A DNA stretch of 32,000 bases. Source: Trichodesmium erythraeum IMS101 (GTDB lineage Bacteria; Cyanobacteriota; Cyanobacteriia; Cyanobacteriales; Microcoleaceae). The DNA is taken from assembly GCF_000014265.1 (NCBI RefSeq), contig NC_008312.1, positions 6,510,001-6,542,000 on the forward strand, in the 5' to 3' direction. The translations under genes and the position numbers were made by a program. The notes below the pieces were generated by a model. The model was not told the DNA's origin. It was given only the letters and a program-made list of their open reading frames with translations, and made no database searches. The first letter of the stretch is position 1. The number at the start of each line of letters is the position of its first letter. Below are positions 1 through 32,000 of the stretch, one piece after another.

Positions 1-257
1 TGGTTACCATAACCGTATTTTTTAAAAGTTATTAAATCACCTTTTTTCCATTGAGAGAATACTGACTTATCAGTTAATTTTTTTAATCGTGTAAGCTAAA
101 CCATTATTTTGTTATATCATTGAAAGCTATAAAGCTTCTTTATAAAACAAATACAGCTATTGACATAAGTATAAAAATCTAATGTTGACTTCCTACTGAC
201 CCTGAAGCGTCGGCAGTTACTCATCCACAAGCATTAAAGAAAAATAGAGTCAATAAA

Positions 258-285
258 CTGCCCTTTCAAGGTTTGGGAAAATAAA
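258..285 (+). repeat. Copy 1 of a dispersed ~25-30 nt motif (ctgccctttCaaggtttgggaaaataaa)
   Basis: The core ctgccctttNaaggtttgggaaaa matches 2012-2035 at 23 of 24 positions. Both copies lie in non-coding DNA. Confidence 0.6.
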
Positions 286-1381
286 CATTCGATTCATTTT
301 CAATCCTGATGCTGAGGGCTGCTAGGTACTACTAACTAATAACAGGACTTTAGTGAAAAAAATGGTAAAAAAAGGTATAAAATATATACATAGCAAGTCT
401 TTGATATTGATTAGTATAGCTACGAAAGTATAATAAAATTAACAATTCCAGTGGCCATGCCATGGCGTCTAGTTTCTATAAATAGTGCGATCGCACTATT
501 TAATGTATTTAAGACAAAATCTCAAAAAACTGGTTTGACAAACTATATAGGAGAATTGTTAAGAAAAAGCTTCCAGAAAATCTATCTTAGATATCAAACA
601 TTACATTCGGTCTGTCATACAAAAAACTACAGCATTTTTTAGTTCAAGCCAACTGTTCAGTAGAGACTGTCAATGAATGTCATTTCCCAGTGATGTGGGA
701 GTATCATCAAACAAAACCTTCTCAAGTTTATTTATGAATTATAGACAATGTCACAATCTAAAGATCAATAAAAACTGTCAACTTTATGTTTGGATAAAAT
801 TGGCGACGAGGGAAATTTAACCCTTCAAGCAGTAGAATTGTTTATACATTCTACCCTATTTAACTTTACAATTACTGATTGTAAGCCGGAAAATTACAAA
901 GTAAAAGTCTAGTTCATTCCTTCTATGGAGTAATTTTGTCTTGGCTGCAAGGCATAAAATACCAATTTTCATCGTCGCAACTTGCATCCATTTATCACTT
1001 TGATATCTTACATTGTTATTTGCCTGACCGAATGCTTCCAAAACCCATAAGGAGCAACAATAGTATCCACTCTCTCATTTTAAATTTTTACGTCCTACCC
1101 CACGAACTTCTCCCTTGTCTGGAGTCTCTCGGCTGAGGTGGAGTTATCTTGGAGGGGTAAAGCTGCTACATAAATCTAATGACTCCATAAATGCTTTCGG
1201 AACCGTTGAATTATATATTTTCCGATACGGAGATGGGCAAAGACAATATAAAGAGCAAAAGTATGTAGACCGTTTCCTTAGCTATCATTTTCCAAATCTG
1301 AATCAGAACATCATTCGCTGGAAAAGTCAATATCTCAACCAAGTCATGCCCTGAAAACTTCTGTCAGCATATTAGTTTGGC

Positions 1382-1738
1382 TCACCTATCCATTGAACAA
1401 CCACAATTTTTCTCTTCCAACCATTGTTCTCCTAACTGTTTGAGAGCTATTATTACTGGTTGTATTTGTAGACCTTTCTCCGTCAGAGAATATTCAACAT
1501 GGGGTGGCACTTCTGGATATGCCCGCCTTGCTAACAAACCATGCTTTTCAAACTCTCTCAGTCTTAACATCAGAGTTTTTGAGCTAATTCCTTGTAAAGC
1601 TTCTAATAATTCATGAGTTCGGCGATCGCCACTTAACAACTCTCGCAAAATCAACACTGACCACTTGCACCCTAATATTCCTAATGCGAACTGAATCGGA
1701 CAACTGTTACTTAAACACGGTACATCTGTCATTTTCAC
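1382..1738 (-). CDS. HxlR-family winged-helix transcriptional regulator
   Basis: 118-aa ORF with the family hallmark CPIQFALGILGCKWSVLILRELL. It is followed by ISSKTLMLRLREFEKHGLLARRAYPEVPPHVEYSLTEKG (recognition helix and wing). The ORF-track start at 1738 is GTG; an ATG lies two codons downstream (1732). Confidence 0.85.
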   Translation of the reverse strand: MKMTDVPCLSNSCPIQFALGILGCKWSVLILRELLSGDRRTHELLEALQGISSKTLMLRLREFEKHGLLARRAYPEVPPHVEYSLTEKGLQIQPVIIALKQLGEQWLEEKNCGCSMDR

Positions 1739-2011
1739 ATCTAATTTTAAAGTTTCATTTTATTGTAACTCTTAAAAATTAATTTTTCTTTAAAAAGAGC
1801 TTTTTCTACTGAAAAAACACAATTTTTTACTTTCTGTAACTATAGCTAATATCATATCCGGATAATTAGTACTCAAAAAGCATATAATATGATTTATAGT
1901 AAGGTTTGAGCTCTTAATGCCTATGGGGAGCAAGTGCAGCAGCTATATCGTCAACTTCATACAACCAAACCCATTGAAAAGAGCAAAAGACCAAAAATTA
2001 AGATCTCAAGC

Positions 2012-2041
2012 CTGCCCTTTTAAGGTTTGGGAAAAAATAAA
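2012..2041 (+). repeat. Copy 2 of the dispersed motif (ctgccctttTaaggtttgggaaaaaataaa)
   Basis: Near-exact match to 258-285. It lies in the divergent intergenic region between the HxlR gene (start 1738) and the histidine kinase gene (start 2089). Confidence 0.6.
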
Positions 2042-2088
2042 TTTAAATATTTGAAGCTTTTAGCTTCTACCGATAACTAATAACTAAA

Positions 2089-3231
2089 ATGACTGAAATT
2101 TTCAAAGCAACTACTCAATGTAATTTAATTGATCATGTTCCCGTTGGCTTATGCCTACTGCGAGAAGATTTTGTTGTTCTATATTGGAATCGTTGTCTAG
2201 AAAATTGGACAAAAATTTTTAGGGATGACATCATAGGTAAAAATCTTTTAGACTTTTTCCCTCATCTCAAACAACCCAAATATATAAGTCGTTTCCAGCA
2301 AGTTTTTTTCGGGGGATTTCCTGCTATTTTTTCTCCTCAGTTGCACCCTTCTCTAATTCATTGTTTCCTACCGCATAAACAAAAAGCGATTCAAAAAACT
2401 ATCGTTAATGCTATTCCTATTGAGGATACCAATAATTATTATGCTTTAATATGTATTCAGGATATTACTGATTTTGATTTAACAGATCGTATCCAAAGTT
2501 ATCAAGAAAAACTGAAACAACGCCAATCAATACAAAGAGAACTAGAACGTTCTAATGCTGAATTAGAAAATTTTGCTTACCTTGCTTCCCATGATTTGCA
2601 AGAACCCTTACGAATGGTTACGACTTTTACTCAAATGTTAGGCCAACGTTACAAAGATCAATTAGATGAAGATGCCAATCAAATTATTGATTTTGCCGTA
2701 GATGGAGCTATCCGAATGCAGTCCCTGATTAACGATTTACTGTTATACTCAAGGGTTGGTAGACAATCCCAATTCTTTGAGCAAACTGACTGTGAAGAAG
2801 TTTTAGATACAGCATTAAGTAATCTTCAGTTGTTGATAGAAGAAACTAATACCCATATTTACCGAGACCCCTTACCTACTATTATGGCGGATAAGTCCCA
2901 ATTAATTCAACTATTTCAAAATATCCTCAATAATGCGATTAAGTATCGCAGGGAAGAACCACCAAAAATTGAAATAGGTGTTCGTTCAGAGGATTACTAT
3001 TGTCTATTTTCGATTAAGGATAATGGTATTGGTATTTCTAAACAATATTTTGAGCGAATTTTTATGATTTTTCAACGGCTACATACTAGGCAAGAATACC
3101 CAGGAACAGGCATTGGATTAGCAATATGTCAAAAAATAACTCAACGTCATCAAGGAAAAATTTGGTTAGAATCAGAATTAGGAAAAGGTTCAACATTCTA
3201 TTTTACTATTCCTCAATATGTGACAGAATAA
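2089..3231 (+). CDS. Soluble PAS-domain sensor histidine kinase (HisKA + HATPase_c)
   Basis: 380 aa. N-terminal PAS-like region of about 125 aa, then a coiled-coil linker. H-box FAYLASHDLQEPLRMV (phytochrome-type HisKA), N-box QNILNNAIKY, G1 DNGIGI, G2 GTGIGLAICQ. No hydrophobic TM stretch is visible. Confidence 0.9.
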   Translation: MTEIFKATTQCNLIDHVPVGLCLLREDFVVLYWNRCLENWTKIFRDDIIGKNLLDFFPHLKQPKYISRFQQVFFGGFPAIFSPQLHPSLIHCFLPHKQKAIQKTIVNAIPIEDTNNYYALICIQDITDFDLTDRIQSYQEKLKQRQSIQRELERSNAELENFAYLASHDLQEPLRMVTTFTQMLGQRYKDQLDEDANQIIDFAVDGAIRMQSLINDLLLYSRVGRQSQFFEQTDCEEVLDTALSNLQLLIEETNTHIYRDPLPTIMADKSQLIQLFQNILNNAIKYRREEPPKIEIGVRSEDYYCLFSIKDNGIGISKQYFERIFMIFQRLHTRQEYPGTGIGLAICQKITQRHQGKIWLESELGKGSTFYFTIPQYVTE

Positions 3232-3285
3232 ATATATTTTTTAGCCTATGTTATAAATATAACACCTGATTTTGCAGCAAAAATA

Positions 3286-3720
3286 ATGAATATAAAAAAT
3301 AACGAAATTAATATTCTTTTAGCAGAAGATAATCCAGGAGATGTTTTTATTATTAAAAAAGCTCTCCATCAAAATAGTTTGCCTTGTAAATTAACTCAAG
3401 TATCAGATGGAGAAGAAATTATGAAGTTTCTCTATCAAGAAGAAAAGTATATTAATTCTACTCGACCTCACATAATTCTACTAGATTTGAATCTACCTAA
3501 AAAACATGGCTTTGATGTCTTGAAAGAAATTAAACAAGATCAAGCATTAAAGTTTATTCCTATCATTGTATTAACTTCTTCTAAATCAGAAAAAGATATT
3601 ATTAAGAGTTACTCTCTTCATGCTAGTTGTTATCTGACTAAACCAGTTGATTTGCCAGAATTTATGGCAGTAATGCAATCTTTAAAAGAGTTTTGGTTTA
3701 AATTTGTACAACTTCCTTGA
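3286..3720 (+). CDS. Single-domain response regulator (CheY-like receiver, Rcp1-like)
   Basis: 144 aa. Acidic pocket ILLAEDNPGD, phospho-acceptor in IILLDLNLPKKHG, conserved T (VLTSS) and K (YLTKP). It starts 54 nt downstream of the kinase on the same strand, so it is probably the cognate partner. Confidence 0.9.
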   Translation: MNIKNNEINILLAEDNPGDVFIIKKALHQNSLPCKLTQVSDGEEIMKFLYQEEKYINSTRPHIILLDLNLPKKHGFDVLKEIKQDQALKFIPIIVLTSSKSEKDIIKSYSLHASCYLTKPVDLPEFMAVMQSLKEFWFKFVQLP

Positions 3721-4250
3721 ACCTCTAAATATTTTTTTATACTAAATCCGGTTTACTTGTTTTATTTATAAAAGCAGATAAAAGCTTAATAGAGAACAGA
3801 ATAAAATAGTTTTGTTCCATAAAGGGAGAAATTACTGTATAAATATTCAATGATTGGTATAAAAAGCTGAACTAAATAATGGTCTGTCAGTAAAACTCCC
3901 TCGTCTCAGCCCAAGTCTTCCTTCTTGATAAGTAATTGTTCTTATGGATGAGCCTATCGACATCAAAGGGTAAATATAATATTTTGCCTATCTGAAGAAG
4001 TGATAGAAAAGTTGCTCAAACTTAAAAAAAAACACAGGGTGTCAGGGAAAATCTAACAACTATATTGACGTAGTTATTCTTATCTTTTGATTGTTCAGAG
4101 AGCTTTGTTAAGTTTGCTGAGACGATAAACAAAAGCTTTTTGAGAATCTATATTTTTTTGATTGAAATAAATAGATTTATAGCTATTTTAATTAAGATTG
4201 AGACAAAAATTGAGTCAAATTACAAAAGTTAACTAGAAACTATTTTCAAC

Positions 4251-4373
4251 AATGCCTTACAGTTTAGATTTCAGACAAAAAATAGTAAATTTTGTGGAAA
4301 ATGTTGGTGAAATTACGGAATATATTGATATCTTTCATCACGCAGAATTAACTAATGTCAAATACTGTCAATA
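4251..4373 (+). pseudogene. Possible remnant of an IS630-family transposase N-terminus (40 codons, then stop)
   Basis: Translation MPYSLDFRQKIVNFVENVGEITEYIDIFHHAELTNVKYCQ*. It resembles the M(P)YSxDLRxK(V/I)V N-terminal HTH start typical of one IS630 subgroup. No DDE domain follows. Confidence 0.35.
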
Positions 4374-4680
4374 ATATGAGATTATCAAGCAGTATAAAAA
4401 AAGATATAAAAGAAAATCTAGAAGCTAAATTAGCAAACAAAGCTAAAAAAATAGAGTACATTCTATTCCAATACTTTCTGCCTTTTTTATGCCTTGAAAA
4501 AAATAAAAATAACTAGCAAAAATAACTTTATAAAGAAATATATAAGAGAGAATAAAGTATAATCAAAAATAATAAAAGTTAATCAAAAAATATGGAAGTA
4601 AAAGCCTTGTATTTTACATATAATTAGACTCAAAAGATTTTCAAACTATTATACTCTGGTTCCAAAAACCGAACCTACAC

Positions 4681-5646
4681 CTAATCTAAATCTTCAATGA
4701 CACTGAGTAAACCATCAAAAGAACCTACTTTAAAGAACAAAATAATATCCCCTGTAATTTGTAAATCTTCAATATCAAATTTTGCCTGAGCTAAAAGGAC
4801 AGAATTATTGGGTTCCTCCATTGGTAATAGCTGTGCAATATCTTCCTCAGCATAACAAGGAACATCATAGTAAATTTGTTTATATAACTTATTTCCTAAA
4901 GACCCCATCACACCATTAATGACAATATTCCCTACTTCAGTTAATGTCCCAATTTGGACAATATCCAAATCCGCATTTTCTAGGTTTTTTCCAGTGAGGA
5001 CAGCAACTAGATTAGCTGCACTTTCTCTGGGAAAAACCAACTTTGCCGAACCAGCAAAATACCCCTTAAAATCTAATTGTATCGAAGATAATTTATCGTA
5101 ACCTAAACGTTGCCTCAATACCTCTTGTACTTCAACCTTTGCTAATAACTTTAAGAAAGGTACTTGTAGATTAATTTGAGATTCTATCATTTCGTTTAGC
5201 ATTTTCGCCCCTTGGCCAATACCGATATTAATTAACTCAGTTAAAATATCTAGTTGCTTGTCTGTCAGATTTACCACTTTATTTTCCACTGCTTTGAGTG
5301 CTTCAGAAATTGCTTTTATAATTTCAAGAGGTTTTGGGGGTTTTTGTAAGATCATAAATGCTCCTAACTCTTCACATTGAGTTCGGGTAGTATCTTGAAT
5401 ATCTGCTGATAATACAATAACAGGAATTTTAGAGCCTTTCTTTTGAAGTTCTTTTAGTACCCCAAAACCATCAAGCTCTGGCATTAACAAATCTAGAAGA
5501 ATACAATCAGGAGAATTAGTGGCAACCATTTCCAAGCATTCTTGACCATTACTAGCTTCTATAATTTTATGGTCATCTTCTTTGATAGCTTTTTTGACCA
5601 TCCGACGGGCAAATGCCGTATCATCTGTAATTAAAATTAAGGCCAT
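4681..5646 (-). CDS. Response-regulator receiver fused to a CheC-like CheY-P phosphatase domain
   Basis: REC: ILITDD, ILLDLLMPELDGF, IVLSAD, LQKPPKP. The C-terminal domain carries two CheC-type active-site motifs. The first is DILTELINIG...(22 aa)...P, which fits D/S-x3-E-x2-N-x22-P exactly. The second is TLTEVGNIV...(22 aa)...P, which has E-x2-N-x22-P. The ORF-track start at 5751 is TTG. The ATG at 5646 (MALILITDD) places REC at the N-terminus and is preferred. Confidence 0.85.
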   Translation of the reverse strand: MALILITDDTAFARRMVKKAIKEDDHKIIEASNGQECLEMVATNSPDCILLDLLMPELDGFGVLKELQKKGSKIPVIVLSADIQDTTRTQCEELGAFMILQKPPKPLEIIKAISEALKAVENKVVNLTDKQLDILTELINIGIGQGAKMLNEMIESQINLQVPFLKLLAKVEVQEVLRQRLGYDKLSSIQLDFKGYFAGSAKLVFPRESAANLVAVLTGKNLENADLDIVQIGTLTEVGNIVINGVMGSLGNKLYKQIYYDVPCYAEEDIAQLLPMEEPNNSVLLAQAKFDIEDLQITGDIILFFKVGSFDGLLSVIEDLD

Positions 5647-7334
5647 AAATTTTGATTCACCACTTATTACTAAGCTTGGATTATACCTCATCGTGTTCTT
5701 CAGAATTAATGTAGTGGATTTATACACCTGATCAAGTTTAAGTTGGGTCAAACGATAGTAAAACCTAACAATAGTAAGTATTTTTTTTGATTGACAGATA
5801 AAAATTAGCTTATTATTTTTGTATTCAAATCATTCAGGAGAAATAATTATGCGGGTTTCAAACTATTACTATATTTAAATATCTTGCTTTTGCCTTTATT
5901 TGAGTATATTTTTTAATGGTTATTAGTCAGATAAAACTTAGCCTTGAATTAAATTATAATCAATAAAAAATTATGCTACTATTTACTAATATTAGATAAT
6001 AATAACAGCTTATAAAACAAAAATATTAATTATATTTACTCAAGCTTATAGTTTAATTAATTGACTAAAATCTTACCTAGTTTTAATCACAAAACAAACT
6101 ATTATACAAGGATTAAAATTTATTCTTTTTACTATATTTTTGTCAAAAAAATGATGTTATCTTAACTAAAAAATCGGAAAAATAAAGTAGATAAGTCTAT
6201 AATTACTATCTATTTTGACTTAATATAGAAGTTTTAATAAAAATCATGACTGTTGGCATAGCTATTGTAAAATGACACTTTATTAATTTTTTTTTCGCAT
6301 ATTTCATTATTTATATTATGTAGATTATTCAATTGATGTAATTGTTAAAGTAGTTAATGATCATGAACAAATATTTGAACCAATAATTAAATTATTGGAT
6401 AAATTTTTTTTACTATGAAGACCTTAAATATTAGAGAAAATACTATAAATCCAACATTATTTTCACTATTTATATTATCAATATTATAAATATATCAAGA
6501 TACATAATAATATTTTTTACGAATTTTTTTGGAAAAAGTAAATGGTTAAAATTTATCATTTTGTTAACTATTTATTGGCTAATTTTTTAGCAAATTTTAC
6601 TTTATACAGATCAATATTTTTCAAAATTGGGGATAGGAAATTAGATAAAATAACAACAATTAGTATATAATGCAGATATCAATTTAACCGAGAGGTTTTA
6701 AAGTAATAATTTAAGATGTTAGTCATCTTAAATTGCTGATATTTTAATGCCATATTTTAGATAAAATTGTTTAAATAAAACATATTTTTAAAGGTATTGT
6801 AAGAATAATTATTTATTTATTTAATTTTGGAGGCATAATTACTATTAGCTGTATAAGTATTTTAATCTAATTTTTCAAGTTTTTTCCTATATATTTGATA
6901 CAGCAATTTTTTTATGTAGTTTATGCTCACAATTAGTACAATAAATTTTATATATAATTATAATTAATTGTAAAAATTAAGTTCACCGCCATTTTAACCA
7001 TACTGAATTCAATTTTTAATCAAAGCACCCAAACTATGTCATAAATTGATTTTAATAATTTAGTATTTCTTGCTATACTTTAAATATTCAAGCTTTTAAC
7101 TACAATAAAATCTTACTGTTTAACTAATTGATGAGGATATTCTCATGGGAAAGCTTCTATTTGTTTGACAATATTTTGTGTATATCTTTATTCTAAAATT
7201 CACTAAAATATGAATCAAACAAAAAAATATCTTAAAAAACTTGTAAAAACTCAGGAGGAAAATAGTTTATATGCTGGCTGTTTTCCTTTCACCGTTAAAT
7301 CAAGGATTATAACGGAAGTCGCCAACAGCTATGG

Positions 7335-9740
7335 ATGAAAATGGAAATAGATGAAGATATTCAAGCTTTCCTAATTGACAGCTATGAAACTATTAATAAG
7401 CTAGAGAGTGATTTGGTAGCACTAGAAAAACACTCGATAAATCCTGAGTTGATCCAATGTATTTATCGTTCGCTTCATACTTTAAAAGGAAACAGTGGAT
7501 TTCTCGGTTTAGATACCCTTCAATCTTTAGCTCATGCAGGGGAAAATTTATTGGCCTGTTTGCAAGATGGTAGAATTATTATCACTCCTGAGATTATGAA
7601 TGTTTTACTTCAGGCCATTGATGGGATTAAACAAATTCTCTACTGTCTTGAAACAACGGGAAAACAAGGAGATTATAACTATAACTCCCTCTTAAAGAAT
7701 TTGGCAAGTATCACCTCATCAGAACAGACTGAAAAAGCCCAAACAGAGGTTTCTTTAGACTATGAAGATTCTTGGCCTCAGTTGGAAAAAGTAGACAATT
7801 CTTCTCAAAATTTGAGCACCACTGATGCTCAACAGACAGCCTTTGTTGAGGAACAAGCACTCCCTGAAAAAACCGAGCAATTATTGAATACTTCAGAGAT
7901 TTCTTCAACGCTTCCTTTATCAGGAAATCTCTCGGAAGATATACTAACTACTAATTTAACTGCAAGTATCTCAGGTAATTACATTCGAGTAGATGTACAA
8001 CTGTTGAATCAATTGATGAATTTGGTGGGGGAGTTGGTCTTATGTCGTAACCAAGTCTTGGTATTTAATAATAGACAGACTGATAGTGTTTTTGGTGATA
8101 CTTCCCAACGTTTAGACTTAATAACAACAGAATTACAAGAAGGGTTAATGAAAACTCTGTTGCAACCAATTCGTAAAATTTGGAATAAATTTCCTAGAGT
8201 AGTGCGGGATTTATCTTTGTCCTTAGGCAAAGAAATAAATTTAGAAATGGAAGGAGAAGAAACGGAGCTAGATAAAACCTTAATTGAAGCTATTTCAGAT
8301 CCCCTCACCCATTTAGTGCGTAATTGTGTGGATCATGGTATTGAACACCCAGATATTAGAATTAGTAAAGGTAAACCACCTATCGGTAGACTTTGGTTAA
8401 GAGCTTTCCATGAAAGTGGTTATGTCAATATAGAGATAGGGGATGATGGGAGAGGAATTGATATAAAAAGGATTAAAGCTAAAGCTCTTCAGCGTCATAT
8501 TATTACTCATGAGCAAGCATCCTCTTTAACTGAAAATGAGGCATATAATCTGATTTTTATTCCAGGATTTTCTACTGCTCCAAAAATCACTAATATCTCA
8601 GGACGTGGAATAGGGATGGATGTAGTCCGAAATAACATCGAAAAAATTAGTGGTACTATTAATATTTCCAGCCAACTAGGTCAGGGAACTACTTTTAAAT
8701 TAAAAATTCCCCTGACTTTAGCTATTATCCCTACCTTAATTGTTACTACTAATGGCGATCGTTATGCAATCCCCCAAGTTAGTTTATTAGAATTAGTACG
8801 TCTGGAAGGGAAAGATGCTAAAAAAAAGGTAGAAATGGTTCATGGTGCCCCTATTTATCGATTGCGGGGTAATCTTCTGCCTCTTGTATATTTAGATAAT
8901 GTACTACAATTGGAAGCAAATAAGTCCCACCGTTATCCTTTGGCCACTCCCTGGTTAGAGGGTGTAAGTCTCAAGGGACAAAGTGATAACCTTGATATTC
9001 TCAATATTGTTGTTGTGCAAGCCGCGCATCAGTCTTTTGGTTTAGTGGTTGACGCTATTAATGATACTCAAGAAATTGTAGTTAAACCTCTAGGAAGACA
9101 GCTCAAAAAGATTTCTTGTTTTGCTGGAGCAACAATTATGGGAGATGGAAAGGTAGCATTGATTTTAGATATTCAGGGACTAGCTCAAACTGTTCATCTT
9201 GTTTCAGAAGAAAAAGATTCCTTGATAATAGCGCTAGAAAGTGAACCTCAACAAGCTTTTGATGAGTTGGAGATGTTATTGTTATTTTCTGGACCTGCTC
9301 ACCGACGGATGGCTATTGCTAGGTCTAAGGTTGCTCGTTTGGAGGAATTTCCCATTAGTTCTGTAGAGCATGTTGGTAATCAAAAGGTGATTCAATATCG
9401 TGAAAAAATCTTACCTTTGATTTATTTATCAGAGTTTTTTGCTACAAATCAATTATCTTCTCAAAGCCAAAATGTTCCTCAATTATTAACTATTCAAGTG
9501 GTTGTAGTAGTGATAGATGAGGATAATTTAGTAGGATTTGTGGTGGAGCAAATTATGGATATTGTGGAACAAGAAATTAAGATTAAATATGCTGCTATTG
9601 AAAAAGGAATTGATTATGCGGCAGTTATTCAGGAGAGGGTGACAGAAATTTTGAATGTGGAGGAAATAGTTAAGGTGGCTAATTTAAAGTTTGATAGAAA
9701 TTTTAAAGAGCAATTGTCAGACAAACAACTGGCAACATGA
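7335..9740 (+). CDS. cheA: Chemotaxis histidine kinase CheA (Hpt, dimerisation, HATPase and two CheW-like domains; no receiver)
   Basis: 801 aa. Hpt with phospho-His context SLHTLKGNSGFLG. Dimerisation region IRVDVQLLNQLMNLVGELVLCRNQ. N-box HLVRNCVDHGIE, G1 GDDGRGID, G2 SGRGIGMDVV. P5 CheW-like domain RYAIPQVSLLELVRLE...KVALILDI. A second CheW-like domain follows: LLLFSGPAHRRMAIARSKVARLEEFP...VTEILNVEEIV. Confidence 0.95.
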   Translation: MKMEIDEDIQAFLIDSYETINKLESDLVALEKHSINPELIQCIYRSLHTLKGNSGFLGLDTLQSLAHAGENLLACLQDGRIIITPEIMNVLLQAIDGIKQILYCLETTGKQGDYNYNSLLKNLASITSSEQTEKAQTEVSLDYEDSWPQLEKVDNSSQNLSTTDAQQTAFVEEQALPEKTEQLLNTSEISSTLPLSGNLSEDILTTNLTASISGNYIRVDVQLLNQLMNLVGELVLCRNQVLVFNNRQTDSVFGDTSQRLDLITTELQEGLMKTLLQPIRKIWNKFPRVVRDLSLSLGKEINLEMEGEETELDKTLIEAISDPLTHLVRNCVDHGIEHPDIRISKGKPPIGRLWLRAFHESGYVNIEIGDDGRGIDIKRIKAKALQRHIITHEQASSLTENEAYNLIFIPGFSTAPKITNISGRGIGMDVVRNNIEKISGTINISSQLGQGTTFKLKIPLTLAIIPTLIVTTNGDRYAIPQVSLLELVRLEGKDAKKKVEMVHGAPIYRLRGNLLPLVYLDNVLQLEANKSHRYPLATPWLEGVSLKGQSDNLDILNIVVVQAAHQSFGLVVDAINDTQEIVVKPLGRQLKKISCFAGATIMGDGKVALILDIQGLAQTVHLVSEEKDSLIIALESEPQQAFDELEMLLLFSGPAHRRMAIARSKVARLEEFPISSVEHVGNQKVIQYREKILPLIYLSEFFATNQLSSQSQNVPQLLTIQVVVVVIDEDNLVGFVVEQIMDIVEQEIKIKYAAIEKGIDYAAVIQERVTEILNVEEIVKVANLKFDRNFKEQLSDKQLAT

Positions 9741-9794
9741 AAGGTGAAACTTCTCTGGAAAATACAGCAATTCTTAGAAAAGGAAAAAGCACTA

Positions 9795-9831
9795 GCAAAA
9801 ACCAATAAACATAAGTTTTTGCTGGTTTTCC
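9795..9831 (+). terminator. Weak hairpin plus T-tract between cheA and cheW (possible attenuator or terminator)
   Basis: gcaaaaac (9795-9802) pairs with gtttttgc (9815-9822) around a 12-nt loop, followed by tggttttcc. The stem is A/U-rich and therefore of low stability. Confidence 0.25.
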
Positions 9832-9946
9832 GACCTCAGCTAAACCTACAGTATTATTAAGTATTAAGTTTAGAGAGTTGAAGCTAAACTACAAACAAAG
9901 ACTTTTTTATAACTAATTATCTAAACATAAGATTTGCTTATAAAAA

Positions 9947-10402
9947 ATGGAAAATCTAATTCAAAAACCGACTCAAGAAAATAAATTTTGTACTTTTTAC
10001 CTGGACAAACTATTCTTGGGAATAGAGGTAGAAAAAGTGCAAGAAATTATTCGTTATCAAAAGATAACTCATGTTCCTTTATCCTCACCAGAAGTGGCTG
10101 GATTAATTAATCTTCGGAGTCAAATTGTGATTGCGATTGATTTGCGAAGGAGATTGAATTTAACTGATAATAAAATGGAAAAATTACCTCTTAATGTAGT
10201 AATATCTTCTGAAGATGAAACAGTTAGTTTATTAGTGGATGAAGTTGGGGATGTTATTGATGTATCTCAAGAGAGTTTTGAAAAGCCACCGGAAACATTG
10301 AGAGGAAAAGTACGGAGATTAATTCGAGGCGCTTATAAGCTAGAAAAACAACTTTTACTAATTCTTGATGTGGAAAAAGTAATTAATATAAATGTTATTT
10401 AG
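9947..10402 (+). CDS. cheW: Chemotaxis coupling protein CheW
   Basis: 151 aa, a single CheW domain: FCTFYLDKLFLGIEVEKVQEIIRYQKITHVPLSSPEVAGLINLRSQIV...LLLILDVEKV. Length is typical for CheW. Confidence 0.9.
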   Translation: MENLIQKPTQENKFCTFYLDKLFLGIEVEKVQEIIRYQKITHVPLSSPEVAGLINLRSQIVIAIDLRRRLNLTDNKMEKLPLNVVISSEDETVSLLVDEVGDVIDVSQESFEKPPETLRGKVRRLIRGAYKLEKQLLLILDVEKVININVI

Positions 10403-10406
10403 ACTC

Positions 10407-11523
10407 TATAGCAATCCCATATTGGTCGCAACAGATATAATAGTAAGAATAACAGATCTAAGAAAAAGACAAAAAATGAATATTATAGATAAACTAAATG
10501 ATTTTATTAATCAAACAAAAGAGTCTAAAGAAATTAAAAGGGCCTTGGCCGTAAAAATGACCTTGTCAGGAAAATCCTACCATGAAGTCAAAGAATTATT
10601 AAATGTTTCTCACAGTTTTATTAGTGAATGGAAAAACCAAGCATTATTTCATGGTGTAGAAAGTTTAAGGCTTCAGTATCAAGGGAGACAAGGTTACTTA
10701 AAAACGGTCGAAAAAGAGAAAACAATTGAGTGGTTGAGAGCACAAGATTATCTTAGGTTATCAGATTTAAAAAACTACTTACAGGAGCAATATGATGTGG
10801 TTTTTGAGTCTAATCAAAGTTACTATAACTTGTTTAAAGAAGCGGGCATAAGTTGGAAAAAAACTCAAAAAAAGAATCCTGCTAAAAATGATGAATTAGT
10901 AGAAGTTAAAAGAAAAGAAATACAGGAATTTTTAGCTAAATGGCAACCAGAAATAGAAACTGGAAAGCTTACAGTGTTTATGATTGATGAATGTCATCTT
11001 CTATGGGGAGACATATTAGGTTATGCTTGGGGAAAAACAGATGAAAGAATAGAAATTGCAATTAAAAATGAAAAAGAAAGACAGACTTATTATGGAGCTT
11101 TAGACTATAAAACCAAGGAATTTCTTGTGCAAGAATATGAGAGTGGAAATACTAAAAATACTATTGAATTTATTAAATATTTGCAGAAGCAAAGACCGGG
11201 CAACAAATTGGCAATATTTTGGGATGGGGCAACTTACCATAACTCTCAAGAATTTCGAGAATATTTAATGACAATTAATCAATACTTATCAGAAGAAGAA
11301 TTGTTGATAAATTGTACAAGATTTGCTCCCAATGCTCCGGAGCAAAATCCTGTTGAAGATATTTGGTTACAAACCAAAAATTTCAGTATTACTTTTTATC
11401 ATCTTTGCAGTTCTTTTAAAGTAGTTAAGTGGCTATTTAAGTTTTTTGCGGATGGTCAAATATTCAATTTCCCAAAACTTTTTCAGTATGAAATTTTGCC
11501 GCAACCTACTTAGGATTGCTATA
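10407..11523 (+). mobile_element. IS630-family insertion sequence with TA target-site duplication
   Basis: Terminal inverted repeats tagcaatcc (10409-10417) and ggattgcta (11513-11521). They extend imperfectly to about 24 bp (17 of 24 matches by hand alignment). The element is flanked by TA (10407-10408) and TA (11522-11523), the duplication expected for IS630/Tc1-mariner. It contains one intact DDE transposase gene. Confidence 0.85.
10476..11513 (+). CDS. IS630-family DDE transposase
   Basis: 345 aa from the ATG at 10476 (MNIIDKLNDF). N-terminal HTH region (SYHEVKELLNVSHSFISEWK). DDE_3-type catalytic residues in FMIDECHLLWGD, IFWDGATYHNS and APEQNPVEDIW. The stop codon lies inside the right inverted repeat. 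The ORF-track extension to 10392 reads through the left inverted repeat and the end of cheW, so it is not believed. Confidence 0.9.
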   Translation: MNIIDKLNDFINQTKESKEIKRALAVKMTLSGKSYHEVKELLNVSHSFISEWKNQALFHGVESLRLQYQGRQGYLKTVEKEKTIEWLRAQDYLRLSDLKNYLQEQYDVVFESNQSYYNLFKEAGISWKKTQKKNPAKNDELVEVKRKEIQEFLAKWQPEIETGKLTVFMIDECHLLWGDILGYAWGKTDERIEIAIKNEKERQTYYGALDYKTKEFLVQEYESGNTKNTIEFIKYLQKQRPGNKLAIFWDGATYHNSQEFREYLMTINQYLSEEELLINCTRFAPNAPEQNPVEDIWLQTKNFSITFYHLCSSFKVVKWLFKFFADGQIFNFPKLFQYEILPQPT

Positions 11524-13024
11524 TTTGCTTTCCTGATTTTTAAGTAGTTAGAATCAGGGCAATCAATGTTTGCTAGCAATCAATATGCTATTTATCATAC
11601 CAGATCCAGAAAAAGTGTTTATTATTACTAATTGTTAGGACGCGATATTATATAAAGTATTTAATTTTACCTGATTATTGTAATAGATAATTTTTTAACA
11701 ACGGTATTACTTTTAATATTTTACTAAAGAATAAGTGTTTATACCAAATCCATCAAGTGTGAGAGGGTATTTTTTCAACTTACAGCTTCTAACCCTAAAC
11801 GTGGAAACGGATTAGTTATAAATGTTCCATAGAACGTTTGTACAAAAAATATTAAAATTAACACAATTTGAGAGCGTTAATAATGCAAAAAGTTTATTAC
11901 CTTCGTATTAATTACTTTTACTTAAATTTATAAAGTTTGACAAAAAGTTAGTATTAATAAATGCTAATTAATATAAAAGCTTTTGTCAAGGGGTGAATAC
12001 TTAAAGTAGTTTGCCAAATATTGAGTTTAACAGGAGGCCTATATCAAGGGTTATACAGAAGAATTAGAAGTATGATTTAACTTAAAATAAGTATTTTTAT
12101 GAAGAGCTATAGCAATAATTTATCCTAATTGATTCGGAGATAAAAAATGTTATATAATAGTAAGTATATATTGAAACTCAAAGTACCTATTGAGGAGTTT
12201 CAATATTATGCTCCTGAATGGCGATCGCTGGATTTTTTAGCTTTTTTTAGGATATAAAAAAGCTTTAATTCACTTTGATATCCTACTTTCTGTTAAAACA
12301 AAGCAGAATGAATAGGATCAACTTTAATTAAGTTTTTTCTATAGTAAACCTGATTTGCTTTAATAAGAATATAATCTAGTTATTCAGCTATTTTATAAAG
12401 TTTAGTTTTTTTGTGGGGATATATCTATCTCACAGTCAACCTACTAGTTTTTTTACTTCCTAGTTTTGAAATTTGGAGGTTAAAGAGGGTTACCTTTTCT
12501 CTTCTCTTTTGGAGAACTAAAAAAGTTGATAGAAGCGAAGGGATTTGATTGTTCAGAAAATGAAACTTTTCTATAGCTTAAATGATTCAATAATTGCTAT
12601 AATAGAAGAGCTAAAGCTGTATCATAACCATTTTCTTTATTCATTATTTGGAGCTTGAGTAACAAATAGTTTTGATAGTTCAAACAATAATGGTTTCTCT
12701 CAGCATAATTTAATAACTCATAGTAGGGAGAATTATTATTATTCCCAATAATATGGACACGACCAAATGGATTTTTTCTCTCTAGTTTTTTGATCATGAA
12801 ATTTACTCAATACGATAATTGATGCTTATATTTAGTGCTAATAATTTTTTATATAAAACTTAAATAACAATCATAATATAATTATATTCAGTTGATTGAT
12901 AAATAAACAAAGTTACCTTTTAAGGGTGAGGCTTCAGGCTTATTTTTTCACAGAATACCCTATTTCAGTGTGTGATCTAGATCTTAATATCTTTAACCTT
13001 TTAGCCATTAAGTTAATAAGTAAT

Positions 13025-13039
13025 TCCTAGAACTTCTAG
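13025..13039. repeat. Perfect 15-bp palindrome CCTAGAA-C-TTCTAGG, 45 bp upstream of cheB
   Basis: Read directly from the sequence: 7-bp arms with a 1-nt spacer. The operator function is hypothetical, and palindromes of this size are expected a few times by chance in 32 kb. Confidence 0.3.
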
Positions 13040-13083
13040 GCTTAGAGTTTGCACCAGAAAATTCAAGTGATGATTAAGTTATT

Positions 13084-14142
13084 ATGCCTAAATTCCGTAT
13101 CCTGATTGTTGATGATTCGGTAATTGTTCGCCGAATTATCAATAATATCCTATCTGAGTCAGATTGGATAGAAGTAGTGGGTGTAGCCCCAAGTGGCCAA
13201 ATTGCTTTAGCAAAGATTCCTCAAGTTAACCCTGATCTGATCATACTTGATGTGGAAATGCCAGAAATAGATGGTTTAGAAACTTTAAAAAGAATTCGAC
13301 AAACCTACAAGCAACTTCCAGTGATTATGTTTAGTGCTATTACTCAACGTGGGGCAATAGCAACATTGGATGCCCTGACTTTAGGAGCTAATGACTATAT
13401 TACTAAACCTGCTAATATGGGCAGCAAAGAGAAAGCCATTGAATACATCAGAAAACAGTTGATTCCTAAAATTCAAGTTTTCTGTCACCGTAAAGTTAGT
13501 TTAACAAAACATTGCTTGGCCCCATCTATGACTTCTTTTCAGAGAAAGACTTCTACTCAGCTGTTGACCTTGAAATTAGAAATTGTCGCTATTGGAGTTT
13601 CTACAGGAGGACCTCAGGCTTTATATCAGCTTTTACATAAGTTTCCCGCCAGCTTTCGGGTTCCTATTGTTATTGTTCAACATATGCCTCCTGTTTTTAC
13701 TACTCGGTTAGCTGAAAGGTTGTCTTCTCAATGTAAGATTCCTGTGCATGAAGCAAAAGACAGAGATGTGATTAAATCTGGAGAAGCTTGGATTGCACCA
13801 GGGAATTATCATATTATTTTAGTGAGGGAAGGTAAACAAGTTCGTATTCAGACCATACAAACCCCTCCTGAAAACTCCTGTCGTCCAGCGGTGGATGTTT
13901 TATTTCGTTCAGTAGCTAAACTTTATCAAGGTGCTGTACTTGGGGTTGTATTAACAGGCATGGGCCAAGATGGACTCCATGGTTGTACTTCTATTCGTGA
14001 AATGGGAGGACAAGTTTTAGTCCAAGATCAAGCTAGTAGTGTGATCTGGGGAATGCCAGGAATGGTTGCTAATGCGGGACTTGCTGATCAGATTTTACCT
14101 TTAAATAAATTAGCTGAAGAGATTATCCGTAGGATTGGTTGA
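13084..14142 (+). CDS. cheB: Chemotaxis response regulator protein-glutamate methylesterase CheB
   Basis: 352 aa. REC (ILIVDDS, LIILDVEMPEIDG, ITKP) plus a methylesterase domain. The Ser-His-Asp triad contexts are IGVSTGGPQAL, VQHMPPVFT and LTGMGQDG. Confidence 0.95.
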   Translation: MPKFRILIVDDSVIVRRIINNILSESDWIEVVGVAPSGQIALAKIPQVNPDLIILDVEMPEIDGLETLKRIRQTYKQLPVIMFSAITQRGAIATLDALTLGANDYITKPANMGSKEKAIEYIRKQLIPKIQVFCHRKVSLTKHCLAPSMTSFQRKTSTQLLTLKLEIVAIGVSTGGPQALYQLLHKFPASFRVPIVIVQHMPPVFTTRLAERLSSQCKIPVHEAKDRDVIKSGEAWIAPGNYHIILVREGKQVRIQTIQTPPENSCRPAVDVLFRSVAKLYQGAVLGVVLTGMGQDGLHGCTSIREMGGQVLVQDQASSVIWGMPGMVANAGLADQILPLNKLAEEIIRRIG

Positions 14143-14283
14143 TTAGAGAGTTGGGAGTCGAGATTTGGGGATAAATTGATTGATATTTCATCAATTTACT
14201 TCTGGGGAAAAAATATTTTATATTTGATTAATTAAGTAGTTATTAATACTTAATTTTATTACTAAAAGAGATGCTCCCAATTT

Positions 14284-15108
14284 ATGTCTATTAATTCTAT
14301 TGATTTTAAATATATTCGTCAACTTCTTGACCAAAAAACATCGGTTATTTTACCGTATGATAAGGTTTATTTTGTTGAGTCTCGTTTGGCTCCTATAGCT
14401 AGTTCAGAAAACCTTAATTCTGTCAGTCAATTAATTACTAAGCTGCGGAACAATCCTTTGAATGATTTACATAAACGGGTAATTGAAGCTTTGATGACTA
14501 CTGAAACATCTTTTTTTCGGGATAATTATCCTTTTGAAGCTCTGCAAAAATTTATCTTGCCAGAATTAATAAGTAAACAAAAAATGAAAAGTTCTCTTAG
14601 TATTTGGTCTTCTGCTTGTTCTAGTGGTCAAGAGCCTTACAGTATAGCAATTTTATTACAGGAATATTTTCCCGTAATTAACAATTGGAATGTTTCAATT
14701 ATTGCTTCTGATATTTCTGAGCAAATGCTAGAATTGGCAAGGATTGGACGTTATAATCAGCATCAAGTTGAGAGAGGATTATCAGTTTATTTCCAGAATA
14801 AATATTTTCAGCGGCAGGGAAAGGAATGGCAAATTATTCCAGAAATTTGTCGTAAGGTAGTATTTAGGCAATTAAATTTATGTAAAAAATGGAATAATTT
14901 ACCAAAAATGGATTTAATTTTTTTACGAAATGTATTAATTTATTTTAATATTGAGACTAAGCGAAATATTCTTTTTAAAGTTCGACAGTTATTAAAGCGT
15001 GATGGTTATTTATTTCTGGGAGGGGGAGAAACAACGATTAATATTGATGATAATTTTGAATTAGTTAGGTTTAATAGAGCTATTTGTTATCGGTTGCGTA
15101 AGAAATAG
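14284..15108 (+). CDS. cheR: Chemotaxis protein methyltransferase CheR
   Basis: 274 aa. N-terminal CheR helical domain (TSFFRDNYPFEAL) and SAM-binding motif WSSACSSGQEPYSIAILL, followed by IASDIS and IFLRNVLIYF. Confidence 0.93.
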   Translation: MSINSIDFKYIRQLLDQKTSVILPYDKVYFVESRLAPIASSENLNSVSQLITKLRNNPLNDLHKRVIEALMTTETSFFRDNYPFEALQKFILPELISKQKMKSSLSIWSSACSSGQEPYSIAILLQEYFPVINNWNVSIIASDISEQMLELARIGRYNQHQVERGLSVYFQNKYFQRQGKEWQIIPEICRKVVFRQLNLCKKWNNLPKMDLIFLRNVLIYFNIETKRNILFKVRQLLKRDGYLFLGGGETTINIDDNFELVRFNRAICYRLRKK

Positions 15109-16290
15109 AATCTGCTTAATAAGTCTGTAATACCAAGAATGGAAAAATAATGTTATTAGTCATACTAAATCTGGATATGAAAGTATGCTTATTCCATAGC
15201 AAAATCTCTAATTTAGCAACAGCTATAACTTTAAATAATACTCTCTTAAAGTTTGCGGATTTGGTATAATAAGGTTGATAAAAATACTTGCTCAGGACTA
15301 AGGATAATGTAGAATTTGAGTCTTGTGGTCGAGATAGATTTGGAGAAGACATCAATTGAGAAATTAAGTAGTTAAAGCTATAGGATGCATGCAGTGTGTC
15401 GTTTAAGGATAATTCAAAAAATCTATTAGGCTTGTGGGATGGAACCTGTGGAACTTTTTTACAAGATTTGCTTATTATATAGGAAAAAGTCTTGATCAAG
15501 TTAAGGAATTATTATTAAAATATCTGACTGACCAATTGAAATATCCTTCAATTAAGATGAAGCAAATTTTAACTTGAATAAGTGATCATTATCCAACCTA
15601 TACCCAGGTTAAGTTTATAAATTTTGAAGATTTTTTAGGTAAGACAGGGTAAGAATGGCGGTTGACTTTGTCAATATAGATTTAGATAACAGAGTTACTC
15701 TCTTTCAGCTAATAACATTCATTAAGCAACAATAAGATATGTGACGATTGCAGTTAATAATGGATCAGCATAATTATTACTTTCTCACCCAGATAACATA
15801 TTCCCAGACTCTTCAATGACATACTTAACAAGGACTTGAGCACCGTGACGGTCATTTAGTTACCTAGATTACGTAGGTAGGACAAAAAAGCTTAACTATA
15901 TTAAATTTTGTAAAATAACTCCCAACTTATCTAGAAAGTTAACTTGAGAATAAATTTATATTTTATTACATGGACAAATTTTAACGCCTAACTACTTAGT
16001 TTTATAATAAAATAGTTAACTAACCTAAAAAAAGCCCCCAATCTTAATCTACGGAATATAAGATTCTGACTTCTGATTCTTAAAAAATACCCTAGCTATT
16101 TGTAGCAATTTGTAGCAAAAATTTATCTTAATCACACTTGGTATAACATTCTTTCTTCAAAATGTTATAAAAGCAATAATCGAATTTAGAGATATTCAAT
16201 GGAAACTCCCTAAATTAGATAGGGTTTAATTAATTTAACTTGATATTAGGGATTTTTTTCCATCTATTTTTAAGACTCAAATTACAGTTT

Positions 16291-19200
16291 CTAAAATTTA
16301 AACTGATTTACTAATTCATGTAAGTCTCCTGCCGTTTTGGATAACTCAGTTGCAGATTTTTGGGTTTTGGCTGCTCCATTACTGGTACTTTGGGCTGTTT
16401 TTGCCACGCTGGTAATATTAAGGGCAATTCCCGATGACCTTTCTGCTGCTTGGTTAACATTACGGGCAATTTCATTGGTAGTGGCGGTTTGCTCTTCTAC
16501 CGCCGAGGCGATCGTACCTTGGATGTCATTAATTTGACTAATAATAGTAGTAATTTGACCGATAGCTTCTACTGCTCCTCTAGTATCCCCTTGAATAGCT
16601 TCAATTTTTTGACTAATATCTTCAGTTGCACTAGCGGTTTGTTTTGCTAATTCTTTAACTTCATTGGCAACTACCGCAAAACCTTTCCCTGCTTCTCCCG
16701 CTCTTGCTGCTTCAATAGTGGCATTAAGAGCAAGAAGGTTGGTTTGTTGAGCAATAGAAGTAATAACTTTAATCACATTACCAATTTCTGCACTACTAAC
16801 TCCTAACTTACCAATAGTTTCATTAGTCGTTTCAGCAGTTTTTACAGCAGTTGTGGCAACTTGAGCAGCATTAGTAGCATTTTTAGCAATTTCTTGGATG
16901 CTAGTAGTCATTTCTTCTACACCAGTAGCAACTGACTGAACATTAGCGCTCACTTGTGCAGCGTTACTAGAAACTGACTCTGCTTGAGTCGAGGTTTCTT
17001 GAGATGCTTGACTCATAGTTTGACTTTCCGCCATCATCTCCTCAGATGACTTGGCCACAGCGATCGCTGCTTTCGCAATTTTTTTTACTTGTTCAGTTAG
17101 GTTAGCTGCCATACCATTCACATTATCAGTCAACTCTTTCCATGTTCCAGCCACTCCTTCCACCTTCGCTTGGCCTCCCAATGTTCCTTCGGTCCCTACT
17201 TCTTTAGCCACCCTACTGACTTCAGATGAAAACCCATTGAGTTGGTCTACCATTTTATTCAAAGTAGTCTTCAGTTCCAATATCTCCCCTTGAGCATCAA
17301 CAGTAATTTTCTGAGTTAAGTCCCCCTGAGCAACTGCTGTAGCCACCTCAGCAATATTTCTCACCTGTAAAGTGAGGTTAGCTGCCATACCATTCACATT
17401 ATCAGTCAACTCTTTCCATATTCCAGCCACTCCTTCCACCTTCGCTTGGCCTCCCAATGTTCCTTCGGTCCCTACTTCTTTAGCCACCCTAGTTACTTCA
17501 GATGAAAACCCATTGAGTTGGTCTACCATTTTATTCAAAGTAGTCTTCAGTTCCAATATCTCCCCTTGAACATCAACAGTAATTTTCTGAGTTAAGTCCC
17601 CCTGAGCAACTGCTGTAGCTACCTCAGCAATATTTCTCACCTGTAAAGTGAGGTTAGCTGCCATACCATTCACATTATCAGTCAACTCTTTCCATGTTCC
17701 AGCCACTCCTTCCACCTTCGCTTGGCCTCCCAATATTCCTTCGGTTCCTACTTCTTTAGCCACCCTACTGACTTCAGATGAAAACCCATTGAGTTGGTCT
17801 ACCATTTTATTCAAAGTAGTCTTCAGTTCCAATATCTCCCCTTGAACATCAACAGTAATTTTCTGAGTTAAGTCCCCCTGAGCAACTGCTGTAGCTACCT
17901 CAGCAATATTTCTCACCTGTAAAGTGAGGTTAGCTGCCATACCATTCACATTATCAGTCAACTCTTTCCATGTTCCAGCCACTCCTTCCACCTTCGCTTG
18001 GCCTCCCAATATTCCTTCGGTTCCTACTTCTTTAGCCACCCTACTGACTTCAGATGAAAACCCATTGAGTTGGTCTACCATTTTATTCAAAGTAGTCTTC
18101 AGTTCCAATATCTCCCCTTGAACATCAACAGTAATTTTCTGAGTTAAGTCCCCCTGAGCAACTGCTGTAGCTACCTCAGCAATATTTCTCACCTGTAAAG
18201 TGAGGTTAGCTGCCATACCATTCACATTATCAGTCAACTCTTTCCATATTCCAGCCACTCCTTCCACCTTCGCTTGGCCTCCCAATATTCCTTCGGTTCC
18301 TACTTCTTTGGCCACCCTACTGACTTCAGATGAAAACCCATTGAGTTGGTCTACCATTTTATTCAAAGTAGTCTTCAGTTCCAATATCTCCCCTTGAACA
18401 TCAACAGTAATTTTCTGAGTTAAGTCCCCCTGAGCAACTGCTGTAGCCACCTCAGCAATATTTCTCACCTGTAAAGTGAGGTTAGCTGCCATACCATTCA
18501 CATTATCAGTCAACTCTTTCCATATTCCAGCCACTCCTTCCACCTTCGCTTGGCCTCCCAATATTCCTTCGGTTCCTACTTCTTTGGCCACCCTACTGAC
18601 TTCAGATGAAAACCCATTGAGTTGGTCTACCATTTTATTCAAAGTAGTCTTCAGTTCCAATATCTCCCCTTGAACATCAACAGTAATTTTCTGAGTTAAG
18701 TCCCCCTGAGCAACTGCTGTAGCCACCTCAGCAATATTTCTCACCTGTAAAGTGAGGTTAGCTGCCATACCATTCACATTATCAGTCAACTCTTTCCATA
18801 TTCCAGCCACTCCTTCCACCTTCGCTTGGCCTCCCAATATTCCTTCGGTTCCTACTTCTTTGGCCACCCTACTGACTTCAGATGAAAACCCATTGAGTTG
18901 GTCTACCATTTGATTCAAAGTAGTCTTAAGTTCCAATATCTCCCCTTGAGCATCAACAGTAATTTTCTGAGTTAAGTCTCCCTGAGCAACTGCTGTAGCT
19001 ACCTCAGCAATATTTCTCACCTGTAAAGTGAGGTGATCTGCCATACCATTCACATTATCAGTCAACTCTTTCCAAACACCAGATAACCCTTCTACCTTGG
19101 CCTGGACTCCTAATTTACCTTCTGTACCCACTTCCTGAGCAACCCGCGTTACTTCTGAGGAAAAACTATTAAGTTTGTCCACTATTTGATTAACAATGCT

Positions 19201-19743
19201 CCCAATACGGTAGAATTCTTCATTTAAGGGTTTTCCTTCGAATTGAAAGTTAATTTTTTTTGACAAATCTCCATTCGCCACTGCTTCTAAAACCAGAGAA
19301 ACTTCCCTACTAGGTTTGGTCCAATTATTAATTAGTTCATTGAGGCTATCAATACTTGATTTCCATGAGCCTTTAACTTCTGTGAAACTTTTTCTAGTGG
19401 TTAATTCTCCTTCTTGCCAAACTTCACGACTAATGCGCCCAATTTCTTCTGCAAAGTTTTGATTAATTGCTATCATTTGATTAAAAACAATAGCTACTTC
19501 TCCTAAGCCATTATTTTCTGGAATACGCACAGTAAAGTCTCCATCTCTAGCAGCTTTCATAGCTACTAATAATGGATTAATATTAGGATTATTATTTATA
19601 TCAATATCAGTTTTTAGTTGAGACCTTGGAGTTGATAAAATTGTTTCAGATTCAGTTATAGTTTCTGGTTTTTTTTCTACATTTATTTCAGTATCTTCAA
19701 AGAATACCTGAAGACCAGAATTTCGTTTTTTAGGAATTGTCAT
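16291..19743 (-). CDS. Soluble methyl-accepting chemotaxis protein with a poly-HAMP array (about 9 di-HAMP units) and a C-terminal MCP signalling domain
   Basis: 1150 aa with an ATG start and no hydrophobic TM segment anywhere. Residues ~56-877 are consecutive HAMP pairs (A.GDL..KI....GE...L...N.M...L pattern). The signalling hairpin tip is highly conserved: [37 protein letters not shown]. Two canonical methylation-site consensus matches are present ([10 protein letters not shown] and [10 protein letters not shown]), consistent with the adjacent CheB and CheR. Confidence 0.95.
17113..19044 (-). repeat. Seven in-frame tandem copies of a 276-bp (92-aa, di-HAMP) unit, about 98-100% identical
   Basis: The Met codons of MA(A/D)(N/H)LTLQ recur at 19044, 18768, 18492, 18216, 17940, 17664 and 17388, an exact period of 276. 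The 17648/17924 units look identical by eye, as do 18200/18476. Other copies differ at a handful of sites, giving I/T, V/A, S/T and K/Q substitutions. A more divergent di-HAMP unit precedes the array (residues ~146-233). Confidence 0.95.
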
Positions 19744-20077
19744 TTTAGCTATTAGTTATTATTTATGAACAAATGCAGCTATTTGCAGTCAGCTTTAAAT
19801 TATAATTTTGTTGGTACTTATCCCTTTAAAAGAGGATAGCTAAGACCTTATTGATTTTGTCAGAATTTTCTACTTTGACTTTCAACTTATTTAAAATATG
19901 ATTCATCAAGTATAAGTCTGTTACTGCTAGAACAAAGGGGTGGAAAAAGGAATTATTTTTAATAATCTAATTATTAACCTATTTTTACTAAAAAAGTTTA
20001 GATCCCTAGAAACCCAGTAGCTTTTAAAATCTCTTAAAATTGCAGGCTTATTTATGATGAATTAATGGTAAGTTTAG

Positions 20078-20878
20078 TTATGATAAATCTCTGGCTATTT
20101 CCATATAATTTTTAACAATTTGACTTGTGGGTGAAATATGAGAAATTGGCATACCCTCCTGTTGTGAGCGATAAACTAAAAGGGATTCTGGAATTTTATA
20201 TAGGGGATAAGACATTCTTTTTACTGCCTCCTCAATTTCTTCAAAAATGCTATTTTTTAAGCTTTTGTTTGATTTATGTGATACTTTAGATTTCGTATAA
20301 CGATTAAAAACAACTGTAAATCTATTAATTTTATGTATCGTCATTTCCTGAATGTTCTGACAATAAATTTTGAATTTTTCTAACGCCTCTAGAGAAAAAA
20401 CACTACTATCAATAGGAATAACAGCCTCATCTGCTGCTCGTAAACTATTGAGCATAAATAAGCCTGTGTCTGAGGGCACATCAATTAAAATATAATTATA
20501 ATAGGATTTAATTAGGGTTAATATTCGATTTAAAGTTCCGACTTTATCTTTACCTTGCTGCATTAAAATAGAAGCTGTTGCTAAATTTAACTCAGAGGGA
20601 ACTAAATGAAGATTTTCTATTTGTGTTGCTAAAATTGCCTGAGTAATAGGAACTCCTTGATATTGATTAAATTGATTTAAAATTACATCATAAATAGAGT
20701 TTTCTAAATTATTTTCATCAATTCCTAACCCAGAAGTTGCATTCGCTTGAGGATCAAAATCTACTACTAATATTCGACTTTTTGGATTAATTATAGTTAA
20801 ACATCCAGCAATATTTATGCAAATAGTAGTTTTTCCTGTGCCTCCTTTGAGGTTAGCGAAAGCAATAGTTTTAGCCAT
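20078..20878 (-). CDS. ParA/MinD-family P-loop ATPase (deviant Walker A)
   Basis: From the ATG at 20878: MAKTIAFANLKGGTGKTT (deviant Walker A KGGxxK[ST]), VVDFDPQANAT (ParA switch region), ILIDVPSDTG (Walker B). The ORF-track start at 20920 is TTG. It lies 334 bp upstream of the MCP gene on the same strand. Confidence 0.85.
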   Translation of the reverse strand: MAKTIAFANLKGGTGKTTICINIAGCLTIINPKSRILVVDFDPQANATSGLGIDENNLENSIYDVILNQFNQYQGVPITQAILATQIENLHLVPSELNLATASILMQQGKDKVGTLNRILTLIKSYYNYILIDVPSDTGLFMLNSLRAADEAVIPIDSSVFSLEALEKFKIYCQNIQEMTIHKINRFTVVFNRYTKSKVSHKSNKSLKNSIFEEIEEAVKRMSYPLYKIPESLLVYRSQQEGMPISHISPTSQIVKNYMEIARDLS

Positions 20879-21524
20879 AATTGTTGAATTATGATCTTTA
20901 CTATATATTTTTTTGATCAAAACAATGATTCTACTAAATCTAGTTATTATAAGTTGATTATAGACTCAATAATAATATAGATATCCATAATTAGCTTTTC
21001 TTTCCGATAATTTGAGTAATGATACTATTGCTAGTTTTTCAATCTGAAATACTCCAATTGTTTTTGTTAATATCATTATACATAACAATCTTCTTTTTAC
21101 CTTTTTCCAAGTCTGACCACTTTTGGGAAATAGGGAATAAGCTATAGGTTATAGGTAAAAGTCTCGGAGTTTATTTATAGTTTTCTTAGATCCTTTCGCT
21201 ATAGCGGTTATTATAGCAGTCTTATTTAAGTTGTAAGATTTTTTTTGCTGAGAGTTAAAAGTTAAATACTCAAGAGTTAGGGGCTATAACTTCAAAGTTT
21301 TTCAAGTAAAATTAATGGCTGTAAAATTATCGCAACTAATGAGTAAATTACTATATATAAATTTCTAGATAAGTTAATATGTTGTAACAAAAGTTATTAT
21401 AATGAATTAAATTTACATAAAAAATCAACTAGATATAAAGCTCCAAAATTGATAAGATAGAGGAAGAACTTCGACTACTAAACTTTAGCTTTTGACTTCT
21501 TCATCCTTTCACAAAGCTGTTAAT

Positions 21525-22598
21525 TTAAGCAGTATCATAGCTAGAATGCCTGACACAATTTCGGCCATTTTTTTTAGCAAAATAAAGAGCTTTATCGGCT
21601 TGAGAAATTAATTCGTCTAGATGTGATTTTATAGTCGGAATAGTTGTTGCTACACCTAAACTAATAGTAATATATTTATCAACTTTTGAATCCTCATTAA
21701 CAATTTTTAAACTATTAACTTGCATACGAATACTTTCAGCAATAAACATAGCTCTATGTTTGCCTGTATTGGGTAATACTACCACAAATTCTTCTCCTCC
21801 ATAACGAGCAGCTAAGTCTGTTGTTCTTGTTAAAGGTTTTTTAATTTCTTGAGCTACTTTTCTTAAACAAATATCCCCTTCAGGGTGACCATAAGCATCA
21901 TTAAATAATTTAAAAAAATCAATATCTATCATTATCAAAGAGATGGGCTGAGCGTCGTAGATAGATTTTTTCCAATCTTGTTGTAAGACTGTTTCCCAGC
22001 AATAGCGATTAGGAATACCTGTCAAAGGATCTGTATTTGAGATTTTTAGTAAATGTTCTAGCTGCTCATTTTGTTTCTTAAGTTCATCAGTTCTTATTCT
22101 GACTTCATGAGTTAATTTTTCATTAAAGCTATTTAATTGTTGTTCTCTTTGCTTGAGTTTTTGTACTAAATTAATTCTTTCCAAAGAATAGCGAATAGAA
22201 CGGATTAAGACTTCTGCTGAAATTTCATTTTTCACTAAATAATCCTGCGCTCCTTTTTGAACTACTTCAAGAGAAAAATCCTCATCATTCTTACCAGTTA
22301 AAACAATAATTGGAATATTAGTAGTTATTTCTATCATCTGGGAAATAGTCTCAAATCCTTGACTATCAGGTAGTCCTAAATCAAGTAAAATAACATCAAA
22401 ATTTGTTTGATTAAGTTGCTTAGTTGCTAAAGATAATGTACTACAATGAGTCACAAAAAACTTTAAGGATGATTCAAATTTTAATAACTGCTTAATAATA
22501 AAAGCATCCCCTAGATTATCTTCTACTAATAGGGTATTTAAAGAATCTTTTTGCTTAAGATAATTGTTCCTAAACATAGTTTTATTTTTATTAGACAT
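21525..22598 (-). CDS. Response regulator with GGDEF output (diguanylate cyclase, WspR/PleD-like)
   Basis: 357 aa. REC (LLVEDNLGD, VILLDLGLPDSQG, VLTGKND, DYLVKN), a coiled-coil linker, then a GGDEF domain. The active site RYGGEEF is intact, and an RxxD I-site (RTTD) lies exactly 5 residues upstream, the same spacing as in PleD. Confidence 0.92.
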   Translation of the reverse strand: MSNKNKTMFRNNYLKQKDSLNTLLVEDNLGDAFIIKQLLKFESSLKFFVTHCSTLSLATKQLNQTNFDVILLDLGLPDSQGFETISQMIEITTNIPIIVLTGKNDEDFSLEVVQKGAQDYLVKNEISAEVLIRSIRYSLERINLVQKLKQREQQLNSFNEKLTHEVRIRTDELKKQNEQLEHLLKISNTDPLTGIPNRYCWETVLQQDWKKSIYDAQPISLIMIDIDFFKLFNDAYGHPEGDICLRKVAQEIKKPLTRTTDLAARYGGEEFVVVLPNTGKHRAMFIAESIRMQVNSLKIVNEDSKVDKYITISLGVATTIPTIKSHLDELISQADKALYFAKKNGRNCVRHSSYDTA

Positions 22599-23206
22599 TT
22601 AACAAAATTATATTTTGCTATTTTATTTTTTTTATGTTAGGATAAGGATCTGAGAATTCATCAGGAAAGAAATAAAAATTAGGGGTTAGTGAAAGCACAA
22701 AACATTAGATAGGTAATTAGGCATTCCGCTTCTGTCAAAACTGTCTCCGTCTTTCTAAAAAATAAGTCAAAACTAGTCTAGATATAAGAATTACCTTCAT
22801 GCCATAAAAATGCCTAGAGCCCTTGCTGATTTAGGATTTATACTTTTTTGACCCAAGACCTTTTGTCCATCTATATTTGAGCCTGTTTTCTAGGTCTATT
22901 TTGTTTAAGTTCCACCCAGGGATCACTGTTTCTAAGAATTCAGAGAGGAGGGGATTTTTCATGATCTAGATACAAATTATAAATACTCACGCCTTTTCAC
23001 TATAGTTTTTTTTAATGAGATCTAAAATTAAGAATAGCTTATTTACTAACATCTAAAATGGAAGGCTAATATTCTTACCTGTTTGTATGTATGGATGCTT
23101 TTTATTTCAAACCATTGTCTAAAAGCAGCCTGGTTTTTTATGCAATTCAAATAAAATTTATATTTTTGTTCTCGTTCCTATTAATTATAACTACTCCCTG
23201 CCTATT

Positions 23207-25552
23207 TTAATTCAACTTTTCTATTGATGGCGTTTTGGGATCAATAATTTTTTTACTCTTACCAAATTTGATACCTAAACTCATCTTATGTCCTTCACCC
23301 AGAATGTTTGTTACTAACCCCACACCAAAACTTTCATGCATCACTTTATCCCCGACTTGCCAACTTTTTATTTGATTACTTACCGATTTTTTTCCAACAG
23401 TATTTTTTGTGTTTTTCCTTTGATGCTTTGACGGATAAATTACTTTTTTCATCCCATTAGTATTAATCAAATCTCTTGGTAATTCTCCCAAAAATTGAGA
23501 TGGAACTGTGGCATCTCTTGCTCCCCAAAGCTGTCGTCTTTCAGTTGCATAAGAAAAAAATAATTGTTCTTCGGCTCTAGTAATACCTACATAACAAAGT
23601 CGCCTTTCTTCTTCTAAAGATAAAGGGTCATTTATGCTCCGAAAATGAGGTAATAAACCTTGCTCCAAACCCACTATAAATACTACGGGAAATTCTAAAC
23701 CTTTAGCAGAATGTAAAGTCATTAAAGACACAGCTTCCTGCCCATCTTGAAGGTTATCTAAATTAGAAGCTAAAGAAGCATTTGCTAAAAAACTTCCTAA
23801 AGTTGTATCTTCATTATCTTCTTGAAACTGAGCTACAGCACTACATAATTCTCCTAAATTTGCCAGTCGATTATCTGCATCTTCCGTATCCTGTTTTTTC
23901 AAGTTTTCAATATAACCAGAATTTTCTAAAATTCTCTCAACAATTTCCAGAGCAGTCAAATTTTCTAACTCATCTTGCAAATGTTGAATTACTTCGGCAA
24001 ACTTATTTACAGCTTTTGATGAACGACCTGCCAAAGCATTTACTGAAGCTTGATCATTAATAATTTCCCACAAAGGTATTCCCATCTGGGAACTAGCATT
24101 TAATAAACTATCAATAGTTGCCTTGCCAATACCCCTTCTCGGAGTGTTAATAATTCTGAGTAAACTAACAGTATCAGCAGGATTTGCAATGACTCGTAAA
24201 TAAGCTAAAGCATCCTTAATTTCTTTCCGATCATAAAATCTCAATCCCCCAATTATGACATATTTAATATCATAATGAATCAACTTTTCTTCGAGGGAGC
24301 GTGACTGAGAGTTTGTTCGATAAAGTACAGCGAAGCTTCCTAAATCTAAGTCTGGATATTGGTCTGTAATTTCTGCAATTTTACTACAAATAAATTCTGC
24401 TTCTTCTAACTCATTTTCTGCCTCATAACAATAAATTTCTTCCCCTATGCCCCTGGTTGGTTTGAGAGTTTTGTCAATACGTTGAGTATTATTTTCAATC
24501 AACTTATTTGCCACTGCCAAAATATTTTCCCGTGAGCGATAATTTTCCTCCAACTTAATCATTGTCTGAGTATATTCATCAGCTAAACCATCGCCAAAAT
24601 CATTCTGAAAATCAAGCAAAATTGTATAATCTGCCATGCGGAAAGAATAAATAGATTGGTCTACATCTCCTACCACAAAAATAGAACGATTTTCCCAGTT
24701 TTTAATATATTTAGGGTCTTCACCATTAGTAGCTAAAAATCTAATAAAATTATATTGAGTCCGATTAGTATCTTGATATTCATCTACTAAAATATGATTA
24801 AAACGTTGATACCAATAAGCTAATATTTGCTCATTTTGCCGAAATAATTCTACTGGTATTCTGATTAGGTCGTCAAAATCAAGAGCATTGTTCGCAGCTA
24901 AATTATCTTGATAAATTCCATAAACTTCAGCAATTACCCGTCCCCGATAATCTGGCTCGGCTCTTTGATATTCTAGAGGTGACATTCCTTGGTTTTTAGC
25001 ATTACTAATGGCATATCTCACAGAACGTGGTTCAAATTTTTTATCATCCAAATTTAGCTGTTTAGTGACAATTTGCTTAATTAAACTTTGAGCATCACTT
25101 TCATCAAATATAGAAAAATTTTTATCCCAATGACGTTTTTTTTCATCCTGATATTTGTTAATATCAAACCTCAGAATACGAGCGCAAAGATTATGAAAAG
25201 TTCCCACCCATAAATGTTTAGTGATATTTTTGTAGACTTGCGATCGCAACCTGATTTGTTCTTCTGATGTCAATGCTGAAAATGGTTTGTTATATTTAGC
25301 TTCCGCTTGTTCTTGAGCAAATACTTTTTCAATGCGGTCCTTCATTTCCTGTGCAGCTTTATTTGTAAAGGTAACCGCCAGAATATTTTCTGGATGTACC
25401 CGATGATGACGTATTAGATGGACTACACGATAAGTCAACGCCCTAGTTTTGCCAGACCCAGCACCCGCCACGACCAACATAGGTCCGCAGAAATGTTCTA
25501 CTGCTTGGCGTTGGGATAAATTTAGCTGAGTCAGAAAGTCAGTGCTTGGCAT
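23207..25552 (-). CDS. pcrA: ATP-dependent DNA helicase PcrA/UvrD (SF1A), housekeeping type
   Basis: 781 aa with all SF1 motifs: Q LNLSQRQAV, I AGAGSGKTR, Ia AVTFTNKAAQEM, II LVDEYQDTN, III VVGDVDQSIYSFRMA, IV ENYRSR, V TLHSAKGLEFPVVF, VI CYVGITRAEE. There is also a C-terminal WQVGDKVMHESFGVGLV Tudor-like tail. Confidence 0.95.
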   Translation of the reverse strand: MPSTDFLTQLNLSQRQAVEHFCGPMLVVAGAGSGKTRALTYRVVHLIRHHRVHPENILAVTFTNKAAQEMKDRIEKVFAQEQAEAKYNKPFSALTSEEQIRLRSQVYKNITKHLWVGTFHNLCARILRFDINKYQDEKKRHWDKNFSIFDESDAQSLIKQIVTKQLNLDDKKFEPRSVRYAISNAKNQGMSPLEYQRAEPDYRGRVIAEVYGIYQDNLAANNALDFDDLIRIPVELFRQNEQILAYWYQRFNHILVDEYQDTNRTQYNFIRFLATNGEDPKYIKNWENRSIFVVGDVDQSIYSFRMADYTILLDFQNDFGDGLADEYTQTMIKLEENYRSRENILAVANKLIENNTQRIDKTLKPTRGIGEEIYCYEAENELEEAEFICSKIAEITDQYPDLDLGSFAVLYRTNSQSRSLEEKLIHYDIKYVIIGGLRFYDRKEIKDALAYLRVIANPADTVSLLRIINTPRRGIGKATIDSLLNASSQMGIPLWEIINDQASVNALAGRSSKAVNKFAEVIQHLQDELENLTALEIVERILENSGYIENLKKQDTEDADNRLANLGELCSAVAQFQEDNEDTTLGSFLANASLASNLDNLQDGQEAVSLMTLHSAKGLEFPVVFIVGLEQGLLPHFRSINDPLSLEEERRLCYVGITRAEEQLFFSYATERRQLWGARDATVPSQFLGELPRDLINTNGMKKVIYPSKHQRKNTKNTVGKKSVSNQIKSWQVGDKVMHESFGVGLVTNILGEGHKMSLGIKFGKSKKIIDPKTPSIEKLN

Positions 25553-25679
25553 ATTTGGATTTTATATAAAGCAGATAATATATTGAATTTTATCACCAGA
25601 CTAAAATAAAATAGCAGGTTGAATTTTATTTTACAGCTTGAATTGAAAGCCTAATGCACTATCAATAAGAACAAATGGT

Positions 25680-25700
25680 TTATTGTCTGTTAGACAATAA
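25680..25700. repeat. Perfect inverted repeat TTATTGTCT-gtt-AGACAATAA, about 130 bp upstream of the pcrA start
   Basis: 9-bp arms with a 3-nt spacer, read directly. It is a candidate operator or hairpin; no known box was recognised. Confidence 0.4.
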
Positions 25701-25877
25701 GAAACAACAATGCAATAACCTTAAGTTGGTTGTTCTGGGAACTAAACCAGAGTAAAGCTTTATTGATTAGGACTTAAAGTCTTAGTTGCTAAATAGCTTT
25801 CATAGCTTAAGTTTTTTTGTAGCTGTAGTCAAGCTTTAACCAGAAATGTTAATTTTTATTAATAATTATTTTTTTTT

Positions 25878-25906
25878 TGACTTTTTTCAATCTATGTGAT
25901 ATAATA
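25878..25906 (+). promoter_or_regulatory. Near-consensus sigma-70-type promoter (TTGACT, 17 nt, TGaTATAAT)
   Basis: -35 TTGACT at 25878-25883. The spacer is exactly 17 nt. The extended -10 is TGATATAAT, with TATAAT at 25901-25906. It points toward the helicase gene about 1 kb away. The surrounding DNA is A/T-rich, which raises the chance of such a match occurring at random. Confidence 0.3.
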
Positions 25907-26423
25907 TAATAAGTTTTGTTGACAAGATTAGGTAGAAAAAGAAAACGAAAACCTATCCTTAATTACTTGACCCTCGACTGTATTGTTAATACTACTATTA
26001 GGTATGAATTCCATAATCCACTGATAGTTAGCATCAGTTTGTCATCAAAATTACTCTTATAATTAGAATAAATATGGCTGAGCTCTCAATAAAGTTTAAC
26101 TCCGGCTTCCGTCGTTTTCACAGCTTACCCACAATTAAATTTAAATTTTGCTTTTCTGACTTTTGCTGTTCAGTTAATTCTCATCCCTGAGATTTTCATT
26201 GTGAGGCTTTACATTTGAATAAAAATCAACTTTACTTATTTAAAATAACACATACATAGGGATCTTGTAGCAGTATTAGTAGTGAGGGAAAACTATGTGA
26301 ATAAGTAGCTTGAGTCAAGAGCAGTTTTGTTGTCTGGGTCGTAGATAAATTACAAACTGCGGTCAGTGGTATATGCATGAAACACTGCAGCTAACTCCAA
26401 AGCTGATGCAATTCCCGATCCAT

Positions 26424-26467
26424 GTAAGTTTGTGGTAAGTTTGGGGTAAGTTTGGGAAAGTTTAGTA
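26424..26467 (+). repeat. Four tandem 11-bp units (gtaagtttgtg / gtaagtttggg / gtaagtttggg / aaagtttagta)
   Basis: Read directly from the sequence. The period is about one helical turn (11 bp), and the repeats lie about 450 bp upstream of the helicase start at 26914. They look iteron- or operator-like, but function is unknown. Confidence 0.6.
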
Positions 26468-26913
26468 GAACGGATCCAGATATTGTATATTGGTTGTAGA
26501 AGAGAATATAGAACAACTTGTCCGTAACTGTTGTATCAACAAGCTTTGTATAAACAAACCTTACGGCTTTTTACAACAGAACTTTGAGGAAGTTTCTCCA
26601 GCAATACGATATCAGCATAATATCACTAAACCGTATTTCATCCTTATGCTTGGTCTCAAAGAAGAAAAAAGGCTTATGGGAATTAGATAGCAAAACTCAC
26701 AAGGGGTAACATCTTAATTGCCAGAAAAATGGGCAAAGTATTTTGTTCTTAGCACCTTACTCACCCTACTTCAAAAAGGTTGAAGATAATTTTGTCATTC
26801 TCAAAAAGCAACGGATATATTCTCCACTAAACATATACAATCTCTAAAATAATTTTTGGTTGAAAATAAGTGTTATATGCTACTATAGATTTATGTGACA
26901 GTAATCTAAAACT

Positions 26914-29223
26914 ATGGCATATCATAGCAGAGGTGGAGTAAGAGATGGTGCAGGTAGACCTTCTAAAGCTCCTACTAAAACAATAAGAATTGAAGAAAAT
27001 TTGGCGGATAAAATTAAGAAATTAACGACCAAATTAGAATCTAATTACATTTTAAGTAAGTGGGAGAGTCTAGAAAACTTTCTGCTACATAATCAAACTT
27101 TCCCACAGCAAGATACAAATAATAAACTACCTCCAAAATTATCAAAAGCTTTAGAGGATAAAGCACTAGTAGAAATGCTAGAATTAATTTTTAGTAAATT
27201 TTCTCCTGGTGATTTTATTGACTATTGGTCAGATATTGACCTTACTGAAATAGAACCTATATCAGAAACTCAGTTGGCAGTGTCAAACGTATTACATGAA
27301 GCTACAACAGAGAAAGGATATACAGTAACCACTCCAGAAGTAAACAAAGTTTTGGATGTGACACTAGAAAAGTCAGAAGTTCTTTCAGTAGTTGAGTTTT
27401 CAGACTATAAGAATAGTAATGGAAATTTCTTAACTCAAGAGCAATTTAATATTTTAGAAGCTGTGCGCGATAGAATATCAGTTCCACTCCGCGATCGCAT
27501 CCCTCAAGCTGAGAAAAAAGGATTATTAATTGAAGCATTAGCTGGTACTGGAAAAAGTACAATGTTAGCTGAGATAGCTAAAGTTTTGAAGTCTGAAAAT
27601 CTATCCCCACTAGAATGCAGATTTGTTGTATTTGGTAGGAAAAATAAACAAGATTTAACTGATAAATTATCAGAGATAAAATGGGATAAATCAGTACAAA
27701 CTCTTAACAGTTTAGGCTATGAAATTTTGAGAGATGCACTAGGTAAAGGCCATAAACAATTTAGACTTAATAATGGAAAGTATGAGAAAATAGCTCAGGA
27801 TAAAGGTTATTTAGATTCTTATAATAAATGGGGTGAAAAAATACCAGGTAAATTACCAGTCGAAAATCGTAAGGGAGACTTAGCTATTATATCAAAGGCT
27901 GGTTTTGTAGATTTATTAGATAAAATGAGATTGCATTGTTATTTTCTAGATGAGATTAGTAGCGATGATGTATGGGAGATAGCAAATAAATATGGAATTG
28001 AAATATATAAAAATAGTCTAGGTGAAATAACTGAGGCTGTTTGTGATATTTTAGAGGCTGGTTTAAATGATGGAATTAATAAGTTAAATATAGATTTTTT
28101 AGACCAAATTTGGTTATTGTGGCACGACCAAAATGTATATAAAAATGTGTTTAATAAATGGTCAAATAAACTGAAAGTTATTTCTATAGATGAGTGTCAA
28201 GATACAGATTTGTTGCAGATAGAATTTATTAAATTGCTGCACAAATCATCTAATGATTTTATAATTGCAGTAGGCGATCGCTTCCAAGCAATTTATAGTT
28301 TCAGAGGCTGTTTAACAGATGGAATTGATGTAATTGCCAAAAAATTTAACTGTGATAAAATGCCATTAACTACTAACTGGAGATGTGGCAAAAAACATCT
28401 AAAATTAGTTAGAGATATTTACCCACATATAGATATTAAACCAGCTCCTACAGCTCCAGATGGTGAAATTAGGATTATCAAAGAGAATCACTTTTTAGAT
28501 ATATTTGATAGTGCTGATAGGAGTTTATCATTTTTTGGTGTTTGTAGGAAAAATGCACCCTTACTTATTTTTGCCATTAGACTTTTAACTGCTGGATATC
28601 CTGCCAGAATTAAAGATAGAAATTTAGGGGCAAAATTACTAAATAAAGTCAAGGAAGTTGTGAGAGGTAATTATGATGTTAATACTTTTTTGAGTCAGGT
28701 TGATAATTGGTTTAATTTTCAAGCTAATTCTATTAATAGATTGCCAGAAAAAGTTCAGAACCAAAGGTTAACTGAACTGAGAGATTATAGAGATTGTTTG
28801 GTGGCTTTTTTTGCTAAATTTCAACCTAAAAGTTTGAATGATTGGAAAACAGAAATAGATAAGATTTTTGATGAATCAACTACTACTAAAAAAATTATAG
28901 ATTTATATACTATTCATAGTGGTAAAGGTGGAGAAGGACATTATACATTTATTATTTATCCTGAGAATATGCCTATAGAATTTGAGAAGCAAAGCACAGA
29001 AGAAAGGCAGCAGGAACAACATAACATTTACGTTGCTTTAACCCGCTGCCTGACTCGTGCTAAAGGTGGTATTTTGTGGTTGGTGTTGGAGGGTAAAAAG
29101 GATCCAATAACTTACCCTAAATGGTTACCAGATGAATACCGTCAGCTTTGGAAAGATGATAAAGATGAGGCCTTTGAGACTGATTTAGAAAATTTAGGAG
29201 ATGAGTATGATATTGAGTTTTGA
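26914..29223 (+). CDS. Divergent SF1 UvrD-like helicase with an unassigned ~190-aa N-terminal region
   Basis: 769 aa. Motifs align with the pcrA copy in this same window but are divergent: Q LTQEQFNILEAV, I ALAGTGKST, Ia FVVFGRKNKQDL, II ISIDECQDTD, III AVGDRFQAIYSFRG, IV TNWRCG, V TIHSGKGGEG, VI IYVALTRC. The N-terminus reads MAYHSRGGVRDGAGRPSKAPTKTIRIEENLADKIKKL (Gly/Arg-rich, then an RHH-like strand-helix). No nuclease motif was recognised. Confidence 0.85.
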   Translation: MAYHSRGGVRDGAGRPSKAPTKTIRIEENLADKIKKLTTKLESNYILSKWESLENFLLHNQTFPQQDTNNKLPPKLSKALEDKALVEMLELIFSKFSPGDFIDYWSDIDLTEIEPISETQLAVSNVLHEATTEKGYTVTTPEVNKVLDVTLEKSEVLSVVEFSDYKNSNGNFLTQEQFNILEAVRDRISVPLRDRIPQAEKKGLLIEALAGTGKSTMLAEIAKVLKSENLSPLECRFVVFGRKNKQDLTDKLSEIKWDKSVQTLNSLGYEILRDALGKGHKQFRLNNGKYEKIAQDKGYLDSYNKWGEKIPGKLPVENRKGDLAIISKAGFVDLLDKMRLHCYFLDEISSDDVWEIANKYGIEIYKNSLGEITEAVCDILEAGLNDGINKLNIDFLDQIWLLWHDQNVYKNVFNKWSNKLKVISIDECQDTDLLQIEFIKLLHKSSNDFIIAVGDRFQAIYSFRGCLTDGIDVIAKKFNCDKMPLTTNWRCGKKHLKLVRDIYPHIDIKPAPTAPDGEIRIIKENHFLDIFDSADRSLSFFGVCRKNAPLLIFAIRLLTAGYPARIKDRNLGAKLLNKVKEVVRGNYDVNTFLSQVDNWFNFQANSINRLPEKVQNQRLTELRDYRDCLVAFFAKFQPKSLNDWKTEIDKIFDESTTTKKIIDLYTIHSGKGGEGHYTFIIYPENMPIEFEKQSTEERQQEQHNIYVALTRCLTRAKGGILWLVLEGKKDPITYPKWLPDEYRQLWKDDKDEAFETDLENLGDEYDIEF

Positions 29224-29467
29224 AGTGTTTCGGCTGTCGTAGACATTAAAAGCGGAGCAATTGCAGTCTATATCGCTTCCTATTTCTACTTTGACCAAAA
29301 ATTATATTTGTCTATTTTTAAATCTCTAAATTCATCGAACTTTCAAATGTTATTTAAAGTAAAATTTTTGGCACAAGTATTTATCAACTAATTAATAACA
29401 GTAAAATTACCCTTGCTTATCTAACTTTTGATAGGTAAGATAATACTACTCTTTTGTAATAATTTCC

Positions 29468-29891
29468 ATGACACACAATACCTCAGTAAATACTCCATAT
29501 CTAGTCAAAACCCTGAGACAGGGTTTAGGACTATCTCAGACAAAATTTGCTAAACACTTAGGTATGTCATTCCAGACGGCAAATAATAGGGAAAATGGAC
29601 ATAGCCGCTCATCTCCAATAGTGATAAAATCAATCTACTCACTAAATTAAGGTATTAGGAAAAGATAAAACAGGTTTATTAAAGAGGTTTTTGTCTGAAG
29701 AGTCTGGAGTAAGTTTAGCAATTTTATTTCAGGCGTTACAACCTTTATCAAAACTAGAAAGAATGTCTAATATTACTGAGGGAGTAATGGAAATGAGTGA
29801 TGAAGAAGCTCATTATTGGTTTGGTAAAATTAATAATGGTAAACGCAGTCCAGCTTTGAAAGCGATGAGAGTTTTATTAGGAGACCTGTAA
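29468..29891 (+). pseudogene. XRE-family HTH gene apparently split by a +1 frameshift (ORFs 29468-29650 and 29646/29691-29891)
   Basis: ORF1 has an XRE HTH (LRQGLGLSQTKFAKHLGMSFQTANNRENGHSRSSP). It stops at 29648-29650 inside ctaaattaagg. The +1 frame is open from 29646 (IKVLGKDKTGLLKRFLSEESGVS...) and continues into the second ORF, which has only a TTG start. One indel would fuse them into a protein of about 140 aa. The usual RWENG Trp is Arg here (agg instead of tgg). Confidence 0.5.
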
Positions 29892-29955
29892 ATAAATATA
29901 TATATCGCGGCCATATTTTCACTAATATCTATCCATTATTTATAGGAAAAAATAA

Positions 29956-32000
29956 ATGAATAATTCCCAACGTCCGACTGTTTTTATTGAAAAAATTATG
30001 CCTGTGAAATTATTAAATCAACAGGTTTATTATGAACATGGAGGTAATCCTTTTAAGGGGTTGCATCGCTGGTATTCTCGTAAACCTTTATCGTTTTCAA
30101 GAGCTTCGGTTTTAGCTTCTTTATTGCCTGATGATATTTCTGTAGAAGAGTTTGAGTATTTATTAGGGTTGAAAAAGCGGAGCAATTCTATTCAAAAAAG
30201 TGAACAGTATAAAGATGATACTAGGCTTTATAAAATTCCTCCTGATGAAACAAGAATTAAGCAGGTACATGACTACTGTGAGAAAACCTGGGGGACGAGA
30301 ACACCTACTATTTTGGATGCGTTCGGTGGTGGTGGGAGTATTCCTTTTGAAGCAGCGCGGTATGGGTTGAATGTTTTGGCATCAGATTTGAATCCGGTGG
30401 CAGTGGTGACAATGAAAGCAGCGATGGAATATCCTTTGAAATTCGGACCTGACTTGCAGCAGGATATTGATAAGTGGGTGCAGTGGGTAGAGGATGAGGC
30501 AGAGAAACGGTTAGCTGAGTTTTTCCCGTCGTTGCCAGGGGAAACGGTGCAGAATTATTTGTGGGCCCATACGGTGGTTTGTCCGAGTTGTCAGTCGGTT
30601 GTGCCTTTGAGTCCGAATTGGTGGTTATACAAACGCCCGGAAAAGCAGAATTTACATAAATGGTGTGCGGTGAAACCTATTCCTAATCTTGAAGGGAAGC
30701 GGGTTGATTTTGAGTTGATAAAAGGAAGTAAGGGAAAGGGTACGACTATTAAGACTGATGAGGGTGAGTTCGACCCGAATGATTACAACACTATTAGTAG
30801 GGGTGTGGGTAAATGTCCGAATTGTGGTAGCGTGATTGAGGATGATGCAATTAAATCTCAGGCACGGTCAGGAAAGCTTGGGCATCAAATGTATGCAGTG
30901 GCATTTAAAAAAGGTAAGGGAAGTTTAGAGTTTAGATTACCTCAAAATGTTGACTTTGATGGATTGGGTAAAACTGATTATTATTTGAATAGTAGTTTTG
31001 AGGAATTTCAATTAAGTGGTTTATTACCAGAAATCGAAATTAACTCTGGTGAGAAAACAGACGAACTTATTAGATATGGAATTAACCAATGGTCAAAATT
31101 ATTTAATCCCCGTCAACTTCTAACCCTTGTCACTTATGTCGAAATTATTAACGATGTTAAGTTACAATTACAAGCAGAATATGAACCCGATAAAGTAGAG
31201 GCGATCGCTACTTATTTGACTTTGCTCCTAGAGCGGTGCATTGATAAAAATTCACGTTTATCTTGTTGGGATTCTTCGGTTGCAGTTGCTCAAAAGGCTT
31301 CTGTACAACACTCACTCAACTTGATGTGGAATTACCCAGAATTTAGCGGTAATGGAAAATTATGGAATTGGTGTTCCGATGTTACTTCAAATTACCAAAA
31401 GCTTTGTGCATTATTCAACTCTAAACCCCTACCTATTGACACCCAACAACACAACAAAACAATTCAAATAGACTCCGCATCAGCAGACACCCTCTACCAC
31501 ATCAGCGATAACTCAGTAGATGCCATCATCACCGACCCGCCCTACTACGCCACCATTCAATACGCCGAACTATCGGACTTTTTCTACGTCTGGCAGCGCC
31601 GAGTCTTAGGCGATATCTTCCCCGACCTCTACTTAACCGAACTCACCGACAAAGACAGAGAAGCAGTTGCCAACCCCTCCCGCTTCCGCAACATGGGAAC
31701 ATCCCCCGATGAACTTGCAAACCAAGACTACGAAGCAAAAATTGCACTCGCCTTTGCCGAACATTACCGAGTCTTGCGCGACGACGGCGTAATGACGGTA
31801 CAATTTAACCACAAAGAGTCCGGCGCGTGGGATGTCTTAGCAAAATCTCTCATTGACGCTGGTTTTGAAATCACCGCATCTTGGGCAGTCAGTACTGAAA
31901 ACCCCCAAAACCTCCATCAAGCTAAGAAAAATTCTGTTTCCAGCACCGTCTTACTTGTCTGTCGCAAACGTGACCCCAACGCCCCTCAAGCATGGTGGGA
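29956..32000 (+). CDS. Zn-ribbon DNA methyltransferase of the DUF1156 / COG1743 type (5' partial view; the ORF runs off the window end)
   Basis: Translated by hand from the ATG at 29956: 681 codons with no stop up to position 32000. It is absent from the ORF track, presumably because it has no stop in the window. N-terminus MNNSQRPTVFIEKIMPVKLLNQQVYYEHGGNPFKGLHRWYSRKP. SAM motif I ILDAFGGGGSIPFEAARYG. Cys pairs CPSC ... CPNCG form the Zn ribbon. LFNPRQLLTL is present, and catalytic motif IV is AIITDPPYY. An AGGA lies about 10 nt upstream of the start. Confidence 0.85.
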   Translation, partial: MNNSQRPTVFIEKIMPVKLLNQQVYYEHGGNPFKGLHRWYSRKPLSFSRASVLASLLPDDISVEEFEYLLGLKKRSNSIQKSEQYKDDTRLYKIPPDETRIKQVHDYCEKTWGTRTPTILDAFGGGGSIPFEAARYGLNVLASDLNPVAVVTMKAAMEYPLKFGPDLQQDIDKWVQWVEDEAEKRLAEFFPSLPGETVQNYLWAHTVVCPSCQSVVPLSPNWWLYKRPEKQNLHKWCAVKPIPNLEGKRVDFELIKGSKGKGTTIKTDEGEFDPNDYNTISRGVGKCPNCGSVIEDDAIKSQARSGKLGHQMYAVAFKKGKGSLEFRLPQNVDFDGLGKTDYYLNSSFEEFQLSGLLPEIEINSGEKTDELIRYGINQWSKLFNPRQLLTLVTYVEIINDVKLQLQAEYEPDKVEAIATYLTLLLERCIDKNSRLSCWDSSVAVAQKASVQHSLNLMWNYPEFSGNGKLWNWCSDVTSNYQKLCALFNSKPLPIDTQQHNKTIQIDSASADTLYHISDNSVDAIITDPPYYATIQYAELSDFFYVWQRRVLGDIFPDLYLTELTDKDREAVANPSRFRNMGTSPDELANQDYEAKIALAFAEHYRVLRDDGVMTVQFNHKESGAWDVLAKSLIDAGFEITASWAVSTENPQNLHQAKKNSVSSTVLLVCRKRDPNAPQAWW

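Follow-up and report, generated by a model that had tools for sequence, protein, structure and literature searches.

An F5-class chemosensory cluster of Trichodesmium erythraeum with a CheY-CheC fusion and linked ParA and diguanylate cyclase genes

Trichodesmium is a marine cyanobacterium without flagella, and the T. erythraeum region studied here encodes a set of che-type proteins next to a ParA-like ATPase and a diguanylate cyclase. To which class of chemosensory system do these genes belong, and what could their output be? A first-pass annotation of the analysed stretch of DNA (the window, 32,000 nucleotides) had proposed a Wsp-like pathway with enzymatic outputs only. Every gene named there was recovered by Pfam with the same position and domains (Table 1), and the catalytic sites in CheA, CheB, ParA, the cyclase and CheC are intact. 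All ten ORFs are intact with every catalytic motif present (Pfam, motif check), and identical copies of the sequence occur in several independent samples. The region is a copy of a chemosensory cluster conserved across filamentous cyanobacteria, and its class is the widespread F5.

Table 1. Coordinates of the features of the chemosensory region (positions in the window)
Feature	Position	Strand	Evidence and details
PAS-HisKA-HATPase sensor kinase	2089..3231	+	Pfam; H-box HDLQEP at residue 168
REC144, free receiver of 144 aa, Rcp1/RcpA type (phytochrome response regulators)	3286..3720	+	Pfam
CheY-CheC fusion	4681..5646	-	Pfam; REC 5290-5646, CheC-type phosphatase 4681-5280
CheA	7335..9740	+	Pfam: Hpt, dimerisation, HATPase, two CheW-like domains
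CheW	9947..10402	+	Pfam E 6e-32
IS630-family insertion sequence	10407..11523	+	Pfam DDE_3/HTH_33; inverted repeats
CheB, REC + methylesterase	13084..14142	+	Pfam; GVSTGG, QHM, GMGQDG motifs
CheR methyltransferase	14284..15108	+	Pfam
Soluble poly-HAMP MCP	16291..19743	-	Pfam; layout, hydropathy, arm lengths
276-nt tandem repeat, 7.6 copies, 97% identical	17095..19191	-	TRF
ParA/Soj-type ATPase	20078..20878	-	Pfam; KGGTGKT; PDB Soj E 7e-28
REC-GGDEF diguanylate cyclase	21525..22598	-	Pfam; RTTD I-site, GGEEF

The architecture of CheA is P1-P3-P4-P5-P5', i.e. non-hybrid and without P2 as in F5-type kinases, with H48 in the Hpt domain and intact N, G1, F and G2 boxes. Pfam detects no REC domain in the protein, confirming the earlier description of a non-hybrid kinase with two CheW-like stretches and no receiver. 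Full-length homologues of this CheA occur in different phyla. The window shares the gene order AW…BR with 80 genome loci. A duplicated CheW domain is present in 99% of F5 CheAs (PMC10782961), and the class is recognised by its AW…BR gene order, a further CheW domain in CheA and receptors of the 38H type (PMC10746217, PMC6759762). Because the window combines two CheW domains in CheA with the order cheA-cheW…cheB-cheR and a 38H receptor, we assign its descent to F5 and not to Wsp/ACF.

Systems of class F5 in the Wuichet-Zhulin classification, such as Azospirillum brasilense Che1, resemble the window in the duplicated C-terminal CheW domain of CheA, the order of the che genes, the 38H receptor and adaptation by CheB and CheR. 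Their single-domain CheY is matched in the window's relatives, whereas CheY is fused to CheC here. The window further differs by a host lacking flagella, a soluble receptor with 18 HAMPs, and the attachment of a CheC phosphatase, a PAS-HK/Rcp-type pair, ParA and REC-GGDEF. Pseudomonas Wsp (class ACF) is similar in that a che-type core is encoded together with an I-site-bearing REC-GGDEF protein, and both systems may yield c-di-GMP instead of motor control. Wsp contains a hybrid CheA-REC (WspE), a transmembrane receptor and two CheW proteins, and is not known to include ParA, CheC or a free CheY. In contrast, the window encodes a non-hybrid CheA with two CheW domains, a soluble 38H receptor and one CheW protein. 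ACF-class receptors are 40H (PMC10746217). The non-hybrid CheA, its duplicated CheW domain and the soluble 38H receptor place the family in F5 instead of ACF, and a Wsp-like assignment by family is not supported.

The receptor is composed of a 56-aa N-terminal tail, nine di-HAMP modules (exactly 18 HAMPs) and a 38-heptad signalling domain, the arms of which comprise 133+133 residues (19+19 heptads = 38H) in an alignment to Tsr and TM1143. It lacks TM segments (the highest mean over 19 residues on the Kyte-Doolittle scale is 1.22), and methylation motifs are present on both arms at residues 940 and 1080. The proposed TM-less receptor with about 18 HAMPs and a methylation-site consensus is therefore borne out.

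The receiver of the CheY-CheC fusion is the orthologue of the free-standing CheY of relatives, with RR468 and CheY as best PDB matches, and the CheC half matches T. maritima CheC (profile E 1e-14) and carries two E-x2-N-x22-P motifs. The Okeania-like loci and other cyanobacterial relatives encode CheY and CheC in two neighbouring genes. Their junction consists of a TAA stop plus five codons in the Okeania locus L007, and the window shows an in-frame 6-nt deletion at this place. Judged from this comparison, the Trichodesmium fusion is a recent event that arose by a 6-nt deletion taking out the cheY stop codon; it is also found in a sister species (P0122/L098). All seven Nostocales/Coleofasciculus genome loci, the Okeania-like loci and the two metagenome loci L008/L009 carry cheC beside cheA, and L010, L107 and L108 have it within the cluster; L011 was excepted, this locus being too short to show the gene. 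The first-pass annotation had stated that the cluster has no stand-alone CheY and that all its receivers are fused to enzymes. Within its boundaries (4681 to 22598) this holds, but a free 144-aa receiver is encoded ~1 kb to the left, and the absence of CheY is an artefact because the recent 6-nt deletion joined cheY to cheC. The proposed restriction to enzymatic outputs is likewise a Trichodesmium-specific by-product of this deletion, free CheY being kept in relatives.

The free receiver, REC144, has RcpA/Rcp1 as PDB matches (E 1e-37 to 1e-34) and contains the acidic pocket ED, LLDLNLP and KP; it probably pairs with the PAS kinase. Synteny of this kinase with the che genes is found in L007, L008/9, L106 and L107, and its counterpart is a PAS-HK-REC-Hpt protein in L010 and a PAS-HK-REC protein in L015-L075. 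PAS kinase and REC144 are hence a conserved part of the che cluster beyond the region first annotated.

No parB gene was found near parA, which makes its product an orphan ParA. ParA genes are common in che operons, and homologues are encoded there together with cytoplasmic receptors (PMC2829493). ParA orthologues (53-63% identity) share their contigs with homologues of CheA/CheC in at least ten clusters. A REC-bearing GGDEF gene, parA and the poly-HAMP MCP gene are adjacent in seven loci (the window, L007, L091 and L105-L108), with parA directly upstream of the receptor gene in each. This linkage includes L106-L108, which have 53-54% CheA identity, and survives an inversion and other rearrangements. 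The GGDEF gene is located immediately upstream of ParA/MCP on the same strand in six of these loci and on the opposite strand in L107. The cluster versions of Nostocales, Coleofasciculus and Microcoleus lack the ParA/GGDEF module, which is a lineage-specific feature upstream of the receptor gene in one subclade. Synteny of the GGDEF, ParA and CheC genes with the che genes, on which the first interpretation depended, is thus retained in relatives.

An R/K-x-PGR-x-x-FF motif at the N-terminus is common to the ParA-linked receptors and missing from the ParA-less Nostoc and Microcoleus receptors; in Trichodesmium, PGR is changed to SGL. A similar arrangement is PpfA-TlpT of Rhodobacter sphaeroides CheOp3, where a ParB-less orphan ParA-family ATPase is likewise found beside a soluble receptor with a conserved basic N-terminal peptide in a che cluster. 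The likeness drawn here is one of gene context, and the systems differ in che class and receptor type (poly-HAMP here).

The cyclase contains an intact RTTD-x5-GGEEF, with the motif DIDFFKLFND preceding GGEEF, in agreement with the intact active site and RxxD I-site noticed before. Given the GGDEF-ParA-receptor linkage in seven loci and its absence in Nostocales/Microcoleus, c-di-GMP is a plausible lineage-specific output of the cluster.

Based on these observations, we propose with moderate confidence that an F5 core with a ParA-positioned cytoplasmic array is combined with adaptation, a tethered CheY-CheC sink and c-di-GMP as diffusible output. Receptor, CheA and CheW would form the array, and ParA would position and partition it on the nucleoid, in the way that PpfA handles TlpT in Rhodobacter, probably via the conserved basic N-terminal peptide of the receptor. 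CheR would methylate and CheB demethylate the receptor, and phosphorylated CheA would donate to CheB and the CheY domain. Because CheC is tethered in Trichodesmium, CheY~P would be short-lived and behave as a phosphate sink. REC-GGDEF would convert phosphorylation into c-di-GMP under I-site feedback, with its phosphate derived either directly from CheA-P1 or from the neighbouring HisKA/Hpt relay, and c-di-GMP would serve as the cluster's diffusible output in a host without flagella.

The first-pass annotation had gone further in assuming that CheA directly phosphorylates REC-GGDEF as the dedicated sole output. The intact cyclase, its synteny with ParA and MCP and the lack of a free cheY gene next to Trichodesmium cheA agree with this idea, but we regard it as unlikely: besides the F5 hallmarks, the fusion is a 6-nt event, and the stand-alone REC144 belongs to the conserved cluster. 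Moreover, the GGDEF receiver is not CheY-like, with no CheY among 54 PDB matches and 24-25% identity to the CheY/CheB receivers versus 36% to REC144, and its relatives include Hpt-linked variants. Together, receiver dissimilarity and the L108 Hpt leave CheA as a candidate direct donor only; of the suggested c-di-GMP output, the synteny upholds the plausibility, and direct donation by CheA is less favoured. Alternatively, two circuits could share one neighbourhood, the F5 Che proteins signalling to CheY (plus CheC and CheB) only and a PAS-HisKA/Hpt relay driving the cyclase, with indirect coupling to the array, e.g. by a CheS3-like REC-HK. The GGDEF receiver groups with REC144, an Rcp1-type HisKA-kinase partner, and with the receiver domain of the Okeania REC-HK (46% identity), although percent identity of receivers predicts the kinase partner weakly. 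A HisKA/Hpt relay as donor is favoured by L108, which encodes a REC-TransReg-Hpt-REC-GGDEF protein with its own Hpt, probably by L106, where an Hpt protein adjoins the REC-GGDEF gene, and by Microcoleus, where a REC-guanylate cyclase adjoins a PAS-HK-REC-Hpt protein. REC-CheC fusions elsewhere adjoin PAS kinases, and a PAS kinase within a Che cascade has a precedent (PMC4436063). However, the GGDEF gene adjoins ParA/MCP and not the PAS kinase, and the REC-HK gene present in Okeania is lost from Trichodesmium. We consider two separate circuits possible but doubtful.

Could the cluster instead be a decaying relic whose pathway no longer works? An IS630-family element with inverted repeats of 23 nt at its ends and an ORF for a DDE_3 transposase (about 10476 to 11513) is inserted 5 nt past the cheW stop, between cheW and cheB within the cheA…cheR run. 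Public assemblies break at this site, and the element is missing from the corresponding site of the sister-species locus L103. Compared with L105, a block of genes is inverted. Neither element nor inversion had been mentioned before. The CheB of the sister species lacks REC, and dN/dS in Trichodesmium is raised to 0.35-0.5 (CheY domain 0.43-1.15); between two Okeania-like loci it is 0.11-0.18 for cheA, cheW, cheC and cheY and 0.26-0.30 for parA and the cyclase. In these sequences, the dN/dS values, the IS element, the REC-HK loss and the altered receptor motif are signs of relaxed constraint in Trichodesmium. Nevertheless, a relic is very improbable: the ten ORFs and their catalytic motifs are intact, most genes keep a dN/dS under 1, several independent samples carry the identical sequence, and two diverged species retain the fusion. 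The F5 core with a ParA-positioned array and c-di-GMP output remains our preferred reading.

The first-pass annotation knew of no characterised cyanobacterial counterpart. This has to be qualified: a related Nostoc punctiforme cheAWRB+MCP locus, likened by gene content including CheB and CheR, is cited in PMC5913679 as already mutated (Campbell et al. 2015; Duggan et al. 2013), so the family is not wholly uncharacterised; as cited there, its deletion gave no motility or phototaxis phenotype. The surveyed Nostoc loci encode PAS-HK-REC, CheC, CheY, CheA, CheW, HAMP-MCP, CheB and CheR, but their receptors, at 434 aa, are short, they have CheY and CheC as two proteins, and neither ParA nor REC-GGDEF is adjacent. 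A further Che-like system with CheB/CheR and an additional PAS histidine kinase (CheS3) and receiver, Rhodospirillum centenum Che3, controls cyst formation, a non-motility output (PMC4436063). Its CheA is hybrid, unlike that of the window, and CheS3 is likened to the PAS kinase by cluster context.

Soluble poly-HAMP chemoreceptors are a family described in a structural paper that states their biological roles to be uncharacterised (Coles et al. 2026, PMC13446029). The Trichodesmium receptor resembles them in its near-identical di-HAMP modules concatenated before the methyl-accepting domain without TM segment, and in intragenic amplification, the 276-nt repeat being the coding sequence of such modules. 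To this family, the receptor of the window adds genomic partners: an F5 core, ParA and GGDEF.

The gene map, built from open reading frames (ORFs) and Pfam domains, is given in the table below. The window has a G+C content of ~31%; over positions 1-10460 it matches, at 100% identity, one contig of GCA_018457135.1 as well as a number of assembled read sets.

Features of the gene map, with positions in the window
Feature	Position	Strand	Basis or remarks
HxlR regulator	1382-1738	-	ORF/Pfam
PAS-HisKA-HATPase kinase	2089-3231	+	ORF/Pfam; HDLQEP motif
Stand-alone 144-aa receiver	3286-3720	+	ORF/Pfam
REC-CheC	4681-5646	-	ORF/Pfam
CheA	7335-9740	+	Hpt, dimerisation, HATPase, two CheW stretches; no REC, no P2
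CheW	9947-10402	+	ORF/Pfam
DDE_3 transposase	inside ORF 10392-11513	+	Pfam
CheB	13084-14142	+	ORF/Pfam
CheR	14284-15108	+	ORF/Pfam
HAMP-rich MCP	16291-19743	-	ORF/Pfam
ParA-family ATPase	20078-20878	-	Pfam AAA_31/CbiA
REC-GGDEF	21525-22598	-	ORF/Pfam
PcrA/UvrD helicase	23207-25552	-	ORF/Pfam
Divergent UvrD-like helicase	26914-29223		190-aa N-terminal extension
XRE-type HTH ORF	29468-29650		degenerate-looking
DUF1156 zinc-ribbon DNA methyltransferase	from 29956		runs past the window end

All ORFs of the cluster are intact, and a motif check of the window proteins recovered every catalytic or signature motif searched for: H48 (HTLKG) and the N, G1, F and G2 boxes in CheA, GVSTGG, QHM and GMGQDG in CheB, and an acidic pocket, phospho-Asp, Thr/Ser and Lys in each of four receivers. 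The first-pass annotation was thus accurate on genes and motifs; it missed the leftward extension of the cluster, the recent cheY-cheC fusion, and an insertion sequence and an inversion. In NCBIfam, all matches except the generic GGDEF domain model stayed under the curated cut-off, giving no family-level name. Rfam searches of the whole window at the gathering threshold and of 29200-32000 at an E-value threshold returned no riboswitch or other RNA, and no tRNA gene was found in the window. Since a promoter and terminator scan of 3700-23300 gave counts not above those in shuffled sequence, operon boundaries cannot be inferred from it.

Three sequence marks would place the cluster in chemosensory class F5. 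The two CheW stretches that Pfam detects in CheA are conserved at full length in homologues, and an additional CheW-like domain in CheA is typical of F5 systems (PMC10782961). The gene order cheA, cheW, [insertion sequence], cheB, cheR is shared by most of 80 related loci and agrees with the conserved F5 order cheA-cheW … cheB-cheR (PMC10746217). Finally, the two receptor arms, counted by hand from the last HAMP to the hairpin at Glu1017 and from the hairpin to the C-terminus, comprise 133 aa each, so that 19+19 heptads make a 38H receptor; against the 36H receptor Tsr, this appears as a symmetric gap of one heptad. Cognate receptors of F5 systems are 38H, those of the ACF class 40H (PMC10746217), and Che1 of Azospirillum is a studied F5/38H example (PMC6759762). 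Full-length relatives of CheA, with 44-58% identity over both CheW domains, occur in Acidobacteriota, Gemmatimonadota, Planctomycetota, Verrucomicrobiota, Nitrospinota, Myxococcota and cyanobacteria, most commonly in the order cheA-cheW-MCP-(cheY)-cheB-cheR.

The cluster had initially been described as Wsp-like, that is, of the ACF type. It shares with Wsp a REC-GGDEF response regulator encoded among the che genes, a synteny also seen in relatives. However, three defining features of Wsp/ACF systems are lacking: CheA is not a WspE-like hybrid with a C-terminal receiver but ends in two CheW domains, and the receptor is neither membrane-bound nor 40H, having no transmembrane segment and 38 heptads. 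With the cluster placed in F5, Wsp is therefore the wrong comparison. The likeness may survive in one respect only, as a hypothesis of a possible c-di-GMP output. Che7 of M. xanthus was rejected as closest model, CheA7 having one CheW domain (PMC3945109). The chemosensory class itself is known; the present system is a variant of it specific to its lineage, and each of its accessory parts is of a known kind.

The prediction of a cytoplasmic receptor with about 18 HAMPs held: nine 92-residue di-HAMP modules, seven of them nearly identical, follow an N-terminal tail of 56 residues, and no hydrophobic segment is present (maximum Kyte-Doolittle 19-residue mean 1.22). A 276-nt tandem repeat (17095-19191; 7.6 copies, 97% identity) encodes the near-identical modules, and the methylation consensus is found on both arms (TGVEEMTT at residue 940, SAVEEQTA at residue 1080). 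With its array of near-identical di-HAMPs upstream of an MA domain and its lack of a transmembrane segment, the protein fits the soluble poly-HAMP chemoreceptors, a family described in PMC13446029, which calls its biological roles uncharacterised. The copy number of di-HAMPs differs greatly among the MCP genes of the window and of loci L007, L010, L019 and L105-L108, and the Okeania assembly has N-gaps within the repeat.

The ParA-family ATPase carries the deviant Walker A motif KGGTGKT with the signature lysine, has no ParB partner, and is a generic Soj-type ATPase whose nearest solved structures are Soj-type (E 7e-28). We rejected a role as the carboxysome positioner McdA, given E 3e-11 for McdA against 7e-28 for Soj and the linkage to the MCP. 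The protein fits a PpfA/ParC-like ParA of chemosensory arrays: it lies in a che cluster and adjoins a cytoplasmic receptor in seven loci. It is common, and known, for che operons that encode cytoplasmic receptors to include a ParA homologue, PpfA-TlpT serving as the model (PMC2829493). Orthologues with 53-63% identity were read as sharing a contig with CheA or CheC homologues in at least 10 further clusters, including Prochloraceae, a reading based on the identical size of the longest contigs.

A metagenome scan with ParA yielded seven loci, two of them from close relatives. Synteny extends to the cyclase: a REC-bearing GGDEF gene, ParA and a poly-HAMP MCP are adjacent in the window and in six other loci, namely those of two close relatives (Okeania, L007, with 77% CheA identity, and L091, with 85% ParA identity), L105 (76% CheA identity), L106 (54% CheA identity), and the distant relatives L107 and L108. 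The first four encode a REC-GGDEF protein, in L106 with an extra REC before ParA, while L107 has a REC-PAS-GGDEF-EAL gene on the opposite strand and L108 a REC-TransReg-Hpt-REC-GGDEF gene. The positions of cheA/cheW and cheB/cheR relative to this module vary among the loci. Neither ParA nor REC-GGDEF was found within 10 kb of the clusters of Nostocales, Coleofasciculus and Microcoleus. Receptors of these latter clusters measure 434-765 aa, compared with 916 to >1800 aa in ParA-linked ones, and a motif at the extreme N-terminus, R/K-x-PGR-x-x-FF, is present only in ParA-linked receptors and in none of the ParA-less ones. The receptor N-terminus is a candidate partner peptide of ParA. The window MCP reads NSGLQVFF here (residues 1-15, 19699-19743), with Ser and Leu replacing Pro and Arg. 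Overall receptor size spans 434 aa (Nostoc) to >1800 aa (L106), and long arrays coincide with ParA. By a rough estimate, GGDEF genes are about as frequent near distant F5 loci of Acidobacteriota as chance would predict; the evidence counted here is limited to the ParA-linked cases in cyanobacteria.

REC-CheC is the product of cheY and cheC genes that became fused very recently. Many relatives carry a separate receiver gene (119-139 aa) directly upstream of a ~200-aa cheC gene; such loci include Okeania, L105, Nostocales, Coleofasciculus, Microcoleus, the metagenomic L008/L009 and L106-L108. The junction …ALQA-TAA-RWKFK-VENLTDEQ… of Okeania corresponds to …ALKAVENKVVNLTDKQ… in the window, where an in-frame 6-nt deletion relative to Okeania has removed the cheY stop codon, and the two halves share 78% and 70% identity with the separate Okeania proteins. 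A second, diverged marine population has the same fusion (protein P0122, 69% identity; contig L098, 82% nucleotide identity), so the fusion is older than the split of the two. The argument that the cluster has no CheY thus rests on a 6-nt deletion, relatives having a separate cheY gene. The receiver half is CheY-like, with RR468 and CheY proteins as best solved relatives. CheC is marginal in Pfam (23.6 bits), and a profile of 13 family members matches Thermotoga maritima CheC with E 1e-14. Both active-site motifs (E-x2-N-x22-P) were found, at residues 133 (D…E..N…P) and 233 (G…E..N…P), the second having G instead of the D/S of D/S-x3-E-x2-N-x22-P. REC-CheC fusions elsewhere form a distinct 327-aa family (48% identity), some members lying in an ACF-like cluster or beside PAS kinases.

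Several cyanobacterial relatives also encode a 337-350-aa paralogue that is absent from the window (L008 3297-4310, L106 3694-4746, L107 16364-17410). It is located between cheR and the PAS kinase gene, and a linker rich in Pro/Ser connects its degenerate receiver (no acidic pocket, Asn/Cys for phospho-Asp) to a CheC-like domain.

Nor is every receiver fused to an enzyme, as the first-pass annotation had it. To the left of the stretch it covered, the PAS kinase and the 144-aa receiver (REC144) are syntenic with che genes in Okeania (L007) and in the metagenomic cyanobacterial loci L008/L009, L106 and L107, so that this stand-alone receiver is part of a conserved neighborhood. A fused PAS-HK-REC lies beside the che genes in five Nostoc loci, Coleofasciculus and Chlorogloeopsis, and a PAS-HK-REC-Hpt form in Microcoleus. 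By sequence, REC144 is a phytochrome response regulator of the Rcp1/RcpA type (E 1e-37 to 1e-34). A gene for a CHAT-domain protein is found 0.6-2.3 kb from the che cluster in a Trichodesmium contig and in L107 (L001 1-1708, ~1-2.7 kb upstream of window position 1; L107 203-2827).

The cyclase has the intact active site and I-site previously ascribed to it: its GGDEF domain (Pfam E 3e-50) contains RTTD-x5-GGEEF (RTTDLAARYGGEEF at residue 258), with the RxxD I-site five residues upstream of the GG[DE]EF site, and a DIDFFKLFND motif further upstream. As to the phosphodonor, several points favor a HisKA/Hpt relay over direct phosphorylation by CheA. In pairwise comparison, the cyclase receiver is 36% identical to REC144 and 46% to the receiver of the Okeania kinase gene REC-HK, but only 24-25% to the receivers of CheY and CheB, which are 34% identical to each other; no CheY occurs among 54 solved relatives of the cyclase receiver. 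Moreover, an Hpt domain lies within the GGDEF protein of L108, and an Hpt-bearing protein adjoins the GGDEF gene of L106. On the other hand, the GGDEF gene adjoins ParA and the receptor, not the PAS kinase, being located directly upstream of both on the same strand in the window and in five of six relatives (L107 has the opposite orientation), and P1 of CheA is an Hpt domain as well. A tblastn search for remnants of REC-HK in Trichodesmium matched paralogous domains only, which indicates that this gene was lost rather than becoming a pseudogene.

In R. centenum, CheS3 is reportedly controlled by CheA. By analogy, the HisKA/Hpt relay favored here could possibly also operate under CheA control; CheS3 belongs to the Che3 cascade of that organism (PMC4436063). 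Taken together, functional coupling of the cyclase to the array seems rather probable to us, and CheA as its direct phosphodonor doubtful. In Microcoleus (L010 4480-5568), a REC-class III nucleotidyl (guanylate/adenylate) cyclase lies beside PAS-HK-REC-Hpt. It stands where Trichodesmium and Okeania have REC-GGDEF, which suggests that second-messenger outputs are interchangeable.

Two rearrangements distinguish the window. An IS630-type element of 1117 bp (10407-11523), with imperfect 23-nt terminal inverted repeats and a DDE_3 transposase, begins 5 nt past the cheW stop codon, exactly where public assemblies break. In the sister-species contig L103 (82-89% nucleotide identity), cheA, cheW, cheB and cheR are followed by an opposite-strand MCP without any insertion sequence, and the cheW-cheB spacer measures ~370 nt as opposed to ~3 kb in the window. 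The cheB gene of L103 (5520-6179) encodes the methylesterase half only (219 aa), the receiver-coding part of the window cheB (13084-13427) having no counterpart there. In L105, cheA, cheW, REC-GGDEF, ParA and MCP share a strand, and cheR and cheB come next on the opposite one; one inversion, spanning the entire GGDEF-to-cheB block, separates this arrangement from that of the window. In the spacers 5752-7334, 11524-13083 and 15109-16290 (1.2-1.6 kb), neither an ORF of at least 80 aa nor an Rfam match nor any gene remnant was detected. The right flank (26914-32000), which has a higher G+C content (0.37-0.43) and carries the last three genes of the table, possibly represents a restriction or defence island.

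On branches including the window or the sister species (compared with L103, L098, L105 and L007), dN/dS is 0.35-0.5 for the cluster genes and 0.43-1.15 for the CheY domain. The two Okeania-like loci, compared with each other, give 0.11-0.18 (cheA, cheW, cheC, cheY) and 0.26-0.30 (parA, cyclase gene). These values are signs of relaxed constraint in Trichodesmium, though the rise, compared without a housekeeping control gene, is perhaps genome-wide.

A literature search retrieved no study of the Trichodesmium cluster. In Nostoc punctiforme, according to a passage in PMC5913679, a cheB-like gene, an MCP and linked cheAWR of a candidate orthologous locus were deleted (Campbell et al. 2015; Duggan et al. 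2013 is cited alongside), and hormogonium differentiation, motility and phototaxis were reported there as all unaffected.

The comparative loci divide the cluster into a CheY and CheC core, a PAS-kinase side branch, and a co-travelling module of ParA, GGDEF and long poly-HAMP receptor. The definition of this module, which gives poly-HAMP receptors defined genomic partners, and the natural CheY-CheC tether are the new content; the tether is a natural experiment on a response regulator joined to its own phosphatase. The host of this complete CheA/W/B/R system, Trichodesmium, is a non-flagellated nitrogen fixer of global importance. One unlikely scenario is that an F5 "flagellar-class" array has been rewired: a ParA-partitioned cytoplasmic 18-HAMP array in which CheY, no longer diffusible but cis-tethered to its phosphatase, would act as a pure sink, and a CheA-fed REC-GGDEF would be the sole output, acting through c-di-GMP on colony-level behavior. 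If true, c-di-GMP would control, for example, aggregation into puffs and tufts, gliding or type IV pili, and the cluster would be a second-messenger device in a bloom-forming marine nitrogen fixer.

Follow-up and report, generated by a model that had tools for sequence, protein, structure and literature searches.

The term poly-HAMP is applied to arrays of at least five HAMP domains joined directly to one another and made up of repeated di-HAMP modules, each pairing a noncanonical with a canonical HAMP (Dunin-Horkawicz and Lupas; Coles et al. 2026). Their modules have been described as nearly identical, with intragenic amplification and tuning by array length, and each di-HAMP as a self-contained, sign-preserving toggle that restores the sense of rotation (PMC13446029). 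Among the closest described systems is AskA of Myxococcus xanthus, a kinase-associated type C/D array (PDB 9trk and 9trj; Coles et al. 2026, PMC13446029), in which a cap HAMP (D1) is followed by ten C-D2 pairs (21 HAMPs) and then by GAF, histidine kinase, and receiver domains. Type A/B arrays belong to chemoreceptors, that is, soluble methyl-accepting chemotaxis proteins (MCPs) with a long di-HAMP array, often of nearly identical modules, upstream of the methyl-accepting domain (PMC13446029). The fungal group III hybrid histidine kinases (Nik1, Os-1, and TcsC) carry a 92-aa di-HAMP repeat of the same family, whose number differs among related proteins and whose array is thought to act as the sensor. 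Aer2 of Pseudomonas aeruginosa (PDB 3LNR and 3VOL), a soluble MCP whose concatenated HAMPs alternate in conformation, has been classed as "multi-HAMP," not as a repetitive poly-HAMP array (PMC13446029). Here, we report a poly-HAMP MCP of Trichodesmium erythraeum IMS101; its array is real, but it is an instance of this already described feature (PMC13446029). A literature search found nothing specific on a Trichodesmium poly-HAMP or MCP gene or on HAMP with concerted evolution.

The window analyzed was a 32,000-nt stretch of the T. erythraeum IMS101 genome (NC_008312.1), and coordinates refer to positions within it. The MCP gene (16291..19743, minus strand; open reading frame list and translation) encodes 1,150 aa, with Pfam matches to HAMP (1e-78), HAMP_2 (9e-70), and MCPsignal (3.5e-36). 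An initial annotation, made from the sequence, had called the protein soluble, and we agree, since the maximum 19-residue Kyte-Doolittle hydropathy was only 1.22 and no transmembrane segment was predicted. The N-terminal tail (aa 1 to 56; 19576..19743, minus strand) was poorly conserved in alignments and without a recognized domain; Pfam found no upstream sensor domain in it. It is followed by a cap region of HAMP1 to HAMP3 (aa 57 to 193; 19165..19575, minus strand), which aligned to AskA residues 30 to 329 (9trk), and by the repeat array, HAMP4 to HAMP18 (aa 194 to 879; 17107..19164, minus strand), comprising seven full 92-aa di-HAMP units and a final noncanonical HAMP. The total is 18 consecutive HAMPs (three in the cap, seven di-HAMP modules, and the final noncanonical one), which makes this a poly-HAMP protein as defined above. 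The signaling domain (aa 954 to 1118; 16390..16884, minus strand; PF00015, 3.5e-36) matched Tsr and TM1143 structures in the PDB at 1e-17 to 1e-23. Pfam found no GAF, HisKA, or HATPase domain after the array, with MCPsignal there instead.

The 92-aa unit had been proposed to be one di-HAMP, and this was supported by Pfam (HAMP plus HAMP_2) and by phmmer, in which residues 32 to 331 matched residues 30 to 329 of the AskA six-HAMP crystal construct (9trk) at an E value of 3.8e-88. Each unit consists of a 42-aa noncanonical HAMP and a 50-aa canonical HAMP. As in AskA, an N-terminal cap HAMP is followed by alternating noncanonical and canonical HAMPs with a 92-aa period. Further hallmarks of AskA-type arrays are a proline and a linker insertion of 5 residues in the third HAMP, a Trp in every noncanonical HAMP, nearly identical modules, and no upstream sensor domain. 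All of these are found here: judged from sequence, HAMP3 has a proline in its input helix ("TKPSREV") and the linker insertion (GDL-to-end length of 36 residues, versus 31 in the repeat HAMPs), and a G-x-W motif occurs in nine of nine noncanonical HAMPs (aa 125, 222, 314, 406, 498, 590, 682, 774, and 866). By homology to 9trk and 9trj, the HAMP array is predicted to form one continuous dimeric four-helix rod leading into the MCP signaling domain; its cap and first modules have a crystallized counterpart in this close homolog. As there is no dedicated sensor domain, the array itself or the N-terminal tail must take the input.

The protein differs from AskA in its output, which is MCP signaling in place of GAF, kinase, and receiver domains, and in that the array ends on a noncanonical HAMP (HAMP18). 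It shares the general plan of the type A/B arrays but, unlike them, has the Trp and matches kinase-type AskA; here the type A/B arrays were set apart by description only. The MCP carries an array with the published kinase-type hallmarks, and therefore the boundary proposed to divide chemoreceptor from kinase arrays is not absolute. The fungal group III kinases were among the best protein-search matches, but they are eukaryotic, have a kinase output, carry five or six mutually diverged repeats, and feed the HOG pathway. Aer2 gave a weak direct match (3vol, E value of 1.2e-5), and its five diverse HAMPs are interrupted by a heme-PAS sensor, unlike those of T. erythraeum.

At the nucleotide level, Tandem Repeats Finder reported a period of 276 with 7.6 copies, 97% matches, and 0% indels (17095..19191). 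Seven near-identical in-frame 276-bp repeats had been noted at 17113..19044 (7 × 276 nt); these differed pairwise at 0 to 11 nt, and the neighbors that had looked identical (17648/17924 and 18200/18476) showed 0 differences over 276 nt each. Unit-lengths just outside this block had 128 and 171 nt differences. In the protein register (units starting FSSEV), there were eight unit starts with exact 92-aa spacing, the eighth being a half-unit. Unit 1 differed from the others in this register at about 33 nt, 27 of which fell within its first 90 nt; units 2 to 7 were 0 to 7 nt apart, and the identical adjacent pairs were units 2 and 3 and units 5 and 6, which could be very recent single-unit duplications. 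Because the divergence of unit 1 is concentrated in its first 90 nt, units 2 to 7 are near-identical, and the eighth is a half-unit, we placed a homogenized block at about 17095..19074 (minus strand; about 7.2 units at ≥97.5% nucleotide identity, from the lag-276 identity profile, variant-site positions, and a distance matrix). Its limits are nt 91 of unit 1 and about nt 138 of the terminal half-unit, and 17113..19044 falls inside it. Two more divergent di-HAMP units had been described before the array; correspondingly, HAMP1 to HAMP4 (aa 57 to 235) precede the homogenized block. The amino acid variants listed earlier (GIW/GTW, GIL/GTL, VDV/VDA, SRV/TRV, and NK/NQ) were all present, but variation was not limited to a few residues: units 2 to 8 had eight to nine variable sites, about half of them synonymous (sites 15, 27, 39, and 165). 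No variant among units 2 to 7 was private to one unit; each recurred in another unit or in an edge unit, as expected if recombination spreads variants.

The ortholog of Dapis BLCC M126 (1,151 aa) also has eight unit starts with 92-aa spacing, and its unit count equals that of T. erythraeum. Its units are 27 to 47 nt apart (unit 1, 74 to 87 nt), with 83 to 90% mutual identity, and the interior units of Okeania are 8 to 35 nt apart, versus the 0 to 7 nt of T. erythraeum. When units were compared one by one in a matrix, those at the edges of the Dapis and Okeania arrays (unit 1, unit 2, and the terminal half-unit) proved to be positional orthologs (10 to 22 nt differences), and interior units grouped by lineage (Trichodesmium, Okeania, and Dapis). 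The T. erythraeum interior units were all nearest to the unit-2 type of the relatives; they were 36 to 58 nt from the interior units of Dapis and Okeania and 30 nt from a unit of the kind found in Trichodesmium MAG_R02. The ancestral motifs "AKVATAISVGDL...GELQRLKDTINLMVDSLN" and "EVVAGQLGGQA" are common to Dapis, Okeania, and three further homologs (P0008, P0018, and P0020); T. erythraeum has the repeat consensus in place of both. Unit 2 of T. erythraeum and that of Dapis differ at 43 nt but only 9 aa; interspecies unit differences are mostly silent, and the units are therefore under purifying selection.

Comparison among these lineages shows interior units homogenized separately in each lineage and edge units kept as positional orthologs in Dapis and Okeania, which we read as concerted evolution. 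The array interior would be homogenized in each lineage by recurrent exchange among the 276-bp units, through unequal crossover and/or gene conversion. In Trichodesmium the repeat consensus has replaced two ancestral HAMPs, the second of unit 1 and the last of the array. We infer recombination from such sequence patterns, in which gene conversion, unequal crossover, and contraction with re-expansion are indistinguishable. The initial annotation had attributed the near-identity to recent duplication or gene conversion, and the variant pattern and lineage clustering support recent recombinational homogenization by duplication, unequal crossover, or gene conversion. Its description of the array as recently expanded was not borne out: Dapis M126 has the same unit count, and two ancestral edge HAMPs were lost to the repeat consensus in T. 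erythraeum, so that homogenization, or contraction followed by re-expansion, fits at least as well as simple expansion. A simple recent expansion, which leaves the edge-HAMP loss and the equal count in Dapis M126 unexplained, was rejected, although the equal count could be a coincidence.

Copy number among the orthologs was always n + 1/2 (n = 6, 7, 7, 13, at least 13, and 15), for a range of 6.5 to 15.5; the Okeania array apparently has at least 11 to 12 units, with two 100-N scaffold gaps inside. A genome scan with exact peptide patterns from the T. erythraeum N terminus found no relative (the source genome was likewise not returned), and a protein search with the N-terminal region alone retrieved only short partial proteins, missed full-length orthologs, and gave no copy numbers. 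A metagenome scan with an N-terminal profile found no Trichodesmium, only distant relatives (≤47% identity) that were mostly soil kinase-type proteins; these distant loci were reused as family background. Across about 100 family loci, the period-276 array was near-universal, copy number was about 2 to 15, and adjacent-unit identity was usually 0.72 to 0.87, with a few loci at 0.98 to 1.0. The prediction that copy number varies within and between populations was supported between genera (6.5 to 15.5) and across the family (about 2 to 15) but not within T. erythraeum, whose short versions resemble chimeras created in assembly. The accompanying idea of a "length-variable receptor" is already in print for poly-HAMP arrays (PMC13446029).

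The array had also been flagged as an assembly hazard, which it proved to be: six assemblies break or carry gaps at the array, and twelve predicted proteins from short-read assemblies have only 1.5 or 2.5 units. These twelve are mutually inconsistent mosaics, and sequence comparison indicates that the 1.5- and 2.5-unit versions are most likely, for the most part, collapsed assemblies of a 7.5-unit array. The alternative is real length polymorphism, in which T. erythraeum would have natural alleles of 1.5, 2.5, and about 7.5 units, arising by frequent unequal crossover at a contingency-like locus. Eight proteins are exactly 598 aa (1.5 units) and one is 690 aa (2.5 units), with flanks 98 to 100% identical to IMS101, and these versions are found on contigs as long as 49.6 kb that cross the locus without interruption, where one would expect unitig-based assembly to stop at a multicopy loop. 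One short version (L108) has a junction from unit 1 to the half-unit (states T27, G39, C50, and C89) that spans less than k = 127 and is absent from IMS101, and copy number clearly varies among orthologs. Against this, the short versions conflict with each other at every diagnostic residue. Two (P0218 and P0221) are unit 1/interior/unit 1 mosaics, impossible by a single crossover from an IMS101-like array, and another (P0230) holds T. erythraeum-specific unit states between flanks that belong to a different species. L108 and L110 agree fully in their flanks and in unit 1, yet they have 1.5 and 2.5 units, respectively, and the two assemblies were made with different k. Further T. erythraeum assemblies (L002 and L003) break exactly at the onset of near-identity, and in the MAG_R02-like species the locus is variously broken (L007), of 1.5 units (L004), or of 2.5 units (P0230 and P0242); in the 1.5-unit version of that species, exact lag-276 repeats reach no more than 33 nt, which is not enough to make an assembly break. 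For the choice between collapse and real deletion, the mosaics seen at diagnostic residues told more than junction k-mers and reasoning about assembler behavior. We regard real short alleles as unlikely.

Considerably less probable is that the reference itself is at fault, with a real array but a misassembled count of seven and arrangement of variants. The longest exact lag-276 match in the array is 477 nt, so that about 750 nt pass without a distinguishing site, close to the length of a Sanger read, and every other assembly of T. erythraeum fails at the array. However, the units can be ordered by the eight to nine variant sites, the reading frame stays open over the entire array, and 7.5 units is also the count in the independently assembled Dapis M126, whose divergent units assemble easily. 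Strain 21-75 had 99.55% identity over window positions 19031 to 26605, in agreement with T. erythraeum as the source.

The suggestion that recombination could tune the number of sign-inverting HAMPs was not upheld. Whole-unit changes cannot invert the signal because each di-HAMP preserves sign: the 276-bp unit holds one noncanonical and one canonical HAMP, a toggle, and each exchange would shift a whole such pair, so that length could vary without altering the sign of the transmitted signal. Copy number appears constrained to whole pairs, as the n + 1/2 count in all orthologs suggests. Individual HAMPs have been proposed in the literature to reverse the sense of helix rotation, but alleles differing in output polarity are scarcely credible here and were rejected, as the repeat period is exactly one noncanonical plus one canonical HAMP, that pair is called a self-contained toggle that restores the rotation sense, and no half-unit variation was seen.

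The gene neighborhood contains candidate signaling partners. Directly upstream of the MCP gene is a ParA/MinD-like ATPase gene (20078..20920, minus strand; Pfam AAA_31 and CbiA), and a ParA-like gene also adjoins the MCP gene in Dapis, Okeania, Trichodesmium MAG_R02, Caldora, and Symploca. Farther upstream is a response-regulator diguanylate cyclase, REC-GGDEF, similar to WspR/PleD (21525..22598, minus strand; Pfam and NCBIfam), kept upstream of the MCP gene in Dapis, Okeania, and MAG_R02. A CheR methyltransferase gene (14284..15108, plus strand) is convergent with the MCP gene and is also found in Okeania and wild contigs. Domain matches identified a REC-CheB methylesterase (13084..14142, plus strand), CheW (9947..10402, plus strand), and a CheA histidine kinase with Hpt, dimerization, HATPase, and CheW domains (7335..9740, plus strand). 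All four che genes lie within 10 kb of the T. erythraeum MCP gene; in Dapis, che genes are absent within 10 kb of the ortholog.

An MCP with CheW, CheA, CheR, CheB, and a REC-GGDEF output protein at one locus resembles the Wsp system (WspA-F, WspR), and one homolog (P0001) is annotated as WspA by NCBI. The locus departs from Wsp in three respects: the receptor is soluble, whereas WspA is membrane-bound and has a periplasmic domain; CheA lacks the receiver domain that is fused to CheA in WspE; and the locus includes a ParA-like gene. Judged from its gene neighborhood, the receptor would probably signal via the neighboring CheA and CheW, with the REC-GGDEF protein as the target and c-di-GMP as a Wsp-like output; adaptation of the poly-HAMP receptor would fall to CheR and CheB, and the adjacent ParA-like ATPase would probably position a cytoplasmic receptor cluster. 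Such positioning is known for TlpT/PpfA of Rhodobacter sphaeroides, whose cytoplasmic clusters are placed by a ParA-like ATPase; the likeness here is that a soluble MCP gene adjoins one for a ParA/MinD-family ATPase. FrzCD of M. xanthus also forms a cytoplasmic cluster, positioned by the nucleoid, and has a di-HAMP between its N-terminal tail and MA domain (PMC3964821, PMC11407121, and PMC12077210). A difference from clusters of the TlpT/FrzCD type is that the N-terminal tail of the T. erythraeum MCP is not markedly basic (7 K+R versus 9 D+E per 56 residues).

Taken together, we think it likely that the whole account is right, namely, an AskA-like poly-HAMP array under concerted evolution, signaling as inferred, with short versions that are mostly collapsed assemblies. 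In practice, the array matters chiefly because it makes short-read assemblies break or collapse. Almost all public Trichodesmium short-read assemblies and metagenome-assembled genomes misrepresent the MCP gene: it appears as a protein of 598 or 690 aa, as a truncated gene, or with a scaffold gap. Protein catalogs and pangenome comparisons will therefore list length variants wrongly. If some of the short alleles were real, this cytoplasmic chemoreceptor would vary naturally in length, with a poly-HAMP rod of the kinase type joined to an MCP output controlling c-di-GMP, and would be a direct natural experiment on the effect of poly-HAMP length. The Trichodesmium, Okeania, and Dapis orthologs offer a clean, small-scale view of concerted evolution within a signaling protein, with the edges conserved and the interior homogenized in each lineage.

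A single strong tandem array was found in the region (window 17095..19191; period, 276 nt; 7.6 copies; 97% matches; no indels; Tandem Repeats Finder), within the minus-strand open reading frame 16291..19743 of a soluble poly-HAMP chemoreceptor (MCP) of 1150 aa. The initial annotation had described near-identical 276-bp tandem repeats here; the array, its frame and both of the identical unit pairs were recovered, so that the array is real and its description accurate. In that register (17113..19044), seven 276-nt units differ pairwise by 0 to 11 nt, with no differences between 17648 and 17924 or between 18200 and 18476, and the adjoining unit-lengths on its two sides diverge by 128 and 171 nt. 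In the protein register (units counted from FSSEV), there are eight unit starts spaced exactly 92 aa apart. Unit 1 departs from the consensus at 33 sites, 27 of them within its first 90 nt, and the eighth is a half-unit matching as far as approximately nt 138, which together place the homogenised block at approximately 17095..19074; units 2 to 7 are 0 to 7 nt apart (2 and 3 are identical, as are 5 and 6). The amino-acid variants previously listed are all present, but about half of the variable sites in the array are synonymous. The longest exact match at a lag of 276 nt was 477 nt. An 80-aa open reading frame antisense to the array (17051-17293, plus strand), lying within repeated sequence, is almost certainly spurious.

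The MCP comprises an N-terminal tail of 56 residues, a three-HAMP cap (aa 57-193), seven di-HAMP modules (each a 42-aa noncanonical HAMP plus a 50-aa canonical HAMP) and a final noncanonical HAMP (aa 838-879), for a total of 18 HAMPs. Pfam matched HAMP and HAMP_2 repeatedly and placed an MCP signalling domain at aa 954-1118; no transmembrane segment was predicted in the protein, and no dedicated sensor domain was found in it. Residues 32-331 match PDB 9trk, a crystallised construct that spans the first six HAMPs of Myxococcus xanthus AskA (E = 3.8e-88). At aa 175 (19219-19221), IMS101 and several wild contigs carry Glu ('PLNEEF'), and strain 21-75 and two metagenome-assembled genomes carry Gly ('PLNGEF'), as do all other aligned family members; the HAMP2-3 junction of T. 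erythraeum deviates from 'NNLA.PT.EVSRVL.AV', a motif kept from Dapis to Candidatus Magnetomoraceae.

Poly-HAMP arrays have been defined as repeating di-HAMP modules, with chemoreceptor-type (A/B) arrays set apart from kinase-type (C/D) arrays; the C/D type was assigned to GAF-kinase proteins only, and chemoreceptor arrays usually carry Phe where kinase-type arrays carry Trp (Coles et al. 2026, PMC13446029). The MCP is strongly similar to the kinase-type AskA, cap HAMP included, its HAMP3 has a proline and a 5-residue linker insertion, and Trp occurs in nine of nine noncanonical HAMPs, whereas its array (17107-19575, minus strand; aa 57-879) is fused to an MCP output, unlike that of the GAF-kinase proteins. 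The array thus bears the kinase-type hallmarks, its class being assigned by the published diagnostics. A kinase-type array with MCP output was present in approximately 20 of the 120 best database matches and, among fetched loci, mainly in cyanobacteria.

A REC-GGDEF regulator and a ParA/MinD-like ATPase lie upstream on the same strand, and CheR, CheB, an IS630-family transposase, CheW and CheA lie downstream, convergent. The REC-GGDEF, ParA-like and MCP trio is kept in Dapis, Okeania and Trichodesmium MAG_R02, and the ParA-like gene also adjoins the MCP in Caldora and Symploca. In Okeania, the order is cheA, cheW, REC-GGDEF, parA-like and MCP, with oppositely oriented cheR and cheB following, whereas in T. 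erythraeum (IMS101 and wild contigs; 7335-22598) the cheA-cheW block is on the other flank, past cheB, which indicates a rearrangement before the IS630 insertion. The transposase (DDE_3 and HTH_33; 10410-11521, plus strand; open reading frame 10392..11513) directly follows cheW; a Tara Oceans contig (L108), 99.4 to 99.6% identical on either side, lacks those 1112 bp and has a 3-bp overlap where the two sides meet, so the insertion is IMS101 specific or polymorphic. In strain 21-75, REC-GGDEF was called as two open reading frames of 300 and 57 aa (L002 7165-8218), reflecting either a frameshift in the strain or a sequencing error, against one of 357 aa in the window. A response regulator weakly matching CheC/CheX-like phosphatases (4681-5751, minus strand) lies upstream of cheA, close to genes for a PAS histidine kinase (2089-3231) and a stand-alone receiver (3286-3720), and may also belong to this chemosensory locus.

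Domain architecture, homology to the solved poly-HAMP rod and conserved neighbours are the established part of a proposed mode of action. A dimeric 18-HAMP rod would relay or modulate a conformational signal to the MCP tip, signal passage in the published poly-HAMP model being by axial helix rotation (PMC13446029). The tip would control CheA and CheW, and CheA would phosphorylate the REC-GGDEF protein to give a c-di-GMP output, as in Wsp, with CheR and CheB supplying adaptation. By analogy with PpfA with TlpT and nucleoid-bound FrzCD (PMC3964821, PMC11407121, PMC12077210), the ParA-like ATPase may position a cytoplasmic receptor cluster.

The closest complete ortholog, from Dapis sp. BLCC M126 (P0062; 1151 aa), has the same eight unit starts, with units 27 to 47 nt apart (unit 1 by 74 to 87 nt) and unique flanks 83% (N-terminal) and 91% (C-terminal) identical to those of T. 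erythraeum; T. erythraeum strain 21-75 is 99.55% identical over window 19031-26605. A unit-by-unit matrix was built from T. erythraeum, two Dapis strains, Okeania and MAG_R02-like Trichodesmium. Between Dapis and Okeania, orthology is positional for unit 1, unit 2 and the terminal half-unit (10 to 22 nt differences), and interior units are closer within a lineage than between lineages (Okeania, 8 to 35 nt; Dapis, 27 to 47 nt; T. erythraeum, 0 to 7 nt). The interior units of T. erythraeum are all nearest to the unit-2 type of relatives (36 to 43 nt) and to the MAG_R02-like unit (30 nt). Two distinctive edge HAMPs, the second of unit 1 ('AKVATAISVGDL...GELQRLKDTINLMVDSLN') and the last ('EVVAGQLGGQA'), are kept in Dapis, Okeania and more distant cyanobacterial orthologs; Trichodesmium has the repeat consensus in place of both. 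None of the variants among units 2 to 7 is private, each being common to another unit or an edge unit, and unit 7 has three states in common with unit 1. Unit differences between species are mostly silent (e.g., 43 nt versus 9 aa), from which purifying selection on the units follows. Together, the matrix, edge-HAMP replacement, shared variants and silent differences make recombinational homogenisation well supported, the array carrying the marks of concerted evolution through unequal crossover, gene conversion or both. The recent expansion initially proposed, as a simple one-off event, is not supported by the data. Each of the two pairs of identical neighbours could stem from a very recent duplication of one unit. 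The unit count may have stayed constant at 7.5 or contracted and then re-expanded; both fit the sequence. Third-position GC was 0.375 in the array, against 0.181 and 0.243 in the N- and C-terminal parts of the gene, respectively, and the contrast was much smaller in the less homogenised Dapis array (0.293 versus 0.221 and 0.272); GC-biased gene conversion could account for this, as could mere codon usage in the repeat.

The assembly hazard anticipated earlier was strongly borne out for short-read data, in broken, gapped and inconsistent contigs. Two other T. erythraeum assemblies stop where near-identity begins (L002 at 19031, L003 at 18894), the Trichodesmium MAG_R02 contig stops 154 nt into unit 1 and that of Dapis M172 in unit 4, Okeania and Symploca scaffolds have runs of N at the array, and approximately 40 of approximately 100 family contigs stop inside it. 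The IMS101 count matches that of the Dapis M126 array, which is easy to assemble. Searching with a synthetic minimal allele (N terminus, unit 1, half-unit and C terminus) returned eight proteins of exactly 598 aa (98 to 100% identity) and a single 690-aa protein; their contigs reach 49.6 kb. From the MAG_R02-like species, 2.5-unit versions were also found. L108 joins unit 1 straight to the IMS101 half-unit without a difference, in L109 the half-unit joined to unit 1 opens with interior-type states before switching, and L110, with flanks and unit 1 identical to those of L108, has one additional interior unit of a haplotype absent from IMS101. At diagnostic residues, every short protein is a different mosaic; in P0218 and P0221, unit 1 states are followed by interior states and then by unit 1 states again, a pattern that no single crossover could produce. 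A metagenomic protein of 691 aa (P0230) with MAG_R02-like flanks and T. erythraeum-specific unit states (ADH, LNQ, ...GIW) probably arose in assembly as a chimera of two species, joined inside the repeat that they share. The same locus in the MAG_R02-like species was seen both broken and in versions of 1.5 and 2.5 units; exact lag-276 repeats in the 1.5-unit version do not exceed 33 nt, so that it would not break an assembly. The short versions are most economically read as chimeric collapse of a multi-copy array, and it is unlikely that the 1.5- and 2.5-unit versions are real short alleles. Length variation within populations, as initially suggested, is unsupported by the present data, the short versions being mutually conflicting mosaics.

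Complete or nearly complete orthologs all have n + 1/2 units, with n of 6 (P0020), 7 (IMS101 and Dapis M126), 13 (P0008), at least 13 (P0018) and 15 (P0001); Okeania apparently has at least 11 to 12 units, in an array interrupted by two 100-N scaffold gaps. Across approximately 100 wider-family loci, a period-276 array is almost universal (approximately 2 to 15 copies); identity between adjacent units is usually 0.72 to 0.87 and reaches 0.98 to 1.0 in a few loci (L005, L065, L068 and L091); the window array is at the family extreme (mean, 0.954; maximum, 1.0). The central idea of the initial annotation, a length-variable receptor, is already in print for poly-HAMP arrays (PMC13446029), of which the MCP array is a further instance of a known, recently characterised kind. 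Sign tuning by copy number, also suggested there, is contradicted, since the di-HAMP is described as a sign-preserving toggle (PMC13446029) and gain or loss of whole units therefore preserves the sign of the signal. As orthologs and family loci differ in unit count, these comparisons indicate that copy number is labile over evolutionary time, changing always by whole di-HAMP modules.

Follow-up and report, generated by a model that had tools for sequence, protein, structure and literature searches.

Trichodesmium is a bloom-forming nitrogen-fixing cyanobacterium, and the 3' end of the 32,000-nucleotide stretch of T. erythraeum IMS101 DNA analysed here (the window) raises the question of whether a helicase, a small regulator and a DNA methyltransferase lying side by side form a defence system of a new kind. 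Positions 26914-32000 hold a UvrD-like helicase, a small HTH gene, the stump of a DUF7680 gene and a DUF1156 methyltransferase, all on the plus strand (Table 1). A sequence-only reading had described three co-oriented genes as a module, possibly a new variant or else two adjacent systems. We find no new system or variant here but a member of a known defence family, Hma, in degraded form, and the decay of its defence genes is an ordinary case. The shared orientation is correct but the module is not, as the helicase-methylase linkage is absent outside one narrow lineage, and the option of two adjacent systems is essentially right: very probably two separable things stand here, a decaying Hma-type operon and an adjoining UvrD-like helicase whose relatives' surroundings point to a mobile-element role.

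Table 1. Features of the locus and its upstream flank (window coordinates; aa, residue in the encoded protein).
Feature	Position	Strand	Remarks
pcrA	23207-25552	-	
Gap between pcrA and helicase	25553-26913		1,361 bp; only short mechanical ORFs, 41-66 aa
69-bp segment	26759-26827		88% identity to L011 17731-17799
Helicase upstream region	26829-26913		common to window and Okeania locus L011
UvrD-like SF1 helicase	26914-29223	+	769 aa; Pfam UvrD-helicase 3e-23, AAA_19 6e-12
HTH_3 (XRE-type) gene	29468-29650	+	intact, 60 aa; same length in sister strain
DUF7680 3' stump	29688-29891	+	codons 77-143 plus stop; readable as 66-aa TTG ORF from 29691
Deletion junction	29689-29696		single copy of 8-bp repeat TTTTGTCT
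Second junction	29895-29899		~1.1 kb of L001-L005 and L091 absent here
DUF1156 N6-adenine-type DNA methyltransferase (HmaB)	29956-32000, runs off window	+	first 681 of 934 codons
Motif I DAFGGGGS	30316-30339		aa 121
Zn-ribbon CPSC	30580-30591		aa 209
Zn-ribbon CPNCG	30814-30828		aa 287
NPRQ			aa 384
DPPY	31534-31545		aa 527

The methyltransferase identifies the family. Its matches (PADLOC HmaB 8e-72, NCBIfam DUF1156_antiphage 1.8e-73, Pfam DUF1156 5.7e-9) bear out its earlier assignment to a DUF499-partnered, R-M-like defence group, now named Hma or DUF499-centred BR, and all motifs of the proposed DPPY enzyme with internal Zn ribbon could be located, so that the N6-adenine methyltransferase with Zn-finger TRD insert expected of Hma/BR loci is present. 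The gene has a predicted stop near 32760 and, judged on its window part, appears intact, departing at 3 of 359 columns invariant in 23 relatives, with a dN/dS of 0.36-0.40. As summarised where PMC11232893 cites PADLOC and Payne et al. 2021, Hma consists of HmaA, an SNF2 helicase-nuclease, HmaB, a DUF1156 methylase, and HmaC, a DUF499 ATPase; the system was tested in Halomonas meridiana, where HmaA alone conferred defence (PMC11232893). A type-2 DUF499-centred BREX-related (BR) system has been described (Nucleic Acids Res 2026, PMC12839542), and the Hma/BR architecture and proposed mechanism are given in PMC12839542 and PMC11232893. Hma systems are R-M-like; in the working model the methylase would mark host DNA, the complex that does the scanning or recognition would be assembled by the DUF499 ATPase, and DNA left unmodified would be attacked by the nuclease-helicase.

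Across 55 related methylase loci surveyed, the canonical gene order is DUF499-DUF7680-DUF1156-HKD/SNF2 helicase, with DUF499 and DUF7680 present in 19 of the 20 loci whose upstream flank exceeds 6 kb and the HKD-SNF2 helicase, whose protein matches HmaA at 2e-62, in all 18 having more than 6 kb downstream. The Trichodesmium and Okeania versions have a small HTH gene ahead of the operon, directly upstream of the ATPase gene in L001-L005, L007 and L011, and an insert of UPF0175-like and DUF3368 genes in front of the methylase. The Trichodesmium MAG locus L007 carries helicase, HTH gene, DUF499 ATPase (1.7e-101 against HmaC) and DUF7680 at the same site as the window. It is 99.45% identical to window positions 20001-29696 and then to 29689-29895, with 3,579 bp extra between, and the repeat TTTTGTCT flanks this extra segment (copies at 12777-12784 and 16356-16363) but stands in single copy at the window junction, which is the signature of a deletion. 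Missing from the window are the entire DUF499 gene and the 5' 229 nt (first 76 codons) of DUF7680; a tblastn search with the L007 ATPase gave no match in the window, which thus lacks the HmaC of Hma/BR loci. The ORF at 29691-29891 matches DUF7680 profile positions 76-141 of 141 (E 5e-26, compared with 2e-45 for the full gene in L007), the 3' third to half of a gene of which the literature searched makes no mention. An identical deleted junction occurs in an independent metagenome contig (L008), which makes an assembly error unlikely. Intact and deleted alleles are both present in Trichodesmium populations.

The same region had been read as holding a small, frameshifted XRE regulator, a candidate that we reject, as its two pieces are unrelated, one being the intact HTH_3 ORF and the other the DUF7680 stump. 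The HTH gene is fast-evolving, with a dN/dS of about 1 estimated from small counts. At the second junction the missing piece comprises a 79-aa UPF0175-like gene and a DUF3368 gene, which, given their adjacency and their families, we take to be a possible toxin-antitoxin pair; L011 keeps both genes without the methylase side, and the L007 contig ends within the first, of which it includes just the start. L011 lacks the methylase and is therefore itself degraded. The components lost thus differ by relative (the ATPase in the window, the nuclease-helicase in L001-L005, the methylase in L011), which suggests that the system turns over rapidly in these cyanobacteria.

The helicase belongs to a different context. 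The second, divergent SF1 helicase with a novel N-terminal region announced by the sequence-only reading is a genuine UvrD-like ORF, with Walker A AGTGKS at aa 210-215, DECQD at aa 426-430 and later helicase motifs also conserved, whereas for its N-terminal ~190 aa, which are specific to its own clade, neither Pfam nor PHROG has a matching family; no nuclease domain is detectable in it. Its dN/dS of 0.16-0.20 indicates that the gene is maintained, and the family occurs only in filamentous cyanobacteria. The doubt already voiced about its being a standard component of the methylase system was justified, and the proposed test of helicase-methylase linkage mostly fails: the helicase occurs at none of the 55 related methylase loci, and no Hma gene was found within the flanks examined (up to 10 kb on each side) of 16 other loci of the helicase family (L012-L027). 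Across the family's loci the usual neighbours are instead genes of integration, replication and conjugation, including a tyrosine recombinase in 7 loci and PrimPol in 4, along with a primase, a primase-PolB fusion, a MobA/VirD2 relaxase, a T4SS coupling protein, a Rha antirepressor and a ParM-like protein. Furthermore, the Phormidium plasmid pPhorR1S1_2 carries two copies of the family and 4 cyanobacterial plasmids carry distant homologues. From these recurrent neighbours (relaxase, coupling protein, primase, integrase) we infer a mobile-element or plasmid backbone helicase, a class defined here by context and not a curated family. The window itself retains none of the family's backbone neighbours. 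In L024 and L025, unrelated R-M cargo occupies the same position downstream of the helicase.

Two alternatives bear on the missing ATPase. The sequence-only reading saw an intact, possibly new helicase-XRE-DUF1156 module with its DUF499 partner just past position 32000; it had the methylase family and the shared orientation of the three genes right, and one of the 55 loci, L142, does carry DUF499 after its methylase and SNF2 genes. We nevertheless consider it very improbable, because the close relatives (L001-L006, L011 and L091) all have DUF499 on the upstream side, the XRE gene bears no frameshift, and in the nearly identical L007 the ATPase separates the HTH gene from DUF7680, at the very place of the window's deletion junction and truncated DUF7680, so that the partner is not to be expected past 32000: here it has been deleted. 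Conversely, the ATPase could have been gained by insertion in L007, with nothing lost from the window, and a comparison of two alleles alone cannot polarise the event. This is barely conceivable, as more than 40 loci conserve a full-length DUF7680 of which the window has just a 3' fragment, which refutes insertion, and as the DUF499-DUF7680 adjacency is ancestral across cyanobacteria; the arrangement of the 8-bp repeat likewise speaks for loss.

A more serious contender, though still an unlikely one, is a lineage-specific Hma variant in which the SF1 UvrD-like helicase replaces HKD-SNF2 as the motor in Trichodesmium and Okeania, the window being a damaged copy. The helicase-HTH-DUF499-DUF7680 block, co-oriented and 245 bp apart, does recur in two genera with different flanks: the helicase-HTH-DUF499 adjacency is found also in the Okeania locus L011, where the helicase is 89% identical and the upstream flanks differ. 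Upstream of their HTH gene, L001-L005 retain a remnant of the helicase gene, 57 bp from its 3' end, and they have an HKD-SNF2 gene truncated to about 220 codons, and the 10 kb downstream flank examined at L011 holds no SNF2 gene. The second-genus adjacency and the remnant thus make a functional link in that lineage possible. However, loss of the helicase left the ATPase and methylase in place in L001-L005, L011 is a degraded locus, HKD-SNF2 persists wherever enough flank is available, and the helicase combines the lack of a detectable nuclease domain with plasmid and mobile-element settings elsewhere; the unrelated cargo of L024 and L025 is better explained by a cargo slot than by functional partners. 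Similarly doubtful is the wider proposition that either an Hma variant has made functional use of the helicase and HTH gene, an SF1 motor standing in for a decaying HKD-SNF2, or the methylase has been kept as a solitary epigenetic enzyme while intact and deleted alleles segregate in nature.

The reading that we prefer, a decaying Hma-type operon beside a mobile-element-type helicase, can be set against known systems. The window methylase scores best against HmaB, the L007 ATPase against HmaC, and the relatives' SNF2 protein matches HmaA; small modules are inserted within the operon, as reported for Halomonas. In contrast to complete Hma, the window's HmaC is deleted and any HmaA would have to lie beyond 32760, past the window's end, and the relatives' helicase bears an N-terminal HKD/PLD nuclease where Halomonas HmaA has a C-terminal PD-(D/E)XK nuclease. 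The relatives' four-gene core (DUF499 ATPase, small standalone gene, Zn-finger-TRD DUF1156 N6-methylase, HKD-SNF2 helicase) resembles type-2 BR systems, but its small gene is DUF7680 rather than the DUF3780 of those described, a distinction drawn from sequence profiles; Pfam DUF3780 gave no match at that position even at E <= 5. The window copy further departs from type-2 BR in lacking the ATPase and in its small gene being reduced to a stump. With its partner genes deleted, the apparently intact methylase recalls orphan (solitary) methyltransferases left by R-M decay, although the nuclease-helicase partner may survive downstream, as the window ends inside the methylase. The helicase matches the core motifs of UvrD/PcrA/Rep-family SF1 helicases of plasmids and phages (PHROG 1967 'DNA helicase', 3.5e-58) and has partial GajB matches (best E-value 3e-26, best stretch aa 392-522), but no GajA-like ORF adjoins it as in Gabija, which pairs an OLD-family ATPase-nuclease (GajA) with the UvrD-like GajB, its N-terminal region is clade-specific and the family's neighbours elsewhere are not defence partners.

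We propose that the helicase belongs to the backbone of elements that are plasmid-like, conjugative or integrative and reside in filamentous cyanobacteria, and that the Hma operon may have been carried beside it as cargo in one Trichodesmium/Okeania lineage. Recombination between the two direct repeats removed the 3,579-bp segment, and a second loss of ~1.1 kb took the two-gene insert. With the ATPase and the 5' part of DUF7680 gone, defence by the full system has most likely been lost, and the remaining methyltransferase has probably been left as an orphan; it may be transcribed from the HTH promoter, and methylation may persist. Since HmaA alone defends in Halomonas, some activity could outlast the ATPase should an intact HmaA follow downstream. 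The main value of these results is a correction, in that the locus is degraded and belongs to a known family, and its predicted partner is deleted rather than downstream. They also provide a clean, base-resolved example of defence-operon decay via microhomology deletion, as well as a cyanobacterial version of the system with DUF7680 in place of the DUF3780 of described type-2 systems, and the two Trichodesmium alleles could serve to test the contribution of the DUF499 ATPase.

Finally, the 1.36-kb stretch after pcrA, previously described as non-coding, holds only short mechanical ORFs (Table 1) and has no Rfam match, and the same gap separates pcrA from the helicase in the sister strain L007.

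The genes of the locus are listed in the table below, with the housekeeping pcrA gene included. The methyltransferase carries all the DUF1156 methylase motifs cited for it in an earlier sequence-only reading, with HmaB (8e-72) as its best PADLOC match and the "anti-phage-associated DUF1156" model (1.8e-73) as its best NCBIfam match; the complete protein (P0001) is 934 aa long, which puts its stop codon at ~32760. Hma is an R-M-like phage defence system of an SNF2 helicase-nuclease (HmaA), a DUF1156 methylase (HmaB) and a DUF499 ATPase (HmaC). The XRE regulator, previously described as frameshifted, is not continued in the ORF that follows it, which is the C-terminal part of a separate DUF7680 gene. 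The gap past pcrA looks non-coding, as had been proposed: its 1,361 bp up to the helicase gene contain only short mechanical ORFs of 41-66 aa in the ORF scan, and an Rfam scan of the whole window, gap included, gave no match. A promoter and terminator scan of 25500-30100 remained at chance level.

Genes of the helicase-methylase locus and the preceding pcrA gene (window positions)
Feature	Position	Strand	Basis
pcrA	23207-25552	-	complete UvrD/UvrD_C/tudor architecture
UvrD-like SF1 helicase ORF, 769 aa	26914-29223	+	ORF scan, three-frame translation
HTH_3 ORF, 60 aa	29468-29650	+	HTH_3 profile match 2e-8
DUF7680 fragment ORF, 66 aa, TTG start	29691-29891	+	profile positions 76-141 of 141, 5e-26
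DUF1156 methyltransferase ORF, 681 codons within the window, open at 32000	29956-32000	+	ORF scan, profiles

The nearest retrievable DNA, a Trichodesmium MAG contig (L007) with 99.45% identity over window positions 20001-29696, features the same succession of pcrA, gap, helicase and HTH genes, followed by a DUF499 ATPase (1,090 aa; PADLOC HmaC, 1.7e-101) and then by a DUF7680 gene of 143 aa. The alignment between the two stops at 29696 (12784 in L007) and restarts at 29689 (16356 in L007), and the 8 overlapping bases, TTTTGTCT, are found at both L007 junction positions. Relative to L007, 3,579 bp are thus missing from the window, spanning the entire ATPase gene plus the 5'-most 229 nt of DUF7680, and the single copy of the 8-bp direct repeat at the junction is, judged from the sequence, a signature of microhomology-mediated deletion. 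We rejected the converse scenario of an insertion in L007, as DUF7680 is present in the window as a 3' fragment only. An identical junction is read through by an independent environmental contig (L008, from the WILS17-1 metagenome), so that the deleted allele is real and both alleles are found in nature. The DUF499 partner, once expected past position 32000, thus has its place between the HTH and DUF7680 genes, as in L007, and is deleted in the window.

A second loss is found between 29895 and 29899, where ~1.1 kb is absent from the window. In the relative loci L001-L005 and L091, this stretch sits between DUF7680 and the methylase and encodes a 79-aa UPF0175-like gene and a DUF3368 gene, which we take, from their adjacency and their families, to be a possible toxin-antitoxin module. 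Both insert genes are kept 3' of DUF7680 in an Okeania locus (L011), and L007 holds the start of the first one only before the contig ends.

The order in close relatives is HTH-DUF499-DUF7680-(two-gene insert)-DUF1156, followed by an HKD(PLD)-SNF2 helicase. Methylase identity to the window is 83% in L001-L005, 88% in L091 and 77% in L006; the HKD-SNF2 helicase is full length in L006 (1,102 aa; HmaA 2e-62, PLD_Helicase 3e-75), ends at the contig edge in L091 and is shortened to ~220 codons in L001-L005 (~12944-13603 in L001). A metagenome scan yielded 55 more methylase loci with 60-77% methylase identity, where DUF499 and DUF7680 are present in 19 of the 20 having more than 6 kb of flank upstream of the methylase, and the HKD-SNF2 gene in all 18 having more than 6 kb downstream. 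The four-gene core of these relatives matches the Hma or "type-2 DUF499-centred BREX-related" architecture (PMC12839542, PMC11232893), the sole difference from type-2 BR being that DUF7680 takes the place of DUF3780 as small standalone gene; no mention of DUF7680 was found in the literature searched.

The model proposed for Hma/BR systems has self DNA labelled by the methylase; assembly and targeting of the complex fall to the DUF499 ATPase, and restriction of unmodified DNA to the nuclease-SNF2 helicase (PMC12839542), HmaA being the only component with experimentally demonstrated defence, acting alone (PMC11232893). With its ATPase gone, the window locus would most likely be a remnant that no longer defends, with a solitary methylase that may still methylate the chromosome. 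Some activity could persist if an intact HKD-SNF2 gene lies 3' of the methylase; queried with the N-terminal HKD domain of that helicase, a search gave short fragments only, none from the source contig, but it also missed known full-length relatives, so that the lack of a source-contig hit is uninformative. The methylase looks functional from its sequence: it departs from 3 of 359 columns invariant across 23 relatives, with a dN/dS of 0.36-0.40 relative to L001 and L091. A second DUF1156 methylase (P0002), 93% identical to that of the window, is encoded on the same 7,750,108-bp contig, so that the source genome probably carries two Hma-type loci. The HTH gene differs from its L007 counterpart by four non-synonymous changes and one synonymous change; relaxation following the deletion was rejected as a specific reading of the four amino-acid changes, because dN/dS is also ~1 between the intact L007 and L011.

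The UvrD-like helicase matches Pfam UvrD-helicase (3e-23) and PHROG 1967 "DNA helicase" (3.5e-58), and the novelty ascribed to its N-terminal region is borne out by profile searches, in which these ~190 residues have no family match. Identity with Gabija was rejected, because no GajA was found and GajB profile matches were only partial. The family is limited to Trichodesmium, Okeania, Microcoleaceae, Phormidium and allies; the Walker A, DECQD and later helicase motifs are invariant across it (alignment A1), and a dN/dS of 0.16-0.20 indicates that the gene is maintained. Across 16 other reference-genome loci (L012-L027) and L011, a tyrosine recombinase is found in 7 loci and a PrimPol/primase in 4, with a primase-PolB fusion, a MobA/VirD2 relaxase, a T4SS coupling protein, a DUF3854 protein, a Rha antirepressor, a ParM-like protein and several conserved unknown proteins as further recurrent neighbours. 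Two copies of the family reside on one Phormidium plasmid, and distant homologues on four cyanobacterial plasmids (PLSDB). Directly 3' of the helicase lies unrelated R-M cargo in two of the loci, a C5 cytosine methylase in L024 (12257-13333) and an MmeI/Eco57I-like enzyme in L025 (12786-16121), suggesting that a cargo hotspot adjoins this helicase in cyanobacterial mobile elements. Given its mobile-element neighbours, plasmid copies and varied 3' cargo, we read the helicase as belonging to the backbone of mobile elements, with a slot for variable cargo next to it.

Adjacency of this helicase to Hma genes is seen only in the window, L007 and L008, all of the same species, and in the Okeania contig L011, with a helicase of 89% identity, different mobile-element genes upstream and no methylase. 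In L001-L005, a 57-bp piece from the 3' end of the helicase gene is left upstream of the HTH gene; the common ancestor of that small clade thus carried the block, and L001-L005 lost the helicase but retained the ATPase and methylase. The helicase-methylase linkage does not recur elsewhere: neither UvrD-like helicase relatives nor detectable homologues of the small HTH are found at any of the 55 metagenome methylase loci, and none of DUF499, DUF7680 and DUF1156 lies near the helicase in L012-L027 (flanks of up to 10 kb per side). We hold it improbable that a lineage-specific Hma variant has arisen by recruitment of the SF1 helicase and HTH, or that domestication of the methylase has taken place. 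The locus belongs, in decayed form, to a known defence family and lies beside a mobile-element helicase, and is not a new variant; what the sequence-only reading observed largely holds, and its interpretation largely does not, the system being a known one in decay and DUF499 not being downstream.

A 69-bp segment just 5' of the helicase (26759-26827) is 88% identical to L011 17731-17799, a copy located ~195 bp 3' of DUF3368, at the place expected for the methylase; no further copy is found in the window, and the transferred block may have a boundary or a repeat here. Between the window and L007, dS is 0.026 for the helicase (12 changes) and 0.004 for pcrA (2 changes), a ~6-fold contrast on small counts that may point to recombination or gene conversion affecting the helicase/Hma block.

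Beyond the window, L011 (17536-19741) lacks both the methylase and the SNF2 helicase within its 10-kb downstream flank. The parts lost thus differ (the ATPase in the window, part of HKD-SNF2 in L001-L005, methylase and SNF2 in L011), which indicates recurrent independent decay of the Hma operon in Trichodesmium and Okeania. Extra operon genes in L006 (6421-7662) comprise an HTH/Peptidase_M78 (ImmA-like) gene and a PIN toxin pair, and the annotation of methylase cluster P0089 (L089-type) places a RayT/REP transposase next to the methylase or fused with it, consistent with the Hma operon being a hotspot for insertions, which has been reported in Halomonas.

Elsewhere in the window, an AT-rich stretch at ~5500-7500 (GC 0.19-0.24) has no ORF reaching 120 aa at 5751-7335. 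A methyl-accepting chemotaxis-type protein of 1,150 aa (16291-19743, minus strand) contains repeated HAMP domains encoded by 7.6 tandem copies of a 276-bp unit (17095-19191; 97% matches), with a GC of ~0.43 vs ~0.31 in the surroundings. L007 shows two shorter genes here, probably due to assembly repeat collapse or a copy-number difference.
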